DNA of 62,849 nucleotides, taken from positions 1-62,849 of the forward strand of contig MFIO01000001.1 of NCBI GenBank assembly GCA_001780775.1. The letters run 5' to 3'. The stretch comes from Candidatus Giovannonibacteria bacterium RIFCSPLOWO2_12_FULL_43_11c. GTDB lineage: Bacteria > Patescibacteriota > Minisyncoccia > JACPKW01 > UBA11713. Both the position numbers and the translations under genes were made by a program. Below are positions 1-62,849 of this stretch, one piece after another. The stretch's first letter is position 1; every line of letters starts with the position of its first letter. The notes under the pieces are model-generated. The model was given only the letters and a program-made list of their open reading frames with translations, ran no database searches and was not told the DNA's origin.

Positions 1-1012
1 GATAGCGGATTAATTTCGATACTTTCTCAATAAACTCTTTTGGGAAGCGCAGGCGCGAGAGAATCTGATCCGACATTTTCGCCCCAACGACATCATGTCC
101 GTAGAAAGTTGAGAATTTTCCTTCTCCGCGCTTCGTGCGCGGTTTGCCGACGTCGTGAAGCAAAGCCGCCATCCGCACATCAAGCGGCCAATTTTCTTTG
201 ACCGCGTGCTCCAAGGATTTCAAATTATGCTCCCAGACAGTATATATGTGGTGCAGATTCTGCCCGACGCCCCACCCTTCAAGTAATTCAGGCATAAATT
301 CCTTCAAAAGCCCAGATTCGCGCAAAATTTCAATTCCACCGGAAGCCCCGTCTGCCATGATCAATTTCTGAAATTCGTCCCTTATTCTTTCTTTGGATAT
401 AAATTTCAAAAGGCCCGCGTTTTTATGGAGCGCATCTTTGGTCCTCTCTTCGATTGTAAAGCCGAGTTCAGCCGAAAAACGGACGGCGCGCATCAAGCGA
501 AGCGCGTCTTCTTTGAACCTTTCATCTGGATCGCCAACGGCCCTTATAGCCTTATTTTTAAGGTCCTCTTCGCCGTTAACTAAGTCTATGACTTCGGGAT
601 CCGACCCCTGGATTCTATCGGGGTCGGACCCCGATATATCCATAGCCAAAGCGTTTATGGTAAAGTCGCGGCGGCCCAGATCCTCCTGCAAATCCTTGGC
701 AAATTCGATTTTATCCGGGTGGCGCTTATCGGAATATTTGGCTTCGATTCGATACGGCGTGACCTCTATTACCGCTAGGGAAGCATCATCTGAAGAGGTT
801 TTTACACCGACCGTTCCATATTGGTTTTCGTAGAAATTATCGGGGAAAATTGCCTGAATCTCTTCCGGTTTGGCATTCGTCGTAACATCCCAATCTTTCG
901 GCTTTTTTCCACACACAAAATCCCTGACGCATCCGCCGACCAGATATGCTTCAAAATTATTCTCCCGAAGTTTTTTAACAACCTCGAGAACTTCATTGGG
1001 AATCTGCTTCAT
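1..1012 (-). CDS. cca: CCA-adding tRNA nucleotidyltransferase (N-terminal 337 codons; gene runs off the left edge)
   Basis: Manual minus-strand translation from the ATG at 1012 gives MKQIPNEVLEVVKKLRENNFEAYLVGGCVRD...GRRDFTINALAMD...RLMRAVRF...LLHDVGKP, i.e. a nucleotidyltransferase head plus HD domain. It is absent from the ORF track because no stop lies inside the window. The listed + ORF 393..833 is its antisense shadow. Confidence 0.85.
   Translation of the reverse strand, partial: MKQIPNEVLEVVKKLRENNFEAYLVGGCVRDFVCGKKPKDWDVTTNAKPEEIQAIFPDNFYENQYGTVGVKTSSDDASLAVIEVTPYRIEAKYSDKRHPDKIEFAKDLQEDLGRRDFTINALAMDISGSDPDRIQGSDPEVIDLVNGEEDLKNKAIRAVGDPDERFKEDALRLMRAVRFSAELGFTIEERTKDALHKNAGLLKFISKERIRDEFQKLIMADGASGGIEILRESGLLKEFMPELLEGWGVGQNLHHIYTVWEHNLKSLEHAVKENWPLDVRMAALLHDVGKPRTKRGEGKFSTFYGHDVVGAKMSDQILSRLRFPKEFIEKVSKLIRY
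596..632. repeat. Palindromic element, GGGGTCSGACCCC variant, in frame inside cca
   Basis: The sequence is GGGATCCGACCCC-tggattctatc-GGGGTCGGACCCC. It is translated on the minus strand as ...SGSDPDRIQGSDPE..., between the conserved RDFTINALAMD and IDLVNGEEDL blocks. Confidence 0.7.
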
Positions 1013-1067
1013 AAATCCTAATTTCTAATTAACTTAATTATTCTAATCAATGCGCAAACCAAAATGT

Positions 1068-1433
1068 CTAATTACTTTTTCCAACTTTTCGCGAAATTGC
1101 GTTAAAAATGAGGTTTAACTCCTTCGCTTCTTGCCATAGCTTCCTGACATCTACTTCTAGACCTGGGCTGGAAACAACAATCATCCGTAACCAATGCTTT
1201 GTCTCTCTCGCCTCCTTCTTACATATCCCGATTTTGTGCTTAAAATCCCTTCCGCTTTCAGCGTCATCTGCTTCGCAATAGTTCGCGCCAACGCTTGTCC
1301 CAGCCCTCACCAACTGGCTTATAAGCGGTAGGGTTACTGTGTCTTTCGGGATTTTCCTTGAAAATATAATTATCTCCTCTCCAAATTTAGCAGTTCTTTC
1401 CTCTAAATCGTACTTCTTTTGATTTCCATCCAT
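1068..1433 (-). CDS. Four-helix-bundle protein (23S rRNA intervening-sequence protein / Avd-like family)
   Basis: 121 aa. The motifs ...QLVRAGTSVGANYCEA...FKHKIGICKKEARETKHWL... match the characteristic signature of this family. Confidence 0.75.
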   Translation of the reverse strand: MDGNQKKYDLEERTAKFGEEIIIFSRKIPKDTVTLPLISQLVRAGTSVGANYCEADDAESGRDFKHKIGICKKEARETKHWLRMIVVSSPGLEVDVRKLWQEAKELNLIFNAISRKVGKSN

Positions 1434-1484
1434 TAGGATTTGATTAGGTCAATTAGACTAATTAGAATAATTGAAATTTGTGAG

Positions 1485-1556
1485 TGCCCCTGCTCCGATT
1501 CGAACGGAGAACGACTGCTTCGAAGGCAGTAATGATATCCATTTCACCACAGGGGC
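1485..1556 (-). tRNA. tRNA-Arg (anticodon TCG)
   Basis: Hand-folded cloverleaf: acceptor GCCCCTG/CAGGGGC, anticodon stem ACTGC/GCAGT, loop CTTCGAA, T arm CTCCG-TTCGAAT-CGGAG. It is 72 nt and has no encoded CCA. Confidence 0.9.
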
Positions 1557-1579
1557 CTATTTTTATTATACCCTGCGAG

Positions 1580-1945
1580 TTAAAGTTTAGTTGCGAAATC
1601 TTTAATAGCGAGCGAGATTGCAAAAGCACCAACGACAAGCAAGGCGCCGATGATAGTCCAGAAAAAAGTAGTCTTGGCTTTGGTCAATTGTTCCTCGTTC
1701 CCCCGCGCGGATACGAAAAGGAATCCCGAATATATCATAAACACCGCGACTAACGGCAATCCTATCTTCGCCGCCGCATCCGCAATCTTCGCCATCAGAT
1801 CCGCGAAAGTGTTTGATTGAATGGGATTGCAGACAGACACTTGCGGGTCGCAACCGGTATTTACTGCTTGCGCATTAATTGTTAGTGGAATTATCAAGAA
1901 AGAAACTGAAGCCAGGATAATAGTATGTGATAAAAATCTCTTCAT
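1580..1945 (-). CDS. TrbC/VirB2-like 'T4SS pilin' family small membrane protein (paralogue 1)
   Basis: 121 aa with a signal peptide and a Cys pair (CDPQVSVC). Two hydrophobic helices are separated by the loop ARGNEEQLTKAK. It has the same architecture as 16381..16827 and 27913..28491. Confidence 0.6.
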   Translation of the reverse strand: MKRFLSHTIILASVSFLIIPLTINAQAVNTGCDPQVSVCNPIQSNTFADLMAKIADAAAKIGLPLVAVFMIYSGFLFVSARGNEEQLTKAKTTFFWTIIGALLVVGAFAISLAIKDFATKL

Positions 1946-1971
1946 TTCTATTTTTATAATAACATAAAAAT

Positions 1972-2013
1972 GAAATAAAAAAGGGCGTCGAAGCTGGAAT
2001 GCTCGCCGCCCTT
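1972..2013 (-). terminator. Rho-independent terminator of the 4614->2036 operon
   Basis: On the minus strand, stem AAGGGCG...CGCCCTT (1981-1987 / 2007-2013) is followed by TTTTTATTT. Confidence 0.6.
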
Positions 2014-2035
2014 GTTGAAAACGATAATAAGGAAC

Positions 2036-2953
2036 TTAATCTAACAGTCTGGCTTCAAGTGTCACTGCGGTTTCTGGAATGAAACGCAATGCGCACTTGT
2101 CAGAACACGTGATCCACGGGGGACTCTGCCTTGTCATCTCGTCGACGTCTATTATAGTGGACGTCGTTTTATGGCCTGTGGCCATATCAACAAGGGTTGG
2201 GGCATCCGACGCGGATATGATTCTGACGCGGGCTCCTTTTCCAAGAAACCGCACACCTGACTTCTGAAAGGAAAACATCTTCTCTTCGCCAGGGGAAAGA
2301 TGAATTCTCTCGCCGGGGACCACTGTGCCATCGGGAAGCAACCGGGGACCGGTAACCGTCTTGGGAGAGCCACCGGTTTTGTCTTTTTCTCCCAGTAAAT
2401 CCTCTTTCAACTCCTTCCCGGCCGCCTTCATTTCCTTGACGAACTTACGTTCACCATAGGATTCGGCGAGCCAGTTGCTGTCAGCCAAAAACCTCCCGAT
2501 CGCTTTTTGCGTGGATGGAAATATGGCGCTAAACAAAGCATAGATGAGCGTCAAAACAAAAAGTCTTCTCACCCATACCTTGCCAGACTCGCCTTTCGTC
2601 CAACCCGCCTGCCACATCGCGAAAATGCCAAGAAGCGCCACGTAAAGCAGGGTCGTTAGTTTATCTTCCCCGGTTCCGCCGATCGCCAACCCGGTCAAAT
2701 TCTGGATGAATCCGACCAGTATAATGGCGACGAGGACCGACATCAGGAAAACTTTGCCCGCTTTGTACACTTTCCCAGTTGCCCCGCTCGCAGCACTAAT
2801 TAGACTGTTAACGTGAGCGCTGTGAAGAATATACAAGCTCCCGAAGAAAAACAGAAACATCCACACGAAGATCTCTCCGCCAACAAAAAACTTCGCGAAG
2901 AAAACTAACACAATGGACGCTCCGAAAATTCCGAACAATTGTCCTATCGTCAT
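2036..2953 (-). CDS. Hypothetical polytopic membrane protein with a soluble C-terminal domain
   Basis: 305 aa. The N-terminal part carries several TM helices and the C-terminal ~110 aa are hydrophilic. A GGAGG Shine-Dalgarno lies upstream (ccagaaGGAGGcaatcATG). GC-rich; no family recognised. Confidence 0.7.
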   Translation of the reverse strand: MTIGQLFGIFGASIVLVFFAKFFVGGEIFVWMFLFFFGSLYILHSAHVNSLISAASGATGKVYKAGKVFLMSVLVAIILVGFIQNLTGLAIGGTGEDKLTTLLYVALLGIFAMWQAGWTKGESGKVWVRRLFVLTLIYALFSAIFPSTQKAIGRFLADSNWLAESYGERKFVKEMKAAGKELKEDLLGEKDKTGGSPKTVTGPRLLPDGTVVPGERIHLSPGEEKMFSFQKSGVRFLGKGARVRIISASDAPTLVDMATGHKTTSTIIDVDEMTRQSPPWITCSDKCALRFIPETAVTLEARLLD

Positions 2954-2970
2954 GATTGCCTCCTTCTGGA

Positions 2971-3750
2971 TTAAACCCTAAACCATCTTGCCGATATTAA
3001 GTTCCCGACTACTTCCGCTACGGCATCAATTATGCCTTCCATTGCTAACCACCAGCTCGGCCTATGAGGGATGTCGCCCGCCGCCGTCCCCGGTTCGCTT
3101 GCTGCGTGCCCAGCTCTTGGACGATCGCGTTCTGCTCGCGCCTGCCGCCTTCTCTCTACCCAAGCAGACACCTCTTCTCTTCTCGCAGCTATGCCGTAGA
3201 GAACCAGCGTCGGGAGATAGAGAAAGACAAAAACAAACCAATGCGACCAAGATGCAAGACCATAGAACGGTCTTGCTTGCGACCCAACTTGTGTCGCAGA
3301 TTTACTTGCCGCCAGTTCAATGCCGAGGTTTTTCTCAAGCCTTTCGAGCTTGAAATAATTCCAGAGTTTTTTGCCAGCCGCAGTTGAAATCTCTTTCCCT
3401 TTGGCAACGGCGCTCGAAGGTTCGGCTTGGTTAAATCTTTCAACCAAACCTTCTTCGATGCCTTGCAACATCGGCTGTCCCCATCCTGTAATACTGCACC
3501 AAACTAAGAAGACTGCCGTGAGAACTGCAAGCGTGACCCACCGTCGTTCGTTTGTCCGAAAGATGCGATAGGAATCGTATCTGGCCACCCTGGAGGACGA
3601 GAGAAAAACAATTGTAAGCCAGGCCAGGAAGAAGTAGATCTCAATGATCGCGATTCCTGCTTCTCTCGAAACTTGATTCCACAATAAGATCACATTAAGT
3701 AGCAAGCCAACGCCAGCTACAATAGCCGGTATCAACATCATTTGAATCAT
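2971..3750 (-). CDS. Hypothetical membrane protein
   Basis: 259 aa with TM helices at both ends of a hydrophilic central part and an Arg-rich tail (RRRQARAERDRPRAG). AAGGAG Shine-Dalgarno upstream. GC-rich. Confidence 0.65.
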   Translation of the reverse strand: MIQMMLIPAIVAGVGLLLNVILLWNQVSREAGIAIIEIYFFLAWLTIVFLSSSRVARYDSYRIFRTNERRWVTLAVLTAVFLVWCSITGWGQPMLQGIEEGLVERFNQAEPSSAVAKGKEISTAAGKKLWNYFKLERLEKNLGIELAASKSATQVGSQARPFYGLASWSHWFVFVFLYLPTLVLYGIAARREEVSAWVERRRQARAERDRPRAGHAASEPGTAAGDIPHRPSWWLAMEGIIDAVAEVVGNLISARWFRV

Positions 3751-3768
3751 CTTCTTTCTCCTTTCGAG

Positions 3769-4614
3769 TTATGGAGCCATCGTTGATAGCCAGAATCCTA
3801 TAAGGATTGCGGTAACGAACAAGCTCAAGCCAATTCCGAGCCCCCAACGTTGGCTAACAGTAAGTGGCGGGGGAGGCAATACTTCGAGATAATCAAACCT
3901 TTCAGTTTTGCCCCTCACGCGCACGATAACAACGGTTCCCTCCACCTCTATAAGAAATGGTTCGTTGACCCTTCCGTGAGCATCCGTAGTAAACTCCCTC
4001 GGATATTCGTATTCAGTCGGAATAGAAACCGTCACGCTTACAGGCACTCCGGCTACAGGCTGTCCGTCGTCGTTTTGAACGAAAACATTTAACCTGTAAT
4101 TCCCGCGTGTGCCGGGAAACGAAATCGCCGGCTCGCCGAGTTTTTGAGGCGTCGGCAAGCCTTTCTGACGAGATTCCCGAATCTCCGCAAGAAGTTTTTC
4201 CTCATCGTGCAAGACCTGAACCACCCCTGGCTTCTTTCTTGCCTCACGGATTTTTTTCAGTGATTCCGCGCTTTCAGCCCGCGCCTTATCATCCTCGGCT
4301 TTTTTCTTGGCCTTGGAAGCCGATATTGGTTTTTCCGGAACCACAACCTCAACCTCGTCGTGAACATCCGGATCACTTTCCAGCGAAGCAGTCGTTGTAA
4401 AAACGCCCTGCCTATCAGTCGAAAGTCTTAAGAAAGCCATGCCTTTATTGTCAACTTGTTTCCGATGCCCTCCTGGGTCAAAGGTGATAAACTCTCCCTC
4501 TGGGAAGACGACGCTCTTCCTACGAGTAACTATTCGAGCCGTAAGCTCGTAATAAGCTTTGTCTCCAACCCAAGTTGCCTTGGTCGCTGTTACCTGAATT
4601 CTGTAGTCCGTCAT
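3769..4614 (-). CDS. Hypothetical C-terminally anchored protein with two beta-sandwich-like modules
   Basis: 281 aa. Beta-rich modules (e.g. NVFVQNDDGQPVAGVPVSVTV, reminiscent of CarboxypepD_reg/Ig folds) flank a Lys/Glu/Ala-rich helix. There is a single C-terminal TM (WGLGIGLSLFVTAILIGFWL) and no N-terminal signal peptide. Confidence 0.65.
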   Translation of the reverse strand: MTDYRIQVTATKATWVGDKAYYELTARIVTRRKSVVFPEGEFITFDPGGHRKQVDNKGMAFLRLSTDRQGVFTTTASLESDPDVHDEVEVVVPEKPISASKAKKKAEDDKARAESAESLKKIREARKKPGVVQVLHDEEKLLAEIRESRQKGLPTPQKLGEPAISFPGTRGNYRLNVFVQNDDGQPVAGVPVSVTVSIPTEYEYPREFTTDAHGRVNEPFLIEVEGTVVIVRVRGKTERFDYLEVLPPPPLTVSQRWGLGIGLSLFVTAILIGFWLSTMAP

Positions 4615-4690
4615 TTTACCCTTTTTCCTTTCTTTATTTCAAAGAATCGCTAAATCCGGCATAAAAAATTTACCGAATCATTTGTTCACT

Positions 4691-4719
4691 ATTATACGGC
4701 AAAATTAAACTTTAGTCAA
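4691..4719 (-). promoter_or_regulatory. Canonical sigma70-type promoter for the 4614->2036 operon
   Basis: The minus strand reads TTGACT (4719-4714), a 17-nt spacer, then TATAAT (4696-4691), about 75 nt upstream of the ATG at 4614. Confidence 0.6.
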
Positions 4720-4756
4720 GTTTTAGAAATAGCCCTTAAAGCGTTGAAAAATAAGC

Positions 4757-5692
4757 CTATTTTCGCCTTTTGCCGTGGAATGCCTTATGAATTTCGCGCA
4801 GTGATTTATCTGTGACGTGCGTGTAGACTTGGGTCGTTGAGATGTTGGAATGGCCCAAAAGCGCCTGAACTGATCGCAAATCTGCGCCATTTATAAGCAA
4901 ATCTGTCGCGAACATGTGTCGCAAAACGTGCGGAGTCACTTTTTTCGAAATTCCAGCTTTAATCGCGTAGTATTTCAAAATTCTTTCGATTGAGCGGGAG
5001 GTTAATCTGGAGGTTTCTTTAGAATTTATCCCATAGCTGACAAACATCGCCTCAGCCATATCCCGTCTTTTATCTAAATATTCCTTGATTGCTTTTTTCG
5101 CGGAAGGGGAGAGAAAAACAACCCGGACTTTCTCTCCTTTCCCGCGGACTGAAAATTCATCCTTAGACAAATCAACCGAATCGCGGTCGAGTGAAGTCAA
5201 TTCCGAGACGCGAAGGCCGGTTGAGAATAGAAGTTCCAAAATCGCGCGGTCGCGGAGAACCCTTAAGTTTCCGAAGTTCGACTTCGGAGAGCCTTGAAGT
5301 CGAACTTCTTGGGGCGCCCTTAAAAGCCGCTCCAGCTCTTCTATAGTAATTAAATCCAAATCGCGCTCGGGAGCTTTCGCGAGCAAAATTCTTTCAGGCG
5401 AGAGCGACTCAATGCCGCGCCAAGCGAGATACTTTAAGAAATTCCTAAGCGCGATCAAGTGATAATTCTGGGTGCGCTTTTTTAGGCCTTTGCGATTCAA
5501 ATATAGGCGGTATTTCCGGACGAGTTCGTCATCTATTCCGGAAATCGAAGAAATCTTCGCAAAATCAAAAAATCTCTTAAGATAGCAGTCGTAATTCTCG
5601 ACTGTCTTAAGAGAGCGCCCGCGCTCGATCTCGAGATATTCCAAATATTGCCGATGAAATTCTTTTAAGCTCATATAAGTATTGTGCGACAT
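4757..5692 (-). CDS. XerC/XerD-family tyrosine recombinase
   Basis: 311 aa with an N-terminal core-binding domain. The catalytic blocks are ELLFSTGLRVSEL, HVLRHMFATDLL and LLGHSNISTTQVYTHV. It carries one palindromic element in frame. Confidence 0.85.
   Translation of the reverse strand: MSHNTYMSLKEFHRQYLEYLEIERGRSLKTVENYDCYLKRFFDFAKISSISGIDDELVRKYRLYLNRKGLKKRTQNYHLIALRNFLKYLAWRGIESLSPERILLAKAPERDLDLITIEELERLLRAPQEVRLQGSPKSNFGNLRVLRDRAILELLFSTGLRVSELTSLDRDSVDLSKDEFSVRGKGEKVRVVFLSPSAKKAIKEYLDKRRDMAEAMFVSYGINSKETSRLTSRSIERILKYYAIKAGISKKVTPHVLRHMFATDLLINGADLRSVQALLGHSNISTTQVYTHVTDKSLREIHKAFHGKRRK
5273..5308. repeat. GAAGTYCGACTTC palindromic element copy (in the xer gene)
   Basis: GAAGTTCGACTTC-ggagagcctt-GAAGTCGAACTTC, read on the minus strand as EVRLQGSPKSNFG, just upstream of the conserved RDRAILELLFSTGLRVSEL. 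Confidence 0.9.
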
Positions 5693-5736
5693 GAATCCGT
5701 ATTGTCAAAAAATGAAAATCATGCTAAGCTTCAAAA

Positions 5737-6009
5737 ATGCTGAAAAGCAAGGAAAAGGAGAAAATAATAGAGAAATTTAAGACGAGTGAAAAAGACACCG
5801 GCTCGGCTGCGGTTCAGGCAGCGATTTTGACGGAGGAAATTAAGCGCTTAACGGAGCACTTGAAAACGCACCGCAAAGACAAACATTCGAGGCGCGGCCT
5901 TTTGCAGATGGTTTCTAAAAGAAAAAAGCTTTTGGACTATATTTCGAAGAACAACCAAGCGGCATACATAGATGTAACCAAAAAACTCGGATTAAAATCT
6001 AAAATTTAA
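5737..6009 (+). CDS. rpsO: 30S ribosomal protein S15
   Basis: 90 aa with ...[32 protein letters not shown]... Confidence 0.95.
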
Positions 6010-6010
6010 A

Positions 6011-6520
6011 GTGACAAATATTATAAAACATAAAAACCAGCGCGTCGCTGTTTTTATAGACGCGCAAAACATGTATCATTCCGCGAAAAGTCTTTTCGGC
6101 GGAAGAGTCAATTTTAAGGAGCTTTTGAAAACGGCAGTCGCAGGGAGACAACTGATCCGCGCTTTTGGATATGTAATCAGGACGAAAACTGGAGAAGAAA
6201 AGCCGTTTATCGACGCGCTTTTGAGTTTGGGAATCGAGTCCAGGGAAAAAGATCTGCAAGAATTTTTTGGAGGAGCGAAAAAGGCGGATTGGGACGTCGG
6301 CATCGCGGTTGACGCGATTCGAACAATGGAGATCGTCGACGCGATTGTTATTGCGTCTGGGGACGGGGATTTTATTCCTCTTGTTCAATATTTGCAAAAT
6401 CAGGGAAGGAGAGTTGAGGTGATGGCATTCGGGCCTTCCGCTTCCGGAAAACTCCGAGAAGTCGCCGACGAGTTCATCGATCTCGCGGAAGATCCGGGAA
6501 AATATATATTGAAAAGATAG
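6011..6520 (+). CDS. NYN-domain (LabA/DUF88-like, PIN-like) putative ribonuclease
   Basis: 169 aa with a GTG start. Motifs VAVFIDAQNMYH and IASGDGDFIPLV. Confidence 0.75.
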   Translation: MTNIIKHKNQRVAVFIDAQNMYHSAKSLFGGRVNFKELLKTAVAGRQLIRAFGYVIRTKTGEEKPFIDALLSLGIESREKDLQEFFGGAKKADWDVGIAVDAIRTMEIVDAIVIASGDGDFIPLVQYLQNQGRRVEVMAFGPSASGKLREVADEFIDLAEDPGKYILKR

Positions 6521-6535
6521 TTTTCTAAATTCGAG

Positions 6536-6787
6536 ATGATTTACCGAATTCGCCCTCATGCGGAAAAAAGGATGAAAGAACGAACTATCTCGAAAATTCT
6601 TCTTGAAGAAGCACTACGCAAACCAACAAAAATCATGTATGATACGGGCAGAAATAGGACATTGATTAAGAAACTATATTACAAAGATTCAAAAGAAAGA
6701 TTGTTGCTTATTGCCTGCGAACAAACCGGCAATGTTCTCTATATAATTACGGTTATTGATACATCTAAGATTAAGAAGTATTTGTAA
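6536..6787 (+). CDS. DUF4258-like small protein (putative toxin of a two-gene module)
   Basis: 83 aa. It starts IRPHAEKRMKERTIS and has a ...LYIITVI... core, and is followed after 3 nt by a DUF2283-like ORF. Confidence 0.6.
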   Translation: MIYRIRPHAEKRMKERTISKILLEEALRKPTKIMYDTGRNRTLIKKLYYKDSKERLLLIACEQTGNVLYIITVIDTSKIKKYL

Positions 6788-6790
6788 AAT

Positions 6791-7030
6791 ATGAATAAGA
6801 AAAAAATAAAAATTGAATACGACAAGGGAAGTAGGGTGCTTTCCGTCGAAATGGGCAAGGTTAAAAGCGTTGATTCCGATATTCAGGGAAACGTAGTGAT
6901 TGATTATGATAAAAACGGCGACGTCGCGCGGATAAATCTCTATGATTTCAGCTTCGCCGATTTCCGCGACAATCAAAAAGCACTTAAGAGTTTTTCTAAA
7001 AATTCCGAAGTTCAGTTGGTGGCTAAGTAA
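6791..7030 (+). CDS. DUF2283-like small protein (putative antitoxin partner)
   Basis: 79 aa with the pattern YDKGSRVLSVEM...VIDYDKNGDVARINLYD. Confidence 0.6.
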   Translation: MNKKKIKIEYDKGSRVLSVEMGKVKSVDSDIQGNVVIDYDKNGDVARINLYDFSFADFRDNQKALKSFSKNSEVQLVAK

Positions 7031-7040
7031 GGTTATCATC

Positions 7041-7076
7041 AAATAAAAAAGCCCGGAAGGTGTGAAGTTCCTTCCG
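7041..7076 (-). terminator. Rho-independent terminator after the SemiSWEET-like gene
   Basis: Stem CGGAAGG/CCTTCCG (7054-7060 / 7070-7076). On the minus strand it is followed by GGCTTTTTTATTT. Confidence 0.6.
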
Positions 7077-7096
7077 AGCTCATTCGGTGGAATAGG

Positions 7097-7384
7097 TCAT
7101 GCCAGCTGGCGAAAATAAAGTACGGAAAGCATGGTGATTAGCGTGACCATTGCCGCTGCACCATTGCTCCACAAAAGCGGACAATCGCGCAAGAAGAAGC
7201 CATGCAGAGCGAACCCGGTCTGAATTGCTGTGAGCAAGGAGAGCGTCAGCACCGATATGCCCTCGGTGAGGCCACTTGTCCAAACGCTTGTAAGCTGCGG
7301 GAGCATGAAACACGGATTTACGATGCCCACGAGCCAGATAATCCTCGGCCAGCGGATGATTTCTGCCAGTTTTTCTCTAGCCAT
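7097..7384 (-). CDS. SemiSWEET / PQ-loop family small transporter
   Basis: 95 aa with three predicted TM helices and a PQ motif (FMLPQLTSVW). Confidence 0.6.
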   Translation of the reverse strand: MAREKLAEIIRWPRIIWLVGIVNPCFMLPQLTSVWTSGLTEGISVLTLSLLTAIQTGFALHGFFLRDCPLLWSNGAAAMVTLITMLSVLYFRQLA

Positions 7385-7556
7385 GAAAGACCTCCTTTTT
7401 CATTGAAAATACTACAATAAATTTTCGAAAATATCAAGGGTCTTTACTTAAAACCTAAAAAAGCTTACTATAGAAGATTATTAGTAACAAGGTGGTCTTT
7501 GGATAAATAGTCCGTTCTAAAAAGCGGCCTAAAATCTGAAGGTCATACACAAATAG

Positions 7557-9734
7557 ATGAATTCAAAAAAATTTACGACAGAATTCAGCGGTAAGGAGCT
7601 TACCGTTGAATTTACGGATTTAGCGGAGCAAGCTCACGGATCCGCGATGGTCCGCCTTGGAGATACCGTAGTCTTTGCGACAGCGGTGATGTCGCAGGAG
7701 AAAAGAGAAGGGATAGATTATTTTCCTCTCTCAGTTGATTTTGAAGAAAGATTCTACGCGGCGGGGAAAATTCTCGGCTCGCGCTATGTTCGCAGAGAGG
7801 GCAGGCCATCGGAGGAAGCGGTTTTAGTTTCGCGCTTAATCGATCGCGGCCTGCGCCCTCTTTTCAACCACAAAATCAGAAACGAGGTGCATGTCGTAGC
7901 ACTCTGTTTGTCAGTTGATCAGGAAAATGAACCGGACATTCCCGCGATCTTGGCCGCATCTTTAGCGCTTGGAACTTCTTCGATTCCGTGGGACGGGCCA
8001 ATCGGAGTTACGCGCGTCGGAAAAATCGACGGAAAACTTGTTTTAAACCCAATTCGACCTGAACTCGAAAAATCCGATCTGGATATGGTTGTCTGCGGCA
8101 AAGATGGAAAAATAAATATGGTGGAGGCGGGAGCGAGAGAAGTTCCGGAAGAAGAAATGCTTGAGGCTCTGGCATTCGCGCAAAAAGAGATAAATAAAAT
8201 AGAAGAATTCCAGAAAAAAATTATAAAGGAGGTTGGAAAAGAGAAGATAATGCCCGAATTGAAAGACGAGCCAAAAAAAATTTCAGAGATTTTTGAAAAA
8301 GATTTTCGCGAAAAACTGGAGAAAGCAATTTACGTAAAAGATAAAAAAGAGAGAAATTCAAACCTCTTTAAGTTAAAGGGGGGCTGGGATAAAGCGATTG
8401 AAGAGAGCGTGGGCGCGGATTACTCCAGCGTTTCGGACGGCTTTTACGAGGAAAAAATCGACGAAATTGTGCATAAAAATATCCTTGAGAAAAATTTGAG
8501 GCCGGACGGACGTGGGCTTAAAGAGCTTCGTAAACTTTGGGCTGGAATCGGAATAGTTCCGAGAACTCACGGCTCTGGACTATTCTACCGCGGAGAGACG
8601 CATGTTTTGTCGCTCGTAACTCTGGGCGGCCCGGGAGATACTCTTCTTATCGAGGGGATGAGTATTTCAACAAAAAAAAGATTTATACATCATTATAATT
8701 TCCCTCCATTTGCTCCCGGCGAGACGGGGAGGATGGGTGGCCCGGGAAGGCGCGAGATCGGGCACGGAGCGCTTGCAGAGCGAGCGCTTCTTCCGGTAAT
8801 CCCCGAGGTTAGCGAATTTCCTTACGTAATCCGACTCGTATCCGAAGTTATGTCTTCAAACGGATCAACTTCCATGGCATCAACTTGCGCATCAGTTTTG
8901 GCTATGATGGACGCCGGAGTTCCGATAAAACGTCCTGTTGCGGGAATCGCTATGGGACTTATTCTTTCCGCGGACGGAAAAAAATTCAAAGTCTTGACGG
9001 ATATTCAAGGGCCAGAGGATCACTACGGCGACATGGATTTCAAATCCGCAGGGACTCAAAAGGGTGTTACAGCGGTTCAGATGGATGTCAAAATTTCTGG
9101 AGTCACAGCGGAAATGCTCAAGGAAACGCTTTTTGACGCGAGAGACGCGAGAATGAAAATTATGGCAGTTATGGCAGGTGCGATAGAGAAACCAAGAACC
9201 GAGCTCTCCAAATTCGCTCCAAGAATACTTACAGTCAAAATAAATCCGGACAGAATACGCGACTTGATCGGCCCAGGCGGCAAAATGATAAATTCCATAA
9301 TCGACGAAACCGGAGCTACGGTTGATGTCGAACAGGACGGGACTGTGTTCATAACAGGCTCGGCCGAGGGAAGCGAGAAAGCTCTCGCTAAAGTTAAAGA
9401 AGTTACGCATGAGTTTGAAGTCGGGGAAACTCTCGAGGGAACAGTTTCGCGCATTTTTGATTTCGGCGCAATGGTGGAAATCGCTCCAAAACAGGAAGGC
9501 TTGGTTCATATATCGGAGCTTGCCACATTCAGAGTGGAGAGAGTCACGGACGTGGTAGACGTCGGCGATAAAGTACCGGTCAAAATAAAAAGTATTGATG
9601 AACTCGGAAGAATTAACCTCTCAATTAAAGACGTGGGGGAATTAAAACCCAAAGTTCGGGAGGCGGGGTGGTCGCCTAAAGAAGACCATTCGCACAATCA
9701 AAGAGGGGAAAGAGGAAGTCGTTTCAGAAGATAA
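7557..9734 (+). CDS. pnp: Polyribonucleotide nucleotidyltransferase (PNPase)
   Basis: 725 aa with two RNase PH domains (NGSTSMASTCASVLAMMDAGVPI), a KH domain and an S1 domain (GTVSRIFDFGAMVEI). Confidence 0.95.
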   Translation: MNSKKFTTEFSGKELTVEFTDLAEQAHGSAMVRLGDTVVFATAVMSQEKREGIDYFPLSVDFEERFYAAGKILGSRYVRREGRPSEEAVLVSRLIDRGLRPLFNHKIRNEVHVVALCLSVDQENEPDIPAILAASLALGTSSIPWDGPIGVTRVGKIDGKLVLNPIRPELEKSDLDMVVCGKDGKINMVEAGAREVPEEEMLEALAFAQKEINKIEEFQKKIIKEVGKEKIMPELKDEPKKISEIFEKDFREKLEKAIYVKDKKERNSNLFKLKGGWDKAIEESVGADYSSVSDGFYEEKIDEIVHKNILEKNLRPDGRGLKELRKLWAGIGIVPRTHGSGLFYRGETHVLSLVTLGGPGDTLLIEGMSISTKKRFIHHYNFPPFAPGETGRMGGPGRREIGHGALAERALLPVIPEVSEFPYVIRLVSEVMSSNGSTSMASTCASVLAMMDAGVPIKRPVAGIAMGLILSADGKKFKVLTDIQGPEDHYGDMDFKSAGTQKGVTAVQMDVKISGVTAEMLKETLFDARDARMKIMAVMAGAIEKPRTELSKFAPRILTVKINPDRIRDLIGPGGKMINSIIDETGATVDVEQDGTVFITGSAEGSEKALAKVKEVTHEFEVGETLEGTVSRIFDFGAMVEIAPKQEGLVHISELATFRVERVTDVVDVGDKVPVKIKSIDELGRINLSIKDVGELKPKVREAGWSPKEDHSHNQRGERGSRFRR

Positions 9735-9738
9735 TTTT

Positions 9739-10407
9739 ATGAAAATATTTCTGGGAATTTTATTTTTAATTTTTATAACTTGGGGCGGATGGTATGTTTA
9801 TAAAAATTTTCTTTTTCCAGAACCTTCGAAACCCGTTGATGAAGATGTTCCAAAAAAACTCATAAACGCCCAAGAAAGAATAATCAGGCTCGAATCAAAT
9901 TCCGAAATATCAAAAGATATAAACGATATAAAAAAATTGCCAAATGATAGCTTCGAGGTCATTTTTTTTTCCGCTGATAATGAGGGGGCGAGGCACTTTC
10001 TCACACCGATGGAATTTTTTTTGGCTGGGGAAATGCATCCGCCGCAAGTATTATTATCATCCGTCATTAATTATAACTTCGGCTTAGTTGGCGGGGAAAC
10101 AAAAAATTATCCATTTTTGATATTGGATATCGAGTCCGCCGAAGAAGCCAGAGCGGGGATTACGGAATGGGAAAAAAACATGCCGAAAGAATTATCCGGA
10201 ATTTTCGCTGATCTGGAAAATATGAAGACTGAAGGAAAAGATTCCTTTCATGATCAAGTCATAAAGAACCAAACCGCTCGGATTTTCGAATCCAGTGGAA
10301 ATAAAATTGTCTACACTTTTTATAATCAAAGGCTTTTAATAATCGCGCCATCCGTGGAAGCTTTCAGCGCGATAATATCCAGATACGCCGTATTCCCGCC
10401 CAACTAG
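9739..10407 (+). CDS. Hypothetical N-terminally anchored protein
   Basis: 222 aa with a single N-terminal TM. It starts 5 nt after pnp. No family recognised. Confidence 0.6.
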   Translation: MKIFLGILFLIFITWGGWYVYKNFLFPEPSKPVDEDVPKKLINAQERIIRLESNSEISKDINDIKKLPNDSFEVIFFSADNEGARHFLTPMEFFLAGEMHPPQVLLSSVINYNFGLVGGETKNYPFLILDIESAEEARAGITEWEKNMPKELSGIFADLENMKTEGKDSFHDQVIKNQTARIFESSGNKIVYTFYNQRLLIIAPSVEAFSAIISRYAVFPPN

Positions 10408-10439
10408 GGGTTGCTTTCTGCCAGAGATTTTCATAACAT

Positions 10440-10808
10440 ATGCCAATGGTTTGGGATAAATATAAAGCGTCTTTGCTCGAAGAAAAATCCAAATTAGAAA
10501 AGGAGCTTTCTTTGATTGCTCGGAAAAATCCGGAACATCCCGGCGAATGGGAAGTAAAAGCGCCGGACATGAACCCCATGGTCTCTGACCAATCGGAATT
10601 GGCAGACATGTTCGAGGAATTGGAAATACAGACGGGGCTCGAGGTGCAACTCGAAGAAAGATTAAAGCATGTAACCGGTGCCTTAAAAAGAATTGAAGAA
10701 AATAGCTACGGAAAATGCTCGGTATGCGGAAAAAATATTGAGGAAAAAAGGCTCGACGCGAACCCGTTCGCTGAAACTTGCATCAAACACATGGAAGCAT
10801 ATATATGA
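10440..10808 (+). CDS. DksA/TraR-family C4 zinc-finger protein
   Basis: 122 aa. A coiled N-terminal part is followed by CSVCGKNI...ETCIKH. An ATGA overlap links it to the next gene. Confidence 0.75.
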   Translation: MPMVWDKYKASLLEEKSKLEKELSLIARKNPEHPGEWEVKAPDMNPMVSDQSELADMFEELEIQTGLEVQLEERLKHVTGALKRIEENSYGKCSVCGKNIEEKRLDANPFAETCIKHMEAYI

Positions 10809-12334
10809 GCGCTACTAAGACACATTCGGCTGAAATTTTAGGCCTAGGAGGAGAAATTATTGATGTTGAAGTTGATCTCTCCCCAGGCCTTTTTCATTTC
10901 TCCATTGTAGGACTTCCCGACAAAGCCGTGGAGGAAGCCAAAGAAAGAGTTTCCTCGGCGATAAAAAATACCGGTTTGCGCCATCCTCAAAAAAAGAACC
11001 AGAGGGTTGTGGTATCGCTCGCTCCAGCGGACCTGAAAAAAGAAGGTCCGCTTTTTGATCTAGCGATAGCTATTGGTTATCTCATGGCATCGAAACAGAT
11101 CGAGTTTGATTCTTCTAAAAAACTATTCTTGGGGGAACTCGCCCTAGACGGATCTTTGCGGAAAATTAAAGGGGCGCTTTCGCTTGTGATGGCGGCGAAG
11201 GAAGCCGGGTTTGAAGAAATAATTTTGCCGAAAGAAAACGCACCAGAGGCAAGTCTAGTAGATGGAATTTGCACATATGGAATGAGAAACCTGTCTCAAG
11301 TTCTGAAATATCTAAGAGGAGAAGAGAAAATCGAACCCCATGCTAAAATCGAGATAGAAAATGAAAATTTGTACTCGCTCGACTTCGGAGAAATTAAAGG
11401 ACAGGAGACGGCAAAGCGTGGGTTAGCGCTAGCCGCGGCTGGGGCGCATCACGTGCTGATGGTCGGGCCTCCGGGAACAGGCAAAACCATGCTTGCCCGC
11501 GCTCTTCCTTCCATTCTTCCACCAATGAGTTTTGAAGAAATTTTGGAAGTTACTAAAATTCATTCTGTTTCCGGAAATCTGAAAAAGCCTTATGTATCAG
11601 AGCGTCCGTTCAGAAATCCTCACCATACCGCATCATATGTCGCGCTCGTCGGCGGGGGACAAACCCCAAGACCCGGCGAAATCACTCTCGCACATCGAGG
11701 CGTTTTGTTTTTGGATGAGTTTCCGGAATTCGAAAGAAGAGTTTTGGAAGCGCTACGACAGCCGTTAGAGGACGGCGAGATAACAGTGTCGCGGGCAAAA
11801 GGAACGATAACTTTCCCTGCAAGATCTCTTACGGTATTCGCGATGAACCCGTGCCCTTGTGGGAATTATGGATCGGATAAAAAGCCTTGCCTCTGCACCA
11901 CGCAGACTTTGTACCGTTATCAAAGAAAGGTTTCTGGACCAATCGCGGACAGAATCGATATCTGGCTTGAGGTGCCGCATTTTGAACATGAAAAAATGAG
12001 CCTTAAATCCAAGCAGGAAAGCGATGCTCTGCGAAAACAGGTTATTCAAGCGAGAGAAATCCAAAATAAAAGATTCGTAAAACGCGACATTTCTTTGAAT
12101 TCACATATGCGTCCAAAAGATCTCGAAGAATTTGCGCCATTGTCTTCCGAGACGCAAGAAATAATGCATACGGCAGCGAAAAAACTGGACCTATCCGCCC
12201 GCGCCTACCACCGCGTCATCAAGCTCGCCCGCACTATCGCGGATTTCGAAGGCGCGCGTGACATCAAAAAAGAACATATTTTAGAAGCCATCCAATACCG
12301 CCCCCGCAAAAACTTTTTCGTCTACGAAACGTAA
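10805..12334 (+). CDS. comM: YifB/ComM-family Mg-chelatase-like ATPase
   Basis: It has a Lon-protease-like N-terminal domain, Walker A GPPGTGKT, Walker B VLFLDEFPEF and a C-terminal ...AYHRVIKLARTIAD... block. The start was moved to the ATG at 10805. Confidence 0.9.
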   Translation: MSATKTHSAEILGLGGEIIDVEVDLSPGLFHFSIVGLPDKAVEEAKERVSSAIKNTGLRHPQKKNQRVVVSLAPADLKKEGPLFDLAIAIGYLMASKQIEFDSSKKLFLGELALDGSLRKIKGALSLVMAAKEAGFEEIILPKENAPEASLVDGICTYGMRNLSQVLKYLRGEEKIEPHAKIEIENENLYSLDFGEIKGQETAKRGLALAAAGAHHVLMVGPPGTGKTMLARALPSILPPMSFEEILEVTKIHSVSGNLKKPYVSERPFRNPHHTASYVALVGGGQTPRPGEITLAHRGVLFLDEFPEFERRVLEALRQPLEDGEITVSRAKGTITFPARSLTVFAMNPCPCGNYGSDKKPCLCTTQTLYRYQRKVSGPIADRIDIWLEVPHFEHEKMSLKSKQESDALRKQVIQAREIQNKRFVKRDISLNSHMRPKDLEEFAPLSSETQEIMHTAAKKLDLSARAYHRVIKLARTIADFEGARDIKKEHILEAIQYRPRKNFFVYET

Positions 12335-12349
12335 GAAAGAAAATTGTGA

Positions 12350-13366
12350 TTAAAACGGATTTCTGGCACCGCGGACTTCGAAATGCACATGGCAGCCGGT
12401 GGAAAGGCCGGTTGAGCCGATATACCCGATGACTTGCCCTTGGACAATATGGAATCCTGGGGCCGTTATTATCAAACTCATATGCGCATAGAGAGTCTGC
12501 GTGCCGTTGGGGTGGGAAATCGCGACATACTGTCCGTAACCGCTGTTCCATCCTTGTGATTTGGATATAATTACGTCTCCATCTGCTGCGGCCATTATCG
12601 GAGTCCCGCAAGAATTAGCTAGATCAACCCCATTATATCCATGTATTCCCTGCGATCTGACTCCGCCAGCTATCGGCCTAATATAATATCCCGCATACAA
12701 AGGTCCTGAAACCCTAGCCGCTCTTGAAGGCGAGGTATTCGAAGTCGTCTTAGCAAGTTCGGATGCTTCGCCGTTAGGAATTATCAATGTTGAGCCTGCT
12801 TCCAGAGAAGAAGTTGAGCTTAATCCATTAAAACTTAAAATCTCTTCCAAATCTCCTCCAAATTTTTTAGCAATGCTCTTGACTGTATCTCCTTTCTTAA
12901 CCGCGTATTGAATGCCGGTTATCGGCAAAATAACTAATATCTGTCCCGGACTTATAACGCTCCTGTTATTCAATTCATTCGCCCAACGGATGGTGTTGGC
13001 GGAAACCCCGAATACCTTCGCAATATCCGATATTGTGTCTCCATCCCGCACAACATAAAGGCTTATTTTATCAGATTTATATTCAACAACATCCGCAATT
13101 GTCCCCAGTGGACCAGTTATGGAAAGGAGGGCTGAATCTTGGACAATATTTATGCTCCCGCCTCCTATTCCATCCAGAAGATTTAAACTAAGAGGCGCTA
13201 CAAGTATCGGAATTGTCTGAGACGTCCCTATACTGGACGCGGATTCATTGGTTTTGCCCAAAATTTTCTCAAAAAAATCAAAAAACTTCGCGTCCACCTG
13301 ACTAAAGCTTACTAAAAAGGAAATTAAAAAAGAAGCAAGAATTATCTTTTCTTTCTTTTCTGCCAA
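12350..13366 (-). CDS. LysM-domain M23 family peptidoglycan metallopeptidase
   Basis: Signal/TM region, two LysM repeats (YVVRDGDTISDIAKVFGV; YAVKKGDTVKSIAKKFG) and an M23 core (GYGQYVAISHPNG...YAHMS...HVHFEVR). Confidence 0.85.
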   Translation of the reverse strand: MAEKKEKIILASFLISFLVSFSQVDAKFFDFFEKILGKTNESASSIGTSQTIPILVAPLSLNLLDGIGGGSINIVQDSALLSITGPLGTIADVVEYKSDKISLYVVRDGDTISDIAKVFGVSANTIRWANELNNRSVISPGQILVILPITGIQYAVKKGDTVKSIAKKFGGDLEEILSFNGLSSTSSLEAGSTLIIPNGEASELAKTTSNTSPSRAARVSGPLYAGYYIRPIAGGVRSQGIHGYNGVDLANSCGTPIMAAADGDVIISKSQGWNSGYGQYVAISHPNGTQTLYAHMSLIITAPGFHIVQGQVIGYIGSTGLSTGCHVHFEVRGARNPF

Positions 13367-13630
13367 AGAGAAAAAAACGCGCTTGGCTTTGATTAAAATA
13401 TTGTTTTGGTTTGAAGTCTAATTAAAAGATAGCAACCACGACCATCAATTTAGAATAAAAAATCTGAAGCTATCTTGTTAATATTTTACAATTTAAAAGA
13501 GAGCGGGTCAATGATTTTTCCCAGATTTTATCCCCAGCAAAAATAAGAAATATTTTAGAAAAAAATGTCAAAAACCCTTATTTTATAAGTAAAAATTGGA
13601 GAACTCTTTCTTGCATGTTATCTTGAATTG

Positions 13631-15559
13631 ATGTCTAAAAAATATGACACTTTTACCCCTAATCAATCGCAGAAGGAAGCAATATTGACACAATCCGGAC
13701 CGGTATTGATAGTTGCCGGGGCCGGATCAGGTAAAACGATGGTTTTGACTCATCGCATCTCACATCTAATTGAATGGGGAGTCAAGTCCGATTCAATTTT
13801 GGCAATAACTTTCACAAATAAGGCCGCGGACGAGATGAAAAACCGCGTTTTTTCCCTGCTTCGAGAAAAACAGGGCTTTTCGTCTCCGTGGATCGGCACA
13901 TTCCACAGTTTTTGCGTATTTATATTGAGAAGCTCCGGAGGAGCTATCGGGATCAATAAAAACTTCTCCATTTTGGATGAGGAAGACAGTCTTTCCGTGA
14001 TTAAAGAAATTATGAAAGAATTCTCCCTTGATCCTAAGAAATTCGAACCAAGAAAAATCCGAAATATAATATCGAGAAGAAAAAATGAGATGCAGAACCC
14101 GAAGTCCGACTTCGGAGAGCCCTTGAAGTCGGACTTCGGGAGAATGCTATTCGAAATTTGGAGAAAATACGAGGAGAGGCTCCTGAAAATGAAAGCTTTG
14201 GATTTTGACGATCTATTGCTGAAAACGGTCGTACTTTTCACCAAGCATCCGGACATTCTCCGTGATTGGCAGGAAAAATTTAAATATGTCCATGTTGACG
14301 AATATCAGGATACGAATTTAGTCCAGTATCACTTGGTTAAATTGCTCGCGGAAAAATATCGAAACATATGCGTCGTCGGAGATATAGATCAGGCGATATA
14401 TTCCTGGCGCGGGGCGGATTTCAGGAATATTCTACATTTTGAGCGCGACTGGCCAGACGCGAAAATAATCACACTTGAAGAAAATTATCGTTCGACAAAA
14501 CTTATTTTGGACGCGGCAAATGCTATAATCGTAAAAAATAAAGCACGATTACCAAAAAATCTTTACTCGAAAAAAATGTCCGGGCCAAAAATTACGCTTT
14601 TCGAAGGCGCAAACGAGGAGGAGGAAGCGAAGTTGATATCAGAAATGTCGAGAGAGATGATCCGCGGAGGAATAAATCCTAGGGACATCGCGGTTTTATA
14701 CCGAACAAATTTTCAATCGAGGATTATCGAAGAAAAAATGCTTGCTGAAAACATTTCTTATCAGGTCATCGGGGTAAAATTTTACGAGCGCAAAGAAATT
14801 AAAGACACGCTCGCGTATTTAAAAGTGTCGTTGAATAGAGAAGATATGCTGTCGCTCAAAAGAATCATCAACTTTCCGCCGAGAGGAATTGGGAAAGTTC
14901 TTTTGGCAAAAATTCTTGGCGGCCTGCCTGCGCAGGCAGACGCAGAGTTAAACTTAAAAGAGAATGCGAAGAAAGACGAACTTTTTAGACTTTTGGATGA
15001 AATAAAGGAAAATCTGGAAACAGAGAAAGCAAATGAAGCGATAAAACTCGTGATAAAAAAATCTGGCCTTGAGAATTATTTCGACGATGGAACCGAAGAA
15101 GGAGAAATTAGACTTTCCAATATTCGAGAGCTTGTCACGCTTGCTAAAAGGTATGATATTTTTAATCCACCTGAAGGAATATTGAAACTTTTGGAAGACG
15201 CCGCGCTTATGTCCGACCAGGACACTATAAAAAAAGAAGAAAATTCCGTTAAGCTTATGACGGTGCATGCGGCAAAAGGACTTGAATTTAAAGTGGTTTT
15301 TGTCGCCGGGCTTGAGGAGGGGCTTTTTCCTCACGCGGGCTTGGACGCCGCCCGCCTCGATGACGAATCGAGGCAGGAAGAAGAACGCCGGCTTTTTTAT
15401 GTCGCACTCACGCGGGCGAAGGAAAAAATTTTTCTCTCATACGCTATTTTTAGGACGATATTCGGCGAGAGAAGAATAAATATGCCGTCGAAATTTATTT
15501 CAGATATCCCTGAGGACCTGCTCGAACACGGGGATGAAGCCGTTATAATATTGGAATAA
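13631..15559 (+). CDS. UvrD/PcrA-family ATP-dependent DNA helicase
   Basis: Motifs AGAGSGKT, VDEYQDTN, TVHAAKGLEF and YVALTRAK. The start was set to the ATG at 13631. It carries a palindromic element and a 16-nt GC palindrome in frame. Confidence 0.9.
   Translation: MSKKYDTFTPNQSQKEAILTQSGPVLIVAGAGSGKTMVLTHRISHLIEWGVKSDSILAITFTNKAADEMKNRVFSLLREKQGFSSPWIGTFHSFCVFILRSSGGAIGINKNFSILDEEDSLSVIKEIMKEFSLDPKKFEPRKIRNIISRRKNEMQNPKSDFGEPLKSDFGRMLFEIWRKYEERLLKMKALDFDDLLLKTVVLFTKHPDILRDWQEKFKYVHVDEYQDTNLVQYHLVKLLAEKYRNICVVGDIDQAIYSWRGADFRNILHFERDWPDAKIITLEENYRSTKLILDAANAIIVKNKARLPKNLYSKKMSGPKITLFEGANEEEEAKLISEMSREMIRGGINPRDIAVLYRTNFQSRIIEEKMLAENISYQVIGVKFYERKEIKDTLAYLKVSLNREDMLSLKRIINFPPRGIGKVLLAKILGGLPAQADAELNLKENAKKDELFRLLDEIKENLETEKANEAIKLVIKKSGLENYFDDGTEEGEIRLSNIRELVTLAKRYDIFNPPEGILKLLEDAALMSDQDTIKKEENSVKLMTVHAAKGLEFKVVFVAGLEEGLFPHAGLDAARLDDESRQEEERRLFYVALTRAKEKIFLSYAIFRTIFGERRINMPSKFISDIPEDLLEHGDEAVIILE
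14101..14137. repeat. GAAGTYCGACTTC palindromic element copy (in the uvrD-like gene)
   Basis: cccGAAGTCCGACTTC-ggagagccctt-GAAGTCGGACTTCggg, giving a potential 16-bp stem. It is translated as PKSDFGEPLKSDFG. Confidence 0.9.
14924..14939. repeat. 16-nt perfect GC-rich palindrome CTGCCTGCGCAGGCAG in the helicase gene
   Basis: Read directly from the sequence. It is translated as ...LPAQADA... Confidence 0.6.
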
Positions 15560-15572
15560 GAAATTAAGAATT

Positions 15573-16355
15573 ATGATAAAAAAATATCTGGGACAAAATT
15601 TTCTCAAAAATAAAAAAATCTTGGACGAAATTGTCCGCATTGGCGAAGTTTCAAAAGAGGATACCGTTTTGGAAGTCGGCCCCGGGCACGGAGAATTAAC
15701 TGAACTCTTGGCAAAGATGGCTAAGAAGGTTATTGCAGTTGAGAAAGATAAAGATTTAATTCCTCTTCTCCGAGAAAAATTTTCCTCAAACAAGAGAGTG
15801 AAAATAATTCATGAAGATATTCTTGAATTTGAAAATTTAAAATTACAAATTACAAATTACAAAATCGTCGCAAATATTCCCTACTACATCACTTCGCGCT
15901 TTTTACGCACCTATTTGTCCGATACTCGGTGTCGGCCATTGATGATCGTCCTTACGGTCCAATACGAGGTCGCAAAAAGAATTTCGGCGAAGCCTCCGGA
16001 TATGAACCTCCTTGCTTTGTCAGCACAGGCATATGGAAAAGTTGAATTCGTCCGAAAAGTCTCTCGGGGAAATTTCAGCCCGGCCCCGAAAGTTGATTCC
16101 GCGATAATAAAAATTTCAGAAATATCGGATAAATTTTTCAGAAAAAATAGGGTCAAGGAAAAGAAGTTTTTTGAAATTCTGCGCCAAGCTTTCCAGCAAA
16201 AGCGCAAAATGCTCCGTCATTCTTTATCCCCGAAGTTCGACTTCAAGGAACTCCGAAGTCGAACTTCGGAAAACTTCGGAACAAAACGGCCGGAGGAACT
16301 TTCGCTCGAAGATTGGGTAAAACTTTCGGAATCTATTGAGATCCGACCTCGATAG
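15573..16355 (+). CDS. rsmA: 16S rRNA (adenine1518/1519-N6)-dimethyltransferase
   Basis: Motifs LGQNFL, VLEVGPGHGELT and ANIPYYITS. It carries a 7-bp microsatellite and a palindromic element in frame. Confidence 0.9.
   Translation: MIKKYLGQNFLKNKKILDEIVRIGEVSKEDTVLEVGPGHGELTELLAKMAKKVIAVEKDKDLIPLLREKFSSNKRVKIIHEDILEFENLKLQITNYKIVANIPYYITSRFLRTYLSDTRCRPLMIVLTVQYEVAKRISAKPPDMNLLALSAQAYGKVEFVRKVSRGNFSPAPKVDSAIIKISEISDKFFRKNRVKEKKFFEILRQAFQQKRKMLRHSLSPKFDFKELRSRTSENFGTKRPEELSLEDWVKLSESIEIRPR
15840..15863 (+). repeat. (AAATTAC)x3 heptanucleotide microsatellite inside rsmA
   Basis: aaattac aaattac aaattac aaa. The 21 nt of the three units keep the frame and are read as ...LQITNYK... Confidence 0.8.
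16232..16267. repeat. GAAGTYCGACTTC palindromic element copy (in rsmA)
   Basis: GAAGTTCGACTTC-aaggaactcc-GAAGTCGAACTTC, read as PKFDFKELRSRTSE near the C-terminus. Confidence 0.9.
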
Positions 16356-16380
16356 ACATAGACACCTCGATAGACAATCG

Positions 16381-16827
16381 CTACTTAATCGGAGATTGGC
16401 TGCAAAATCCGGTATTATTCCAAGCGCTGCCGTCAAAGGGATTTTTGAAGGCGAGAGTGCTCATAATCGTATTTATTATCACCCAAGCCCCGAAGGCGAT
16501 TACGAATCCGATTACCGCGGATACTAGAATACTTCTACCTTTAGTAATTTTCTCCTCGGAGCCTCCCGAAGTCAGCCAGAAAAATCCAGCGGCAAGAAGG
16601 GCTACGACCAAAAGCGGAGTCGCGATGCCCCAAAGCAGAAGATCTATTATATTATGCGCGAGAGTATATAGGTCGCAGACTTGGCAAGGGTGATCTGCTG
16701 GAGCTTTTGTACTTCCGCATGGCACGAGTTGCGTGGGGACGCCGACATGCGCAGAGACAAGGGCTGGTGCGAAGAAAAAGAAAAGCACCAGAAACACCCA
16801 TAAAATTGGCAATAAAGTCTTATCCAT
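16381..16827 (-). CDS. TrbC/VirB2-like 'T4SS pilin' family protein (paralogue 2)
   Basis: 148 aa with a signal peptide ending ...LVSAHV and a Cys cluster (PCG...HPCQVC). Two hydrophobic helices are separated by the loop TSGGSEEKITKGR. Confidence 0.65.
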   Translation of the reverse strand: MDKTLLPILWVFLVLFFFFAPALVSAHVGVPTQLVPCGSTKAPADHPCQVCDLYTLAHNIIDLLLWGIATPLLVVALLAAGFFWLTSGGSEEKITKGRSILVSAVIGFVIAFGAWVIINTIMSTLAFKNPFDGSAWNNTGFCSQSPIK

Positions 16828-16862
16828 AATTATATTGTAATCTATAAAAAAATATCAAGAAA

Positions 16863-18350
16863 TTAATTGCATCCGCAAGATGGACTAGCATTTGCATGAA
16901 CGTGGTCAATATCCACAACATTACAAGTGCCAATGAATCTTATCGAGCCAGCTTCGCAGAAAGCACCCGTAGCTCCGCAGCTGGTAGCTAAGTTTCTCAA
17001 TTTATCCCAATTTTGGGCGGATCTGCTAGGATCTCCTCGGATTCCCTGAAGTGAAAAGTCCGCCGCATTACCCGTGCCGTTACAACGCGTCCCACCATAG
17101 TGGCAGGAAATACTGGGTATACTCAGATCGCAGGTGTGCGATCCCTTATTTAACTGATTTGGTTGGGGTTGAATCACCGACAACCCCTGCGCGGCCGCAC
17201 CGGACATAACACAATTCACCAACGCCTGAGTTTGCGCAGATATATTGTCCGCCGAACACTTCAATCCGGTTGGCGTCGGGGTTGGGCTTGGAGTCACGCC
17301 AGGAGTTGGAGTTGTAGATGGTGTGGGCGTGGGCGTTGGAGAAGTTGTTCCGCCGCCCCCCTCATAACACCCGCAGATTCCGGTTTGCGGATCCCAAATC
17401 GCGGGAAGTCCCGGACACGCCCTATTTAAGCATCCTAGATTTACGCAACGGCACCCTCCGTTTCCGCAGTCGTTTACAAAACTTCTGCACCTACTACCGG
17501 TAATTCCGCAATTGCAGCAGGGCGCCGATCTTTGAGATCCGCGAATAAGATTTGGGGTACCTTCTCTATAGCAGGGATTGATACTATATGCGGCCTCCGC
17601 TGTTTTTATAAATATCTCGCGAATTTGAGACAAGCTTAATTTACTTGAGGCCTTTTGGTAAGCCGTTTTTTGGCGATAAGTAAAATAAATTTTTTCAAAA
17701 ATGGAGGAATTTTTACTTATTGATTTTACCGCAATAAGCTCCTCTTTCCATAACTTTGGCAAAATGACACGGTAAGACACGCGATATTTATCAATATCAT
17801 CTTTCGTTAAACCATCACCTTCAATTCCAATCATTAAGTATTCTAAATAATCAGCATACTTATCCTGAAGCGCTATTGTGTCGGCCATCGTATCTAATTT
17901 ATAAATTTCGTTCGATTTCAAGAATCCTATATCTATCATGCCTTGATTAATTTCTCTCAAAACGCTTTTATAATCTTCCGTATAACCGAAAGTGAAAATT
18001 TCTTGCTCGGTTACTGTCGCTGATTGCGGCGAGGTAGATGGATTTTGGAATATAGACGGCGCGCTTTGCGAAGATTCTGACGAATTTTGCGAAACAGAGT
18101 TGTTTTGATTGAAAGTTGAAGAAATAGCTTCGCCAAATGCTTCTATTGCTGGGGTTATGAAATCCTCCCTTGTTGAATAACTATTTCCAGAAGATTTATT
18201 CTCATTAAAAATTTTTGCCGCCACGGGAAATTCTTGCTTGGCAGATTTGGGCAGAGCAGGGAGAGAGATTAGGACGTAAACAACAAATCCGGCCACGGCA
18301 AGTGAAGTCAAAATCATGATCCAAATCAGTTTTCTCCGGTTATCCGGCAT
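16863..18350 (-). CDS. Anchored/secreted Cys-rich protein with a PT-linker and a C-terminal LAS (M15/VanY-like) metallopeptidase-like domain
   Basis: 495 aa with an N-terminal TM and a 14-Cys module (CYREG...CGCY). A linker TSPTPTPTPSTTPTPGVTPSPTPTPT precedes a C-terminal domain with SCHYGG...GNAADF...DIDHVH, which resembles the H/D/H zinc site. Confidence 0.6.
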   Translation of the reverse strand: MPDNRRKLIWIMILTSLAVAGFVVYVLISLPALPKSAKQEFPVAAKIFNENKSSGNSYSTREDFITPAIEAFGEAISSTFNQNNSVSQNSSESSQSAPSIFQNPSTSPQSATVTEQEIFTFGYTEDYKSVLREINQGMIDIGFLKSNEIYKLDTMADTIALQDKYADYLEYLMIGIEGDGLTKDDIDKYRVSYRVILPKLWKEELIAVKSISKNSSIFEKIYFTYRQKTAYQKASSKLSLSQIREIFIKTAEAAYSINPCYREGTPNLIRGSQRSAPCCNCGITGSRCRSFVNDCGNGGCRCVNLGCLNRACPGLPAIWDPQTGICGCYEGGGGTTSPTPTPTPSTTPTPGVTPSPTPTPTGLKCSADNISAQTQALVNCVMSGAAAQGLSVIQPQPNQLNKGSHTCDLSIPSISCHYGGTRCNGTGNAADFSLQGIRGDPSRSAQNWDKLRNLATSCGATGAFCEAGSIRFIGTCNVVDIDHVHANASPSCGCN

Positions 18351-18427
18351 ATATCCCTAATTATTACACAATTTGCCTATGGTTTATGCACAAATTCCTC
18401 ACAAATTACACACTATAATAAAGTAGG

Positions 18428-19192
18428 GTGACGAAACTATTTAGCCCAAGATTTATAGTTGCCATTTTTGCAGTGCCCATTATAGGCATCTTAGCTTTGT
18501 TTTGGTATTTTTCGCTACAAGGCGCACTTAAATATGAACGAGCTTCGGACTCTGTTCCCAGCCAGCAAGCTAATCTCACTGAAAATTTCTCAAAAGTCTT
18601 TATAGATAGATTTGGCGATAAAATCGTAAAAGGGGAGGATCTCTCCAAAATCTCTCCGGAAGAGATAAGCGCAACTTCCAAAGAAATAATCCCGTTTGAA
18701 AAAATTGTCGGCGAGATTCCTGTAGCGACTAAGGGCGATATTGCCATCATTGATGAAAATCGCCCTGAAGCCGTAAAAAATTATTTCAATTCGCTATACG
18801 GAGTATACGAAAAAACATTTCTTGTAATTCAGGTTGATGATGTCGAGATTTTATCTGAAGCCCTTTCCGAAAATAATTTTTCCAAACTTTCCCAAATCGA
18901 TAAAATCATTGCCGCGTTCGATAAAAGCTTTGAAGAAGTAAAAAATATTCCTGTGCCCAGGAGCCAGGAAAATTTTGCTGTCCAAGAGCTTAATTATCTT
19001 CTGCGTTCCAAGAAATTCGTCGAGTTTATCCGCAATGTAGACAAAGATCCGCTGGCGGCGCTTCTGGCTTTAAAAGAGCGGCTCTTGTTGATGGACGAGG
19101 TTCGGAGTTTTCATAAAAAAACGTTCGGAGATCTTCTCGCGGCGGGGATTAAATTTTCTCCGGAAGAAGGAGGGTATAAATTTTTTAAATGA
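18428..19192 (+). CDS. Hypothetical bitopic membrane protein, first gene of the T4SS-like operon
   Basis: 254 aa with a GTG start, one N-terminal TM and a soluble ~220-aa domain. Size and topology are compatible with a VirB8-like component, but no motif supports that. Confidence 0.55.
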   Translation: MTKLFSPRFIVAIFAVPIIGILALFWYFSLQGALKYERASDSVPSQQANLTENFSKVFIDRFGDKIVKGEDLSKISPEEISATSKEIIPFEKIVGEIPVATKGDIAIIDENRPEAVKNYFNSLYGVYEKTFLVIQVDDVEILSEALSENNFSKLSQIDKIIAAFDKSFEEVKNIPVPRSQENFAVQELNYLLRSKKFVEFIRNVDKDPLAALLALKERLLLMDEVRSFHKKTFGDLLAAGIKFSPEEGGYKFFK

Positions 19193-20958
19193 TTATGATC
19201 TGGATTTTCGCAATAATAACTTTTCTCATAACGCCTGGCTTGGCCTATGCCGATGTTCCTGTGTTTGACGGGACAACTCACACAATTCTTCGAGAAACCA
19301 AACAATTAATCGACGAGAGAACGAGTATCTTAAACCAAATGATTGCCGGGATTTTCAGGAAAGAAATCGGCATCAGTAAATCCGGAGCCGCAGAGGATCC
19401 TGCAATTCAAGAGATTATTGATGCCGTGAAAGCAGGCAAGAAAGCTCCTTGCGAGGCTCTGGGCAACTCGCTGGACTGCATGGCGTCCAAAATCACCGCG
19501 CAATCAATGCGAAATCTTGCCGCTCAATACCAAGACCGTCTGGAAGGCGTTAAGGCCGATGATCAAGGCGTAAAAACTCCAATCGCAGAGCCCGACGGCG
19601 ATCCCGCAAATACATTCACGGACGGCAAATTCTATGTGTCAGATTATGGGCAATACTATGCAAATGTGGCAACTAACGAGCGTGAGATCTTTTTGGAAAG
19701 CACTCTTGGGGACGACGATCCCCTTCAGATAAAAGAAAATCTTGCGCCTCACCTTAAAGATAGTATTCCTCAATTGGTGAGCAAATCTCTGAAAACAGAG
19801 GACTTTGAAGCACAAGTAAAAAGCACTATGCCTGCCGGTTCGGAGGGATTCATAGATGATTTTACGCAAGGCGGCTACGAGGCTTGGGGAGCTCTCATAT
19901 CCCCGCAAAATAGCCCCGCGTTTGTTTATCTTAGTTTCCTTGATGAAGAACAAACAAGAGAGCAAGCTGCTCTCGCAATCGCCCAAGAAGAATTAAATTC
20001 TCCGGGAATTATCCCAACCAAAGATTGCGATTATACTGACCAAGATGGGAAGAAGCTAATAGGAAACTGCAAAATTACAAATCCCGCAGGCCAGAATGTT
20101 ACAGCTTTTGGACAAATTCCCATTGTTGACCGCGAAAGAGCAGGTGTAGGGGACGAATTGAGCGATATCCAAGAAGTCGAACCCAAGCCAGGAGAAGGCG
20201 AAAATGTTTTTATCGGGCCTGATACGGTAGTGCTTGGAAACGAAGCTACAAGAAATAACGCATCTCTTTATGATATAGACCAACTTATTAGTCTGGCATC
20301 AAGGCTTATCGCATCCCTTTTTAGTAATACTATTAAGCCTAAGCCGACTCCGACCCCTACCCTGACCCCCACTCCTACGCCACCATCAAATTCCGTCACA
20401 ATAAATTCTCCTAAAAACGGGGAGTTCGTCAAAGGCAATAAAGTAATTTCTGTGGATTCCACAGTTCCGGGCACCGCCGCAGTCCAATTCAAAGTTGACG
20501 GAGTTAATTTCGGCGCTCCGGTAACCGGTAGCGGCCCGTATACAATTACTCTCAACACTGACACGCTTACGGAAGGCGCTCACATAATAACGGCAACTGC
20601 CCTTAATTCAAACAATGTAGCTATCAAAACAGGCGACCCGATCACAATAACTGTGGACCGGACAGCGCCTGCGATAAGCGGCTTGAATACATCCGATAAC
20701 AACTTAAACATACAAGGAAATACAAATATAACCGTAAACGCGGCGGATGCTGGAACCCAAAACTTAGTCGCGGTGGAGTTTTTCCTGAATGGAATTTCGA
20801 TCGGCGCCGGAACACTGCAAAACGGCCTCCAACGCTTGCAAAATTGGGATTCGACAGCGTTTGGAAACGGAACCTACGAGCTAAGCGCGGTCGCGACGGA
20901 TAGGGCGGGGAATAAGAACGAAATTAATACGCCAATTGCGATAGTAATAAATAACTGA
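19189..20958 (+). CDS. Secreted protein with a weakly VirB5/TrbJ-like N-terminus and two C-terminal bacterial Ig-like domains
   Basis: 589 aa. The signal peptide ends GLAYA and is followed by DVPVFDG..., matching the (I/V)PVxD start seen in TrbJ/VirB5. A PT-linker KPKPTPTPTLTPTPTPP follows. The Ig-like repeats include VQFKVDGVNFG...GAHIITATA and VEFFLNGISIG...YELSAVATDRAGN. Confidence 0.55.
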   Translation: MIMIWIFAIITFLITPGLAYADVPVFDGTTHTILRETKQLIDERTSILNQMIAGIFRKEIGISKSGAAEDPAIQEIIDAVKAGKKAPCEALGNSLDCMASKITAQSMRNLAAQYQDRLEGVKADDQGVKTPIAEPDGDPANTFTDGKFYVSDYGQYYANVATNEREIFLESTLGDDDPLQIKENLAPHLKDSIPQLVSKSLKTEDFEAQVKSTMPAGSEGFIDDFTQGGYEAWGALISPQNSPAFVYLSFLDEEQTREQAALAIAQEELNSPGIIPTKDCDYTDQDGKKLIGNCKITNPAGQNVTAFGQIPIVDRERAGVGDELSDIQEVEPKPGEGENVFIGPDTVVLGNEATRNNASLYDIDQLISLASRLIASLFSNTIKPKPTPTPTLTPTPTPPSNSVTINSPKNGEFVKGNKVISVDSTVPGTAAVQFKVDGVNFGAPVTGSGPYTITLNTDTLTEGAHIITATALNSNNVAIKTGDPITITVDRTAPAISGLNTSDNNLNIQGNTNITVNAADAGTQNLVAVEFFLNGISIGAGTLQNGLQRLQNWDSTAFGNGTYELSAVATDRAGNKNEINTPIAIVINN

Positions 20959-20959
20959 T

Positions 20960-22678
20960 ATGGAAGCAATATTTTCCAAAAAATTTCTGGCAGGATTGCT
21001 GATTATATCCATCCTAAGTTTGACCCTGCCATTCCATCAGGCTCATGCTGTGTCGTTAAAAGATTTGTTTACCGGGGGCGCGAAAGTTGTCAAAGCCGCG
21101 CCCAGCGTCTTAAAAGGCGCGGGCAAAGTGGCTCTTGGATTTGTTATAACAGCGGCGGCCTTAAAACTTCTCAGCGGAGTCATTATATTAATAGCCGGCA
21201 TGCTCTTCGATATGTCTGTCGGGTTCACTCTTGATAATGATAATTATTCATCCTCGAAAATCGATGCGATCGACGCCGGGTGGACATTCTCCAGGGACAT
21301 CGTAAATATATTTTTCATTTTTATTCTTCTTTTCATCGCAATCGCCACAATTTTGGGGATCGAGTCGTACGGAGCAAAATCGCTTTTGGCACGGTTGATC
21401 GTCGTCGCGCTTCTCGTAAATTTCAGTTTACTCGCAACGCGGGGGATAATTTTTGTTTCAAATTCCCTTGCCGTTCAAATATATAACTCACAAAGTAATA
21501 TCGGCGATAGCGACGGGGAAGCGGGCACCATCGGGACGCTCTTTAATTTTAAGTTTAAAAAGAATTTGGGAGCGAGGGTTTTAGGTATGTTTAAAGTACA
21601 AAGAATCTTCGCGAAAGTTCCAATACCAGATTCTGGTAGCACAATAGCCAATGAGATTTTTGGCTTTGGCACGATAGAGTTGGGCGGCATTGTCATCACA
21701 ATTCTCGGGGCTTTTCTGCTTTTTGCGGCTTCATTTTTATTCATAACCAGGATGGCTATCCTTTGGCTCTTGATGATCCTTGCCCCATTTGGGTTTGTAT
21801 TTTTGATACTCCCCGCGACCCGGTCTTACGCCCAGCAATGGTGGAAAAAATTAATCGACCAAGCCGTTTTTGCGCCGGCATTTTTGTTTCTTTTCTTTAT
21901 ATCGCTTAAGATACTCGAGAAATTACCCGATTTTACCAGCAAAGCAAACGATATAAAAGGCACGAACGAATTTTTGGCACTTATTTTATTGCAGGTGTCC
22001 ATAGCTTTTATCCTACTCTTCGCCTCACTTATGGTCGCAAAACAGCTTGGCATTTATGGCGCGGATGGGGCGATGAGTATGGCCAAAAAGAGTGGGAAAG
22101 CCTTTGGGAGATATGCTGGCAAAACGCTCCCATCTCGAGGTGTAAGCCGGACAGCCAAGGCAATAGAAAACACGAGAGTAGGAAATGCTATGAAACAGAT
22201 CCCTGGAGTAGGTAGGATGCTCGGGGCAGCTTCACAGTTAAATGCAAAAGAAATAAAGGAATACGAGAAAAAATACCAGGGATATGACCGTAAGATATTA
22301 GAAAATATGGCAAATAATCCTAGGGCGAATTTGATGAATAGCAGTCAAAGAGCCGCTGTAAATAACTTGCTTGGCAAAGCTAGAGGCGCAGACGAAAAAG
22401 CAAAGAGGGATAAAGAGGAAAGAGCACAGGAAGATATGATATTAAAAAGTCCATTATTCAGCGCGGAGGAAAAGCTAGCAACAATGGTGAGGCGCGAGCG
22501 CCGCAGATCAAGCGAAGCGGAATCGCGGGCGACTGAAGCAGAATCTAAGGCAGAAGAGGCGGAGGAAAAGGCCGAAGAAGCCGGAACTCGAGCGGCGCGT
22601 GCTGAAACAAGCGCGGGAGAAGCTCGAGCCGAAGCGAGTGCAACAAAACCAACGCAAAATGAAACTAACGCCACATAA
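20960..22678 (+). CDS. TrbL/VirB6-like polytopic membrane protein with a Glu/Ala-rich tail
   Basis: 572 aa with at least 6 TM helices and a long hydrophilic C-terminus (SSEAESRATEAESKAEEAEEKAEEAG...). It lies just upstream of the PrgI-like and VirB4 genes. Confidence 0.55.
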   Translation: MEAIFSKKFLAGLLIISILSLTLPFHQAHAVSLKDLFTGGAKVVKAAPSVLKGAGKVALGFVITAAALKLLSGVIILIAGMLFDMSVGFTLDNDNYSSSKIDAIDAGWTFSRDIVNIFFIFILLFIAIATILGIESYGAKSLLARLIVVALLVNFSLLATRGIIFVSNSLAVQIYNSQSNIGDSDGEAGTIGTLFNFKFKKNLGARVLGMFKVQRIFAKVPIPDSGSTIANEIFGFGTIELGGIVITILGAFLLFAASFLFITRMAILWLLMILAPFGFVFLILPATRSYAQQWWKKLIDQAVFAPAFLFLFFISLKILEKLPDFTSKANDIKGTNEFLALILLQVSIAFILLFASLMVAKQLGIYGADGAMSMAKKSGKAFGRYAGKTLPSRGVSRTAKAIENTRVGNAMKQIPGVGRMLGAASQLNAKEIKEYEKKYQGYDRKILENMANNPRANLMNSSQRAAVNNLLGKARGADEKAKRDKEERAQEDMILKSPLFSAEEKLATMVRRERRRSSEAESRATEAESKAEEAEEKAEEAGTRAARAETSAGEARAEASATKPTQNETNAT

Positions 22679-22681
22679 ACT

Positions 22682-23524
22682 ATGCCGATAATAAACACAT
22701 ATAGGAATGAAGATTTATTGAAAACTTATCAGAAGCTTCCTTTTGATCTGCAAGAGATTATTCTGTCAAAAAATAAGGTTGCTTTTCTTCAATCGCTGTG
22801 TGAAAAATATAATTTATCAGGAATAAAAGCAAGAGATCTTAAAGATGCGGCAACATTTGTGCTGCTTGGGTGGACACATCCCAAAGATTTTATTCCGGAT
22901 TTGTCCGAAAAACTTGGGGTGGATCGGGAGACGGCGAAGAAAATCGCAGAGGATGTTAACCGAGAAATTTTCCAGAAAGTTAGAGTGAGCTTGAGAAAAC
23001 TTTATGGGATAACGGACGAGGCCCCTCCTTCGCTAGAAGCTACGGAGGGCGCAGTAAAAATTACGGAAAACGTTCCGGCGCCCAAACCGCCCGCCCCGAA
23101 GCCCCCGCCCTTGCCCACCCATCCTTCGCCGAAGGCTACGGAGGGCACAGCAAAACCTCCTCCTAAAATTGTCATTAAGGAAAATATTGAGATCCCGAAG
23201 GAAGCGCCGAAAGAAGAATTAAAGCCGCTCGAGATACGGCCTATCAAAGGCGGGCCGTTGGGGGAAAGTGAGATGCCGAACGAGAAAACCCCGACGCCCT
23301 CAAGGGTCGGGGCTCCGACCGCAAGCGTCGGAGTTTCTCCGCGGCCGCAGGTGGAAATGGATATGGGGTTGAAGGTAATGCCTCATTCGCAAAAAGAGGT
23401 TGGAATAAAGAAAGAGGTGCCCAAACCGCCTTCAGGAATGGCATTTATGAATGAGAAAAAGCCAGAGCAAAAACCGCCGGAACCGCCTAAACCAAGTTAC
23501 GATCAATATAGAGAACGGATATGA
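22682..23524 (+). CDS. Hypothetical protein, folded N-terminal domain plus a Pro/Lys/Glu-rich region
   Basis: 280 aa. The low-complexity part reads PAPKPPAPKPPPLPTHP with internal ATEG-x-x-K repeats. It contains two short GC hairpins (23289-23333). Confidence 0.6.
   Translation: MPIINTYRNEDLLKTYQKLPFDLQEIILSKNKVAFLQSLCEKYNLSGIKARDLKDAATFVLLGWTHPKDFIPDLSEKLGVDRETAKKIAEDVNREIFQKVRVSLRKLYGITDEAPPSLEATEGAVKITENVPAPKPPAPKPPPLPTHPSPKATEGTAKPPPKIVIKENIEIPKEAPKEELKPLEIRPIKGGPLGESEMPNEKTPTPSRVGAPTASVGVSPRPQVEMDMGLKVMPHSQKEVGIKKEVPKPPSGMAFMNEKKPEQKPPEPPKPSYDQYRERI
23289..23333. repeat. Two adjacent short GC hairpins, CCCCGAC-N10-GTCGGGG and CTCCGAC-N7-GTCGGAG
   Basis: Read directly and translated as TPTPSRVGAPTASVGV. 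The CTCCGAC/GTCGGAG arms are identical to the inner arms of the tsaE copy at 44073-44111. Confidence 0.5.
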
Positions 23525-23976
23525 GGCAATTCCAAGTCCCACAATTTATAGAAGTAGAAGATAAGATTTTTGGGCCGCTGACCTTAAAACAGTTCTTATA
23601 TATAGTAGGTGGCGCCGGTATGACGTTTCTCCTTTACGCTTTATTGAGGTCATTTCTGCCTCTTTTCATAATCCTTACTTTAGCGGCGCCTCTCATCACG
23701 TTTTTTTTCGCTTTGGCATTTTACAAAATTAACGGCCAGCCGTTCATGAAAATTTTGGAAAATGCTCTCACTCATTATACAAACTCCCGCCTATATATAT
23801 GGAAAAAGATTAATCGGCCAATCACGATAACCGAGGAGAAAAGCGAATTTTTGCACAGAAATAATTTCTCCCTGCTTAAAAAGAGAGCCCCATCTCCCAA
23901 TCAAGGGGCAAAATTGCAGGATTTGGCGTGGTCGATAGAAGTGCGTGGCGGGAAAAATATAAATCCCCAGACTTAG
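23521..23976 (+). CDS. PrgI-family (VirB3-like) T4SS membrane protein
   Basis: 151 aa. The N-terminus MRQFQVPQFIEVEDKIFGPLTLKQFLYIVGG is followed by two TM helices, which is the typical PrgI pattern. It overlaps the upstream gene by 4 nt. Confidence 0.7.
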   Translation: MRQFQVPQFIEVEDKIFGPLTLKQFLYIVGGAGMTFLLYALLRSFLPLFIILTLAAPLITFFFALAFYKINGQPFMKILENALTHYTNSRLYIWKKINRPITITEEKSEFLHRNNFSLLKKRAPSPNQGAKLQDLAWSIEVRGGKNINPQT

Positions 23977-23979
23977 GTT

Positions 23980-24639
23980 ATGGCGACTAAGAAATTAAAA
24001 TCGGCAAGCGCGCAGGAATTTGTCCCGATTCAGGAAATACGGGAAGGCGTTGCCATTCTCAAAAATGGCGCGCTTCGAATGGTGCTGATGGCTTCTTCCC
24101 TTAACTTCGCTCTCAAATCCGTTGAGGAACAAGAAGCAACGATATTCCAATACCAGAATTTCTTGAATTCGCTCGACTTCACCGTCCAGTTTTTTATCCA
24201 ATCAAGAAAATTAAACATTAATCCTTATCTGGATATTCTAAAAGAGGCCGAAAAAGGGCAAATTAACGAGCTCCTGAAGATACAGACGCGCGAATATATT
24301 GAGTTCATAAAGAATTTCGTCGAGACAACGAATATAGTAAGCAAAGCATTTTACGTCGTAGTGCCTTTTGAGCCGCCTATTTTCGAGACTCCGAAAGGAG
24401 CCGCTGACTCCATTTTGGAAATTTTCTCAAGCAAAAAAACGGATATCAAAAAGATTCCTGATAGCAAATTCGAGGAATATAAAATACAACTTTTCCAGCG
24501 CGTGGATACGGTCGCGCAAGGGCTGATGTCGGCCGGGGTCCGGGTCGCCCCGCTCAATACCGAGGAACTAATAGAACTTTACTTCGGCCTATTTAACCCT
24601 GGGGAGTTGGATAAAGGCGGAGCGCCGGTAGTTACTTAA
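23980..24639 (+). CDS. Stand-alone protein resembling the N-terminal domain of Gram-positive VirB4-type ATPases
   Basis: 219 aa. EFVPIQEIREGVAILKNGALRMVLMASSLNFALKSVEEQEATIFQYQNFLNSLDFTVQFFIQSRKLNI follows the pattern seen at the N-terminus of Tn916 ORF16/TrsE-like proteins, as I recall it. There is no P-loop. Confidence 0.5.
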   Translation: MATKKLKSASAQEFVPIQEIREGVAILKNGALRMVLMASSLNFALKSVEEQEATIFQYQNFLNSLDFTVQFFIQSRKLNINPYLDILKEAEKGQINELLKIQTREYIEFIKNFVETTNIVSKAFYVVVPFEPPIFETPKGAADSILEIFSSKKTDIKKIPDSKFEEYKIQLFQRVDTVAQGLMSAGVRVAPLNTEELIELYFGLFNPGELDKGGAPVVT

Positions 24640-24649
24640 ATTAATACTT

Positions 24650-26473
24650 ATGTTTGGATTCGGAAAAAATAAAAAAAGTGAGAATATTACGGTGGCGGAA
24701 ATGCCTTCGTTGCTTCCTGAAAACATCAAGGGGACGGGCGGATTTGATGTTGAAGACGCAGTGGCGCCCGCGGCCCTTCTGATAGAGTCTAACTACGTGA
24801 AGCTGGGAGAGAAAGTTGCGCGGACTCTTTTCGTTTTTACATATCCTAGATTTCTCGCGATAAATTGGTTCGCGCCCGTGATAAATTTAGATAAAGTTTT
24901 TGATATTTCAATTTTTATACACCCGCAGGATACAAATACGGTCCTGCGCCAACTCGAGAAAAAAGTCGCGGAAGTCCAATCGCAAATCCATGATCGCGAG
25001 AAAAAAGGTTTGGTGCGAGACCCGATGCTTGATACGGCGCATCATGACCTCGAGGAGTTGAGAGATAATCTTCAGCAGGCCCAGGAGAGATTATTTTCTT
25101 TTGGTTTATATATTACGATTTACGCGGAAAATCTGGCAGAGTTAAATAAAAACGAAAGTGAAATACGATCCATATTAGAGTCTAAGCTCGTCTACGCAAA
25201 ACCCGCGCTTTTCCAGCAAGGGGAAGGGCTGCAGACAACCTTTCCGCTCGCAACTGATCAGCTTGAGATAAATACTAAATTGAATTCCTCCCCGATTTCT
25301 TCACTTTTTCCATTTACCTCTTTCGACCTGACTTCAAATAAAGGGATACTTTACGGAATAAACCGGCATAACTCAAGCTTGGTTCTTTTTGACCGCTTTA
25401 GTTTGGAAAACTATAACTCCGTGGTATTTGCTAAATCCGGGTCCGGAAAATCCTACGCCACTAAACTGGAAATCCTGCGCTCCATGATGCTCGGCACGGA
25501 GGTAATCGTTATCGACCCGGAACGCGAATACGAATATCTAGCGGAGACGGTGGATGGAAGATATTTCAATATATCTCTCTCTTCGCATCACCATATAAAC
25601 CCATTTGACCTGCCACCGCCTAGAGAAGACGAATCGCCAGCGGATTTACTGCGATCAAATATCATCAACCTTATAGGTCTTTTTCGCATAATGTTCGGAG
25701 GACTCACTCCAGAAGAAGATTCCATTTTGGACCGCGCAATTACGGAAACCTACGCCTCTCGCGACATCACGCCAGATGCGGATTTTTCGAAAGCGACCAT
25801 GCCGATTCTTTCGGATCTTGAGCTTGTCCTCGCCAACATGGAAGGAGGCGAATCGCTTGCGCAAAAATTAAGAAAATATACCCAAGGAACCTGGGCGGGA
25901 TTTATTAACCAGCCCTCAAATGTCGATATAAATAAGAAACTCGTCGTCTTTTCCGTCCGCGATATGGAAGACGAGCTCCGTCCGATCGCGATTTACCTGA
26001 TTGTGCACCACGTTTGGAACGCAGTCCGGACAGAGATAAAAAAGAGGCTTTTAATTGTGGACGAGGCCTGGTGGATTATGAAAACCGAAGACGGCGCTTC
26101 GTTTTTGTTCGGAATCGCGAAGCGGGCAAGAAAATATTATTTGGGAATTTCAACAATTACGCAAGACGTCGGCGATTTCTTAAATTCCGAATATGGAAAA
26201 GCTATCATTACAAATTCCTCCATCCAGCTTCTATTAAAACAGGCGCCTGCGGCGATTGACATCTTGAAACAAACTTTTAATCTTACGGAAGAAGAAAAAT
26301 TTCTCCTGCTCGAGTCGGATGTCGGAGAGGGGATTTTCTTCGCTGGGATGAAGCATGTCGCGATAAAAATACTCGCTTCGTACACGGAAGATCAAATCAT
26401 CACTTCCGACCCGTCCCAGCTTTTGGCGATCAAAAAGGCGAAGGAAGATTATAAAGAATCGAATTTGAAATAA
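24650..26473 (+). CDS. virB4: VirB4/TrsE-like T4SS ATPase
   Basis: 607 aa. The N-domain reads LGEKVARTLFVFTYPRFLAINWFAPVINLDKVFDISIFIHP, with Walker A FAKSGSGKSYATK and Walker B RLLIVDEAWW. Confidence 0.85.
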   Translation: MFGFGKNKKSENITVAEMPSLLPENIKGTGGFDVEDAVAPAALLIESNYVKLGEKVARTLFVFTYPRFLAINWFAPVINLDKVFDISIFIHPQDTNTVLRQLEKKVAEVQSQIHDREKKGLVRDPMLDTAHHDLEELRDNLQQAQERLFSFGLYITIYAENLAELNKNESEIRSILESKLVYAKPALFQQGEGLQTTFPLATDQLEINTKLNSSPISSLFPFTSFDLTSNKGILYGINRHNSSLVLFDRFSLENYNSVVFAKSGSGKSYATKLEILRSMMLGTEVIVIDPEREYEYLAETVDGRYFNISLSSHHHINPFDLPPPREDESPADLLRSNIINLIGLFRIMFGGLTPEEDSILDRAITETYASRDITPDADFSKATMPILSDLELVLANMEGGESLAQKLRKYTQGTWAGFINQPSNVDINKKLVVFSVRDMEDELRPIAIYLIVHHVWNAVRTEIKKRLLIVDEAWWIMKTEDGASFLFGIAKRARKYYLGISTITQDVGDFLNSEYGKAIITNSSIQLLLKQAPAAIDILKQTFNLTEEEKFLLLESDVGEGIFFAGMKHVAIKILASYTEDQIITSDPSQLLAIKKAKEDYKESNLK

Positions 26474-26474
26474 A

Positions 26475-27212
26475 ATGGTGGGCGGCGCTGCAAGCACAAT
26501 TGAAAACGAGCGCTTCATGGCCTTGCACGGGGCCAGAGTTTTCGGCAGGCGAAATTCTCCTCTCGCGAAAGCCAGGAAATCAGCGCCTGAAGCCGTAGAA
26601 AGCGTTATCCGGAAGTTAAAAGAAGAAATCGAAAGAGGCCACGCGAGGGTTACTTTTATAATAGTGATGTCTTTTGGCCTATTGAAAGACTTCGGCTTGG
26701 ATGGGATGAGAGTTATCACCAGGATGGCAGTGGAATCATCAACGCGGGGCACGGCTGGCGTAGTAGGCTGGGGCATGTACGGACTTGGCTGGGCAGTTTC
26801 AAAGATTCCTACTCCTGTTACCGTAGGAATTGGCTATGGCCTTCAAGCAGTTTCATATGGAGTTGAATATGTTGGCGAGTCCATGGCCATATCGAGCGGC
26901 AAAGCGGTGGATCTCACGTTTATGGCTATCTCTTTTATGGTTTCGGGAGCTATTTTTCTATTGATGTGGAACAAGGGCTGGATGATGAAGCCTAAGTTAA
27001 AATATACTTGGTGGGGATTGGGATTCTTTGTAGATAATCTACCGAAGGTAAGCGCCCTTCCATTAACAACTATTTCCATCGGATACACATGGATGCATGT
27101 AAAAAGGAGGTCGCGGGCGGCGGAGAAAAAACTTGCGAATATCGAAAAATTAACGCAAAATGAGATTGAGGAATTGGATCAAGATATTTCTATTTTGGAT
27201 AGAAAAAGCTAA
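26475..27212 (+). CDS. Hypothetical polytopic membrane protein with a C-terminal coiled tail
   Basis: 245 aa starting 1 nt after the virB4 stop. It has several Gly-rich TM helices. Confidence 0.6.
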   Translation: MVGGAASTIENERFMALHGARVFGRRNSPLAKARKSAPEAVESVIRKLKEEIERGHARVTFIIVMSFGLLKDFGLDGMRVITRMAVESSTRGTAGVVGWGMYGLGWAVSKIPTPVTVGIGYGLQAVSYGVEYVGESMAISSGKAVDLTFMAISFMVSGAIFLLMWNKGWMMKPKLKYTWWGLGFFVDNLPKVSALPLTTISIGYTWMHVKRRSRAAEKKLANIEKLTQNEIEELDQDISILDRKS

Positions 27213-27215
27213 ATT

Positions 27216-27929
27216 ATGAAAATATTTCTTTTAATAATTTTTCTGGGAATAGTACCTCTCGCCTTAGCGCAGACGGACAATTTTAAACCGGTTGAGGTTA
27301 ATCTGCTTCTCGAGTCGGGAAGTTATGTGCCGAGTTGGTATAGAGGGGCTTCTTTGCCGACACTGGAGTCAAAAACCAAGGTTTCGGCATTTATATTCCT
27401 AAATGGCAAAAAACTTCTGCCCGCGAATTTTACATACAACTGGAGAATAGACGGTAATTTGGATAGGGAAGTTTCCGGCAAGGGGAAAGAAAGCATTTCT
27501 TATGCTTTTCCGAAAAGCAAGGGGTCCTCGAGCGTAATTCAAGTTGAAGTTTTGGACACAAAAAATAAACTCCGTGGCAAAGCCGAAATTGTGATTGATC
27601 CGAAAGTTCCTGAAGTACTAATTTACGAAAAAAATTCGTCGGGTCCGATTGTTTCCCGTGCCATTCGAAATAAAACGATGAGTCCGGGAAGTAAATTTGA
27701 GATAAAGGCTGTGCCATTTTTTATGAATTTCGTTGCGAAGTCTAGTCTGCAATTTATCTGGTTCCAGGACAGTCAGCCGCAAAACGCGGTGGACGGCGAA
27801 CCGGATGCTTATGTGGTCGAAGCTAAGCCTGGGACGGGAGGGCAGAACGCAACGTTTAAAGTTATCGTCACTAATACAAAAAGTCTTTTAGAGAAAATTG
27901 AAAACTCTATTTATGTCGAAGTTAGGTAA
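27216..27929 (+). CDS. Hypothetical secreted beta-rich protein
   Basis: 237 aa with the signal peptide MKIFLLIIFLGIVPLALAQ. Confidence 0.6.
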   Translation: MKIFLLIIFLGIVPLALAQTDNFKPVEVNLLLESGSYVPSWYRGASLPTLESKTKVSAFIFLNGKKLLPANFTYNWRIDGNLDREVSGKGKESISYAFPKSKGSSSVIQVEVLDTKNKLRGKAEIVIDPKVPEVLIYEKNSSGPIVSRAIRNKTMSPGSKFEIKAVPFFMNFVAKSSLQFIWFQDSQPQNAVDGEPDAYVVEAKPGTGGQNATFKVIVTNTKSLLEKIENSIYVEVR

Positions 27930-28491
27930 AGCAATATTTATATCCGCGTCTTCTCTGTTTTTTTCTATTGCAAGCGCAGTGATAACCCCTACGCCGGCGA
28001 CATCAAACACAGATTTTACTGGCTACGCAAAATTTTTATATCCTTTTGCGCTATCCATCGGGGCAGTTCTTGCAGTCATAATGCTCATAATCGCGGGGCT
28101 GCAGATGATGACGGCTTCCGAGGGGCAGCGCACTGCCGCGAAAGAAAGGATACAAAACGCAATTATAGGGCTTTTGCTTCTGGTTGGTATTTTTATAATC
28201 TTAAATATGATAAATCCTGATTTGCTAAATTTAAAAATTAATACAGACGGGCTGAAAGTAGACAAAACAACGAATGCTGAGCAAAATAGCTCGCCTAAGG
28301 GTGACTGTGTTGTTGCTGGAAAAACATTTGAGTTGACTCAAGCACAATGCGACGCACAAAAAGGTGGTTTTAACGGATGTCCTCTTGGTGTTGCGGGTAA
28401 TACTCAGGGTGACTGTGTTGTTGCTGGAAAAACATTTGAGTTGACCAAAACACAGTGCAACGCACAAAAAGGTACTTTTAGCTGTAAATGA
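27913..28491 (+). CDS. TrbC/VirB2-like 'T4SS pilin' family protein (paralogue 3) with a duplicated Cys-containing C-terminal module
   Basis: Signal-like N-terminus, then two hydrophobic helices around the loop TASEGQRTAAKER. The C-terminal module GDCVVAGKTFELT(Q/K)(A/T)QC(D/N)AQKG occurs twice. The ATG at 27913 was preferred over the TTG at 27898. Confidence 0.65.
   Translation: MSKLGKAIFISASSLFFSIASAVITPTPATSNTDFTGYAKFLYPFALSIGAVLAVIMLIIAGLQMMTASEGQRTAAKERIQNAIIGLLLLVGIFIILNMINPDLLNLKINTDGLKVDKTTNAEQNSSPKGDCVVAGKTFELTQAQCDAQKGGFNGCPLGVAGNTQGDCVVAGKTFELTKTQCNAQKGTFSCK
28298..28488 (+). repeat. 108-bp tandem duplication (1.8 copies) at the 3' end of the pilin gene
   Basis: 28298-28337 is identical to 28406-28445 (agggtgactgtgttgttgctggaaaaacatttgagttgac). 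The rest is diverged. Confidence 0.85.
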
Positions 28492-28513
28492 TCGTGTAAA
28501 ATATTTTAACGCT

Positions 28514-29725
28514 ATGCAAGAATTTATCACAACCAAAAGAATAATAATCGCACTCGCTATTTTATTCGTGTTGTTTTTCGCGTCGGGGGCGATTTGGTAT
28601 TATTTTATCCGGGGTAATAGTTCGATAAATAATAATTCTAATCAGCCGGAACCGACTCCGATCGAAAATCCGTTCCCGGAAGGCGGCGGGAGAGAGCCCG
28701 TGAATGGCGGAAGTAGTTCGTCGAGTGGCGGATCGGATCTTGGGTCAGTCCCCCAAAACCTGAACGCATCGCAGGGCGACTCTACGCAGATCGTTCCCGA
28801 CGCGGTCGCCGGAGCTGTTTTCTATAAAAATAGGGTCCGCTACGTCGAAAAGTCTTCCGGAAATATTTTTGAGATTGATTTAGACGGGAAAAACAAAACC
28901 AATCTCTCTAATAATAAAATCTCTGGGGTTTTTGACGCTGTATGGTCCAAACAAGGGACGCGGGCAATAATCAAATACGCTTCGGGGGATAAAATTTTTA
29001 CCGTCTCCGCGGCGATTACAGGATCTACGACAAAGACAACGATTTTGCCTTCCGGGGTCAAAGACGCTGCTTTCTCACCAAAAGGAGACCGGATCGCCTA
29101 TGTACTCGTTTCGGGAGACAGTGCTTCCGTTATAACCGCGACTCCGGAAAATAAAAACCAGGCGACGCGCCTTAAAATGAAATATTCATCCTGGAAAATT
29201 TTATGGGCGGAGGATAATGGCATTTATCTTCTGTCCTCTCCTTCGGCGTATCTGGATGGATTTCTATATAAAATAACCTTATCTTCCGGGGCTTTCTCTA
29301 AAATACTCGGCCCTTATCCAGGCCTCCTCGCATCCGTTAATACCCCCAGCCTAATTTTCTCCGAGACAAATCAAAAGGAAAAAACTATCAATACATTTCT
29401 TGCTAATTCCTCCGGAGGGAATATAGGTCCTCTTCCGATAAAAGCTATGCCGGAAAAATGCGCCTGGTCGAAAAAGGTCAAGGATGTCGTATTTTGCGCG
29501 GCTCCTCTGATCATGCCGGGGGCTATTTATCCCGACGATTGGTATATGGGGAAAGTATCTTTTGGAGATGCTGTCGTAAAAATAAACATAGCCTCGCGGG
29601 CGATAATCTCTTTCTTGCTGCCGAAGGCGATCGACACAACTAAACTTTTCCTCTCCGACGACGAAACAAACTTGTTTTTTATAAATAAGACAGACGAATC
29701 GCTTTGGAGATTGAGGCTGCCCTGA
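28514..29725 (+). CDS. N-terminally anchored beta-propeller (TolB/PD40-like) protein
   Basis: 403 aa with an N-terminal TM and a Gly/Ser/Asn linker. It has repeated beta-strand units, e.g. AAFSPKGDRIAYVLVSGD. The stop codon is formed at the junction with a palindromic element. Confidence 0.6.
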   Translation: MQEFITTKRIIIALAILFVLFFASGAIWYYFIRGNSSINNNSNQPEPTPIENPFPEGGGREPVNGGSSSSSGGSDLGSVPQNLNASQGDSTQIVPDAVAGAVFYKNRVRYVEKSSGNIFEIDLDGKNKTNLSNNKISGVFDAVWSKQGTRAIIKYASGDKIFTVSAAITGSTTKTTILPSGVKDAAFSPKGDRIAYVLVSGDSASVITATPENKNQATRLKMKYSSWKILWAEDNGIYLLSSPSAYLDGFLYKITLSSGAFSKILGPYPGLLASVNTPSLIFSETNQKEKTINTFLANSSGGNIGPLPIKAMPEKCAWSKKVKDVVFCAAPLIMPGAIYPDDWYMGKVSFGDAVVKINIASRAIISFLLPKAIDTTKLFLSDDETNLFFINKTDESLWRLRLP

Positions 29726-29759
29726 AGTCCGACTTCAGAGTGCCCCGAAGTCGGACTTC
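29724..29759. repeat. GAAGTYCGACTTC palindromic element copy, intergenic (possible bidirectional terminator)
   Basis: ctGAAGTCCGACTTC-agagtgcccc-GAAGTCGGACTTCag fills the whole 37-nt gap between convergent genes and overlaps the TGA at 29723-29725. Confidence 0.9.
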
Positions 29760-29762
29760 AGC

Positions 29763-30224
29763 CTAGTTCACGCCGAAAGGCTTTATCACAACCTTTCTAT
29801 TCGGTTCCTCCCCGATTGACTTGGTTGTTATGTCCGGGTATTCAGTTAGAATCGCATGAACTATTCTTCTTTCGTACGAACTCATCGGCCGCAATTGTAT
29901 TTCTTTTTTGAAATATCTGACGCGTTGAGCGGATAGTCTCGCCAAATCTTTTATTTCTTCCGCTCTTTGTTTTTGATAATCGTTCACGTCGATTGAAAAG
30001 GGAAACGATACTTTTCCCAACTTAGCCTCCGTTATTCTTTTCAATAGATGATTTAGCGCTATTAGATTTTCTCCTCCTTCTCCTATTAAAAGTCCCGCTT
30101 CTTGCGTTCTTATTTGAAATTGAGTGTTGTCTGCCGTTTCAAATATAGAAACACCGCCAAAAACTCCTATTTTAGCCAAAAGCTCTTCAATTATTTCCTT
30201 TATTTTTTCCTTCTCCTGATCCAT
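29763..30224 (-). CDS. jag: Jag/KhpB-like RNA-binding protein (KH + R3H)
   Basis: 153 aa with GLLIGEGGENLIALNHLL (KH-like) and SYERRIVHAIL (R3H). It lies downstream of yidC. Confidence 0.8.
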   Translation of the reverse strand: MDQEKEKIKEIIEELLAKIGVFGGVSIFETADNTQFQIRTQEAGLLIGEGGENLIALNHLLKRITEAKLGKVSFPFSIDVNDYQKQRAEEIKDLARLSAQRVRYFKKEIQLRPMSSYERRIVHAILTEYPDITTKSIGEEPNRKVVIKPFGVN

Positions 30225-30936
30225 ATGAAAGCTTAGCGCGAGAACGCACTATGGCTTCATGTAAAGTAGCAAAAACATTAGATGATGTCCAATAAAGGGA
30301 GAGTGCCGCTGGGAAGCGAGTTGATATGTAAAAGATGACTAAAGGCAGGATATATGTGGCCTGAATAGCCATAGCTCTCGCCATTTCATCCTTCATATTA
30401 GAACCTTTTTGGGGGATTTTTGGATTGGAAAGCTTCATCTGCAAAAATTGAGAAAAGCCTGCTAAAAATGCCAGGAAATAATTCGGCACGCTCAGATTGA
30501 CAAGCCCCAGGAAACTAGTGGCGACGACTTCCGGCATCGCTACAAAAGAATAAAGAGCAACGCCCCCGGTCAGTAGCCCCTTCAAAAAAAGCTGATAGAG
30601 TGTGATTAGAATTGGAAGTTGTATCAATAGCAAAAAACAGCCCGAGAGAGGATTTACTCCGTGCTCCTTATAGAGTTCCATCATTTTCTTATTTTGCTCC
30701 TCTGTGTTATTTTTATAACTTTCTTTTATTTTCTTTATTTCCGGTTCCAGTTTCTTCATTTTTATCTGCGTGATAAGCCCGCGGTGTGTGAAAGGGAAGA
30801 TAATAATTCTCACCAGAACTGTTAAGAGCACGATTGCGATCCCGATATCGTGCCCGGGAACAAGCCCGGTTAAAAACACGAGCGCGTTATAGAGCGGGCG
30901 ATAAAGTACTTCGTTGTATATCAAAGTTAAACTCAT
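30187..30936 (-). CDS. yidC: Membrane protein insertase YidC (short form)
   Basis: 249 aa with ...PLSGCFLLLIQLPILITLYQ... and a C-terminal ...ALSLYWTSSNVF... block. Conserved rnpA-yidD-yidC-jag order. Confidence 0.9.
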   Translation of the reverse strand: MSLTLIYNEVLYRPLYNALVFLTGLVPGHDIGIAIVLLTVLVRIIIFPFTHRGLITQIKMKKLEPEIKKIKESYKNNTEEQNKKMMELYKEHGVNPLSGCFLLLIQLPILITLYQLFLKGLLTGGVALYSFVAMPEVVATSFLGLVNLSVPNYFLAFLAGFSQFLQMKLSNPKIPQKGSNMKDEMARAMAIQATYILPLVIFYISTRFPAALSLYWTSSNVFATLHEAIVRSRAKLSYGSGEGKNKGNN

Positions 30937-31163
30937 GGTTTAAATGGATCGATAATTTTTTTCTGCCACGGGTGGCATTTCACAATTCGCAAAACTCCCT
31001 TTTTTAAGCCGTAAAAAACGCCCCCATAATTAACAGCTTCTTTCATATACTCAGAGCACGAAGGCTCAAAAACACAGTATTTTCTACGATAAGAAAAAAT
31101 CCCTTGGTCAGGGGAGATAATATTTTGATAAAAATATATCATCGCTACAAAAATTTTTTTCAT
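30933..31163 (-). CDS. yidD: Membrane protein insertion efficiency factor YidD
   Basis: 76 aa with CVFEPSCSEYMKEAV...G...RIVKCHPW. Confidence 0.9.
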   Translation of the reverse strand: MKKIFVAMIYFYQNIISPDQGIFSYRRKYCVFEPSCSEYMKEAVNYGGVFYGLKKGVLRIVKCHPWQKKIIDPFKP

Positions 31164-31435
31164 TTTATGAGCCGCCGTTCTTCTAGAATAGCCGATATCT
31201 CTCTTTCCAGCGCTTCGTAACTTTGTTCTTCGGCGCCTTTCTTAAAAATAAAAGTGAGGTCGTTTCCCTTTTTTATATCTTTCGTTTTTTTTCTTAATAT
31301 TTCCCTTGCCCTTCTTCTAATTTTATTTCTGCACACGGCTTTCTTTATTATCTTGCCGGATATTATGAAAATAAATCGATTTTCGCCAACATTATTCTTG
31401 GAAATCCTGATATAAAAATGGTCTTCGCTGCCCAT
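31160..31435 (-). CDS. rnpA: RNase P protein component
   Basis: About 91 aa with the basic motif AVCRNKIRRRAREIL. The ATG at 31435 was preferred over the TTG at 31447. Confidence 0.85.
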   Translation of the reverse strand: MGSEDHFYIRISKNNVGENRFIFIISGKIIKKAVCRNKIRRRAREILRKKTKDIKKGNDLTFIFKKGAEEQSYEALEREISAILEERRLIK

Positions 31436-31439
31436 TAAT

Positions 31440-31574
31440 TTATACAACGAGGCGCGCTCTTTTTTTTCTCCGGCGGCGGCGTAGCACGTTCTGCCCCGAC
31501 GTCGTGCTCCGCCTTTTTAAGAAGCCGTGGCTTTTCTTTCTTTTTCGTTTTTTAGGCTGGTAGGTTTGTGACAT
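31440..31574 (-). CDS. rpmH: 50S ribosomal protein L34
   Basis: Not in the ORF track (44 aa). Manual translation gives [44 protein letters not shown]. Confidence 0.9.
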
Positions 31575-31701
31575 TAAAACATTCTAACACAGATTGGGAT
31601 ACTTTCAATATTAACAGGAAATTCATAGTTTATTAACATTCTAGTAATGTTTCGCTTGAGTAGTAAATTTTCTATTTAACCAATAAACTTAGCTCTATAA
31701 T

Positions 31702-33066
31702 ATGACTAACGAAGAATTGTGGCAAACCGCGTTGAACGAGCTGGAATTGGCCGTTTCGAAAGCTAATTTTATTACCTGGTTTCAAAACACATCCGTTGCC
31801 GACCATCAAGATGGAGTAATCGTGCTCAATGTGCCAAACGCGTTCGCAAAAGAATGGCTCGAATACAAATACCACAAGTTTATCCTTAAAGCGCTCCGAA
31901 ACCTCTCTCCTGACGTACGCAATGTGGAGTATGTAATCTCTTCCGAAATAACTCCTCTCCTTCAAAAAAGAAAACGTGAACGCAGTATTATGCCTCAAGA
32001 AGGCCAACTTGAATTCAAGGAACTCTTGGTTGACCGAGAAACAAACTTGAACCCACGCTATACATTTGATTCTTTTATAGTCGGCTCATTCAACGAACTC
32101 GCTCACGCGGCATCAGTCGCTGTGAGTAAAAACTTAGGTCAGGCATATAATCCTCTCTTTCTTTACGGCGGAGTTGGTCTTGGTAAAACCCACTTGTTGC
32201 AAGCTGTTGGGAATGAGATTAAAAAGAGCTCACTGCGCTTTAAAGTTTTATACACAACATCGGAACGTTTCACGAGCGACCTTGTAAATTTCATGCAATC
32301 GAACGAGGCAGCCGTTTTCAAAGAAAAATACCGATCTTACGATCTCCTTATAATAGACGACATCCAATTCATAGCCGGTAAAGTAAAGACGCAAGAAGAG
32401 CTTTTCCATATATTTAATTATCTGTATGAATCTGGTAAACAAATAATTTTTTCTTCAGATAAGCCACCACACGCCATAAACGATTTGGAGGAGCGCCTTA
32501 AAAGTCGATTTGAAGGGGGGATGGTGGCTGATATCGGGCAGCCGGAATATGAGTCCCGGCTCGCAATTTTAAAATCCAAGTCCCAAGGCAAGGATAATTA
32601 TTTAAATCTGGAAATCTTGGAATACATAGCTTCAAATGTTCAGAAGAATGTGCGAGAATTAGAAGGCGCGTTAAACGCGGTTATTGTGAAATCAAAGCTT
32701 TCTGGGAAAACTCTCTCTATCCCCGAAATTAAAGAAATTTTGGATAAAAATACACAGCCAAAAAGGATAGTTACTGCAAATCATATAATAAAATGTGTCG
32801 CAGAATTTTATGATGTAAATGAGAGAACTTTATTTGAAAAGACTAGAAAAAAAGAGATAGTAAAACCAAGACAGATCGCTATGTACTTATTAAGGGAGGA
32901 CTATAGCGGCTCTTATCCTTATATAGGTCAACGGTTTGGCGGCAGGGATCATACAACCGCGATACACGCCTTTGATAAAATATCAAAGGCATTAAAAAGG
33001 GATTCTCAGCTTGTGGAAGAGATGAGGAGAATACGTGAATTATATAACTACAACTCTTCAACATAA
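31702..33066 (+). CDS. dnaA: Chromosomal replication initiator DnaA
   Basis: 454 aa with YNPLFLYGGVGLGKTHLL, LLIIDDIQF and the domain IV sequence PRQIAMYLLRE...IGQRFGGRDHTTAIHA. Confidence 0.95.
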   Translation: MTNEELWQTALNELELAVSKANFITWFQNTSVADHQDGVIVLNVPNAFAKEWLEYKYHKFILKALRNLSPDVRNVEYVISSEITPLLQKRKRERSIMPQEGQLEFKELLVDRETNLNPRYTFDSFIVGSFNELAHAASVAVSKNLGQAYNPLFLYGGVGLGKTHLLQAVGNEIKKSSLRFKVLYTTSERFTSDLVNFMQSNEAAVFKEKYRSYDLLIIDDIQFIAGKVKTQEELFHIFNYLYESGKQIIFSSDKPPHAINDLEERLKSRFEGGMVADIGQPEYESRLAILKSKSQGKDNYLNLEILEYIASNVQKNVRELEGALNAVIVKSKLSGKTLSIPEIKEILDKNTQPKRIVTANHIIKCVAEFYDVNERTLFEKTRKKEIVKPRQIAMYLLREDYSGSYPYIGQRFGGRDHTTAIHAFDKISKALKRDSQLVEEMRRIRELYNYNSST

Positions 33067-33187
33067 AAAATATAACTTATAAACAACCCAAATTATCAAC
33101 ATGCTATTAAATAATATATTTAAATATATTATTTAAACGCTAGGGGAAATAAGATTTCCACAAATAAAACAAAAATTTATAATAACA
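33067..33187. other. Candidate oriC / DNA-unwinding region in the dnaA-dnaN spacer
   Basis: A 30-bp perfect AT-only palindrome lies at 33107-33136. DnaA-box-like 9-mers are TTATCAACA (33093-33101) and ATTTCCACA (33164-33172). Confidence 0.5.
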
Positions 33188-34285
33188 ATGAAACTAAATT
33201 GTAATAAAAATGAATTATATAAATTAGTTAGCTTAGCTGAAAGAAGTACTAGTAAAAACCCGACTTTAATTACTCTATCTTCCATACTTCTCCGCACTAA
33301 TAAAAACCGTCTATTTGTAATAAGTACAAATTTAGAAGTTGGTTTTGAGGGAAGTCTTTCAGCATCAATAGAACAGGAAGGGGAGGTATTATCTCCAGCA
33401 AAAACACTCCTTTCTGTACTTTACGCGATACATGAAGAGGATATAAATATGTATAACATTGGGGGAAATTTAAAAATAATCTCAAAGACATCTTCAATAA
33501 ATTTAAAATGCCTGCCAGTAGATGAATTTCCAACAATCCCAAAGATAAAAAAAGAAAACCATTTTCTAATATCTAGCGATTCTTTGATTGAGGCTTTAAA
33601 AAATACAATCCTCGCAACGGCAACGAACTATACAAAACCAGAATTGGCCAGCGTCTATATGTTTTCTCAAGGTAAATTACCATTAACGCTTATAGCTACT
33701 GATTCTTTCAGACTTGCGGAGTATAAGACAGACGCTTCTTATCTATCACTCTCCATACTTTTACCACAAAAAACGTGCCAAGAGATCATTAAAATCTTCG
33801 AAGATTTTAATGATGACATCGAGGTTGTTTTTAATAAAAATCAAGTACTTTTCCATGGAAGAAACATTTCATTTTTGTCCAGGTTGACTGAAGGCAAATT
33901 TCCAGAATATCAAACAATAATTCCAAAATCCTTTGATACGCAAGTTTTTACGGATAAAAACCAAATATTAAATGCGGTACGGGCGGCGGGAATTTTTTCT
34001 TCCAAGCTCTCAGAAGTTGTAATTGCTGTCGATGGAGACAAAAGTATTTTAAGCGTGAAGTCTTCGAATGCGGAAACCGGGGAGTACGAATCTAATTACC
34101 CAGCCAAAATATCCGGCGCTTCCGTCGAAGCAAATTTTAATTACCATTATTTACTCGAGGCGCTTCAGGCAATTTCAAAACAAAAAGTTTTTCTTGGATT
34201 TAACGGTCCTCAAAAAGCCGTCTTGATTAGGGGCGCAGATGACACTAGATATCTGCATCTGGTTATGCCAATGAGAGGGAATTAA
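33188..34285 (+). CDS. dnaN: DNA polymerase III beta sliding clamp
   Basis: 365 aa. Called from its position after dnaA and a three-domain clamp pattern (...ATDSFRLAEYK...LTEGKFPEYQTIIP...MPMR). Confidence 0.9.
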   Translation: MKLNCNKNELYKLVSLAERSTSKNPTLITLSSILLRTNKNRLFVISTNLEVGFEGSLSASIEQEGEVLSPAKTLLSVLYAIHEEDINMYNIGGNLKIISKTSSINLKCLPVDEFPTIPKIKKENHFLISSDSLIEALKNTILATATNYTKPELASVYMFSQGKLPLTLIATDSFRLAEYKTDASYLSLSILLPQKTCQEIIKIFEDFNDDIEVVFNKNQVLFHGRNISFLSRLTEGKFPEYQTIIPKSFDTQVFTDKNQILNAVRAAGIFSSKLSEVVIAVDGDKSILSVKSSNAETGEYESNYPAKISGASVEANFNYHYLLEALQAISKQKVFLGFNGPQKAVLIRGADDTRYLHLVMPMRGN

Positions 34286-34555
34286 ATGGTGTTTGTTCGA
34301 GTAGAGAATTTCTTAAGCAAATTTAAGAAGCTAGAAACAAAGGAGGGGCGCGAGAATAAGGTTTGTGAGATTTTAAAAGGGAGCATTCCTGCCGATGGAT
34401 TAAAGATAGCTGTTCGAAAGAAAACTATTTATTTCTACGATCTTTCCCCCGCGGCCAAGAGCGAGATCTTTTTTAAAAAAGAGGAGATATTAGAAAAAGT
34501 TAAGAAGGTTATGAAAGAAGCGGCTCCAAATGAAATCAGTTTTCGGAAACCCTAA
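34286..34555 (+). CDS. DUF721-like small protein (DciA-family candidate)
   Basis: 89 aa, immediately after dnaN. KKTIYFYDLSPAAKSEIFFKKEEILEKV resembles the DUF721 pattern 'L.V.V.S..WA.EL.F.K..IL..L'. Confidence 0.4.
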   Translation: MVFVRVENFLSKFKKLETKEGRENKVCEILKGSIPADGLKIAVRKKTIYFYDLSPAAKSEIFFKKEEILEKVKKVMKEAAPNEISFRKP

Positions 34556-37064
34556 TGACTTTTTCAATCTCGGTTTTATTTTTAGCGTAGTCGTATATTA
34601 CGGCTGTTATTTTCATCTCTTGCCCGGGGGAGCCAATGATATCTACCGGGAACTCATAAGGCGCGATTTTGTAAGACCCGCCGTATTCAGAATTTATAAA
34701 GACATCCACTTGTTCAACTTGAAAGCGCGCTTCCGCGTTAACGGCGGCCGTTATTCTAGTGCCGCTCGGGAAACTGTCGCCCGAAGGATTTATCATTATC
34801 TCACCCCTCGGGGAATATTCGGAGGTATGAATATCATCATATTGCGTCGGGATTATATCATCGCTTCGGTCAAATAATCCGCGCGAGGCTGCCCATTCCC
34901 GAACGATTGTCTCCCAGTTTCTGAATTGAGAGTCGGCAGACGGATTTCCCGGAGGGGGTCCCAACGGATTATTTTTATCAACCCAATATAGGATGCTATG
35001 AATCTCTGGAACAACCCTTTTTTCCACAAGCTCGTCTGGCGTAAAATCCGTAGCTAGCTTGCCGGACATTTTATCTATTTTATAAACGCGTCCACCCCGC
35101 CATTCGCCGCGCAGAACAGCTTTATCCGGTTCCGGAATGGACGGTTTCTCAAAATTTTCGACGGGAAGATCATTAAATATCAAATGCATTGCAGAGTTCC
35201 ATATCGGGGCCACGATTAACCCCGCCACCTTTTTTTCCATTTTTGAGTTATCATTATTTCCAGCCCAAACGCCAATTACGATGTTTGGAGTATAGCCGAC
35301 TACCCACGTATCCCTAGTGTCCTCGGTTGTACCGGTTTTTACGGCAACTGGCCGCTCCGGAATGTAAAGCGCCGAATTTTCTCCAAAAGCCGGAGTTCTC
35401 GCGGCGTTATCCGAAAGTATGTCGGATATCTCTCGCGAGATATTAGGGTCGAGCGCTTGCGTTTTGTTTTCCGAATATTCTTCAAGCACGCTTCCATCAG
35501 CCGCCTCAACTTTTAATATGGGAGTGTAAGGAATATAGTAGCCGCCATTCGCGAAAGCCGAATACGCGTTTGCAAGCTCAAGCGGTTTTACTTCTCCGCC
35601 GCCCAAGACAAGGGTCAGGCCGTAGCGGTTTGGGTCATTTAGCGTTGTAATGCCTAAATTACGCGCCATTTTTAGCGAGTCGGTTAAACCCGCGAGGTAT
35701 AGAACTTTCACCCCGACCACGTTTACGGATTGCGCTAGCGCTTCCTTTAGGGAAATAGGGCCGCGAAATTTATTGTCAAAATTTTCTGGGTGATAGCATT
35801 TTTCCGGATCAACGCCTGGATCCGGAACGCTATAAGGAGAGCAAAAAGCGCTGAATTCAGTTTTTAAATCGAATAGCGCCGTGTTTGCCGTGTAGCCTTT
35901 TGTGAACGCGGTCGCGTATACGACAGGCTTAAATGAAGAACCCGGCTGTCTTGAGCGAATCGTCATATTTACTTGCGGGTCAAATTTGCAGTTTATTCCT
36001 GGAGCGCAGCCTTCTGGAAGGGGATTTGAGAAGTAATCGCGCGACCCGACCATGGCCATTATTTGGCCCGTCTTCGGGTCAATCGCGACAAGCCCAGCAT
36101 TATACGCGCTGAAGTTTTTTTCATTTTCGGCAGATCTGGTCCGTAATAAATCTTCAAATTTCTCTTGCCATTGCCAATTAACGGTTGTAGTAACCTTAAG
36201 TCCGCCACGCTCCACAACATCTTCTCCGTATTTTTCAACAAGATATTCTTTAACAAAAAGAGAAAAGTGCGGGGCTTTTATTCCTCCGACCGTTTTTCCG
36301 GAGAATTTAACCTGCTCCGCTTTCGCGCTTTCGTACTCCTCTTTCGTGATTCGGGTTTTATCAAAAAGCCGACTTAGAACTAGATTTTTGCGCGACTCAA
36401 GCTCATCTCGATGAGAGCCATAAGGGGAATAACGGGTTGGCGCCTGTAGCATTCCAGCAAGATATGCTGATTCGGCGATATTGAGATTCTCTGCGCGCTT
36501 ATCGAAATAGGTTTGGCTTGCCGCCTCAATGCCATACGCGTTTGATCCGAAGGGCACCTGGTTGAGATAAAAATTTAAAATCTCATCTTTGGAATATTTC
36601 AATTCGACTTTAACTGCCAACACCCATTCCTTTATTTTACGCATGAGAGTTTTTTCCGGAGTCAAGAAAGTATTTTTTACAAGCTGTTGAGTTATAGTTG
36701 ATCCGCCTTGTTTGAATTCCCCAGAGAAAATATTGACGAAAACAGCGCGTATTATGGACATCGGGCTTATCCCATAATGGCTATAGAAATTTTGGTCCTC
36801 CATCGCAATCACCGATTCCTTCAAATGGTTTGGAATTTTGTTGAAAGGAATCACGGTGCGCTTTATGTCTCCATGCACGTCATAAAAAAGAATTTCGCCA
36901 GCGCGATCATATATTTTTGTCGATTGAACTATATTTCTGGAATCCAGAGCTTCAAAATTTGGAACAGTTATCGCCGTAAACACGATACCGATTATAAAAA
37001 ATGCCGCAATCGCAGCCGTAGCTACCCATAAAAAAAACTTGCGTTTTCGCTTCATTCTTACCAT
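34536..37064 (-). CDS. Class A penicillin-binding protein (transglycosylase/transpeptidase) with a C-terminal extension
   Basis: 842 aa. Transglycosylase motifs are EDQNFYSHYGI and GGSTITQQLVKN. Transpeptidase motifs are SSFKP, SVN and KTGTT. Confidence 0.9.
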   Translation of the reverse strand: MVRMKRKRKFFLWVATAAIAAFFIIGIVFTAITVPNFEALDSRNIVQSTKIYDRAGEILFYDVHGDIKRTVIPFNKIPNHLKESVIAMEDQNFYSHYGISPMSIIRAVFVNIFSGEFKQGGSTITQQLVKNTFLTPEKTLMRKIKEWVLAVKVELKYSKDEILNFYLNQVPFGSNAYGIEAASQTYFDKRAENLNIAESAYLAGMLQAPTRYSPYGSHRDELESRKNLVLSRLFDKTRITKEEYESAKAEQVKFSGKTVGGIKAPHFSLFVKEYLVEKYGEDVVERGGLKVTTTVNWQWQEKFEDLLRTRSAENEKNFSAYNAGLVAIDPKTGQIMAMVGSRDYFSNPLPEGCAPGINCKFDPQVNMTIRSRQPGSSFKPVVYATAFTKGYTANTALFDLKTEFSAFCSPYSVPDPGVDPEKCYHPENFDNKFRGPISLKEALAQSVNVVGVKVLYLAGLTDSLKMARNLGITTLNDPNRYGLTLVLGGGEVKPLELANAYSAFANGGYYIPYTPILKVEAADGSVLEEYSENKTQALDPNISREISDILSDNAARTPAFGENSALYIPERPVAVKTGTTEDTRDTWVVGYTPNIVIGVWAGNNDNSKMEKKVAGLIVAPIWNSAMHLIFNDLPVENFEKPSIPEPDKAVLRGEWRGGRVYKIDKMSGKLATDFTPDELVEKRVVPEIHSILYWVDKNNPLGPPPGNPSADSQFRNWETIVREWAASRGLFDRSDDIIPTQYDDIHTSEYSPRGEIMINPSGDSFPSGTRITAAVNAEARFQVEQVDVFINSEYGGSYKIAPYEFPVDIIGSPGQEMKITAVIYDYAKNKTEIEKVIRVSEN

Positions 37065-37099
37065 AATCTATACTTTAAGGTATTCTATTATTATACGAT

Positions 37100-38275
37100 A
37101 TGAAAAAGATTTCAAATGAGGATATAAAAGGTATTTTAGAGAAAAACGTTGATGAAGTAATTGATCGTGCGAGCCTCGAGGAAAAACTCATATCTGGGAA
37201 AAAACTCCGAGTAAAGCTTGGCATAGACCCGACGAGCCCGAATATTCATATTGGCCGGGCGGTGGTTTTGCGAAAGCTCCGAGATTTTCAGAAATTAGGC
37301 CATACCGTCATTTTTATAGTCGGCGATTTTACAGGTCTCATTGGGGACACTTCTGATAAGGAATCAGAACGCCCTATGCTTACAGAAAAACAGGTCAAAG
37401 CGAACATGAAAACTTATTTTAAGCAAGCCTTCAAAATTCTGGATAAGAATAAAACTGAGACTCATTATAATTCCGAGTGGCTAAAGAAACTGGGATTTAA
37501 GGAAATCGCCTCGATCGCTGATCTGTTTGGCCTTCACGAGTTCGAAGCGCGGGAAGTGATTGCGAGGCGCCTGAAAGAAGGTAGGCGGGTTTCTCTTCGA
37601 GAAGTATTATATCCGTTAATGCAGGGGTATGATAGCGTTGCGGTTAAGGCTGATGTTGAAATAGGCGGGACAGATCAGCGTTTCAATCTTCTCTCCGGAC
37701 GTGTAATTCAACAGCGCTACGGACAGCAACCGCAGGATATATTAATGACGGCATTCCCGCTGGAGGGAACAGACGGGCGGAAAATGTCTTCTTCTTGGGG
37801 AAACGTAATTAATATTAACGACGAACCAAATAATATATTTGGAAAGGTTATGTCTATTCGCGATGACCTTATCGAAAAATATTACAAACTTGCCACGGAT
37901 TTGACGGATGATGAGATTGCTAGAAATATGAAAAAAGGGGCGCTTGGCGCGAAAAAGGAACTTGCATTCGAGATAACGAAACTATATCACGGTGAGAAAA
38001 AAGCACTCGTAGCACGGAAGTTTTTCAAAGAAACATTTCAAGAGAAAAAACTGCCGAGCGAGATCGAATCCATCAACTTCGAGCCAAAGGCTTCTATAAG
38101 CCAGATAATTGTAAAAAGCGGCGCTTGTCAGTCGATGTCAAAAGCGCGCGAACTCGTACGCCAAAAAGCCATAGAGCTAGATGGTAAAATTATTACAGAC
38201 CCGGCGTTCAAGCCGAATACTACAGGAATACTCAAAATCGGAAAGAAAAAATTCATAAAAATAGTGCTGAAATAA
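37100..38275 (+). CDS. tyrS: Tyrosine--tRNA ligase
   Basis: 391 aa with GIDPTSPNIHIGR (HIGH region), KMSSS (KMSKS) and a C-terminal S4-like domain. Confidence 0.85.
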   Translation: MKKISNEDIKGILEKNVDEVIDRASLEEKLISGKKLRVKLGIDPTSPNIHIGRAVVLRKLRDFQKLGHTVIFIVGDFTGLIGDTSDKESERPMLTEKQVKANMKTYFKQAFKILDKNKTETHYNSEWLKKLGFKEIASIADLFGLHEFEAREVIARRLKEGRRVSLREVLYPLMQGYDSVAVKADVEIGGTDQRFNLLSGRVIQQRYGQQPQDILMTAFPLEGTDGRKMSSSWGNVININDEPNNIFGKVMSIRDDLIEKYYKLATDLTDDEIARNMKKGALGAKKELAFEITKLYHGEKKALVARKFFKETFQEKKLPSEIESINFEPKASISQIIVKSGACQSMSKARELVRQKAIELDGKIITDPAFKPNTTGILKIGKKKFIKIVLK

Positions 38276-38308
38276 AAACAACCCCGACCGAGCGTTGGGG
38301 TTGTTTTT
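38276..38308. terminator. Bidirectional rho-independent terminator
   Basis: A 10-bp stem AAACAACCCC / GGGGTTGTTT with an 11-nt loop and T-runs on both strands. It sits between convergent tyrS and the small acidic ORF. Confidence 0.75.
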
Positions 38309-38310
38309 AT

Positions 38311-38436
38311 TTATACTTCTTCTTCCTCTTCTTCGTCTAGATCTTCCCAGGACTCCTCCGTATCATCCCCATCGTCAACCACATCATCGTTTTCATTGTC
38401 GTAGGAGTCGGAGAAATCAGCATTCCTCTTTTTCAT
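38311..38436 (-). CDS. Possible 41-aa highly acidic micro-protein
   Basis: Manual translation gives MKKRNADFSDSYDNENDDVVDDGDDTEESWEDLDEEEEEEV. It lies downstream of ruvC and ends at the terminator. No clear Shine-Dalgarno. Confidence 0.3.
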   Translation of the reverse strand: MKKRNADFSDSYDNENDDVVDDGDDTEESWEDLDEEEEEEV

Positions 38437-38502
38437 GAATTTTAAGATTTTTTATGCGACCTTTAAGGTCTTTATAATAATCTCCTTTGAAAATAACCGG
38501 TC

Positions 38503-38988
38503 TTACCGCGTTTGCAAAGCCCCGCTGTGGATAACGCCGCAGCAGGCTATCGCGATCGCGTCAGTTTCATCATCCAAAAATTTTCTATCCGGCAGGGACA
38601 CCGTCAATTTCAGCATATTATAAACGCTTCTTTTATCAGCTCCCCCGTATCCCGCGATAGACAACTTGATTTCCGCTGGGCCGAACTCGAGTAATTTAAG
38701 ATTATGTTTAGCCGATAACATAAGAACTATTCCTCTGACCTCGCCGATAATCAAAGCCGTCTTAACGTTTTTAGAGAAAAATACTTTTTCAACGGAAAGA
38801 ATATCAGGCTTTTCTTTTTTAATGAGTTCTTCAAGGAAGTTATTTATGTCTAAAAGGCGCTCCTTTGTCGGCTTTGATTTCAGAGTTTTTTTTACTCCAG
38901 AGACTATATATTTAGATTTTTTCCGCTCGCCCAGAACCAACGCCCAGCCCAATCTCTCAATCCCCGGATCAATTCCCAAGACTTTCAT
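38503..38988 (-). CDS. ruvC: Holliday junction resolvase RuvC
   Basis: MKVLGIDPGIERLGWALV...EVFFSKN...DETDAIAIA. The start was set to the ATG at 38988. The longer track ORF overlaps yebC. Confidence 0.85.
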   Translation of the reverse strand: MKVLGIDPGIERLGWALVLGERKKSKYIVSGVKKTLKSKPTKERLLDINNFLEELIKKEKPDILSVEKVFFSKNVKTALIIGEVRGIVLMLSAKHNLKLLEFGPAEIKLSIAGYGGADKRSVYNMLKLTVSLPDRKFLDDETDAIAIACCGVIHSGALQTR

Positions 38989-39526
38989 TTGAATCAAAAA
39001 TATTTGAGTAAACATTTTCGACTTCGTCTTGTTCGGACAGCGCTTCAAGAAGATTTTCAAATTTTTTTTGATCTTCGGGGGAGAGTTGTTGTGGAAATTT
39101 TGCCTTAAACTCTTCGCCGGCATGATCAAAAGCCCACATCGCGGATCCTTCCACGCCAAGTTTCCCGTCGTGAAGCGAGAGAATGTGTTTAATTTCGTTT
39201 GTCGTTCGGTTGGAATTGTCGGTGACGGCAGTAATAATGAGAGCCGAGCCGCCCGGGCCGAAAGCTTCGTATACGACTTCTTTTAAATCCAGCCCTTCTT
39301 TTTCGCTCGCCCTTTTAATCGCACGTTCGATATTTTCCTTTGGCAGATTTTCTTTCTTGGCCTCCTCGATCGCTTGAGCAAGCCGCGGATTGGTTTTGGG
39401 ATCGGGACCCCTCTCCATCGCCGCGATAGTCAGCATTTTAGAAAGTCGTGAGAAAAGTTTCCCTTTCTTTGCGTCCAAAGCCGCTTTCTTATGTTTTATT
39501 TGCGCCCAACGAGAGTGACCCGACAT
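38969..39526 (-). CDS. yebC: YebC/PmpR-family transcriptional regulator (short)
   Basis: MSGHSRWAQIKHKKAALDAKKGKLFSRL... is the family N-terminus. Confidence 0.85.
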   Translation of the reverse strand: MSGHSRWAQIKHKKAALDAKKGKLFSRLSKMLTIAAMERGPDPKTNPRLAQAIEEAKKENLPKENIERAIKRASEKEGLDLKEVVYEAFGPGGSALIITAVTDNSNRTTNEIKHILSLHDGKLGVEGSAMWAFDHAGEEFKAKFPQQLSPEDQKKFENLLEALSEQDEVENVYSNIFDSNESLGN

Positions 39527-39529
39527 TTT

Positions 39530-40000
39530 TTATGGATTACCTCCTTGTTTAGTATTTTTTAATATCAGATCCCGCGCGATATGCGGATATGGGACTTCGC
39601 TTATTGAAAAACTAACTTCCCCGGCGGTCTGTATTTTAATGTTTCCATAGTGGAAAAACGTCGCCACGAAATTTGGAACTTCGATTGTGACATCTTGAAC
39701 CCTTTCCATTCTGAATTCAGATACAGTGTGCCGGAAAAGCCCAACTTGGTCTATATCCAAGACCCTTTTATTGGTAATAACAAGTGCGTCAAGATAATAA
39801 TCTATCCAAAAACCGAAAGCCATCATGAGAGTAATTAGGTACCATATTAAAAGCGCGAAGTAAAAAAATGGAGTGAGTAGCGATATGAAAGCCCACGGGA
39901 TTATTAAAGAGAAAAGGACGATAAAAAATGGACCAACTAGCGTTATCCAATGGTGATGCATTATTAGTAGAACTTTTTCTTCCGGATCGAGATTGAGCAT
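39530..40000 (-). CDS. Membrane protein with a bacterial PH (bPH_2/YdbT-like) domain
   Basis: 156 aa with two TM helices followed by VITNKRVLDIDQVGLFRHTVSEFRMERVQDV. Confidence 0.6.
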   Translation of the reverse strand: MLNLDPEEKVLLIMHHHWITLVGPFFIVLFSLIIPWAFISLLTPFFYFALLIWYLITLMMAFGFWIDYYLDALVITNKRVLDIDQVGLFRHTVSEFRMERVQDVTIEVPNFVATFFHYGNIKIQTAGEVSFSISEVPYPHIARDLILKNTKQGGNP

Positions 40001-40243
40001 TTATATGGAGATATTGTTAATAGGCGGGGTTATTTGAAAAGCCTTTAGCGCACTTGCCCAATCTATCTGCAAGTAGAAGAAAATAGATAACAGGCCTAAA
40101 AAAATCGCCGCTATTATAAAAATAACGCTTACGATATTGGCTTTTCTGGAAAAAGCGTACACGTTAAGATGCCAAACAACCGCGGAAAAAAGGGCCGCGT
40201 AAGCCAACAAAAATAAAATTAATAGTGCCAGGCCCAATGTCAT
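40001..40243 (-). CDS. Hypothetical small membrane protein
   Basis: 80 aa with two TM helices. An ATGA overlap links it to ruvB. Confidence 0.5.
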
Positions 40244-41253
40244 GATAAAAATGTGCTTTGCCCAGTGAAATTACGGCCCAGGTGTTCGTAAGCGCGCCTG
40301 GTAGCTATTCGTCCGCGCGGCGTTCTCTCGACGAATCCAGATCGCATCAAATACGGCTCGTACACTTCCTCTATGGTTTCTTTTTCCTCGGAGGTCGCCG
40401 CCGCGAGAGTCTGGAGTCCAACGGGTCCGCCACCGAACTTGGAAATTATAGTTTCAAGGATCATCCGATCAGTTGATTCAAGTCCGACCGGATCTATTTC
40501 AAGAAGGTCGAGTGCCATTAGGGCAAGCTCGCCGGTTATAGAGTTTGATTTTTCGACTTGAGAGAAATCCCTGCAGCGCTTTAGGAGTCGGTTCGCGACG
40601 CGGGGCGTGAAGCGCGATCTCTTCGCAATCTCAATTGTAGCCCCTTCATCAATATTTATTCCGAGTATTTTAGCAGATCTGGCGATGATTTTCTTAATCT
40701 CATCTTCCGTATAAAAATCGAGCCGGTAAGTTCCTCCTGAAAATCTTGAGCGCAAGGGTGAGGAGAGAAGCGCTATTCTTGTCGTCGCCGCGATAAGCGT
40801 AAACGGAGGGAGCTCGAGCTGTATGGTTCTAGCAGATGGCCCCTTGCCGATAATTATATCCAGCGATCGCGATTCAAGCGCCGGATACAAAATTTCTTCT
40901 ATTAATTTATTCAGCCTGTGGGCTTCGTCAATGAAAAGAATATCGCCGGCAGAAAGGTTGGTTAATATCGAAGCGAGATCGCCGACTTTTTCGATCGCCG
41001 GTCCGGAAGTCACTTTAACCTGCGCTTTAAGCTCGCGCGAAATCAAGTGTGCGAGAGTAGTCTTCCCAAGCCCCGGCGGGCCGTAGAAAAGTAAGTGTTC
41101 AATCGGCTCGCCACGCTCTTGCGCCGCCTGAATTAGTATCTTTAGATTCTTTTTAATAAGTTCCTGCCCTATATATTCATCCCAACTCTTGGGACGAAGG
41201 GTTTGGTCGAGCGAGCGGTCATCTTGTTGAAATTTTGTGTCTGTTATAGCCAC
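40240..41253 (-). CDS. ruvB: Holliday junction branch migration helicase RuvB
   Basis: GTG start, with [28 protein letters not shown] and RTPRGR. Confidence 0.95.
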
Positions 41254-41442
41254 TATTGACTTTTTATTGATTATCTGCTAAACTTATAGCCAGAGTTTTG
41301 ACCTTGAGTCTCTAGGCGGATTAGGAGTTTTATCGGAAGGACGGCCTTGTTGCTCGCCTCGGCGGGATTTACTGGAGCCGCTCCTCGGAATTTCTCTGAA
41401 CTCACCCTACCCATAGTATGAGACTTGCCTAGAGGCTCGTGG

Positions 41443-43113
41443 TCAGGACCCTACTACTCTTTCTAACTCTTCGGGCGTTGTTACACCAGAGAGTAACTTT
41501 ATAATTCCATCCTGTTTCATAGTCAGCATCCCTTGCTTTATCGCGGCTTGGCGCAGTGCAGATTCGGAGGGCTCGGTCAGAATCATTTTCTCTATATTAT
41601 CGTCAAATTCAAAGCCTTCAAAAACTCCTATCCGTCCTTTGTACCCCGTCCCTCCGCATTCATCGCACCCAACGGCGGCAAAATATTCCGCCGTTTTTAA
41701 ATCAGGCTTCTCGATTCCTGAAGGAAATTTATCCATCTCCGCTTTTATTTTTTTAAGATCATCCGTGCTTGGCTCGACCCGCTTTTTGCAGGCCTTGCAA
41801 AGTTTTCGCACAAGCCTTTGAGCCATAGCCATATTTATCGCGGGCGCTATTATGTTTGGCTTGACCCCCATATCTATCAATCGGGGGACGGTTCCTGGCG
41901 CATCGTTTGTGTGCAAGGTTGAGAAGACAAGATGTCCGGTCAGCGCGGCGTGCATCGCTATCTCGGCCGTTTCGAAATCGCGGATTTCGCCCACGAGTAT
42001 AATGTCGGGGTCTTGGCGCAAAATCGCGCGGAGCCCATTTGAAAAATCATATCCTTTCTCCGGATCGACTTGTGTTTGCGTGACCGATGGCAGATGGTAT
42101 TCTATCGGGTCTTCTATCGTTATTATTTCAATGCCCGGTTCGTTTACAGTTTTAACGAAGGCGTAAAGCGTTGTTGTTTTGCCGGATCCCGTTGGTCCAG
42201 TAGTCAAAATCATTCCATTTGGCTTATCGAGCTGTTTTTGTATTATCGCGTAGAAATGGGGATTCATTCCCAAGTCTTCGAGTTTGAGCGCGATTGTTTT
42301 CGGGTGAAGTATTCTCAAAGTGACCGCCTCTCCGTTCGGGCCGGGAAGCGTTGCGGTCCTAACTTCAATATCAGTATCTCGCGTCCTGATTGTAAACCTT
42401 CCGTCCTGCGCCTTATCTTTAATATTTAGTTTCAGTTCCGATATCAATTTTACTCTGGACAAGAGCATTTTATATATTTTCTGCGGAAAAGAAACCGCTT
42501 CTTGAAGGACGCCGTCCATTCTGTACCGGACTACGACATTAACTTCCGCGGGCTCAATATGTATATCGGATGCGTCGAGAGAAAGCGCTCCCGCAATTAT
42601 CATCTCCAGCACTTCCGAAACTTTCCTTGTTTCTTCAGTTTCCCCTATTCCCAGAAGCAGAGTTTTAAGATCGGATATTTTTTTTACTTTAGTTTGGAAT
42701 TCATCGAGCCGCTTTTGCGAGACGGCGACCATCGCGGATTTGATTTCCTCGAACGCGGGAAGTTCGGCATATCTTGAAAATGCTTTCTCAAGGCTTTTCG
42801 GCGAGACCAAAAAAAGCTCCAATTCAAATCTTTTATTTTTAAGATCTTCGATTATCTGTTTGGTTTTCAAAATCTCGGGGTTGACGAGTGCTACGGATAT
42901 TTTTTTGCCGACGGATTGAAAGACGACTATTTTCCCGTCCCTCGCATCCTTTTCGGAAATTAGTTTAAGGGAATCGAGATCAATTGTAATCGAGGTCAAA
43001 TCCAAATAGGGAAGCCCGCGTTTTTTGGCCATAACTTGGGCTAATTCTTCCTCTTCTTTGTCCCTAAGTTCGGCAAATCTGCTCTTTCCTTTTGATTCTT
43101 CAAAGTCAGCCAT
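41443..43113 (-). CDS. pilB: GspE/PilB-family type IV pilus / type II secretion assembly ATPase
   Basis: 556 aa with Walker A TGPTGSGKTTT, ILVGEIRD, the His box LVFSTLHTN and a tetracysteine CKACKK...CDECGGTG. Confidence 0.85.
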   Translation of the reverse strand: MADFEESKGKSRFAELRDKEEEELAQVMAKKRGLPYLDLTSITIDLDSLKLISEKDARDGKIVVFQSVGKKISVALVNPEILKTKQIIEDLKNKRFELELFLVSPKSLEKAFSRYAELPAFEEIKSAMVAVSQKRLDEFQTKVKKISDLKTLLLGIGETEETRKVSEVLEMIIAGALSLDASDIHIEPAEVNVVVRYRMDGVLQEAVSFPQKIYKMLLSRVKLISELKLNIKDKAQDGRFTIRTRDTDIEVRTATLPGPNGEAVTLRILHPKTIALKLEDLGMNPHFYAIIQKQLDKPNGMILTTGPTGSGKTTTLYAFVKTVNEPGIEIITIEDPIEYHLPSVTQTQVDPEKGYDFSNGLRAILRQDPDIILVGEIRDFETAEIAMHAALTGHLVFSTLHTNDAPGTVPRLIDMGVKPNIIAPAINMAMAQRLVRKLCKACKKRVEPSTDDLKKIKAEMDKFPSGIEKPDLKTAEYFAAVGCDECGGTGYKGRIGVFEGFEFDDNIEKMILTEPSESALRQAAIKQGMLTMKQDGIIKLLSGVTTPEELERVVGS

Positions 43114-43126
43114 ATCGCCTAATTTT

Positions 43127-43169
43127 ACCCCGTTAGAAGCAACAAATCGAATTTAGCTTCTAACGGGGT
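43127..43169 (-). promoter_or_regulatory. 14-bp hairpin in the putative pilB 5' leader
   Basis: ACCCCGTTAGAAGC (43127-43140) pairs with GCTTCTAACGGGGT (43156-43169), 14 nt upstream of the pilB ATG. An adjacent GGGGTTTACCCC offers an alternative pairing. Confidence 0.3.
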
Positions 43170-43214
43170 TTACCCCTTATTTCGTGGAGGTTTTTGCGAC
43201 TTCCCCAAAAAGGC

Positions 43215-43243
43215 TTGCTTTTTTTATTTGCCTATGATATAAT
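43215..43243 (+). promoter_or_regulatory. Sigma70-type promoter for 43271..43744
   Basis: TTGCTT (43215-43220), a 17-nt spacer, then TATAAT (43238-43243). An AGGAGG Shine-Dalgarno follows at 43261-43266. Confidence 0.5.
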
Positions 43244-43270
43244 ATAGAAAATTTGACAGTAGGAGGTTAT

Positions 43271-43744
43271 ATGAAAAAAGGGATGTTTTTTGGATTGGTG
43301 GCGGTTTTGCTAGCAGCAGGGTTCTCGGCGGAGGTTTTTGCCGGTGGCGGACATCGTGGCGGCAGCAACCCCGGCTGGCACGGTAATCGCGGTCGTGTGG
43401 TTGTTGTTCAGCGGCGTGGCGGAAACAGTGGTCTGCGAGATCTCGGAATCCTCGGATTGGGGGTCGGTGGAGGAATTCTCCTCGACCGATATGTTCTGCG
43501 ACCGGATCCGTACTATCCGATTTACGGACCTACTGCTCGACCAGTTTATGGCCCGGCTTATCCACGAGCTTACGGCTCTCGCTACGATCTCCCCTCATGT
43601 GCCGACCTCCCTACGGATGTTGAGCAAGATCGCTGTGAGAAAGCTCAACAACGGGCAGCCGAGCGCGAGCAAGAGAGAATCGTTCGCGAGAGACTCCGTA
43701 ACGCAGAGCGCCTCGGCGAGGAGCTAGGGCGCAGCCGCTACTGA
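43271..43744 (+). CDS. Hypothetical secreted Gly/Arg/Pro/Tyr-rich protein (GC-rich gene)
   Basis: Signal peptide MKKGMFFGLVAVLLAAGFSAEVFA, then GGGHRGGSNPGWHGNRGR... and a charged helical C-terminus. Strong Shine-Dalgarno. A 100-nt hand count (43321-43420) gives about 66% GC. Confidence 0.6.
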   Translation: MKKGMFFGLVAVLLAAGFSAEVFAGGGHRGGSNPGWHGNRGRVVVVQRRGGNSGLRDLGILGLGVGGGILLDRYVLRPDPYYPIYGPTARPVYGPAYPRAYGSRYDLPSCADLPTDVEQDRCEKAQQRAAEREQERIVRERLRNAERLGEELGRSRY

Positions 43745-43794
43745 ACCACCCCACGTTCTTTTCCCACCAAAATTCGCACATTCGTGCACAACTT

Positions 43795-43830
43795 CGGCGC
43801 TAGGATTCCTCATCCGGCGCCGTTTTTATT
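43795..43830 (+). terminator. Rho-independent terminator
   Basis: CGGCGC-ta-GGAT-tcctc-ATCC-g-GCGCCG followed by TTTTTATTT. Confidence 0.65.
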
Positions 43831-43847
43831 TATGCTAAACTTTTAAT

Positions 43848-44318
43848 ATGAAAGAGGCGCTTCGGGCTATAACTAAGAACGCTAAACAAACGGAAAAATT
43901 TGCAGAGGCGTTTGCGAGAGAAGTTTTAAGACTAAAAACTAAGCGCGCGATTTTAATTGGGCTAGAGGGGGAACTTGGCGCGGGGAAGACGACTTTCGCG
44001 AAGGGATTTGCGCGAGGGCTCGGGATCAAAGAGGAGATGAAAAGCCCGACTTTTATTTTGATGCGTGTTTTTCGAAGTTCGACTCCGACGTTTCGTCGGA
44101 GTCGAACTTCGTGGGAGCGTTTTTTTCATATCGACGCCTATCGCGATCAGATTGATTTTAGAGAATATCTAAAGAGCAAAAAAAATATTTTACTTGTTGA
44201 ATGGTCCGATAAAGCAAAAAAATTTCTTCCTAAAAATTATTTCAGGTTTGTTTTAAGAAGTCCGACTTCAAAGACACCCCGAAGTCGGACTTCGAGAGAG
44301 ATAAAGTTTTATGTCTAA
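43848..44318 (+). CDS. tsaE: tRNA t6A37 biosynthesis ATPase TsaE
   Basis: P-loop LEGELGAGKTTFAKG, then SPTF...HIDAYR. The gene is interrupted in frame by two palindromic elements. Confidence 0.8.
   Translation: MKEALRAITKNAKQTEKFAEAFAREVLRLKTKRAILIGLEGELGAGKTTFAKGFARGLGIKEEMKSPTFILMRVFRSSTPTFRRSRTSWERFFHIDAYRDQIDFREYLKSKKNILLVEWSDKAKKFLPKNYFRFVLRSPTSKTPRSRTSREIKFYV
44073..44111. repeat. Palindromic element copy (tsaE copy 1), perfect 18-bp arms
   Basis: CGAAGTTCGACTCCGACG-ttt-CGTCGGAGTCGAACTTCG is 39 nt and is read as RSSTPTFRRSRTS. Its half-sites differ from the consensus by a compensatory pair (CTTC->CTCC with GAAG->GGAG). Confidence 0.9.
44257..44293. repeat. GAAGTYCGACTTC palindromic element copy (tsaE copy 2)
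   Basis: GAAGTCCGACTTC-aaagacacccc-GAAGTCGGACTTC, read as RSPTSKTPRSRTSR near the C-terminus. Confidence 0.9.
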
Positions 44319-46917
44319 AGAGTTAAAACGTTTAGTTCTTCTCGACATGCACGCAATCCTGCACCGCTCTTTTCACGCGCTCCCGGCCTTCTCGTCTCCT
44401 AAAGGCGAGCCGACCGGCGCCTTGTACGGTTTTGTAACTTTTTTACTGAAAGCAATTCGCGAACTAAAACCGGATTACATCGCGGCGGCATACGATCTTC
44501 CCGAACCGACATTCAGGCATGTCGCATATGATAAATATAAAGGACAGAGGCCGGAGCTTGCGTCGGACTTAGCGATGCAGATAAAAAGGTCGTATGATAT
44601 TTTAAACGCCTTGGGGATTAAATTTTTCGAACACACAAAATTTGAAGCAGATGATATTATAGGAACTTTGGCTGAGAAGACGAAAATTATTAAAGATTTA
44701 GAAACAATAATTGCCTCTGGGGATATGGATACGCTGCAGCTTGTGGAGGGCGCGAAGGTTAGAGTCTTTACTCTTCGAAAAGGAATCAACGATACTGTTA
44801 TCTATGACGAGGAGAAAGTCCTGGAGAGATTTGGTTTCGGACCGGAACTCCTGGCGGACTATAAGGGGCTTCGCGGAGACCCATCGGATAATATTCCGGG
44901 AATCCCCGGCATTGGGGAGAAGGGGGCCACAGAGTTGATCTTGAAATTCGGTAACCTTGAGAAAATTTTTAAAGCGATAAAAAAAGATAGAGAAGCAGTA
45001 ATCAAAAAAGGCATTAAAGAGAGAACAGTTAAGCTTCTCGAAGAGCACGAAGAGGAGGCGCTTTTTTCGCGCGAGCTTGGGTTAATAAGAAGAGATGTTC
45101 CGATTGAGTTCGATCTCGAAAATTTAAAATGGAAAAACGGATACGACAATGAAAAAGTCATAGACCTTTTTAAAGAACTTGGTTTCATGTCGCTTTTATC
45201 GAAGCTTTCCTCCTTCACTGAAGTTCCTGCCTCGCCGGCAGGCGGGTCGGAGGACAAGCCCGCCGAAGCCGTTACTGATGCAAGTTCAGATTTTCTAGAA
45301 AAAGAAAATAAGATCTTTTGGCACGAATCGGATGGTAAAATTTACGCGGCGTCCGGCGCCGGAAAGGTTTTCTCTTTTGATGCGGATGATAAGAAATTAC
45401 AGGAACTTTTCTTATCTAAAAAGGAGCATTATTTTTTTGACGCGAAGAAAATAGCACATGCTCTAGGAGTCGGGGAATGTCCCAAGATTGCGTGCGATAT
45501 CAAAATAGCCGCGTGGCTATCGCGCCCGACTCTAGAGAGCCCTGGAATTTTTTCGACAGTGCATAATTTTCTGCCGAAAGAGACTGTAAGAGAAGGCGAA
45601 GTTACAAAAGCCGTTTCATTGCTTCCTAAGTTAGCCTCTGTTTTGGAAAAAGAGATGCGGGATAAAAAGTTAACGCGCGTTTGGGAAGAGATTGAATTAC
45701 TTCTAACCCCAGTTATCTATACCATGGAAAGAACTGGAATTTTAATTGATTTGGAATTTCTGGAAAAATTTTCGCGCGAGACCGAGAGAAAACTCCAAAA
45801 ACTGAGGGAGAAAATTTGGAAAATCTGCGGCACGGAGTTTAACATAAATTCTCCCAAACAATTGTCCGAAGTTCTTTTTGAGAAAATGAAGCTCACGGCC
45901 AAAGGATTGAAAAAAACCGGAACCGGCGCCAAATCCACCCGCGAGTCAGAGCTCCTAAAATTAAAAGGGACACATCCAGTTATTGAGGAATTGCTTTCTT
46001 ATCGCGAGCTCGCAAAACTTAAATCAACATATCTCGATACGCTTCCTAAAATGGCGGATGCGAAAGGAAGGGTCCATACGACTTACGACCAAGCGGGGAC
46101 GGCCACTGGGCGTCTTTCTTCATCCGATCCGAATTTGCAGAATATACCGATACGCTCGGAAGCCGGGAGAGAAGTTCGAAGGGCGTTCTTGGCGCGCTCT
46201 GGATTCGAACTGGTCGCGTTTGATTATTCCCAAATTGAACTTCGCATAGCGGCGATTCTTTCCGGAGATAAGAAAATGATCCGAGCGTTTAATGAAGGAA
46301 AGGATATCCATACCGCAACTGCGGTAGAAATTTTCAACGTCAAAGAAAACGAGGTTACGGATAATATGAGAAGGGAGGCCAAAGTCGTTAATTTTGGAAT
46401 TCTTTATGGCATGGGGGTTAATGCTCTTTCGCAAGCGCTCGAGGTTTCTAGGGAAAAAGCTCAGGAATTTTGGGAAGAATATTTTCGCGATTTTGACGGC
46501 GTTTATAAATTTCTCGAGGAGACAAAAAGAAAAGCGCGCGAGAAAGGTTATGTCGAAACACTTTTCGGGCGCAGGCGCTATCTGCCGGAAATTTATTCAC
46601 AAGCTGAATACATCAGAAAAGAGGCGGAGCGCATGGCGACTAATGCTCCCATACAGGGAACGGCCGCCGATATAGTCAAGCTCGGCATGATTCGGTCGCA
46701 AGATTTCATCGATAAAAATTTAACAGGCAAGGCCTTTCAGCTTCTGCAAATACACGATGAGCTCTTATTCGAAATTAGTAAAGCAGACGTCAATTATTTT
46801 ATCAAAGGAATCAAGAAAATTCTGGAAGAAATATATAAGGGTGATGTTATCCTCAAGGTTGAGGCGAAAGTCGGTCCGAATTGGGGGGAAATGAAGAAAT
46901 ATGATATCCTAAAATAA
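44311..46917 (+). CDS. polA: DNA polymerase I
   Basis: 868 aa with a 5'-3' exonuclease N-terminus (GDPSDNIPGIPGIGEKGA). Polymerase motifs are DYSQIELR, RREAKVVNFGILYG and QIHDELLFE. Confidence 0.95.
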   Translation: MSKELKRLVLLDMHAILHRSFHALPAFSSPKGEPTGALYGFVTFLLKAIRELKPDYIAAAYDLPEPTFRHVAYDKYKGQRPELASDLAMQIKRSYDILNALGIKFFEHTKFEADDIIGTLAEKTKIIKDLETIIASGDMDTLQLVEGAKVRVFTLRKGINDTVIYDEEKVLERFGFGPELLADYKGLRGDPSDNIPGIPGIGEKGATELILKFGNLEKIFKAIKKDREAVIKKGIKERTVKLLEEHEEEALFSRELGLIRRDVPIEFDLENLKWKNGYDNEKVIDLFKELGFMSLLSKLSSFTEVPASPAGGSEDKPAEAVTDASSDFLEKENKIFWHESDGKIYAASGAGKVFSFDADDKKLQELFLSKKEHYFFDAKKIAHALGVGECPKIACDIKIAAWLSRPTLESPGIFSTVHNFLPKETVREGEVTKAVSLLPKLASVLEKEMRDKKLTRVWEEIELLLTPVIYTMERTGILIDLEFLEKFSRETERKLQKLREKIWKICGTEFNINSPKQLSEVLFEKMKLTAKGLKKTGTGAKSTRESELLKLKGTHPVIEELLSYRELAKLKSTYLDTLPKMADAKGRVHTTYDQAGTATGRLSSSDPNLQNIPIRSEAGREVRRAFLARSGFELVAFDYSQIELRIAAILSGDKKMIRAFNEGKDIHTATAVEIFNVKENEVTDNMRREAKVVNFGILYGMGVNALSQALEVSREKAQEFWEEYFRDFDGVYKFLEETKRKAREKGYVETLFGRRRYLPEIYSQAEYIRKEAERMATNAPIQGTAADIVKLGMIRSQDFIDKNLTGKAFQLLQIHDELLFEISKADVNYFIKGIKKILEEIYKGDVILKVEAKVGPNWGEMKKYDILK
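45226..45264. repeat. Two GC-rich hairpins in the polA interdomain linker
   Basis: CCTGCC-tcgcc-GGCAGG (45226-45242) overlaps GGCGGG-N12-CCCGCC (45241-45264). The region is read as PASPAGGSEDKPAE. Confidence 0.5.
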
Positions 46918-46922
46918 AAGAC

Positions 46923-47297
46923 ATGAAGATTTTAATTATCGAAGACGATAAATTTTTGCGGGATCTGATGTCCCAGAAGCTTGTCAAAGAGGGATTTAAC
47001 GTCAAAGAGGCGCTCGATGGAGAGGATGGCCTCAAAATAGCTCTTGAAGAAACCCCGGATCTCATCCTGTTAGATTTGATTTTACCGCGGATAGACGGAT
47101 TTGAAGTGCTCGAAAGAATAAAGAAAAATGAGAAGCTTTCGGATCTGCCGGTTTTGATTCTCTCCAATCTCGGGCAAAAAGCGGATGTGCAGCGAGCTAT
47201 GTCTATGGGCGCGCAGGAATTCTTGATAAAATCAAACTTCACTCTCGGAGAAATTGTTGAGAAAATAAAAACGATTTTGAAGAAAAAATACGTTTAG
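46923..47297 (+). CDS. Stand-alone response-regulator receiver domain protein
   Basis: 124 aa with ILIIEDD, LILLDLILPRIDG and a conserved K in FLIKS. Confidence 0.85.
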   Translation: MKILIIEDDKFLRDLMSQKLVKEGFNVKEALDGEDGLKIALEETPDLILLDLILPRIDGFEVLERIKKNEKLSDLPVLILSNLGQKADVQRAMSMGAQEFLIKSNFTLGEIVEKIKTILKKKYV

Positions 47298-47299
47298 CC

Positions 47300-48154
47300 A
47301 TGCTCTATTTATTTCACGGTGAGCCTTTTTGGATTCAGGAAAAGCTATTGGAACTGGAAAAAAGGGCCACGGAAAAGAACTACGAAGTTTTTAAAATCAG
47401 GGACGATTCCCAAGTTCCGTTAAATTCATTTTTATCACGCGACCTCTTCGGCAAAAAAACTTTTTTAATATTGGATAACGTTCTTGAAATTCCCGAGCGG
47501 GGAGAAGAGGTTAAGAAGCTTGCTGAAGATTTTTCTCGCTCTGAAAATATTATTGCGGTGGTTGAGGAAGATATTTCTGAATCGTCGGCGAAAGCTTTCG
47601 AGAAAGCCGGCGCAAATATAAAAGAATTCAAGAAGCCTTCCGCGGCTAAGTTTTTGGCATGGTTATCGGTAAAAGCGAAAGCGGCCGGGCTAAATTTATC
47701 TAAACAGGACACAGATATATTGATTCTTGAGACGGGATCGAACCCTTTTGCTATTTTGAATAAACTCGAAAGGCTTTCTCTTGAGAGCCGTTTGCCCGCC
47801 AGATTGCCGAAAGCTGTCGGCGGGAACTATTTCAATTTTGCGGACGCGGTTTTCGGAAAAAGAAAAAATCAGGCGATATCCATGCTACGCTCTTATATAA
47901 GAGATGGGCTTGGGGCAGAGGAAGCATTTTGGAAGCTTCGGTGGAAGATTAAAACTCTGCGCCTGGTGGATTCCGGGAAGAAGACGACAAATCTGCATCC
48001 TTTTGTTCAGAAAAAAGCGATTCAAGATCTTCAAAATTTTTCCTCCAGGGAATTAAAAAAAATTTCCCAAGATCTTCTTGATATTTTCTCGGAAGTCAGG
48101 AGGGGGGAGGATAATTTTGAAGATGGGCTCGAAAGATTGATTATTAAGCTCTAA
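47300..48154 (+). CDS. holA: DNA polymerase III delta subunit-like protein
   Basis: 284 aa. Called only from its size, the N-terminal LYLFHGEPFWIQEKL pattern and its position near polA. Weak assignment. Confidence 0.5.
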   Translation: MLYLFHGEPFWIQEKLLELEKRATEKNYEVFKIRDDSQVPLNSFLSRDLFGKKTFLILDNVLEIPERGEEVKKLAEDFSRSENIIAVVEEDISESSAKAFEKAGANIKEFKKPSAAKFLAWLSVKAKAAGLNLSKQDTDILILETGSNPFAILNKLERLSLESRLPARLPKAVGGNYFNFADAVFGKRKNQAISMLRSYIRDGLGAEEAFWKLRWKIKTLRLVDSGKKTTNLHPFVQKKAIQDLQNFSSRELKKISQDLLDIFSEVRRGEDNFEDGLERLIIKL

Positions 48155-48401
48155 TTCTTTTCGAGAGCCTGGATTTTTTTCGGGAGGCTGTATTGGCATC
48201 AAGAATTTTTTGTTTGACGGCTTTATCCAGAGCTTTTTGAACTGTCGGGAAATAATTTCTAGCCTCGTCTAATTTTTTCTCCTTCATAAGCCGCGAGAAT
48301 GTCTTAAGCGCTTTCGCGAGCGAGGCCTTGCGCCCCAAATTTCTCTCTTTATTACGAAGAGACTTCCTATGCGCTTTTTTTGCTGATTTTGTTATTGGCA
48401 T
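48144..48401 (-). CDS. rpsT: 30S ribosomal protein S20
   Basis: 85 aa starting MPITKSAKKAHRKSLRNKERN... Confidence 0.9.
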   Translation of the reverse strand: MPITKSAKKAHRKSLRNKERNLGRKASLAKALKTFSRLMKEKKLDEARNYFPTVQKALDKAVKQKILDANTASRKKSRLSKRIRA

Positions 48402-48499
48402 ATTTGGCTATACTACATCAAGATTTTGAAGTTTGCAATAAAGCTCGGGGCGGTTATCCTCGAGCTTTTTGCTTGTACCTTTCGGCGTTGTGTGATTGC

Positions 48500-48745
48500 T
48501 TAATCGCCGTACTCCGAGGCGTTTTGCATTTTGAATTTCTTACCGACTTGGATTTCGCTTTCACATAGGAGTTTGTAATCTTTGCCTGCGAAACTCCAAG
48601 GAAGTCCCTCAAGAAATGGGTGCTTAATCTGAAGTTGTTTGAACGCATGCTCTGGCGTCTCGGCGTCAAATGAGCTCCCTATTTTCTTGTGGCAGGATTC
48701 TTCACCCCACACACTCCACACAGCAAGAAGCGCGAAAGTAGGCAT
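48500..48745 (-). CDS. Hypothetical protein
   Basis: 81 aa with a strong Shine-Dalgarno (GGAGGaattATG). No family recognised. The overlapping track ORF 48454..48669 was rejected. Confidence 0.55.
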   Translation of the reverse strand: MPTFALLAVWSVWGEESCHKKIGSSFDAETPEHAFKQLQIKHPFLEGLPWSFAGKDYKLLCESEIQVGKKFKMQNASEYGD

Positions 48746-48792
48746 AATTCCTCCTTAAAAAACTTTTTAGTATTATAACAGCACGTAAGCAG

Positions 48793-50823
48793 TTATGCCA
48801 GAGTTTTTAGTACGTCCCGGTATTTCGCGGCTTTTTCGAATTCAAGGTTCGAGGCGGCCTCGAGCATCATTTTCTCCAAATCTTTTTTCGCGGAAACACG
48901 GTCCTTTTTGGAAAGCTTTTCCATCTCTTTCGAGATATCAGAAGTTTTTTTAATTTCTTCGAATATGGATGGGCGGATTTCTTTTTTAATCTGCCTCGGC
49001 GTGATGCCATGCTCGCGGTTGAAATTCTCTTGATATTCTCTACGGCGTTTGGTTTCATCAACCGTAAATTGCATAGATTCGGTCATAACATCTCCGTATA
49101 AAGTCGCGCGGCCGTTGATATGGCGCGCCGCGCGCCCGACGGTCTGGATCAAACTCGTTTTGTTTCGTAAAAACCCCTCTTTATCCGCGTCCAAGATTAA
49201 GATAAGCGCGACCTCCGGCAGGTCGAGCCCCTCTCTTAGAAGGTTTATCCCGACTAAAACATCAAATTCTCCCCTGCGAAGGCGGCGCAAAATATCCGTC
49301 CGCGCCAGAGTCTTTATCTCTGAATGAAGATATTCCGCGCGGATATTTTTTTCTTTAAGGTAATCCGATATTTCTTCAGCCATTCTCTTCGTCAGTGTCA
49401 GGAGCAAAACGCGCTCTTTGACTTTAACTGCTTTAATTATCTCTTCTTCTGCGTTTTTAATTTGTTCTCTTGCGGGCCTGATTTTGATTATCGGATCCAG
49501 TAACCCCGTCGGGCGGACGAGTTGTTCAATAACCCCTGAACCGAAGTTCGACTTCAAGGTGCCCCGAAGTCGAACTTCGGTAGATTTAGCAATTTCATAC
49601 GGCCCGGGTGTGGCCGATACGAATATCGCCTGCCCGACTTTTTTTTCAAACTCCTCGAATTTTAGCGGGCGGTTGTCTAGCGCCGAGGGTAGGCGAAATC
49701 CGTATTCGACAAGCGTTTTTTTACGCGCCTGATCCCCGAAATACATCCCTTTTATCTGCGGGACCGACATATGCGATTCATCAACAAAAAATAGTGTATC
49801 TTTTGGCAGATAATCAATCAATGTATAAGGAGGGGAGCCGGGCTTTCGCGCCGAGAGGTGTCGAGAATAATTCTCGATCCCGGAACAATACCCAACGTTT
49901 TTTAGCATTTCTAAATCAAACCGCGTCCTTTGCTCGATTCTCTCGGCTTCGAGCAATTTCCCTTCCTTTTTTAACTCGCGGACCCTCGTCTCCAACTCTT
50001 TTTTTATATTTTTCATTGCCCGTTCGATTTTTTCCCTTGGCGTAACGAAATGTTTTGCCGGGAAGATTTTTACCTCGCTCGGAAAAACAAGCTCCTTAAC
50101 ACCGGGTGTTTGAATCTCCCCAACACCCGGTGTTTTCCTGCCCGTTGGGGAAAGCGAGGTTATTCTTTCGATTTCGTCTCCGAAAAATTCAACGCGCGTA
50201 ATAGTCTCTCCGTCTGGGGAAGCTATATCGATTACGTCCCCTTTAACGGAATAAGTTCCTGCTCTTAAGTCAAAGTCTCCGCGTTCGTATTGGATGTCCG
50301 CCAAATCGCACAAAAACTTTTGCCGCCCTATCCGCAAGCCAATTTTTAATTCGACCGACATCGCGCCGTACTCCTCCGGATCGCCTACGCCATAAATGCA
50401 GGAGACCGAGGCAACGATTATAAAGTCTCTCCGTGTGAGCGCGGACTGGGTTGCCGAATGGCGCAGGCGGTCTATGAATTCATTTATTTTGGCATCTTTT
50501 TCTATATAAGTGTCAGTCACTGGCAGATACGCCTCCGGCTGGTAATAATCATAGTAAGAAACGAAATAATGGACGGCATTTTCCGGAAAAAATTCTTTGA
50601 ATTCCTGATACAATTGCGCGGCGAGAGTTTTATTATGCGAAATAATCAAAGCCGGCCGCCCAATTTCAGCAATCGTATGCGCCATCGTGAGTGTTTTCCC
50701 GGATCCAGTCACGCCAAGCAAAGTCTGGAATCTTTTTTTTGCGCGAATCCCCGCGACCAATTTCTTTATCGCCTCCGGCTGATCACCAGCTGGTTTCAAT
50801 AAATTTTTGTTCGAAAAATTCAT
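48793..50823 (-). CDS. uvrB: Excinuclease ABC subunit B
   Basis: 676 aa with [22 protein letters not shown] and a C-terminal UVR motif [11 protein letters not shown]. One palindromic element lies in frame. Confidence 0.95.
49543..49578. repeat. GAAGTYCGACTTC palindromic element copy (in uvrB)
   Basis: ccGAAGTTCGACTTC-aaggtgcccc-GAAGTCGAACTTCgg is read on the minus strand as [13 protein letters not shown], directly before the conserved [14 protein letters not shown]. Confidence 0.9.
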
Positions 50824-50858
50824 TTTGGCAAACTTATATTATAGCATAAGATTAACTT

Positions 50859-51431
50859 ATGATCGGATATCTTGAAGGTAAGGTTATTTCAAGGCGGGAG
50901 AAGCATATAATCTTAAATGTCGGCGGGGTCGGGTATAAAGTTATGTTAAACACAGAAACGCTCCATAAATTTTCCGAGGGATCGGATGCCAAAATATGGA
51001 CGCACCTGCAACAGAGGGAAGACACCATCGAGCTATATGGATTTATAACTCCGGACGAGCTCGAATTGTTCGAAACTCTGATTAGCGTTTCCGGCGTTGG
51101 GCCGAAGACAGCACTTTCTGTTTTAGGCGTTGCTCCAGCGGATACTTTAAAGCGGGCTATTTCTTCAGGAGAGATAGGCTATCTCACGAAAGTTTCCGGA
51201 ATAGGACGCAAAACCGCTGAAAAAATTATGTTGGAGCTTCGGGAGAAGTTTGGGAAAGCAACTGTGGAAGGAGTGGAGTTGAAAGAAGAGCAGGATGTTA
51301 TCGAAGCACTCGAATCTCTGGGTTACTCCGCGCGGGATGTCCGGGAAGCGCTGCGAAAAATCCCGGATGAGATAAAAGGGACATCCAAGCGCGTCAAAGA
51401 AGCGTTAAAAATTTTAGGCGGAAATGGATAG
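50859..51431 (+). CDS. ruvA: Holliday junction DNA helicase subunit RuvA
   Basis: MIGYLEGKV..., the HhH motif LISVSGVGPKTALSVL, and a C-terminal domain III. Confidence 0.9.
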   Translation: MIGYLEGKVISRREKHIILNVGGVGYKVMLNTETLHKFSEGSDAKIWTHLQQREDTIELYGFITPDELELFETLISVSGVGPKTALSVLGVAPADTLKRAISSGEIGYLTKVSGIGRKTAEKIMLELREKFGKATVEGVELKEEQDVIEALESLGYSARDVREALRKIPDEIKGTSKRVKEALKILGGNG

Positions 51432-52626
51432 GATGCTACGCGCGATAAAAAAAATTATTCCCGAACCGATTTTTGATTTTTTCTCGCCTTTTTATCATTG
51501 GCTTCTTTCTTTTCTCGCGGCGTTTATATACTGGTTCCCGGCGAGGTCAATGAAAGTTGTCGGCGTCACTGGCACTTCCGGAAAAACCACGACTGTCGAA
51601 TTTTTATATAAAATTTTTACGGACGCTGGATTCAAAACAGCGTCTCTCTCCGGCATCTGGTTTCGGATTCTGGACAAGTCCGAGCCGAATCTTTTGAAAA
51701 TGACCATGCCCGGGAGGTTTCGAGTTCATAGATTTTTATACGAGGCGAAAAAAGCTGGCGCAGAATACGTTTTTATCGAGATTACGTCCGAGGGAATTAA
51801 ACAATATCGGCATAAATTCATAAAATTCTACGCCGCGATTTTGACCAATCTTTCTGAAGAGCATCTTGAATCGCACGGCGGCTTTGCAAATTACCGCGAG
51901 GCCAAGGGCGAGCTTTTCAAAATAGCACCCCTAGTTTTTTTAAACGGGGAGGATCCGAATCTCGAATATTTTCAGAAAATTTCTCCGAAAGAAAAGATTA
52001 TTTATATAGCTTCGGACTACCCGCCCGATTTGAAATTAAATTTGACCGGGGAATTCAATAAAATGAACGCGGTTGCCTCCCTCGCTTTCGCGAAATGGGA
52101 GGGGGTGCTCCCGAGCGTGGCCAAGGAAGCACTCACCAAGATTCCGGGGATTCCCGGCAGAATGGAATATGTGGACGTTCCAGCCGGAATTAGAAAAGAT
52201 TTTCGTGTTTTGGTTGATTACGCTTTTCTGCCACAGACGCTGATTAAAGTCTACGCGCAAGCGAGATCGGAGAGTTCCGGGCTTGTCTGCGTTTTGGGGG
52301 CGGCGGGAGGGGGGCGGGATAAATGGAAGCGCCCGCTTTTGGGGGATATCGCTTCGGAATTTTGCAGAAAAGTTTTTATTACGAACGAAGACCCTTACGA
52401 TGACGACCCAATGCAGATAATGGGCGAGGTTGCTGGAGATCATAAATTCGAAATAATTTTGGATAGGAGGCAGGCGATACGGCTTGCTTTGGAGCAGACA
52501 AAACCCGGGGAGACGCTCGTGATTACTGGCAAAGGAGCGGAGCCTTGGATTATGGGATCCGGCGGATCAAAAATTCCATGGGACGATCGCCTAGTTGTCC
52601 ACGAGGAGTGGGAAAAAATGAAATAA
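51424..52626 (+). CDS. Mur ligase family protein (MurE-like core without the usual N-terminal domain)
   Basis: 400 aa with a hydrophobic N-terminal segment, the P-loop VVGVTGTSGKTTT, and middle and C-terminal Mur ligase domain patterns (ILTNLSEEHLESHG). Confidence 0.7.
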   Translation: MDRMLRAIKKIIPEPIFDFFSPFYHWLLSFLAAFIYWFPARSMKVVGVTGTSGKTTTVEFLYKIFTDAGFKTASLSGIWFRILDKSEPNLLKMTMPGRFRVHRFLYEAKKAGAEYVFIEITSEGIKQYRHKFIKFYAAILTNLSEEHLESHGGFANYREAKGELFKIAPLVFLNGEDPNLEYFQKISPKEKIIYIASDYPPDLKLNLTGEFNKMNAVASLAFAKWEGVLPSVAKEALTKIPGIPGRMEYVDVPAGIRKDFRVLVDYAFLPQTLIKVYAQARSESSGLVCVLGAAGGGRDKWKRPLLGDIASEFCRKVFITNEDPYDDDPMQIMGEVAGDHKFEIILDRRQAIRLALEQTKPGETLVITGKGAEPWIMGSGGSKIPWDDRLVVHEEWEKMK

Positions 52627-52656
52627 TCCCGTCACTGCGCGAGCGACGGGATTATT
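52622..52656. terminator. Bidirectional hairpin terminator
   Basis: A 12-bp stem AATAATCCCGTC / GACGGGATTATT with an 11-nt loop, between convergent genes. Confidence 0.65.
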
Positions 52657-52676
52657 CTTCGCAAAGAACGACTCTT

Positions 52677-52976
52677 CTAGAATCCGAGTTTTCCCCGGAA
52701 GGCGATGACCTCGGGTATGGGTGGGTTTTTGGTGCTGAATGTGGGGGTGGCAGGAACCTCAACAACGTGTTTTACGTATTGAGTTTTATTGAGCTCCTCC
52801 TCGATCGTCTCGCAGTTTTTAATACCTCTAATCTTAAGGGCGAACCGCGAATTGCCTTTGGATTTTGAGCCAGAAACCTTTATTGCCATTCCCTCCGCGA
52901 GATTTCCGACTGTTTTTATAACGTGTCCTTTATTGCCGATTTTCTCATTGGCTTCTCTCTTCGTGAAAAAAAGCAT
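52677..52976 (-). CDS. Hypothetical protein
   Basis: 99 aa from the ATG at 52976, with Shine-Dalgarno AGGGGG 5 nt upstream. No family recognised. Confidence 0.5.
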   Translation of the reverse strand: MLFFTKREANEKIGNKGHVIKTVGNLAEGMAIKVSGSKSKGNSRFALKIRGIKNCETIEEELNKTQYVKHVVEVPATPTFSTKNPPIPEVIAFRGKLGF

Positions 52977-53013
52977 TATTCCCCCTTGCTTCACCAACAC
53001 CTACTTTATAGTT

Positions 53014-53028
53014 GAGAAACCGTTTCTC
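53014..53028. promoter_or_regulatory. 15-bp perfect palindrome GAGAAACCGTTTCTC (operator-like)
   Basis: It lies 3 nt upstream of a minus-strand TATAAA box (53005-53010) that precedes the gene at 52976. Confidence 0.3.
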
Positions 53029-53199
53029 CCTCAGAAGTCACGCATCTGTAAAATATGGCGTTTCCTGTTTTTCAAGGTAATCCATAACCTCCTTCGGTTT
53101 TTCTTAACTTTAGCATTTTCGGATATAAAAAACAAGTCCTGGACAGAATTTCTTAAAAGTTTTAAGGTTAAATTGAAAATATCTTTGAAGGAGGCAAAC

Positions 53200-53415
53200 A
53201 TGATAGTGAACACGGCCGTAGTGGAAGAAGAAGAGGGACCGCTAATCCCATGGGCGGCAAAATACGTGAACCAGGCCGGAAGCCCGGAACAACCGAAGGA
53301 AAAAACTGTCAGAATTGGGCTCTTCTCGAGTCATAAGTCAGCACACGCATTCGCTCGCGGACTGCCCCCACCTTTTTTAGACGGAGTTCTTGAAAGAGTT
53401 GAGCCTGCTTTCTAG
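53200..53415 (+). CDS. Hypothetical small protein
   Basis: 71 aa from the ATG at 53200, with Shine-Dalgarno AGGAGG 6 nt upstream and a terminator downstream. The long track ORF 52789..53415 is mostly antisense shadow. Confidence 0.5.
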   Translation: MIVNTAVVEEEEGPLIPWAAKYVNQAGSPEQPKEKTVRIGLFSSHKSAHAFARGLPPPFLDGVLERVEPAF

Positions 53416-53442
53416 GTTCATCGCCCTCGCCTCAATAATTGC

Positions 53443-53476
53443 GCAACCCCAGTCTCCCGGGGTTGCCTCTTTATTT
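53443..53476 (+). terminator. Rho-independent terminator
   Basis: GCAACCCC-N8-GGGGTTGC followed by CTCTTTATTT. Confidence 0.65.
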
Positions 53477-53499
53477 AAAATAGGCTTATTATTAGGGAT

Positions 53500-54288
53500 A
53501 TGGATTACCTACAAAGCCGAAAAATAAAGGGAATTATATTAGCGGTAGGCGCGTTTTTGACAATGTTTCTCGCGGTTAAATCGTGGGAGGTTATACAAGA
53601 TATCTCCGCGCCAAAACTAGACCGCCCTTCGTTGACGATTTTGGGCGAGGGCAAAATTTTTATAAAACCCGATATCGGGCAGGTTAGTCTATCTGTTGTA
53701 TCAGAGGCGGTTACTGTTGCCGACGCGCAGAAAAAAGCAACGGATGCGATCAATAAAGTTTTCGCATCGCTGAAGGAAAACGGCGTTGAGGAAAAAGATA
53801 TAAAGACAACCAGCTATAATATAAACCCCAAATACTCGAGCTATCCGGCACCGGTCCCGATGTACTATCCGGATGGGACCACGAATCCGAGCGCGCCTAA
53901 AATTGTCGGATACACTGTCTCTCAAAGCTTGGAAGTAAAGATTAGGAATCTCGAAAAAGCCGGAGATATTTTATCCAAAGTTGCTTCTGCTGGCGCGAAT
54001 CAAGTTAGCGGGATTACTTTTACGACCGAGGACCCTTCTCTGGTGCAGGCTGAAGCGAGAGCAAAAGCAATTGATGACGCCAACAAAAAAGGAAAAGAAC
54101 TTGAAGATAAATTAGGAATCAAGCTCGGAAAAATTATCGGCTTCTACGAGTCTGGCGGGCCGTATCCGGTTTATCGCGATTACGCTTTGGGCAAGGGCGG
54201 AGAAATGGCTTCCATTCCGGCGCCCGAAATTCCTGTTGGCGAAAACGAAGTTACCGTAAACGTTAGCGTAACCTACCAGATTAGATAA
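53500..54288 (+). CDS. SIMPL (DUF541) domain protein
   Basis: 262 aa with an N-terminal TM and ...GEGKIFIKPDIGQVSLSV...AQKKATDAINKV...EKDIKTTSYNINP... Confidence 0.75.
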   Translation: MDYLQSRKIKGIILAVGAFLTMFLAVKSWEVIQDISAPKLDRPSLTILGEGKIFIKPDIGQVSLSVVSEAVTVADAQKKATDAINKVFASLKENGVEEKDIKTTSYNINPKYSSYPAPVPMYYPDGTTNPSAPKIVGYTVSQSLEVKIRNLEKAGDILSKVASAGANQVSGITFTTEDPSLVQAEARAKAIDDANKKGKELEDKLGIKLGKIIGFYESGGPYPVYRDYALGKGGEMASIPAPEIPVGENEVTVNVSVTYQIR

Positions 54289-54289
54289 T

Positions 54290-55267
54290 ATGGAACACCC
54301 TTCGACAAGCTCAGGGCAAGCAACCGGACCGCGCGATGTCTTTCTGCAATTTCTCTCGGTGATATCTCTTTACGTCGCCGCTGGAAGCTTTATCACGCTC
54401 ATCTTCCAATATATAAATTATTTGATTCCGGATCCACTTCAGGCGGGCTACGGATATATAACTTCCGTTTTTGATTCGATTCGCTGGTCTATTTCCATTT
54501 TGATTGTAATTTTCCCCGTTTACGCATGGACACTTTGGTTCATGGATAAGGGATATAAGGAAATTCCAGAAAGAATGGCGATGAAATCCAGAAAATGGCT
54601 CGTCTATTTGACCATATTCGTTGCCGCGCTCTTGATGATTGGGGATTTCGTCGCATTGGTTTATCAGCTCTTGCGGGGGGAATTTACTTCAAGCTTCCTT
54701 CTTAAGGTGCTCACCATCATATTGATTGCGGGCGCAGTTTTTATTTACTACCTCAAGGAAATAAAAAGGCAGACGGGGGAGGCCAGATCTTCTTTTGTCA
54801 AAACAGTATCTTATGCCGCAATCGCCGTTGTCGCAGTTTCGATCATTGGTGGATTTTTCATCGTCGGCTCTCCAAAAGAAGAGAGGGCGTATCGTTTTGA
54901 CGAGCAAAGAGTTTCTGATTTGCAGAATATTCAAAATGAAACGGTTTATTTCTGGCAGGCAAAACGGAAGCTTCCCAATGATTTATCTGAATTGAACGAC
55001 AGCATTAGGGGATTTCGCGTTCCGGTGGATCCGGAAAATTCCTCGAATTATATTTACAGAAAAACGGGAAATTTAAGTTTCGATCTTTGCGCCAACTTTG
55101 CCCGAGCGAGCCGAAGCGGACTAGACAGAACTGCGGCTGAAAAGCCGATGCCGATTGGCCAGCCCTACGATATCTCAGGATATTGGGATCATGAGGCCGG
55201 GCAAATATGCTTCCAGAGGACAATCGATCCTGACAAGTTCCCACCACTTGAAAAAACAAAACTGTAA
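54290..55267 (+). CDS. DUF5671-like polytopic membrane protein with a pilin-like C-terminal globular domain
   Basis: 325 aa with 4-5 TM helices. The C-terminal DEQRVSDLQNIQNETVYFWQAKRKLPNDLSELNDSIRGFRVPVDPENSSNYIYRKTGNLSFDLCANF matches the R..DL..IQ..L..Y......P..L..L....P.DP....Y.Y......LCA pseudopilin pattern. Confidence 0.6.
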   Translation: MEHPSTSSGQATGPRDVFLQFLSVISLYVAAGSFITLIFQYINYLIPDPLQAGYGYITSVFDSIRWSISILIVIFPVYAWTLWFMDKGYKEIPERMAMKSRKWLVYLTIFVAALLMIGDFVALVYQLLRGEFTSSFLLKVLTIILIAGAVFIYYLKEIKRQTGEARSSFVKTVSYAAIAVVAVSIIGGFFIVGSPKEERAYRFDEQRVSDLQNIQNETVYFWQAKRKLPNDLSELNDSIRGFRVPVDPENSSNYIYRKTGNLSFDLCANFARASRSGLDRTAAEKPMPIGQPYDISGYWDHEAGQICFQRTIDPDKFPPLEKTKL

Positions 55268-55709
55268 AATCTACCTAATTCTCCATAATATCCGGAGCGT
55301 ATATAATGTAGGCGCGATTTTCCGCACGGCCGACGCGGCCGGCGTTTCGAAAATTTATTTGACCGGATATACTCCGGATCCTGCTCAAAAAACTGCGCTC
55401 GGTGCCCAGAAATTTGTTTTGCGGGAGCGAAAACGCGATATCGGAGAGCTTATTAAAAATCTTTGGACATCCGATGTCCAAATTGTTGCGCTGGAGCAGG
55501 CAAAAAATGCGATTGATTATCGAAAATTTAAGCCAATATTTCCGATTGCCTTAATCTTAGGAAACGAGGTTCGCGGCCTATCGCCGGCATTACTAAAGAA
55601 GTGCAACAAAATAATTCAAATTCCGATCTATGGCAAAAAAGAATCTTTGAATGTATCCGTCGCGGCTGGCATAGCTCTATTTGAATTAATACGAACTCTC
55701 GGCGATTAA
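55191..55709 (+). CDS. SpoU/TrmH-family RNA 2'-O-methyltransferase
   Basis: Motifs NVGAIFRTADAAGV, LGNEVRGLS and SLNVSVAAGIALFEL. The start is uncertain: ATG 55191 overlaps the upstream gene by 77 nt, and an in-frame TTG at 55248 is the alternative. Confidence 0.8.
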   Translation: MRPGKYASRGQSILTSSHHLKKQNCKIYLILHNIRSVYNVGAIFRTADAAGVSKIYLTGYTPDPAQKTALGAQKFVLRERKRDIGELIKNLWTSDVQIVALEQAKNAIDYRKFKPIFPIALILGNEVRGLSPALLKKCNKIIQIPIYGKKESLNVSVAAGIALFELIRTLGD

Positions 55710-56606
55710 ATCTCTAGATTGGCTTAAAAGGAGCACATCTTCGTGCCGATTATCCCAAAATTCCCGCGAGAGGCCTAAGTAAATCCGCCATTCTTTATAA
55801 TCGAAATCTGAATCGTTTTTGAAATCATTTATGCATCCGGGGTAGCTCGCGTGTTCTCCAATAAAGTTGGCGCACTTATTATCGATTCCGGTTTGAAAAT
55901 TTATTATTGGTGTTGTGCAGTATGGGAGCGAGTCCAAATATTTTTCGCATTTCTCCGGAAGGTCGCGAACTTGGGGCAAATCCGAGATATGAGGGCAAAA
56001 ACTTGAGATCGAGGGGGAATAGGTTTTCGATTGCGCGAGGTATCCCGAGCACTTATTTAATTTGAAATTAAATCCTCTTGGAGAAGGAGCTGTAGAAATT
56101 ATTGCCCTTTCTCCGGGATTAAGGACTATTGAGTTTCCGAATTCATCAGACCCGATTCTAACGCTCTCGTTGTTTTTATTTTTCAAGATGAGCCCGGTTA
56201 TTATTACTTTTCCGCGGTTCGAAGATGGAGCGGAGAGCTGAACGTACTCTTCAGCATAGCCGAGCCTCGTCGAACCGAAGGCCTGTAGGGTGATGTTATC
56301 TTTAGTCGCTTGCGTCGATACTGTCGCGGAAATTGAACTGCCTATCTGAGAAGGAGGAGAAACTGGAGACGGAGGAGTTACTGGCTGCGGCTGGCCGATT
56401 CCGGAAGATCCGGAAGTCCCGCTTATTTCTTCTTCGACGGAACCGCTTCCGGACGGCGAGCCAAATTTAATTCCGCTATTTCCAAAAAGACCGCTCGAAT
56501 TTCCGCGCGAAGAAAAAAGCGCCGCGATTAGGACAACGGCAAAAAGCAAAATCCCCGCATCAGAACCTCCTCCACCTCCACCGCCTTCACCTCTTTTTTC
56601 CGCCAT
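55686..56606 (-). CDS. Hypothetical N-terminally anchored protein with a poly-Gly N-terminus and a Cys-containing C-terminal domain
   Basis: 306 aa with MAEKRGEGGGGGGGSD followed by a TM and a Ser/Gly/Pro linker. The central region resembles a lamin-tail-like beta domain (weak). Confidence 0.55.
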   Translation of the reverse strand: MAEKRGEGGGGGGGSDAGILLFAVVLIAALFSSRGNSSGLFGNSGIKFGSPSGSGSVEEEISGTSGSSGIGQPQPVTPPSPVSPPSQIGSSISATVSTQATKDNITLQAFGSTRLGYAEEYVQLSAPSSNRGKVIITGLILKNKNNESVRIGSDEFGNSIVLNPGERAIISTAPSPRGFNFKLNKCSGYLAQSKTYSPSISSFCPHISDLPQVRDLPEKCEKYLDSLPYCTTPIINFQTGIDNKCANFIGEHASYPGCINDFKNDSDFDYKEWRIYLGLSREFWDNRHEDVLLLSQSRDLIAESSY

Positions 56607-56692
56607 ATAAAGATATTTTAAGCCAAAATCATTAATTTGACAATTAGTAAGAAATAAGGTAATGTTATGAAAATTTGTTAAGGGAGGGGACT

Positions 56693-57130
56693 ATGCTTAA
56701 AAATCCGTTGGTATTAGCTTTTATTGCTTCATTGTTTTTTGGAATCTGCCCTATACTCTTCAAGCTTGCGATAAGTAGCGGGCCAGCGCCTGACGTTGTG
56801 ATCTGGGTTGGGGCCGGTGTAACAATAGGCGGATGCGTCTGGAAGTTTTTTGAAGGAGGATCGCTTAGCTACTCCTGGTCGCTGATCTGGAACTCCACAT
56901 TTAGCGGGATTATTTATACGGCTGGCCTGGTCTGTGCATTGCTTGCGCTCAAAAGCGAAGGCGGGTATCTTTCCTTGATCGTCCCGATTTACAATATCAA
57001 TACAATCTGGACGATGCTTGCGGGATTGATTTACTTTAACGAGTACCAAAAAGTCTCCATTTCGCACGCAGTGATAGGCGCCGTATTGATTATTATCGGA
57101 GGAGGATTTATCGGCCTTGCAAAAAAGTAA
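56693..57130 (+). CDS. Small EamA/DMT-like 4-5-TM membrane protein
   Basis: 145 aa from the ATG at 56693, with Shine-Dalgarno GGGAGGGG. Hydrophobic throughout. Confidence 0.55.
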   Translation: MLKNPLVLAFIASLFFGICPILFKLAISSGPAPDVVIWVGAGVTIGGCVWKFFEGGSLSYSWSLIWNSTFSGIIYTAGLVCALLALKSEGGYLSLIVPIYNINTIWTMLAGLIYFNEYQKVSISHAVIGAVLIIIGGGFIGLAKK

Positions 57131-57139
57131 GGAGGACTA

Positions 57140-57322
57140 ATGTCAAAGCGAGGCAGAAATTTCTCGGGAGAGTATTGGCAAATTCCCCCAAAGCCAAACA
57201 GAGAAGAACGAAAAAAAATCAGAGGCATTTTAAGGGGGAGGGTAGAGAGGAGTAGGACTAGGCGAGAACGCCCAAGTCTAACGGCTCTCTTTGAGAAAGA
57301 ACTTCAAAAGAAGAATAATTAA
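57140..57322 (+). CDS. Hypothetical small basic protein
   Basis: 60 aa, Arg/Lys-rich, with a strong Shine-Dalgarno (TAAGGAGGactaATG) and a strong terminator downstream. Confidence 0.45.
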   Translation: MSKRGRNFSGEYWQIPPKPNREERKKIRGILRGRVERSRTRRERPSLTALFEKELQKKNN

Positions 57323-57345
57323 ATGGAGGGACATTGCGTAGCTAG

Positions 57346-57380
57346 GAAGGGTATCCGGACGGATGACCCTTCTTTTTTTT
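57346..57380 (+). terminator. Rho-independent terminator
   Basis: GAAGGGTATCC-ggac-GGATgACCCTTC followed by T8. Confidence 0.8.
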
Positions 57381-57404
57381 GGGAAATTAGTGTAATATAG
57401 CCCT

Positions 57405-57749
57405 ATGTTGAGTGTTTTTCCGCAATTGTTTTTTCTCGAGCAAATAGCCCCGTTTATACTGCGCCTGGCTTTGGGCGCTATTTTTATCTTGCGTGGGTAT
57501 AAAAAACTAAAAAGCGCGGAGAAAAATATGTGGACGCGAGTTGTTATAGTCGCGGAACTCGGTGGAGGAATTTTGCTTCTCGCTGGATTTTTGACGCAAA
57601 TTGCCACGATAGTTATTGCGCTCGACCGAATCGGCGCGCTTTGGAAAAATAAATTTCAAAACTGGGAATTTGATTTGATCCTTCTGACCGCGGCGATCTC
57701 GTTGATTTTCCTCGGCCCCGGATTTTTATCGATTGACTTTCCATTTTAA
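57405..57749 (+). CDS. DoxX-family membrane protein
   Basis: 114 aa with ...ILRLALGAIFILRGYKKL... and four hydrophobic segments. Confidence 0.65.
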   Translation: MLSVFPQLFFLEQIAPFILRLALGAIFILRGYKKLKSAEKNMWTRVVIVAELGGGILLLAGFLTQIATIVIALDRIGALWKNKFQNWEFDLILLTAAISLIFLGPGFLSIDFPF

Positions 57750-57752
57750 AAT

Positions 57753-58241
57753 ATGCCCGAGAATGCCAAATTTAATTGCGAGGGGATATTGATAACTTTC
57801 GACGAGCTTGTTGGGAAGCTTTTGGATTTTATAAATGACAAGCCCGAGAGAGAATATAAAATAGTTGTTGGGACGGATTCGAGGGCGGATAAGGAAGTCC
57901 ATCTGATTACCGCAGTTTCGATAGTCCGCGTCGGCAACGGTGGAAGATATTTTTGGACAAAGTCCGGGATAGTCATTGTGCCTACGATGCGCGAGCGAAT
58001 TTATAAAGAAGTAATGTATTCGATCGCGTTTACGCAAGAATTGAAATCGAGATTAAAGGACAAGCTCGGTGACGAATATTTCTGGGATAAAAAAATTTCC
58101 GTGCATCTTGATGTTGGGCAGAAAGGCCCTACCAAAGAGCTCGTTGACGCCGTCGTTGGCATGGTCAAGGGATACGGATTTGAAGCCGTCATCAAGCCGG
58201 ATTCCTACGCCGCGTTTGTGCTGGCCGATCGGCATACATAA
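57753..58241 (+). CDS. DUF458 / YkuK-like RNase H-fold protein
   Basis: 162 aa with KIVVGTDS...HLITAVSIVRVGNGGRYF...VHLDVG... Confidence 0.6.
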   Translation: MPENAKFNCEGILITFDELVGKLLDFINDKPEREYKIVVGTDSRADKEVHLITAVSIVRVGNGGRYFWTKSGIVIVPTMRERIYKEVMYSIAFTQELKSRLKDKLGDEYFWDKKISVHLDVGQKGPTKELVDAVVGMVKGYGFEAVIKPDSYAAFVLADRHT

Positions 58242-58243
58242 TT

Positions 58244-58315
58244 GTCCTCGTCGTCCAATGGATAGGACACAAGCCTCCGAAGTTTGAGATCCGAGTTCGA
58301 CTCTCGGCGAGGACG
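58244..58315 (+). tRNA. tRNA-Arg (anticodon CCG)
   Basis: Hand fold: acceptor GTCCTCG/CGAGGAC, D stem GTCC/GGAC, anticodon loop CTCCGAA, T arm CCGAG-TTCGACT-CTCGG. No encoded CCA. Confidence 0.9.
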
Positions 58316-58330
58316 CATTATAATAAAACT

Positions 58331-58714
58331 ATGCAAGGAAAGCCGAAAATAATATTAGTTGACGATAGCGATCAGAAGCGCGCGACCTATTCGGATAAAT
58401 TTAGGTCCGAGGGATTCGAAGTACTCGAGGCGGTGGATGGCAAAAAAGGCCTTGAGATGATTAAAGAGAAAAAGCCTGATTTGATTTTCACGGGGATCGA
58501 TATGCCGGAGATGGATGGGTTCACTATGATCCGCGAACTCAAAAAAGACCCCGAGCTATCTAAAATTCCGATTATGATCAGCTCGCACATGAACAGGAAA
58601 GCAGACCAGATAACAGCAAAAGAATTAGGCGTTCAGGAATTTATATATTATGGCTTTGTTACGGTAAATGAAGTTGTCAAAAAAGCGCGGAATCTTTTTG
58701 GGGAGAAAAAATAA
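58331..58714 (+). CDS. Stand-alone response-regulator receiver domain protein
   Basis: 127 aa with ILVDDSD, LIFTGIDMPEMDG and ...ISSH... Confidence 0.8.
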   Translation: MQGKPKIILVDDSDQKRATYSDKFRSEGFEVLEAVDGKKGLEMIKEKKPDLIFTGIDMPEMDGFTMIRELKKDPELSKIPIMISSHMNRKADQITAKELGVQEFIYYGFVTVNEVVKKARNLFGEKK

Positions 58715-58718
58715 ATCT

Positions 58719-58789
58719 CGGGCTGTAGTATAGAGGTAGTACACAAGGCTGGGGGTCTTGTAGTCGGGGTTCGATTCCCCGCAGCCCGA
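58719..58789 (+). tRNA. tRNA-Pro (anticodon GGG)
   Basis: Hand fold: acceptor CGGGCTG/CAGCCCG, anticodon stem CAAGG/TCTTG, loop CTGGGGG, T arm CGGGG-TTCGATT-CCCCG. No encoded CCA. Confidence 0.85.
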
Positions 58790-61114
58790 CTAAAGATTTG
58801 CTAATTCTTGGGAAGTTATCTCAAATTCCCTCCCGTTTTTGATCTGGCCGCGGATTATTTTCTCTGAAATTATTTTCTCGATTTTATCTTGGATGAATCT
58901 TTGCATGGGGCGCGCGCCCATCGCAGGATTGTACCCGCCTTTGGCGACCGCATCAACGAGCGCGTCATTTATTTTAAGAATATAATTTTCGCGCTCAAGC
59001 CTTTGTTTTAATTTATTTAAGGAAATTTTTGCGATTTTAGTCAGCACCTCAATTCCCAGCGGGTGGAAGATTACGACGGAATCGAAGCGGTTCAATAATT
59101 CTGGGCTGATTATCTTGTCCTGGTGAATTTTTGAGATTATTTTCTCAACCATCCCGGAAGGATCGGCATTCTCTTTTATCATCTGCCAGATTAATTCCGA
59201 CCCGGCGTTCGACGTCGCAATTATTATAGCATTTCGCATATTTATTTTTTTTCCCTGGAAATCCGTGAAAAATCCTTCGTCAAGAACTTGAAGGAATAGG
59301 TTGCGGACTTTCGGATTGGATTTTTCAAACTCATCGAGTAACAAAACCGCGTACGGCTGGGAGGATATTTTTGATGCAAGCAAGCCCGGCTCGTTTTTCT
59401 CAAAGGAGCCGATCAGGCGGTTTATGCTATCCTCGGCTTGATATTCGGACATATCAAAACGGATCATGGATTCTTCACTTTTGAAATATATATAGGCGAG
59501 CGCTTTTGCCGTTTCCGTTTTTCCAACGCCAGTCGGACCCAAAAAAAGAAAACTCGCGAGTGGTTTTTGGCGGCTTTCGATTCCGGATCTCACTCTCCTA
59601 ACGGCGTTCGCGACGGCATTTGTCGCCTCAGTCTGCCCGACTACGCGCTCCGCCAAGATTTTCTCAAGGTTTAGAAGTTTTCCCTTTTCTCCTTCCGATA
59701 TCTCTCCCAGAGGCATTTTCGTTTTTTTGCCGACAATATCCAAAACGATCTCAAGGGGAATTATCTTCTCCCTTTTAATAATCCCCTCACTAAAGACATC
59801 TTTAAGAAGTTCAACCGCTCGCTTGGGCATAGTTCCTTCAACTATATTTTGTTCGGCAACTTCGGCAGTTTTTTCAAGCGCCGGATAAGAGATTATAATT
59901 TTATATCTTAGGGATTTTTCAATTGCCACTGCTTCGTTTTCCAAAATTTCAATGACATATTCAGGGCTCGACTCCTCAAGATCAATCCTTTCAAAAAATT
60001 TCATAAAAGCCTGATTCGATTCCAGAATTTTCCTGGCGCTTGTCTTATCCGCAAGCGCTATTATATGAATCGCTGGATTTGAAAGATAAGGGAATAAAAG
60101 TTCAAGGGCGTTTATTCCCGTATTTGCGAGCGATTCCACGAATTCCGGAAAATTATCTATCGCTAGAATTATGTTCCCCGCGCGAACTGTTTCATTCATG
60201 AGCTTGATAATTATCGCTTCGGCGTCTCCCTTTGTTTTCCCTGACGCGATTATCGATTCCGCATAGAACTTAAATACGCGCTTATGCTCGAGGGTCGGGA
60301 AAATTTTTCCTTCCGATATGGCTCGAGTGAGGCCCAAGAGAAGCGTATGTTTTCCGACTCCGGCTGCGCCGACTACGAGGACATTCGCCCCGGCGCTCTT
60401 AAGCAAAGCACGCTCAATCAATTCCATTTCGCGATCCTTGCCGATGATCTCCTCCTTAAGGGCTTCAGCTTGCGGGGCAAGATCATACGCAAATTTTTCA
60501 AGAAAATATGTTTCTCCGTAAGCGAAATTTTTTCCCAATCCTGGAAGCCGCGCCAAATGTTTCCGTCCCCACCATCGCCTAGAGAGTATTTCATCCGTAA
60601 TTTCACGCTCCGCCCAAGAGGCGGCTTTCTTGACGCTCGATATTTTGATATTTCTATCAATGATTATATTTTTTAAATTTGAGTTTTCAAAAAGGGAAGT
60701 AGCGATATCTGTAAAAGAACTCCCTCCAGGATTTTCCGGCGCGATTTGAGAAAGGCTTTCTTCTTGCATTCCAAGCCGGAAAACAAATTTATGCCAAGCT
60801 GGATTTTGCAAGAAATCTAGAGTGGCAAGGTAGCCTCTTATGTCGCTAGTTTTTGAATTGAAAAACGAATCAAGAGCTAAAATAACCAAGCGGCAGGAAG
60901 CGAACATATATAATAAACCAAGCCAGAAATTGGAAGAAGGGAAAGCAAACGCGTATTCCTGTAGCACCGCGCTTCCCGAGAATTTTAAAACCGCGGAGTA
61001 AGTTACGGGCAGTAGAAAAACTAGAATTCCGATGTTAAAAATTATCCCCAATCCGTGCCTTGCCGGCGATGGGAAGATTTTTTCTAATACTAGGACTCCT
61101 GTGAATTTACTCAT
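58790..61114 (-). CDS. Membrane-anchored Clp/Hsp100-like AAA+ protein with a degenerate first nucleotide-binding domain
   Basis: 774 aa with N-terminal hydrophobic helices. In NBD1, Walker A is GAAGVGKH and the Walker B position reads ILAIDNFPE, with no catalytic Glu. NBD2 is canonical: GPTGVGKTETAKALA, LLLDEFEKS, GARPMQRFIQ. Confidence 0.8.
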   Translation of the reverse strand: MSKFTGVLVLEKIFPSPARHGLGIIFNIGILVFLLPVTYSAVLKFSGSAVLQEYAFAFPSSNFWLGLLYMFASCRLVILALDSFFNSKTSDIRGYLATLDFLQNPAWHKFVFRLGMQEESLSQIAPENPGGSSFTDIATSLFENSNLKNIIIDRNIKISSVKKAASWAEREITDEILSRRWWGRKHLARLPGLGKNFAYGETYFLEKFAYDLAPQAEALKEEIIGKDREMELIERALLKSAGANVLVVGAAGVGKHTLLLGLTRAISEGKIFPTLEHKRVFKFYAESIIASGKTKGDAEAIIIKLMNETVRAGNIILAIDNFPEFVESLANTGINALELLFPYLSNPAIHIIALADKTSARKILESNQAFMKFFERIDLEESSPEYVIEILENEAVAIEKSLRYKIIISYPALEKTAEVAEQNIVEGTMPKRAVELLKDVFSEGIIKREKIIPLEIVLDIVGKKTKMPLGEISEGEKGKLLNLEKILAERVVGQTEATNAVANAVRRVRSGIESRQKPLASFLFLGPTGVGKTETAKALAYIYFKSEESMIRFDMSEYQAEDSINRLIGSFEKNEPGLLASKISSQPYAVLLLDEFEKSNPKVRNLFLQVLDEGFFTDFQGKKINMRNAIIIATSNAGSELIWQMIKENADPSGMVEKIISKIHQDKIISPELLNRFDSVVIFHPLGIEVLTKIAKISLNKLKQRLERENYILKINDALVDAVAKGGYNPAMGARPMQRFIQDKIEKIISEKIIRGQIKNGREFEITSQELANL

Positions 61115-61507
61115 CTATAAGAGAAAAAGAGTAAGACCGCCGATAAAAAGAATAGGGACCAAAACAGGAAAAATAAGCCATGAGATAAAAGAAATTATAA
61201 ATAAAATGGCTAGAAATAATTCCGATAAAATGCCGGATATAATTAAAGCGGAGCGGAGTAGAACGCCAACGATTCTAGAAATTATATTTACAACAAGCGA
61301 TTCAAAGAGCGCCTGCGGACTAAATCCGCTGCCGCTATATCTTTCTTCGAGCCGCCATATGGGGGAGATAAGGGTTTTCGACAGTATTCCGATTGAAAAG
61401 AAATGATAAAAAAACCAGACGAGATTTCCAAAGATCCCAATCATTTCCGAAATCGCCCGGCTATAGTGCCAGAAAATATACTCGAAAAAAAGAATCGCCA
61501 TCCCCAT
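61115..61507 (-). CDS. Hypothetical polytopic membrane protein abutting the Clp-like gene
   Basis: 130 aa with 4 TM helices. Its stop codon is directly adjacent to the Clp-like ATG (0-nt gap). Confidence 0.6.
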   Translation of the reverse strand: MGMAILFFEYIFWHYSRAISEMIGIFGNLVWFFYHFFSIGILSKTLISPIWRLEERYSGSGFSPQALFESLVVNIISRIVGVLLRSALIISGILSELFLAILFIISFISWLIFPVLVPILFIGGLTLFLL

Positions 61508-61606
61508 CTACATATTATATAGCAAGAGGGGAAATTTTGTCCGCCCCTTGCGGAGCAGACTTGGTGGTGCTATTTTGATGAGTAAATTGAGAGGAGGGGA
61601 TAGCCT

Positions 61607-62017
61607 ATGAAAGTTCTTGTCCAGTTCAAAATAACTCTGGTTAATGATAGCGGAAAGGTGCTTGAAGATGATGTACAACACGATATCGAAGAAGTTCTGG
61701 AAGTTGAAGCTACGGCGGGGTTGATGAGAATAGAGAAAGACGTCTCTCATCTTTGCTTGTCCGAGTCCGTTGTGATTGGGGCAGGAAAAAGTGTTTCGGT
61801 CGTCGTTGCGGATTGGCTGAAAAAGCTCTGCGGTTTGAGCTCCTACATTCCGTATAGAGAGAAAAGGCGGCATGAGATAGCCTCAATCCGTGAAGGTTTA
61901 CGCAAGGTTTCAGACGAAGAGCTGGATCAGCAGTACGTCTCGATGGGCATTACGGATTCAGGAATAGCGGAGGCTTACAAAGCCGAGTATGAAGATCGCA
62001 GTCGAGCACTTCCGTAA
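61607..62017 (+). CDS. Hypothetical protein
   Basis: 136 aa with Shine-Dalgarno GAGGAGGGG upstream and a terminator downstream. No family recognised. Confidence 0.55.
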   Translation: MKVLVQFKITLVNDSGKVLEDDVQHDIEEVLEVEATAGLMRIEKDVSHLCLSESVVIGAGKSVSVVVADWLKKLCGLSSYIPYREKRRHEIASIREGLRKVSDEELDQQYVSMGITDSGIAEAYKAEYEDRSRALP

Positions 62018-62044
62018 TTTCCAGGTTGTTGCAAAACAGGAAGC

Positions 62045-62849: not shown

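Follow-up and report, generated by a model that had tools for sequence, protein, structure and literature searches.

Palindromic doublets in housekeeping genes

The window, by which we mean the whole 62.8-kb stretch of DNA analysed here from Candidatus Giovannonibacteria (ultra-small bacteria of the CPR), belongs to a genome that is ~87% coding and contains seven copies of one palindromic repeat, six of them in frame in xer, uvrD/pcrA, rsmA, tsaE (two copies) and uvrB (Table 1). These hosts had been named in a sequence-only reading of the same DNA, and Pfam matches agree with it (Phage_integrase/Xer, UvrD-helicase, RrnaAD, TsaE and UvrB). The seven copies listed by that reading are real: a search for the half-site GAAGTYCGACTTC on both strands of the window (≤1 mismatch) returns 20 matches against 0.33 expected and a shuffle maximum of 2. 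All 20 matches fall within the seven elements, and the same search finds no single half-site outside the doublets.

An inverted-repeat scan resolves the copies into perfect arms of 13–18 nt and spacers of 10–11 nt, with doublets of 36–43 nt. Both sub-types described earlier are present, as are the two spacer orientations. The proposed layout of half-site, 10–11-nt spacer and half-site fits every copy except 44073-44111, where the spacer is 3 nt; the outer arms GAAGTTCGACT/AGTCGAACTTC are kept and the interior is CCGACG-TTT-CGTCGG (CGAAGTTCGACTCCGACG-TTT-CGTCGGAGTCGAACTTCG), not a 13+10+13 arrangement. All copies fold as single-stranded DNA into the hairpins that had been predicted, at -13 to -23 kcal/mol with z-scores of -4 to -8 (xer copy, -13.3 kcal/mol, z -4.1; first tsaE copy, -23.4 kcal/mol). 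The half-site is in turn palindromic (6+1+6, or 5+3+5 in the TTCGA type), a property that bears on the interpretation of the elements. As can be read directly from the letters, it is stop-free in all six frames, and the coding copies use all three frames (EVRL, KSDF/KFDF and RSPTS/RSRTS).

The rsmA doublet is followed by a partial third repeat (ACTTCGGAA). The copy previously called intergenic does lie between convergent genes, but it gives the GA of the TGA stop to the upstream gene, and 3 nt separate its end from the stop of the convergent KH/R3H gene. Lacking a T-tract, it does not qualify as a canonical intrinsic terminator. Two further doublets are additional to the earlier list of seven: one of a second family with like architecture and different arms (2 matches against 0.02 expected), and one with a third arm variant.

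Table 1. Doublets (candidate REP doublets) and associated genes in the window.
Feature	Coordinates	Strand	Build	Context	Read as
Third arm variant	594..634		GGGaTCCGACCCC-tggattctatc-GGGGTCGGACCCC	in frame in CCA-adding enzyme gene	...ISGSDPDRIQGSDPEV...
CCA-adding enzyme gene		minus		runs off window start	
xer tyrosine recombinase gene	4757-5692	minus			
Doublet, TTCGA type	5273..5308		GAAGTTCGACTTC-GGAGAGCCTT-GAAGTCGAACTTC	in frame in xer	EVRLQGSPKSNF
uvrD/pcrA-like helicase gene	13628-15559	plus			
Doublet, TCCGA type	14098..14140		16-nt extended arms CCCGAAGTCCGACTTC ... GAAGTCGGACTTCGGG	in frame in uvrD/pcrA-like gene	PKSDFGEPLKSDFG
rsmA/ksgA	15573-16355	plus			
Doublet, TTCGA type	16230..16269		15-nt arms	in frame near rsmA/ksgA C-terminus	PKFDFKELRSRTS
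Upstream convergent gene	28514-29725	plus			
Doublet, TCCGA type	29722..29761		15-nt arms	between convergent genes	
KH/R3H gene	29763-30224	minus			
tsaE gene	43848-44318	plus			
Variant hairpin	44073..44111		18-bp stem, 3-nt loop	in frame in tsaE (site 1)	RSSTPTFRRSRTS
Doublet, TCCGA type	44257..44293			in frame near tsaE C-terminus (site 2)	RSPTSKTPRSRTS
uvrB gene	48793-50823	minus			
Doublet, TTCGA type	49540..49581		16-nt arms	in frame in uvrB	
Second doublet family	50098..50134		AACACCGGGTGTT-tgaatctcccc-AACACCCGGTGTT	in frame in uvrB	

Presence and absence among relatives

The inserts are lineage-specific, because relatives of 82–88% identity either are without them or carry variants, and the view of a stop-free palindromic family tolerated in frame in conserved housekeeping genes is supported. 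The main uvrB insert, a gain of 13 aa over the nearest relatives and a 14-aa gap relative to Bacillus caldotenax UvrB (PDB 2fdc), is missing in 85–88% identical relatives; P0013, P0004 and P0005 do have an insert at that position. At the first tsaE site, where the window gains 10 aa, L001 has no element and L002 a canonical doublet. At the second, L001 and L034 have a canonical orthologous copy and L002 the variant CCCCGACG-TTG-CGTCGGGG; window and L001 share the same arms there, with two positions of difference in the spacer. Sites with other arms also vary: L001 and L002 hold AACAC-TCG-GTGTT doublets at the uvrB site orthologous to the second family, and at the CCA-enzyme site GAAGTCCGACTTC and GAAGTTCGACTTC doublets occur in L042 and L049.

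The claim that each coding copy adds about 12–13 aa is not valid throughout. It stands for uvrB; tsaE site 1 adds 10 aa, the xer region is a 16-aa gap relative to archaeal XerA (PDB 4a8e), and at the orthologous rsmA site relatives already hold a single half-site (L180, one half-site; L182, one half-site and a tandem duplication). In uvrD the net gain is ~1 aa, as the element takes the place of ~14 native residues: there is no gap at the element relative to PcrA (PDB 1pjr), and P0244 and P0245 (83–85% identical) have unrelated native sequence of equal length. The elements are therefore not always net insertions, and the word "inserted" is too simple for uvrD, in which a native segment of equal length is overwritten. 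From the copies compared, neither a target motif nor an exact insertion boundary could be defined. Across 185,579 species genomes, a scan for the exact pattern finds 97 stretches, most in CPR phyla; copies are intragenic in 6/7 cases in the window and 73/108 overall.

A Y1 transposase beside the same core

In related CPR genomes the half-site accompanies a transposase gene. A 225-aa ORF at locus L075, with doublets on both sides, matches Pfam Y1_Tnp (E 2e-10); among NCBIfam models it scores best with the one for REP-associated tyrosine transposases, at 42 bits where the cutoff is 80. A Saccharibacteria homologue (locus L068), ~51–54% identical, is likewise flanked by doublets. The association was tested independently on 80 metagenome loci fetched by the transposase protein alone. 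Where the transposase is ≥46% identical, 56/60 loci have a GAAGT-NNN-ACTTC core within 200 nt, and 43/49 have it on both sides of the gene, whereas more distant transposases have it at 1/20 loci and are flanked by other palindromes instead. The core occurs 5.2 times per kb beside the transposase gene and 0.05 times per kb elsewhere, a ~100-fold difference. A 901-nt unit of transposase plus hairpins, bounded by hairpins, is present twice in one 585-kb contig at 99.9% identity, which by sequence comparison attests to its mobility.

The HUH histidines and the tyrosines are invariant in the transposase alignment. The AlphaFold2 model has as its best PDB match 4er8, a complex of the E. coli RAYT with a REP hairpin, ahead of the ISDra2 and IS608 TnpA structures; the match is modest (pLDDT 65, TM 0.36–0.46, E 1e-3). 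All members of the clade with a source name are from CPR bacteria. Dispersed copies far from the gene are rare in the transposase-carrying contigs (10 in 208 kb), and the gene alone does not account for high copy number.

Origin of the doublets and comparison with known systems

We judge it probable, at about three chances in four, that the elements represent non-autonomous, REPIN-like REP doublets of a RAYT-like IS200/IS605-type Y1 (HUH) transposase clade, with the core as recognition and end structure. This reading follows from the flanking of IS200-like Y1 transposase genes by the same core. The enzyme would bind the single-stranded hairpin and cut and rejoin at its foot, so that hairpin units would be copied or moved, and such a transposase would have acted in the window's own genome. 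At this coding density most landing sites would be intragenic, and the survivors would be copies in frame, stop-free and in permissive loops or termini. Change after arrival is suggested by single and double units, tandem duplications, an interior converted into a longer perfect palindrome, and equivalent sites in relatives that are occupied by other arm variants. The encoded peptides are probably passengers in the protein. Counterpoints are a window free of Y1 transposase genes and the same-length replacement in uvrD, unpredicted by classical IS200-type insertion.

That replacement would sit more easily with orphan selfish palindromes of the Rickettsia kind, spread by recombination or slippage with no dedicated transposase and merely similar to insertion sequence ends. 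Duplication, halving and interior rewriting do resemble slippage or template switching, and neither the window nor five loci from close relatives contain a Y1 transposase gene. We nevertheless regard this origin as unlikely. Spacer as well as arms are common to seven unlinked copies, which points to the copying of a unit; the core found on both transposase sides changes with transposase clade, and another Y1 transposase gene (L017) is likewise flanked by the second family's AACAC core.

Equally unlikely, in our estimate, is selection of the hairpins for a role within the genes, either in mRNA (stability, translational pausing or termination) or as a protein-binding site in DNA. Every stem in the window is perfectly paired, the arms at tsaE site 2 are conserved next to a changing spacer, uvrB sites have been filled independently and repeatedly, and the orthologous CCA-enzyme arms differ yet stay complementary (GAAGTCCGACTTC, GAAGTTCGACTTC and GGGGTCSGACCCC). 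Such complementarity could also stem from replacement by a family member or from hairpin-templated repair. Moreover, the hairpins are dispensable in close relatives (uvrB in P0002/P0003; tsaE site 1 in L001), occupy both orientations with respect to transcription and all three frames of unrelated housekeeping genes, and have no match in Rfam.

CPR bacteria are thought to rely on DNA uptake, and the uptake sequences of Neisseria come in inverted pairs, with enrichment in genome-maintenance genes. With uvrB, uvrD and xer among the hosts and the motif common to many CPR phyla, an uptake sequence might be considered; it is very improbable, as the motif is never single in the window, occurs at low density, is itself palindromic, is concentrated 100-fold beside the transposase gene and follows transposase clade in sequence. 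Assembly or sequencing artefacts (chimeric palindromes or adapter remnants) are suggested by the general possibility of artefactual palindromes and the short length of many transposase-carrying contigs, and can be practically dismissed: independent assemblies, made in different projects and on different sequencing platforms, have copies at orthologous sites, always in frame and diverging together with their flanks.

As the likely cognate hairpin of a Y1 transposase clade, the half-site places the elements with the REP/REPIN-RAYT systems, reportedly the subject of work by Nunvar (2010), Bertels and Rainey (2011) and Ton-Hoang (2012). Shared features are a short palindromic hairpin repeat in inverted doublets, a Y1/HUH transposase gene with its own repeats at the flanks, a distinct hairpin sequence per transposase clade, and one copy between convergent genes that reaches into a stop codon. 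REPs within repair genes, namely UvrABC, UvrD/Rep and PolA genes, are already on record (Di Nocera et al., 2013; PMC3733652), and the intragenic copies described here resemble them. By contrast with REP/RAYT systems, there is no GTAG or CGTC tag, conservation lies in the hairpin top (GAAGT-NNN-ACTTC) above a variable lower stem, the unit is very small (13-nt core), the copies are mostly intragenic, and the hosts are CPR bacteria. The transposase, at 225–240 aa, is longer than RAYTs, lies below the NCBIfam RAYT cutoff and can be multi-copy.

Rickettsia palindromic elements (RPE), reportedly described by Ogata et al. in 2000 and 2002, are likewise in-frame palindromic repeats in functional genes including uvrB, apparently tolerated in surface regions. 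RPE-1 is ~100–150 bp long, and to our knowledge no transposase is known for RPEs. The window elements are three to four times shorter, lie outside the Rickettsia lineage and appear tied to a Y1 transposase. The RPE-like behaviour proposed by the sequence-only reading is thus a parallel that holds as analogy, not membership, for elements that are probably not orphans; its overall interpretation is partly supported. R. conorii RPE-4 and RPE-6 have themselves been classed as REPs (Di Nocera et al., 2013; PMC3733652). As in IS200/IS605 elements, a Y1 HUH transposase would act on end hairpins, the 901-nt unit behaves as an insertion sequence, and the doublets resemble fused ends without the gene, like miniature derivatives (PATEs/MITEs). 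Unlike IS200/IS605, no tnpB partner adjoins the transposase genes examined, left and right hairpins are one palindrome rather than distinct ends, and no target tetranucleotide is identified.

Our literature searches found no REP/RAYT report for CPR bacteria, in agreement with the earlier remark that such behaviour is undescribed for this kind of genome. What these genes would carry is selfish DNA of a known kind, for which our searches gave no report in this lineage or at this coding density.

Repeat unit, hairpins and host genes

The repeat family of seven copies proposed in the sequence-only reading is borne out by a search of both strands of the window with the half-site GAAGTYCGACTTC, which at up to one mismatch returns 20 matches against 0.33 expected from shuffles, all of them confined to the seven elements of the table; single half-sites are absent from the window. 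The layout proposed there, complementary 13-nt arms on either side of a 10-11-nt spacer, describes six of the elements but not the first copy in tsaE. Several elements have arms lengthened to 15-16 nt through CC...GG-type flanks, and the inverted repeats in the window form perfect stems of 13-18 bp. Every element scores as a stable single-stranded DNA hairpin (z-scores -4 to -8), and each arm is palindromic in itself, arranged as 6+1+6 in GAAGTC-S-GACTTC and as 5+3+5 in the TTCGA type. When placed in a common orientation the spacers are alike (AAGGCTCTCC, AAGGGCTCTCC, AAGGAACTCC, AGAGTGCCCC, AAAGACACCCC, AAGGTGCCCC), with the consensus AARGnnnCYCC between copies and the doublet form YCG...CGR, meaning that the repeated unit is the whole doublet and not the arm alone. 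Orientation relative to transcription has no consistent bias (3 vs 2 among canonical coding copies). No target motif or target-site duplication could be defined at the element flanks, which mostly prolong the palindrome (CC...GG) and leave the exact boundaries unfixed. Two sister doublets in the window share the architecture of the main family and have other arms.

Palindromic doublets of the main and sister families in the window
Type	Position	Gene or location	Remarks
Sister doublet	594-634	CCA-adding enzyme gene	arms GGGGTCSGACCCC
Doublet	5273-5308	xer	
Doublet	14098-14140	uvrD	
Doublet	16230-16269	rsmA	
Doublet	29722-29761	between convergent genes	
Variant copy	44073-44111	tsaE, site 1	18-bp stem, 3-nt loop, only outer arm parts retained
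Doublet	44257-44293	tsaE, site 2	
Doublet	49540-49581	uvrB	
Sister doublet	50098-50134	uvrB	arms AACACCSGGTGTT, 11-nt spacer

The UvrB encoded in the window matches at 100% identity a protein of Candidatus Giovannonibacteria bacterium RIFCSPLOWO2_12_FULL_43_11c, a MAG of the CPR (Parcubacteria). Pfam identifies the host genes as had been claimed (Xer-type recombinase, UvrD/PcrA helicase, RsmA/KsgA, TsaE and UvrB), and the coding copies are, again as claimed, all in frame and stop-free, with all three frames in use. The copy described as intergenic does lie between convergent genes, but it supplies the final two bases of a TGA stop. An intrinsic terminator is contradicted by the long loop of 10-11 nt, by the lack of a T-tract at this copy and by the location of six of the seven copies in ORFs; that same location departs from the extragenic position by which REPs are defined and agrees with the in-frame residence of Rickettsia palindromic elements (RPEs) in genes for functional proteins. 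A known RNA family is contradicted by an Rfam scan of the window at gathering thresholds, which returned four tRNAs and nothing else.

The window holds other palindromes. Perfect hairpins at 38270-38312, 52622-52656 and 62045-62078 have the doublet geometry (12-16-bp stems, 10-11-nt loops) with arms unrelated to those of the doublets, and apparently lie at or near gene ends. AT-rich perfect 13+4+13 palindromes are present at 33107-33136, between an ORF ending at 33066 and one starting at 33188, and at 33785-33814, within the ORF 33188-34285.

Insertion, replacement and refilling among relatives

Each coding copy had been thought to add about 12-13 aa to its protein, which is not true of every gene. 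In uvrB the block falls opposite a gap of 14 aa in the Bacillus caldotenax structure, and in xer opposite a gap of 16 aa in XerA. In uvrD the block leaves no gap against PcrA, relatives at 83-85% identity have unrelated native sequence of equal length, and some 14 residues have been overwritten by the element, which lengthens the protein by only 1 aa net. Simple insertion does not account for this same-length replacement. The uvrB block is missing from the nearest relatives, which are 88% and 85% identical, and its site holds a same-family copy (EVRIRGVLKSDFDS) in the related protein P0013 and a different hairpin (GGAAGCTGAGCTTCC-ACTT-GGAAGCTCAGCTTCC) in L002, a locus of a close relative. The first tsaE site, which carries the variant hairpin in the window, is vacant in L001, the locus of another close relative, and is occupied in L002 by an almost canonical doublet in which one nucleotide of the arm is mismatched. 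The second has the canonical doublet in both the window and L001, rewritten in L002 to CCCCGACG-TTG-CGTCGGGG. The rsmA site is reduced to a single arm in the relative L180, and to a single arm with a tandem duplication in the relative L182. The presence, absence and variation seen at the uvrB, tsaE, uvrD and rsmA sites mean that the blocks are lineage-specific and dynamic.

The uvrD gene of L182 (3001-4905) has at this site a rewritten form, CCGAAGTCCGACTCCGACAT-AA-TGTCGGAGTCGGACTTCGG, with an interior of the same type as that of the first tsaE copy in the window; since both share this interior, the conversion of a doublet into a long perfect palindrome is recurrent. Tandem duplications directly beside elements occur in L182:4908-5672 (rsmA; GACTTCGGTATGAG twice) and in another element-bearing locus (L049:1793-1989; CTGGAGATTCCGAAG twice), and point to replication slippage at hairpins.

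AACAC doublets occupy, in both L001 and L002, the uvrB site matching that of the sister doublet in the window, and the AACAC core also flanks a transposase gene in locus L017. More distant Giovannonibacteria have a GAAGT doublet at that uvrB site, with a similar spacer and in reverse orientation. The conserved spacer had prompted the idea of an arm swap in situ at this position (uvrB 230-250), which was rejected on account of the opposite orientation of GAAGT-arm and AACAC-arm copies; for the same reason independent insertion of the two is more likely. At the CCA-enzyme site, orthologues contain GAAGTCCGACTTC or GAAGTTCGACTTC doublets. Doublets with other arms at orthologous uvrB and CCA-enzyme sites thus indicate that the same permissive sites are filled repeatedly, and the mutual complementarity of the arms is kept in every case. 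The UvrB gene of relatives (L001:10001-11980) also has a different in-frame palindrome, GTCCACCAGCTGGCGGAC, which encodes SPPAGG, and the related proteins P0032 and P0033 contain similar PPAGG(APE)GG inserts; such inserts suggest that CPR housekeeping genes hold further hairpin families.

In an AlphaFold2 model of UvrB built on a shallow alignment (mean pLDDT 59.7), the two stretches encoded by elements (417-427 and 227-247) are modelled as low-confidence coil, as are many other regions, which weakly suggests that they may lie in surface loops. The perfect stems and the complementary changes at orthologous sites are what would be expected if the hairpins were kept for a selected intragenic function. 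This explanation is nevertheless improbable, given that the elements are missing from close relatives and occur in both orientations, in all frames and in unrelated hosts.

Distribution and association with a Y1 transposase

An exact-pattern scan covering 185,579 species, each by a single genome, returned 97 stretches, most of them from CPR lineages (Giovannoni-, Sacchari-, Vogel-, Morani-, Nomura-, Azam- and Ryan-bacteria, Paceibacterota) and a few labelled non-CPR; loops and flanks vary among sub-families. Coding copies are the large majority, 73 of 108 exact copies lying well within ORFs of at least 100 aa, though this is fewer than would be expected where 87% of the DNA is coding (p = 5e-7). 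The genes that host them are housekeeping genes, namely those for class I aminoacyl-tRNA synthetases, Mur ligases, the CCA-adding enzyme, UvrB, UvrA, TsaD and RNase HII. Two exact-pattern scans of viral contigs, covering the arm orders C...G and G...C, found no match and so gave no evidence of phage carriage.

Giovannonibacteria have a sub-family of about 61 nt, N6-CCTCCTC-X-AAATCCCCAAA-X'-TTCCCGG-N6', in which the outer 6-7-bp stem differs by copy yet remains complementary (L014, L016, L018, L026, L028, L044, L054, L069, L077, L086 and others). The copies examined are all in frame, in uvrB and holA-like genes. In L054 and L069, two pairs of copies with a spacing of 1.8 kb were considered as the flanks of an insertion sequence, and are in fact in-frame copies in adjacent holA-like and uvrB genes. 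Exact arm pairs with unrelated spacers, some within long ORFs, are found in a few genomes labelled as non-CPR (a Bifidobacterium santillanense isolate, L043; Parabacteroides, L041; Chloroflexota, L004, L030 and L039; Omnitrophota, L013; Elusimicrobia, L082), and may reflect chance hairpin formation, horizontal transfer or contamination during binning.

In locus L075 a 225-aa ORF lies between two non-coding copies; it matches Pfam Y1_Tnp (IS200-like; E 2e-10) and, as its best NCBIfam match, the REP-associated tyrosine transposase (RAYT) model, at 42 bits, below the cutoff of 80. A Saccharibacteria homologue in L068, about 51-54% identical, is likewise bracketed by copies, and in L100, too, the transposase gene has doublets at its flanks. 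Other Y1 genes among the loci have different flanking palindromes (ACTTGGACAC..., AAAGGTGWCACCTTT, GCAACAC-TCG-GTGTTGC). The L068 transposase gene (398-1114) has an in-frame doublet of its own (…SPEVGLRKFPKSDFGR…), and the neighbouring gene for a 1104-aa UvrD/AddA-like helicase (1169-4483) contains a direct-type pair (PKSDFGRLPKSDFGR).

An independent test used 80 metagenome loci retrieved by the transposase protein alone. The core GAAGT-NNN-ACTTC lies within 200 nt in 56 of the 60 loci whose transposase shares 46% identity or more with the L075 protein, on both sides in 43 of 49, and near the gene in only 1 of 20 more distant homologues. Its density is 5.2 per kb beside the gene vs 0.05 per kb elsewhere, about 100-fold. 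The core caps a longer hairpin with a lineage-dependent lower stem; across the 60 transposase-flanking sets there is no conserved GTAG or CGTC tag, and the outer bases vary between lineages (tac/gta, tcg/cga, tatg/cata, cc/gg). These flank statistics weaken the explanation of the elements as an orphan RPE-like repeat without a transposase, which is now left with a low likelihood. A DNA uptake sequence, set apart both by the lack of lone copies in the window and by the 100-fold concentration at the transposase gene, is highly improbable, and the chance that the elements are an assembly artefact is practically negligible.

At E <= 1e-20 the transposase clade comprises at least 7,599 homologues, and its source-named members are CPR in every case. 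All aligned members keep the HUH histidines and tyrosines. The structure closest to the AlphaFold2 model (pLDDT 65) is the E. coli RAYT-REP complex (4er8), followed by the ISDra2 and IS608 transposases; this match came from fold comparison alone, PDB sequence searches with the single sequence and with a profile giving nothing significant. A 585-kb contig contains three homologues, two of them in the two copies of a 901-nt unit of transposase and hairpins, which are 99.9% identical and have hairpins at their ends, and the duplication within one contig indicates that the unit is mobile. No cognate transposase was found in the 62.8-kb window, the stretch of this genome covered, nor in the relatives' loci L001, L002 and L180-L182. 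Transposase-bearing contigs are often only 1-2 kb long, which fits assembly breaks at repeats, and MAGs may therefore under-report the gene.

Interpretation and significance

The reading to which a probability of about three in four is assigned is that the elements are of REP/REPIN type and belong to a RAYT-like clade with named members all from CPR. Directly observed are an in-frame, stop-free repeated hairpin unit, its turnover among close relatives, an association of core and transposase that depends on clade, and duplication of the unit. By analogy with RAYT/REP and IS200/IS605, the transposase would recognise the hairpin in single-stranded DNA and mobilise doublets. With intergenic space nearly absent, selection would retain in-frame copies at permissive positions alone, and later changes may arise through slippage, template switching inside the palindrome, or a swap for another family member.

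REP, REPIN and RAYT systems are well described. The elements share with them a short, dispersed palindromic hairpin repeat (seven copies plus two sister-family copies in 62.8 kb), a Y1 (HUH) gene flanked by its own repeat, seen here in related CPR genomes, and the REPIN arrangement of two inverted REPs with a short spacer, here 10-11 nt. Unlike REPs they are mostly intragenic and have no conserved GTAG or CGTC at the hairpin foot, and whereas RAYTs are single, vertically inherited copies per genome, the transposase occurs three times in one contig. RPE-1 measures about 100-150 nt, in contrast to a unit of 36-43 nt here. The likeness to RPEs suggested earlier survives as an analogy, that of selfish DNA tolerated in ORFs, but not as an identity, which is better given by a REP/REPIN-type element of a RAYT-like clade; RPE-4 and RPE-6 of R. 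conorii have themselves been equated with CGTC-type REPs, and intragenic exceptions to extragenic REPs are documented (Di Nocera et al., 2013; PMC3733652). What is new lies in the lineage, in a core that has no tag and is conserved at the hairpin top, in how small the unit is, in the preponderance of coding copies, and in evidence that native sequence is replaced and that the same sites are filled more than once. A literature search with incomplete journal coverage turned up neither REP/RAYT systems nor palindromic elements in frame for CPR/Patescibacteria, in line with the earlier remark that no description of this was known for such a genome.

A bolder version, rather unlikely as it stands, is that a long-lived CPR RAYT-like clade and its hairpins repeatedly rewrite the loops of essential proteins by replacement and insertion (UvrB, UvrA, PcrA, the CCA-adding enzyme, LeuRS and Mur ligases), with the complementarity of the stems actively maintained at orthologous sites. 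The hairpins would then have been recruited as signals in DNA or RNA within genes, or be a standing source of protein novelty, instead of mere passengers.

CPR/Patescibacteria have small genomes densely packed with genes and are regarded as poor in mobile DNA. On the REP/REPIN-type reading, a transposase-hairpin system spanning many CPR phyla has settled inside their essential genes, and REP/REPIN biology reaches past the phyla of the REP/RAYT reports found, to elements for which the term "extragenic" no longer fits. The GAAGT-NNN-ACTTC doublets and their sister cores provide a masking signature for MAG annotators and phylogeneticists. The same-length replacement in uvrD and the independent refills at the uvrB, tsaE and CCA-enzyme sites offer a route to Y1 target choice and protein tolerance, and many lineage-specific inserts of 10-16 aa in CPR proteins would derive from mobile DNA, not from adaptation.

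Follow-up and report, generated by a model that had tools for sequence, protein, structure and literature searches.

Gene content of the locus

[quoted passage not shown] All 13 ORFs delineated by an earlier sequence-only reading were recovered at the same coordinates; they are intact and closely packed, the plus-strand junctions ranging from a 17-nt overlap (27913 vs. 27929) to a 22-nt gap, and the GC content of the locus resembles that of its surroundings. The encoded VirB4 is 100% identical to proteins from Ca. Giovannonibacteria MAGs (OGF66742.1 and three others, named 'TraC'). For comparison we used a set of 80 species-representative loci, and gene order was read from the approximately 50 of these with sufficient flanking DNA. 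Proteins without an established name are designated by the first coordinate of their genes.

Table 1. Features of the locus, with coordinates in the window and the basis of each assignment
Feature	Position	Strand	Basis
VirB2/TrbC-like pilin 1; signal peptide, two TM helices, short C-terminus	16381..16827	-	Pfam
Sigma-70-like promoter match immediately 5' of pilin 1	16829..16858	-	TTGATA-18-TATAAT, 11/12
Bitopic Cys-rich protein, 22 Cys; module A (residues 1-328), P/T linker, module B (residues about 362-495)	16863..18350	-	
Module B of 16863, Cys/His-rich domain	16866..17267	-	Homologues and alignment
Divergent intergenic region	18351..18427	.	Putative TATAAT element 8 nt before GTG start of 18428; three CACAA(A)TT repeats
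First operon gene; bitopic, N-terminal TM helix and extracytoplasmic helical domain	18428..19192	+	
Secreted protein; conserved helical N-module (residues about 22-386), P/T linker, two Ig domains	19189..20958	+	
VirB6/TrbL-like polytopic membrane protein, charged C-terminal tail	20960..22678	+	Pfam TrbL, marginal
Cytoplasmic protein; conserved N-domain of ~105 aa, Pro-rich disordered linker, conserved C-terminal DPYRE-type motif	22682..23524	+	
PrgI/VirB3-like membrane protein	23521..23976	+	Pfam PrgI, 58.6 bits
TrsD-like protein, VirB4 N-terminal domain encoded separately	23980..24639	+	NCBIfam
VirB4 ATPase, CD1110/MPF-FATA type	24650..26473	+	NCBIfam, Pfam, Walker motifs
Small polytopic membrane protein, poorly conserved, Gly-rich insertion in window copy	26475..27212	+	
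Secreted tandem Ig-like repeat protein	27216..27929	+	Family profile
VirB2-like pilin 2, conserved operon pilin; C-terminal extension of two Cys-hairpin repeats	27913..28491	+	Pfam
Membrane-anchored protein, TolB-like beta-propeller (weak)	28514..29725	+	NCBIfam, family profile
Hairpin, ~36 nt, at operon end between convergent genes	29724..29759	.	Sequence

VirB4 and the putative membrane platform

The VirB4 ATPase and PrgI assignments of the sequence-only reading were both borne out. VirB4 scored 372 bits against the NCBIfam model conju_CD1110 (cut-off 325; model positions 184-733 covered) and 84.6 bits against Pfam P-loop_TraG, with an additional match to AAA_10, and its Walker A (GSGKS) and Walker B (LLIVDEAW) motifs are both intact. 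Its identity across the 80 species representatives is 69-88%, and the nearest plasmid-borne VirB4s, at 29-36% identity and annotated as CD1110 family, are those of Streptomyces, Embleya, Priestia, Bacillus, and Clostridium (Firmicutes/Actinobacteria). Matches to the CedB and CedD HMMs were weak and well under the family cut-offs (37 vs. 700 bits). The adjacent TrsD-like protein aligned to positions 98-233 of VirB4_plasma (E=5e-8), positions 2-152 of conju_CD1110 (E=7e-5), and TrsD (E=0.0018) in NCBIfam; it and PrgI were each found in 78 of the 80 loci. The proposed VirB6/TrbL-like protein held, if marginally, scoring 26.5 bits and thus barely over the Pfam TrbL cut-off of 25.9; TrbL was matched by nine of 45 orthologues and a competing family by none, and the protein has ~6-7 TM segments and was found in 66/80 loci.

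Two further genes lie among or next to these. The 22682 protein (74/80 loci), in which neither a TM helix nor a signal peptide was found, returned no match in a PDB search, and within its family alignment D274 and Y276 are invariant and the P, R, and E of the C-terminal motif near-invariant. The 26475 protein was detected in 37/80 loci after HMM iteration, with a mean column identity of 12% in the alignment, and searches of Pfam and NCBIfam gave no family match.

Exported accessory proteins

The 18428 family, found in 58/80 related loci and often as a tandem duplicate, carries TSP3_bac calcium-binding repeats in 16 of 38 orthologues; HMM searches with 18428 returned no match to VirB8 or any other family. 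The next gene, 19189, had been described as a VirB5/TrbJ-like protein with Ig domains. The C-terminal Ig domains were confirmed (Big_7, 49 bits, Pfam), but the VirB5/TrbJ part of the description was not: no HMM match was obtained, and AF2 models of 19189 (pLDDT 70) and of a typical family member, P0124 (pLDDT 82), had no match in a Foldseek comparison with the PDB (TM <= 0.18), such that the protein is not demonstrably VirB5. Its orthologues keep the N-module and exchange the C-terminus for CHB_HEX_C, F5/8C, CARDB, fn3, PKD, or a helical module, and we regard it as a candidate surface adhesin.

About half of the genes, 23980, 27216, and 28514 among them, had been thought to lack a recognisable family, which does not hold for these three, the first being TrsD-like as described above. 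The family profile of 27216 (69/80 loci) matches the phage Hoc Ig-like protein 3shs (E=1.4e-5); relatives have three repeats, and the window copy lacks repeat 1, ~100 aa being absent after the signal peptide. The 28514 protein (62/80 loci) is weakly similar to TolB propellers, with an NCBIfam propeller_TolB match at E=5e-4 and a family profile that matches 12 TolB sequences in the PDB (best E=0.0027). HMM searches of the locus identified no VirB8-like or VirB1-like component.

Pilins and the Cys-rich protein

Both genes previously read as VirB2/TrbC-like pilins are indeed such. Pilin 1 scored 35.1 bits against Pfam T4SS_pilin and 27.6 against TrbC, and the promoter match 5' of it is a consensus match only, the count of such sites in the region being not above shuffle expectation. 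Pilin 2 (27898/27913-28491) scored 34.5 bits against T4SS_pilin and was found in 62/80 loci; a direct repeat (28295-28372 and 28403-28480, 90% identical) lies in its gene, and the C-terminal extensions of its orthologues, which follow a conserved TINPxL motif, are variable and often Cys-rich.

The neighbour of pilin 1, 16863, has a single N-terminal TM helix and had been likened to LAS peptidases, an assignment that we could not sustain: the single sequence and the family profile gave no match in Pfam, NCBIfam, or the PDB, and only a conserved H...D / HxH motif remains of the resemblance. Its two modules also occur apart, a search of 1.84 billion representatives yielding ~120 stand-alone module-A proteins and ~25 module-B proteins. 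In the module-B alignment H56, D70, and H122 are invariant, H44, E105, H124, and the Cys residues near-invariant, and the C-terminus reads CGC[NQ]; the module-B profile itself found no match in the PDB. A T4SS_pilin domain lies N-terminal to module B in all ten of the homologues tested from other Patescibacteria, and the whole of pilin 1 aligns at 44% identity with the pilin portion of one protein, P0258, in which the Cys/His domain is fused C-terminally. In other Patescibacteria, VirB2-like pilins carry the Cys/His-rich domain of 16863 as their C-terminal extension, a modest new point that connects the two divergent genes with the pilus.

DNA-transfer and mobility genes

The sequence-only reading had reported that the window lacks DNA-transfer and mobility genes. 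For VirD4, a relaxase, VirB11, and VirB7/9/10 this was corroborated among the annotated ORFs of the window, as was the absence of flanking repeats specific to the locus; for the integrase it was not, since a Xer-like tyrosine recombinase is encoded at 4757-5692(-), 11 kb from the locus. Its domains are of XerC/D type, genes for PNPase, ComM, an M23 peptidase, UvrD, and KsgA lie between it and the locus, and neither an integrase nor border repeats are found directly beside the locus itself. The hairpin at the operon end is one of six copies of a palindromic element dispersed in the window and is thus not a mobile-element border. VirD4 homologues are present in most Patescibacteria genomes, usually distant from virB4 (PMC12102498), and the rest of this genome may contain a gene for a coupling protein.

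Genomic position and conservation

Downstream of the operon lie jag, yidC, yidD, rnpA, rpmH, and dnaA, the dnaA start falling 1977 nt past the operon end, in agreement with the distance of about 2 kb from the origin noted previously. In ~50 related species of several orders the 11-gene operon occupies the same site, with ksgA on one side and jag-yidC-rnpA-rpmH-dnaA on the other; the shared order is uvrD-ksgA-[variable]-18428-19189-VirB6-22682-PrgI-TrsD-VirB4-(26475)-27216-pilin-propeller-jag-yidC-rnpA-rpmH-dnaA-dnaN. Median identities to the window copy are 71% for VirB4, 53% for TrsD, and 42% for PrgI, vs. 50% for DnaA, 49% for UvrD, and 41% for YidC in the same loci, a contrast between VirB4 and DnaA that is somewhat inflated because the loci were chosen by high VirB4 similarity.

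Discussion

The locus is a genuine and strongly conserved member of the pilus-type chromosomal "type IV secretion" clusters of Patescibacteria, a similar cluster lying beside the replication origin in most of these ultra-small bacteria. It is very probably the Paceibacteria version of the Patescibacteria-clade T4SS, descended from the MPF-FATA (Gram-positive) conjugation machines, fixed in the chromosome beside oriC, and inherited vertically. In a survey of 3,035 Patescibacteria genomes, VirB4 formed a monophyletic clade nested in MPF-FATA, TrsD, PrgI, VirB6, and VirB2 were encoded near virB4, relaxases were rare, and the Paceibacteria T4SS was located near dnaA, dnaN, rnpA, rpmH, and ksgA (Quiñonero-Coronel et al. 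2025, Microb Genom, PMC12102498); Table S1 of that survey records RIFCSPLOWO2_02_FULL_43_37 and _43_11b, both of them sibling genomes, as VirB4-positive. The novelty implied by the sequence-only reading accordingly falls away: the system was described in 2023-2025 (PMC10633639; PMC12102498; PMC12857230), which makes the copy in the window an unexceptional representative of a known system, and our reading of it matches the conclusion published for the phylum.

The Patescibacteria-clade T4SS, including that of Southlakia epibionticum (SEML1_0006-0019, PMC10633639), shares with the window locus a VirB4 with adjacent TrsD, PrgI/VirB3, VirB6, VirB2-like pilins in a monoderm, a cluster free of relaxase and coupling protein, and the chromosomal site, and sibling Giovannonibacteria genomes are part of the published dataset (PMC12102498). 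Essential differences there are none; S. epibionticum has a six-gene pilin array in place of two dispersed pilins, and the Cys/His domain that other Patescibacteria fuse to a pilin resides here on the neighbouring 16863. Individual descriptions of the Paceibacteria accessory families 18428, 19189, 22682, 26475, 27216, and 28514 were not found in this literature (PMC12102498; PMC10633639). From the MPF-FATA conjugative systems (TrsC-TrsD-TrsE of pGO1/pIP501, PrgH-PrgI-PrgJ of pCF10, CD1110 of CTn2), whose CD1110 cut-off the window VirB4 passes and with which it shares a PrgI-type VirB3, an N-domain split off as TrsD as in pGO1, and the lack of an outer-membrane core, the locus differs in having no relaxase, coupling protein, or recognisable VirB8-like protein or VirB1 hydrolase, in possessing VirB2-type pilins, which that class lacks, and in being fixed at one place in the chromosome instead of residing on a mobile element. 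With the Gram-negative VirB/D4 systems (MPF-T) it has in common VirB2-like pilins with a signal peptide and two TM helices and homologues of VirB3, VirB4, and VirB6, whereas the VirB7/9/10 core, VirB11, and VirD4 are missing, neither HMMs nor fold comparison identify the product of the gene preceding virB6 as VirB5, and the pilins of the family carry long variable C-terminal extensions. The earlier view of a reduced, Gram-positive-style VirB4 machine, chromosomal and close to the origin, that has been repurposed for something such as a pilus or host attachment in an epibiont is supported by the CD1110-type VirB4, the lack of a relaxase and coupling protein in the window, and the fixed site in ~50 species.

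We infer that the locus serves pilus assembly and transport through the pilus. VirB4/TrsD, PrgI, and VirB6 would form a membrane platform that pulls pilins from the membrane and polymerises them into a VirB2-type pilus, whose exterior may be decorated by the variable, often Cys-rich pilin extensions, the Cys/His domain of 16863 presumably corresponding to an extension of this kind in other Patescibacteria. The exported accessory proteins (adhesin-like, Ig-repeat, TolB-like propeller, bitopic helical) would then serve in contacting the host envelope and in crossing it, and the candidate cargo comprises imported host macromolecules (RNA, nucleotides) or exported effectors.

One possible, if rather unlikely, explanation is that the pilus and translocon are an uptake machine that imports host RNA, DNA, or other cytoplasmic material and so feeds a cell unable to make nucleotides. 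Import has precedents among VirB4-based systems without a relaxase (ComB of H. pylori, Ced of Sulfolobales), and the weak CedB/CedD matches point the same way, although import is only a hypothesis for the window locus, those matches lie far under the cut-offs, and ComB or Ced accessory proteins are absent. A cultivated Microgenomatia parasite is reported to take up host RNA and to have tubular structures that may be T4SS pili, a link that the preprint itself calls tentative, and VirB4 and PNPase are each monophyletic across the phylum (bioRxiv 10.64898/2026.06.21.733656); PNPase is also encoded in the window, at 7557-9734. In S. epibionticum, moreover, the competence gene comEC is dispensable and the T4SS essential (PMC10633639; PMC11665869). 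Against uptake, the sequence gives no indication of direction or cargo, and none of the operon's products was recognised as binding nucleic acids.

It is also conceivable, but doubtful, that the locus encodes an effector translocator or attachment organelle, exporting proteins into or onto the host, or merely anchoring the cell, with no transport of nucleic acids. T4SSs without a coupling protein exist (Ptl, Brucella VirB; PMC12857230, PMC12102498), the exported adhesin-like parts are many (Ig, TSP3, propeller, swapped C-terminal binding domains, variable pilin extensions), and those who studied the Saccharibacteria system lean towards protein export or some alternative role (PMC10633639). Yet neither effector candidates nor secretion signals were identified, and the cytoplasmic 22682 protein has no assigned role.

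That the locus represents a conjugative element (ICE), ordinary or in decay, which has lost its relaxase, coupling protein, and integrase or has them encoded beyond the locus, is highly improbable, for while the VirB4 family is otherwise conjugative, a tyrosine recombinase lies in the window, and VirD4 homologues occur elsewhere in many genomes of the phylum, the site and gene order are constant in ~50 species of several orders, VirB4 is conserved above DnaA, the ORFs are all intact and tightly packed, the recombinase is of XerC/D type with housekeeping genes intervening, the palindromic repeats are dispersed rather than border-specific, and the GC content is unremarkable. The fixed site, the conservation of VirB4, the lack of a relaxase and coupling protein in the window, and the lack of adjoining integrase or border repeats together identify the locus as a chromosomal machine that is passed on vertically and is not an ICE.

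Epibiotic growth of Southlakia epibionticum requires the T4SS together with its array of pilins, a system in which neither a relaxase nor a coupling protein was recognised (Wang et al. 2023, Cell, PMC10633639). By extension from other classes, the vertically inherited machine described here would be needed for epibiotic or parasitic growth, and would link parasite to host as a conduit instead of serving in conjugation.

Core machinery of the locus

Our ORF map of the locus agrees with the one drawn by the sequence-only reading, comprising two minus-strand ORFs and eleven plus-strand ORFs (named here by their start coordinates). Neighbouring genes of the plus-strand operon overlap by at most 17 nt and lie at most 22 nt apart. 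Pfam and NCBIfam HMMs upheld the VirB4 ATPase, the PrgI protein, and the two VirB2-like pilins proposed in that reading, and the Walker A (GSGKS) and Walker B (LLIVDEAW) motifs of VirB4 are both intact. The VirB6/TrbL-like call for 20960 is marginal, as the TrbL cut-off was passed by a slight margin; the same family was matched by 9 of 45 orthologues.

The VirB4 of this locus is split into a TrsD-like N-domain (23980) and an ATPase body (24650), since the two ORFs align to successive parts of full-length VirB4 models: 23980 aligns to positions 98-233 of the NCBIfam model VirB4_plasma (E=5e-8) and positions 2-152 of the CD1110 model, with a weak match to TrsD, and 24650 spans positions 184-733 of the CD1110 model. 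The VirB4 N-domain is likewise a separate protein, TrsD, in pGO1. A TrsD-like gene, PrgI, and VirB2-like pilins all lie close to virB4, and no HMM or profile-PDB match to a VirB8-like protein was found for 18428 or 27216, the candidates by topology. The C-terminus of pilin 2 consists of two 90%-identical repeats, each a Cys hairpin (GDCVVAGKTFELTxxQCxAQKG), and the C-terminal extensions of its orthologues range from almost none to ~200 aa and are often Cys-rich.

Site counts in a promoter scan were not above shuffle expectation; hence, only individual sites are reported. The divergent intergenic region holds three CACAA(A)TT repeats. It also holds a TATAAT that precedes the GTG start codon of 18428 by only 8 nt, a distance at which the 18428 mRNA may be leaderless or near-leaderless. 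Pilin 1 has a sigma-70-like promoter match of its own.

Features of the locus, its surroundings, and related loci (coordinates are those of the window unless a locus is named)
Feature	Coordinates	Strand	Evidence or remark
Tyrosine recombinase, XerC/D-like	4757-5692	-	Phage_integrase and SAM_1 domains; only recombinase of the window
PNPase	7557-9734	+	9 kb upstream of the T4SS
Pilin 1	16381-16827	-	Pfam T4SS_pilin/TrbC
Pilin 1 promoter match	16829-16858		sigma-70-like, 11/12
Cys-rich protein	16863-18350	-	fusion of two modules
Cys/His-rich domain, ~130 aa	16866-17267	-	SCHYGG...NAxDF...CE...DHVHAN...CGCN; window and homologous proteins P0253-P0390
Divergent intergenic region	18351-18427		TATAAT, CACAA(A)TT repeats
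Bitopic protein	18428-19192	+	extracytoplasmic
Exported protein	19189-20958	+	N-module with Big_7
N-module of 19189	19189-20346	+	helical; homologous proteins P0124-P0241
VirB6/TrbL-like	20960-22678	+	TrbL 26.5 bits vs cut-off 25.9
Adaptor-like protein	22682-23524	+	cytoplasmic
PrgI/VirB3	23521-23976	+	PrgI 58.6 bits
TrsD-like protein	23980-24639	+	aligns to VirB4 models
VirB4 ATPase	24650-26473	+	NCBIfam conju_CD1110 372 bits vs cut-off 325; P-loop_TraG 84.6 bits
Polytopic membrane protein	26475-27212	+	small
Ig-like protein	27216-27929	+	Ig-like repeats
Pilin 2 (operon pilin)	27913-28491	+	Pfam T4SS_pilin
Pilin 2 C-terminal repeats	28295-28480	+	two Cys hairpins
Membrane-anchored protein	28514-29725	+	TolB-propeller similarity
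RpmH	31440-31574
DnaA	31702-33066
Type IV pilus ATPase (PilB/T2SSE)	41443-43113	-	12 kb downstream of the T4SS
Palindromic element, six copies	5273-5308, 14101-14137, 16232-16267, 29724-29759, 44257-44293, 49543-49578
PG_binding_1+TIG protein, ksgA-operon slot	L031:1035-2564, L041:1749-3221, L068:2825-4031, L079:1117-2289	-	upstream of operon in related loci

Chromosomal site, conservation, and mobility

Housekeeping genes flank the locus, with UvrD and KsgA upstream and Jag, YidC, YidD, RnpA, RpmH, DnaA, and DnaN downstream. When one genome of each species was scanned, at least 512 loci that encode a relative were recovered, and we retained the 80 best, in which VirB4 is 69-88% identical. Gene order is constant in the ~50 of these loci that have enough flanking DNA (uvrD-ksgA-(variable)-18428-19189-VirB6-22682-PrgI-TrsD-VirB4-(26475)-27216-pilin-propeller-jag-yidC-rnpA-rpmH-dnaA-dnaN), with 18428 often duplicated and the last two T4SS genes (pilin and propeller) sometimes swapped. 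Median identity to the window among the best 80 loci was 71% for VirB4, 53% for TrsD, 50% for DnaA, 49% for UvrD, 42% for PrgI, 41% for YidC, and 40% for KsgA; VirB4 is conserved above DnaA, which is unusual given a conjugative ancestry, although the contrast is somewhat inflated because the loci were picked by VirB4 similarity.

As the sequence-only reading had stated, the annotated ORFs of the 62.8-kb window include no VirD4, relaxase, VirB11, or VirB7/9/10, and neither an oriT nor any other type IV coupling protein was found among them. Its statement that there is no integrase holds for the locus and not for the window, where a tyrosine recombinase lies 11 kb off, unassociated with the locus and separated from it by PNPase, ComM, an M23 peptidase, UvrD, and KsgA. 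Flanking repeats, also reported there as lacking, do exist near both ends of the locus, but they are dispersed and not border-specific. These 25-nt repeats were considered as ICE borders and rejected, being copies of a palindromic element that occurs six times in the window and is made of paired GAAGTCSGACTTC units 23-24 nt apart that form hairpins of ~36-40 nt (12 matches to the unit in the window versus 0.06 expected). At least two of the copies are intragenic (uvrD and ksgA), and the coordinates of ORFs 43848-44318 and 48793-50823 enclose the copies at 44257 and 49543, respectively. Such placement points to a REP/MITE-like element able to tolerate insertion in frame. Given the fixed site, the lack of an adjacent integrase or relaxase, the non-border nature of the repeats, and a GC content that resembles the surroundings, the locus is a vertically inherited chromosomal machine and not an ICE.

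The window also encodes a PNPase and a type IV pilus ATPase on either side of the T4SS; the literature treats PNPase (RNA feeding) and the type IV pilus (host attachment) alongside the T4SS.

Accessory proteins of the operon

The VirB5/TrbJ-like assignment that the sequence-only reading had offered for 19189 found no support in HMM, profile-PDB, or fold searches. No VirB5/TrbJ model in Pfam or NCBIfam matched the protein or its 42 orthologues at E≤1, and a 19189 profile searched against the PDB returned XaxA as its sole match (E=0.8). AlphaFold (AF2) models were built for the 19189 N-module and for P0124, a typical member of the family, at pLDDT 70 and 82, respectively; their best Foldseek matches in the PDB had E=0.53 and 0.012, at TM ~0.1, and no T4SS protein was among the top 50 matches listed for each. 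What is left of the VirB5 case is an N-terminal DVPVFD motif and the position of the gene just before VirB6. The N-module is conserved, helical, and exported, has more than 118 homologues that are all annotated as 'hypothetical', and matches neither a Pfam family nor, even at pLDDT 82, a PDB fold. The C-terminal domain joined to it is Big_7 in the window and CHB_HEX_C, F5/8 type C, CARDB, fn3, or PKD elsewhere; such a pairing of a constant helical N-module with interchangeable binding domains fits a host-recognition protein.

The sequence-only reading had regarded about half of the genes as unrecognisable, a proportion that shrinks with the TrsD-like 23980, the Ig-like 27216, and 28514, in which similarity to a TolB propeller is weak but consistent. 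The 27216 family has three tandem Ig-like repeats and a profile that matches phage Hoc (3shs, E=1.4e-5); the window copy lacks repeat 1, which is present in relatives including a Giovannonibacteria locus (L001). HMM and profile-PDB searches gave no family for 18428, in which TSP3 calcium-binding repeats occur in 16 of 38 orthologues. Homology between 18428 and 19189, the two helical exported families, was considered and rejected (hhalign probability 0.4%). In the 22682 protein, whose family is kept in 74 of the 80 loci, a disordered, Pro-rich linker joins a conserved N-domain to a C-terminal motif of the DPYRE type, whose D and Y are invariant and whose P, R, and E are nearly so; the protein looks like an adaptor that would dock via a short C-terminal peptide. 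Conservation of 26475 is poor.

The Cys-rich protein and the divergent pair

The proposal that 16863 is LAS-peptidase-like survives at the level of a motif alone. No match, to a peptidase or otherwise, was returned from Pfam, NCBIfam, or the PDB for the protein, its three segments, or a 22-sequence profile of its C-terminal domain, and the His-Asp spacing in that domain is 13 residues (SCHYGGTxCNGxGNAxDF) versus the 3-6 typical of LAS enzymes. Conserved in the C-terminal family are H56, D70, H122, H124, and ten cysteines; this Cys/His domain belongs to no Pfam family and is without relatives in the PDB.

A search of 1.84 billion representatives revealed 16863 to be a fusion of two modules that are found apart elsewhere. 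In all ten of the other proteins examined, the C-terminal module (residues ~330-495) sits behind a P/T linker on a VirB2-like pilin; in one of these homologues, P0258, the pilin part shares 44% identity with pilin 1 across its full length. Pilin and Cys/His domain are therefore a single polypeptide in other species and the products of neighbouring genes in the window, a "Rosetta-stone" relationship in other Patescibacteria by which the minus-strand pair is tied in function to the pilus. These fusions, along with the variable Cys-rich tails seen in the operon pilin family, suggest that pili of this system carry accessory domains on the outside. Conservation does not extend to the pair itself, whose slot holds other genes in other lineages, as in four loci with a PG_binding_1+TIG protein. 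Beside that protein, three of the four encode a small secreted protein that contains Cys (the partner in L079 is unlike one).

Discussion

The core interpretation of the sequence-only reading, of a reduced VirB4 machine put to a use other than conjugation, is right; the novelty that it implied is not, since the system has already been described (PMC10633639, PMC12102498). What our analysis shows is the parts list and its conservation, the fixed chromosomal site, and the lack of DNA-processing genes nearby. In Southlakia epibionticum, a T4SS (SEML1_0006-0019) and a pilin array were found by Tn-seq to be essential for epibiotic growth (Wang et al. 2023, PMC10633639), and that T4SS has a Gram-positive-like composition with pilins and neither a relaxase nor a coupling protein (PMC10633639). 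A survey of 3,035 Patescibacteria genomes (Quiñonero-Coronel et al. 2025, PMC12102498) recovered a monophyletic clade of VirB4 that lies within MPF-FATA, with TrsD, PrgI/VirB3, VirB6, and VirB2-like pilins near virB4, relaxases rare, VirB8 mostly undetectable, and a Paceibacteria cluster near dnaA, dnaN, rnpA, rpmH, and ksgA (PMC12102498). The genome table of that survey gives the sibling genomes RIFCSPLOWO2_02_FULL_43_37 and _43_11b as VirB4-positive (PMC12102498), and a FEMS review of 2025 counts such systems as a recognised subgroup of T4SSs. The window locus shares with this clade both a cluster without a relaxase and the site near dnaA, dnaN, rnpA, rpmH, and ksgA. Judged by similarity, its VirB4 appears to group with the clade, the top matches all being Patescibacteria (69-100% identity). 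The closest plasmid VirB4s are from Firmicutes and Actinobacteria (29-36% identity) and are annotated as CD1110 family, which fits an MPF-FATA origin. GenBank has 100% identical counterparts of three window proteins (VirB4, the Cys-rich protein of 495 aa, and the Ig protein of 589 aa) from several Candidatus Giovannonibacteria MAGs, where OGF66742.1 is annotated as 'conjugal transfer protein TraC' and the others as 'hypothetical'; this places the organism in the Paceibacteria (Parcubacteria) of the Patescibacteria. The source series is that of the 2016 Rifle-aquifer MAGs, and assemblies of the source MAG carry OGF66742.1, OGF77518.1, OGF89962.1, or OGF92598.1. The essentials of the system are already published, and the present copy is a textbook Paceibacteria copy and no new kind of system.

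With regard to mechanism, VirB4/TrsD, PrgI, and VirB6 would constitute a membrane platform that polymerises VirB2-like pilins, and the exported accessory proteins and pilin-borne domains would manage host contact. By extension from other classes, the machine would be required for the host-dependent lifestyle and serve as a conduit. Import of host material and, alternatively, effector export or attachment appear to be about equally likely uses. A cultivated Microgenomatia parasite is reported in a 2026 preprint to take up host RNA and to bear tubular structures that are possibly T4SS pili (bioRxiv 10.64898/2026.06.21.733656), and newer papers on Minisyncoccota cultures make no mention of T4SS function. 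Conjugation, from which the VirB4 lineage seems to descend, is unlikely, as the locus differs from MPF-FATA conjugative plasmids and ICEs in that the relaxase, oriT, and coupling protein are absent from the annotated ORFs of the window and in that its site is fixed across species, without the adjacent integrase, att repeats, and variable site of a mobile context.

These elements can be joined in a reading to which we assign a low probability, wherein the pilus is a feeding tube: VirB2-like pilins, or the neighbouring membrane protein in the window, would display the Cys/His-rich metallo-domain (H...D, HxH), which would cut or grip the host cell wall, the exchangeable C-termini of the 19189 family would set host specificity, and the VirB4/TrsD motor would then drive the import of host RNA or nucleotides. 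If true, this would be the first T4SS dedicated to nutrient acquisition.

To the published picture, our analysis adds a map of the conserved Paceibacteria operon at the level of single genes, two families that are unannotated and have neither an assigned family nor a matching fold (the adaptor-like 22682 protein and the N-module of 19189), the link between pilins and the Cys/His domain, and the finding that these genomes conserve VirB4 above DnaA. The pilin-Cys/His fusion, the fold-orphan 19189 family with its swapped domains, and the 22682 protein are leads for functional work on a system that is near-universal in a phylum holding a large share of bacterial diversity and that is essential in the sole species tested.

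Follow-up and report, generated by a model that had tools for sequence, protein, structure and literature searches.

The tsaE gene studied here carries two palindromic insertions, and the question that it raises is what these insertions are and what keeps their two arms complementary. The gene lies in a stretch of 62,849 nucleotides (the window), which is positions 1-62849 of contig C1 in a Candidatus Giovannonibacteria (CPR) genome (G000) of 796,513 bases and 35 contigs. The initial annotation had reported two insertions making up about 17% of a 156-codon gene, and our analysis confirmed both, with a share of 76 in 468 coding bases (16%).

44073..44111, plus strand: element copy 1 (tsaE site 1), a doublet of the P-type described below, palindromic throughout, encoding RSSTPTFRRSRTS
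44257..44293, plus strand: element copy 2 (tsaE site 2), a long doublet of the canonical type whose 13-nt arms enclose an 11-nt spacer, encoding RSPTSKTPRSRTS

Copy 1 reads CGAAGTTCGACTCCGACG-TTT-CGTCGGAGTCGAACTTCG, which forms an 18-bp stem without any mismatch around a 3-nt loop and can be parsed as GAAG-TTCGAC-TCCGAC-G-TTT-C-GTCGGA-GTCGAA-CTTC. Its folding energy as single-stranded DNA is -23.4 kcal/mol (z = -8.0). Copy 2 reads GAAGTCCGACTTC-AAAGACACCCC-GAAGTCGGACTTC and folds with -13.9 kcal/mol (z = -6.7). Compared with the T-type arms GAAGTTCGACTTC/GAAGTCGAACTTC present elsewhere in the window, the left arm of copy 1 carries T12>C, and its right arm carries A2>G at the position that pairs with this base. 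The half-sites, the stem and the paired T>C/A>G change had thus been described accurately. What had been left unnamed was the element itself. The tsaE inserts are REPIN-like doublets, that is, inverted pairs of the 13-nt REP hairpin GAAGTYCGACTTC, and the hairpin insertion noted earlier is therefore identified here as a REP doublet tied to a RAYT-like gene. We consider it probable that the inserts belong to a RAYT-linked family whose arms are homogenised family-wide, at the DNA level, by hairpin templating.

The 13-mer, allowing up to two mismatches, matches the window 26 times against 1.5 expected, a number reached by none of 100 shuffles, and the whole genome holds 45 REP half-sites compared with 2 for the reversed control. 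The REP core is GAAGT-YCG-ACTTC, and each arm of a doublet is itself a small hairpin, GAAGT-NNN-ACTTC, separated from its partner by a spacer of about 5-12 nt. Twenty doublets in the genome have the form GAAG[TC][CT][CG][GA][AG]CTTC followed by a spacer of 6-12 nt and the reverse complement, 19 of them with perfect arms. Two layouts occur, a long one (ccGAAGTYCGACTTC-N9-12-GAAGTCGRACTTCgg) and a short one (gGAAG...CTTCc-N4-gGAAG...CTTCc). Doublets measure 31-46 nt, and the length between arm ends varies from 31 to 38 nt. In addition to the two tsaE copies, the window contains the following members of the family, none of which is assigned a strand.

594..634: diverged copy, GGGATCCGACCCC / GGGGTCGGACCCC, within the CCA-adding enzyme gene (cca) 2-1012 (minus)
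5273..5308: T-type copy within the XerC-like integrase gene 4757-5692 (minus)
14098..14140: canonical C-type copy within the uvrD-like helicase gene 13628-15559 (plus)
16230..16269: T-type copy within rsmA/ksgA 15573-16355 (plus)
29722..29761: C-type copy between the convergent ORFs 28514-29725 (plus) and 29763-30224 (minus), the only window copy outside long ORFs
49540..49581: T-type copy within uvrB 48793-50823 (minus)

A location inside genes is the rule for this family. Nineteen of the 20 doublets lie within long ORFs, where each of the three frames and either orientation is represented, and a single copy is intergenic; all 19 intragenic doublets keep the frame of the host and introduce no stop in it. 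Pfam identified the hosts in the window as the XerC-like integrase, UvrD, RsmA, TsaE (twice) and UvrB, and those elsewhere in the genome as UvrC, ArgRS, a class-V aminotransferase (NifS-like), DinB, ProRS, TrmD, a glycosyltransferase, IF-2, DnaX and MnmA. In most host proteins the Pfam domain runs across the insert. Two more copies reside in a 1167-aa ORF on contig C8, recognised by eye as IleRS outside the Pfam host scan. Since long ORFs cover 91% of the genome, 19 of 20 is close to random placement, and the doublets are simply not excluded from genes. The orientation of long-type copies relative to their hosts (8 versus 3, scored by eye) is not significantly biased. The doublets average 5.25 open frames out of six, compared with 3.7-3.8 in random or shuffled sequence, and 19 of the 20 have at least five open frames, against about 25% expected. 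Being nearly free of stops in six frames, and sitting in frame in housekeeping genes, REP doublets would be tolerated by the genes of this genome.

The tsaE gene is a case in point. TsaE is encoded by a plus-strand ORF of 156 amino acids (43848-44318) that matches Pfam PF02367 at 2.6e-26 and NCBIfam TIGR00150 with 83.4 bits (cut-off 60.1). Against the congeners G001 and G002, the core of the gene shows a dN/dS of 0.035-0.054, indicating strong purifying selection, and a dS of 0.96-2.1, so that synonymous sites are near saturation. It is the only tsaE match in the genome, and tsaD is also present. The initial annotation had allowed that this ORF might be a pseudogene with an intact copy elsewhere; what was found is a single-copy gene with a dN/dS of about 0.05. 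We conclude that tsaE, an essential tRNA-modification gene encoding the ATPase subunit for t6A, is intact here.

The protein also appears complete around the inserts. The Walker A motif GxxGxGKT (G41-T48), the SPTF element (S66-F69) and the HxDxYR element (H94, D96, R99) are invariant in an alignment with 19 relatives. An AlphaFold model that includes the inserts has a mean pLDDT of 85.4 and contains every core strand and helix, with low confidence limited to the inserts. In this model insert 1 forms the turn between strands E72-76 and E91-96, with pLDDT below 50 at residues 81-86, and insert 2 forms the turn of the last beta-hairpin, between strands E132-137 and E150-155. Compared with the H. 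influenzae YjeE structure 1HTW, TsaE has 10 additional residues at site 1, between two strands. The inserts are thus placed by the model at the tips of two beta-hairpins, distant from the Walker A, SPTF and HxDxYR elements, and the integrity of these elements, on which the initial annotation had asked for a check, is borne out. Presumably the inserts are translated into extra surface loops, as the conservation of frame suggests.

It could be argued that such loops, rich in Arg, Ser, Thr and Pro, are themselves what selection maintains, with the DNA palindrome as a by-product. Both tsaE copies do share one reading frame (RS.T...RSRTS), and the loops persist in several genera. However, the same DNA read in three frames and two orientations specifies unrelated peptides in the different hosts (EVRLQG.., PKSDFK.., RSPTS..), and it is the nucleotide sequence rather than the peptide that is conserved, largely including synonymous positions and whatever the frame. 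Together with the low model confidence of the loops, this makes selection at the protein level very improbable. Alternatively, the message might lose the elements or the ribosome might skip them, as happens with the byp elements of yeast mitochondria and the T4 gene 60 interruption, leaving a protein without them. A stable hairpin within a coding region speaks for such a process, but neither the frame nor the freedom from stops kept by all 19 intragenic copies would be needed if the elements were bypassed or excised, and their variable length between arm ends offers no fixed excisable unit. We regard this explanation as extremely improbable.

The same REP is found at a putative transposase gene. 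A profile search identified seven Y1_Tnp genes in the genome, each with its own flanking palindrome. One of these, a RAYT-like Y1/HUH gene on contig C15 (11904-12596, minus), has the single REP TACCGAAGTCSGACTTCGGTA upstream of it, in frame inside the ORF and downstream of it (positions 11868, 12397 and 12616, of which 12397 is the copy in the ORF). TACCGAAGTCSGACTTCGGTA is the tsaE half-site with an extended stem, and the internal copy lies N-terminal of the HUH motif. A Y1_Tnp gene on contig C28 is flanked by GGAAGCCGAGCTTCC, which is the arm of the short GAAGC subtype (GAAGCCGAGCTTC), and a paralogous RAYT on C8 is associated with the palindrome GGTAGC...GCTACC, which does contain the GT[AG]G tag of classical REPs. 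The C15 protein scores 33.6 bits against Pfam Y1_Tnp (cut-off 23) and 35.8 bits against NCBIfam REP_Tyr_transpos, which is below the curated cut-off of 80. The motifs HYH and YYIHLNP were seen by eye, and a search of PDB sequences returned no match at E up to 0.1. By sequence, the protein is only distantly related to curated and proteobacterial RAYTs.

REP abundance and this RAYT co-occur within the family. Among 10 family genomes, G000, G001, G002, G004 and G007 carry the C15 gene or its orthologue (59-87% identity), and the REP and RAYT layout seen at C15 recurs in the other four of these genomes. The five RAYT-bearing genomes hold 16-45 REP half-sites versus 2-7 for the reversed control. 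No orthologue was found in G003, G005, G006, G008 and G009, where half-sites are at background (1-9 versus 2-6), so that REP abundance accompanies the RAYT in five of five genomes and occurs without it in none of five. The association extends further across the class, where 37 of 251 genomes, from 30 genera, contain the exact core CGAAGTYCGACTTCG, compared with two matches in all for the reversed control. Furthermore, REPs bracket a RAYT homologue (29-50% identity) in seven of nine clusters fetched from other families, these seven coming from seven genomes in five other families of the class, and five of the seven repeat the layout of upstream, internal and downstream REPs. The outer stem of the REP varies between genomes yet stays paired (taac/gtta, ttac/gtaa, cctc/gagg, tatc/gata).

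The initial annotation had proposed a covariation analysis over all copies. We aligned the arms and three flanking bases of 51 doublets from five genomes, and covariation between arms proved far beyond chance. The arms are perfectly complementary in 47 of the 51 doublets, and both-side changes occur at 10 of the 13 arm pairs of the long hairpin. Compensated cells number 42 against 10 uncompensated ones (one-sided or unpaired), and none of 500 shuffles reached the observed score; the many uncompensated mismatches that would speak against covariation were not found, such mismatches being few. Covariation from arm to arm is strict even at arm positions 6-8, which make up the single-REP loop and so lack any pairing partner in the same arm (pair counts CG:35/UA:11, CG:37/GC:8 and GC:39/AU:5, respectively). 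The relation is thus one of arm to arm and not only one within each REP. Eight distinct arm variants were identified, each paired with its exact complement, and heterozygosity at the T/C position was seen in none of the 51 doublets. Separate hot-spot mutations in the two arms, for instance by deamination of the loop C, are unlikely to account for this alone, given the absence of intermediates in the same 51 doublets.

Comparison of tsaE in relatives, a further check that the initial annotation had suggested, revealed presence/absence polymorphism at site 1 and turnover at both sites.

tsaE site 1, G000: filled, P-type with T-flavoured arms
tsaE site 1, G001: filled, canonical, one uncompensated mismatch
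tsaE site 1, G007 and G004: short type, perfect, in G007; single REP in G004
tsaE site 1, G002 (same genus), G009 and G005: empty
tsaE site 2, G000 and G002: filled in both, with the same arms and 35 of 37 nt shared despite a dS of 0.96
tsaE site 2, G004 and G001: two uncompensated mismatches in G004; P-type with a decayed left arm in G001
tsaE site 2, G007, G008 and G009: no recognisable element

The loop codons at the empty site 1 of G002 and G009 differ and synonymous sites are saturated, so that exact boundaries and target duplications are not definable from them. Unrepaired mismatches, 1-4 per copy, persist in tsaE of G001 and G004, and the most decayed copies are those in the tsaE genes of relatives. 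Homogenisation of the arms is thus not universal, and some old copies decay, as at tsaE site 2 in G001 and G004.

These observations bear on whether the elements function as mRNA hairpins (stabilisers, RNase targets or pause sites) whose pairing natural selection maintains separately in each host gene. Such a function would explain the high predicted stability of the hairpins, the strong covariation of the arms and the conservation of orthologous arms although synonymous sites are saturated. However, the copies have no fixed orientation or frame, one of them lies between genes, and the same REP flanks transposase genes. The elements are present where the RAYT orthologue is, irrespective of the host genes, three relatives have an empty tsaE site 1, and the mismatches in the G001 and G004 copies have gone unrepaired. 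Additionally, an Rfam scan of positions 43600-44600 returned only generic hairpin matches, all sub-threshold. Selection on mRNA hairpins is therefore quite unlikely. The initial annotation had argued that the hairpin itself is maintained, at the DNA or RNA level, or regenerated by a hairpin-templated mechanism. A hairpin-templated DNA process fits the data best; selection on a hairpin in the tsaE mRNA finds no support in elements that lie in both orientations and all frames.

Orthologous sites also indicate how the arms change. Orthology of 10 element sites was established from alignment of their flanks, and these sites display at least 19 symmetric pair switches versus 7 asymmetric states. 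At six or more of them the spacer is locus-specific while both arms switch. For instance, the site at C8:25366 keeps the spacer CAAGGG in three genera and the site at C25:333 keeps CAAGTG, and at xerC (G000 versus G001) and cca (G001 versus G002) the spacer was retained while the arms switched together. Such retention of locus-specific spacers indicates that the arms changed in place. Five sites in G000 have the T:A flavour where G001, G004 or G007 carry C:G. The xerC site corresponds to a C-type copy with a flipped centre in G001 and to the short type in G002, the uvrD site to the P-type copy GAAGTCCGACTCC-GACATTATGTC-GGAGTCGGACTTC in G001, and the uvrB site to a C-type copy with one mismatch in G004. 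Canonical copies occupy the orthologous site of the diverged cca copy in G001, G002 and G007, the differences amounting to one mismatch and four pair switches of the A:T>G:C kind.

Symmetric variants could also arise by turnover only, through fresh transposition of, or gene conversion from, symmetric master copies and with no copying between arms. Turnover does take place: the whole interior differs at several orthologous sites, the spacer is long in some genomes and short in others at xerC, cca and tsaE site 1, and at uvrD and both tsaE sites a canonical copy in one genome corresponds to a P-type copy in another. The arm flavour is also specific to the genome, as the five T-type sites of G000 illustrate. 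But wholesale replacement would replace the spacer too, and the six or more sites that keep their spacer while both arms switch rule it out as the sole source of symmetric variants. The lack of T/C heterozygotes likewise counts against it, and we judge turnover alone to be unlikely.

Copy 1 itself has to be viewed in this light. The initial annotation read its double substitution as compensatory and noted its self-complementary spacer; that the two are a compensatory event private to this copy did not hold. The P-type interior, CYCC-GACRTTNYGTC-GGRG, is shared by copy 1 and two other loci, both in the sister genome G001.

P-type, uvrD site of G001: the copy given above
P-type, tsaE site 2 of G001: GAGATCCAACCCC-GACGTTGCGTC-GGGGTCGGACTTC
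P-type, tsaE site 1 of G000: GAAGTTCGACTCC-GACGTTTCGTC-GGAGTCGAACTTC

At each of the three sites, the other genome of the pair G000 and G001 carries the canonical type. The P-type can be read as GAAG-(TYCGAC)(YCCGAC)-R-TTN-Y-(GTCGGR)(GTCGRA)-CTTC, a pattern with a repeat of the arm hexamer, and the REP upstream of the RAYT gene in G001 likewise reads GAAGTCCGACTCC. A metagenome scan recovered the uvrD locus of G001 again, together with six stand-alone palindromes of the form CGACYCCGAC-RTTAY-GTCGGRGTCG on unrelated contigs, mostly terminator-like. The same interior at two G001 loci excludes a private in-situ double substitution. A propagating multi-copy P-type subfamily was rejected as well, with only three copies in 10 family and order genomes. 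We infer that the variant arms and spacer of copy 1 represent a restructured or replaced interior of a recurrent, fully palindromic subtype, and that they do not reflect two point substitutions fixed by selection on tsaE.

Symmetric switches against a background of saturated synonymous divergence require either rapid copying from arm to arm or strong selection for complementarity. A function at the level of the host is unlikely, since the elements occur in both orientations, track the RAYT and not the hosts, leave empty sites and decay in old copies, and this favours a templated process acting on DNA. The patterns described above suggest that a change in one arm would be copied onto the other, at the DNA level, across the whole family. 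One candidate mechanism is template switching within the element (quasipalindrome correction). In E. coli and phage T4, template switching at quasipalindromes makes imperfect inverted repeats perfect, and one event may be enough to lengthen a palindrome, yielding apparent compensatory multiple substitutions without selection. It differs from element-specific systems in being a general replication error pathway. Gene conversion from arm to arm, or repair, in an extruded hairpin is a second candidate. Processing by the RAYT may possibly be coupled to this, rebuilding a symmetric REPIN from an asymmetric intermediate; for REPINs, transposition has been proposed to pass through a putative asymmetric intermediate, from which the symmetric form must be re-established (Bertels and Rainey, PMC3116915). 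That the C15 RAYT may act on the REPINs is hinted at, indirectly, by the presence/absence and subtype differences at orthologous sites.

A more far-reaching version is possible but doubtful. The in-frame sites may be long-lived 'landing pads' whose arms are symmetrically rewritten by a RAYT-like domesticated HUH nuclease acting on extruded hairpins. If true, element-specific homogenisation of DNA would impose concerted evolution on dozens of housekeeping-gene sequences across Parcubacteria.

Whatever keeps the arms complementary, several implications follow. REPs and REPINs are defined as extragenic, and here a REP/RAYT system resides almost entirely in essential genes of one of the smallest bacterial genomes, with a REP core conserved across many families of the class. 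The inserts illustrate the degree to which core enzymes such as TsaE, tRNA synthetases, repair proteins and IF-2 tolerate insertions in loops, and they are a warning for annotation that "extra loops" in CPR proteins can be mobile DNA. The family also provides a clean natural system for studying inverted-repeat complementarity, in which about 20 symmetric switches can be followed at fixed orthologous sites against saturated neutral divergence. Full-text searches of the literature turned up no paper that links REPs, REPINs or RAYTs to Patescibacteria or Parcubacteria. In REPIN hairpins, compensatory changes have been reported to be common (Bertels and Rainey, PMC3116915); what is added here is evidence from orthologous sites for symmetric switching of arms in place, and the placement of copy 1 in a recurrent, fully palindromic subtype.

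The closest known systems are the REP/REPIN-RAYT elements of P. fluorescens SBW25 and the REP/BIME elements of E. coli with their TnpA-REP. As in those systems, a short palindromic REP is repeated throughout the genome, inverted doublets fold into one long hairpin with frequent compensatory changes, and a Y1/HUH gene is flanked by its own REPs, with REP and RAYT co-occurring and inherited together. In contrast, the present elements are much smaller (31-46 nt), almost all of them lie in frame within protein-coding genes, so that the extragenic location is not shared, and their REP has the form GAAG...CTTC with a variable outer stem and without the 5' GT[AG]G tag. The host differs as well, being a 0.8-Mb CPR genome with seven RAYT-like genes. 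As tnpA-REP/RAYT genes are reported to prevail in larger genomes (PMC6006769), seven in a genome of this size is unusual.

In-frame REPs have been described inside tnpA-REP genes of TnpA-Y1 subclass 2.4 (Quentin et al. 2018, PMC6006769), and REP insertions in unrelated genes, maybe tolerated in loops, are reported in the same study. The C15 gene, with REPs in frame inside the transposase gene and flanking it, resembles this subclass. There, however, the REPs are in the transposase gene itself and the subclass is found mainly in Cyanobacteria and Bacteroidetes, whereas most copies here are in CPR housekeeping genes. Finally, the Rickettsia palindromic elements are 100-150 bp long, lack an associated transposase and are restricted to Rickettsia (PMC10969869). 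Like them, the elements studied here are selfish palindromic repeats that lie in frame in essential genes of a reduced genome and would be read through as extra peptide at tolerated positions; unlike them, they are only 31-46 nt long, have a cognate RAYT-like gene and are unrelated in sequence.

The copy of the main REP family within the CCA-adding enzyme gene (window 594-634; arms GGGATCCGACCCC / GGGGTCGGACCCC) has exchanged A:T for G:C at all four of the A:T pairs that stand at arm positions 2, 3, 11 and 12. The orthologues of this copy in three genomes of the same family (G001, G002 and G007) are canonical. The AT-to-GC change is concerted within a single element.

Single REPs were found at tsaE site 1 of the related genome G004 (locus L006) and, in the Giovannonibacteria genome G000, at C1:70442 and C21:3511, and in each case a full doublet occupies the same site in a sister genome. 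In a doublet with an 11-nt spacer, the distance from arm to arm is 24 nt. At this distance, a deletion between the arms, which are nearly identical, would keep the reading frame.

Doublets outside the main family were identified in tsaD (C32:4782-5669, outside the window) and in uvrB, and palindromes were identified at several of the RAYT-like (Y1_Tnp) genes of G000:

C32:4904-4937, tsaD doublet 1, AGAGGCTAAGCTACC-AAAT-GGTAGCTTAGCCTCT
C32:5297-5330, tsaD doublet 2
window 50098-50134, second doublet in uvrB, AACACCGGGTGTT-N11-AACACCCGGTGTT
C25, palindrome at RAYT-like gene, TGTTGAACAT..
C26, palindrome at RAYT-like gene, CACTTAGGTGTC..
C8, palindrome at RAYT-like gene, TTGGTAGC..

Both tsaD doublets are palindromic and belong to a REP family other than that in tsaE; their arms are similar to GGTAGC...GCTACC, the REP flanking the C8 RAYT-like gene. 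The gene tsaD, the partner of tsaE, likewise hosts two doublets. The second uvrB doublet is unrelated to the main family and shares its architecture, and further copies of its type lie at C20:28028 and C25:13826. The 0.8-Mb genome carries seven Y1_Tnp genes (on C4, C8, C15, C20, C25, C26 and C28), five of which have their own palindrome close by. The sole palindrome at the C4 gene is inside the ORF, and no palindrome was detected close to the C20 gene.

Two other sequences were observed. The motif CTCCGACCTTGCGTCGGAG, which is not part of any tRNA, occurs at C5:10885-10899 and C14:41695-41709, with two copies no more than 90 nt apart on C5, the second imperfect; G001 has three copies of the motif and G003 has one. 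Upstream of tsaE, a 163-aa ORF (window 43253-43744) has a signal-like N-terminus and a body rich in Gly, Arg, Pro and Tyr.

Finally, stand-alone palindromes of the form CGACYCCGAC-RTTAY-GTCGGRGTCG are present in unrelated metagenome contigs (L122-L126 and L128), and copy 1 in tsaE, the fully palindromic doublet, has an interior of identical design. A 390-aa ORF carries one of these stand-alone palindromes at its 3' end, and some of them are followed by T-runs, an arrangement that resembles a terminator.
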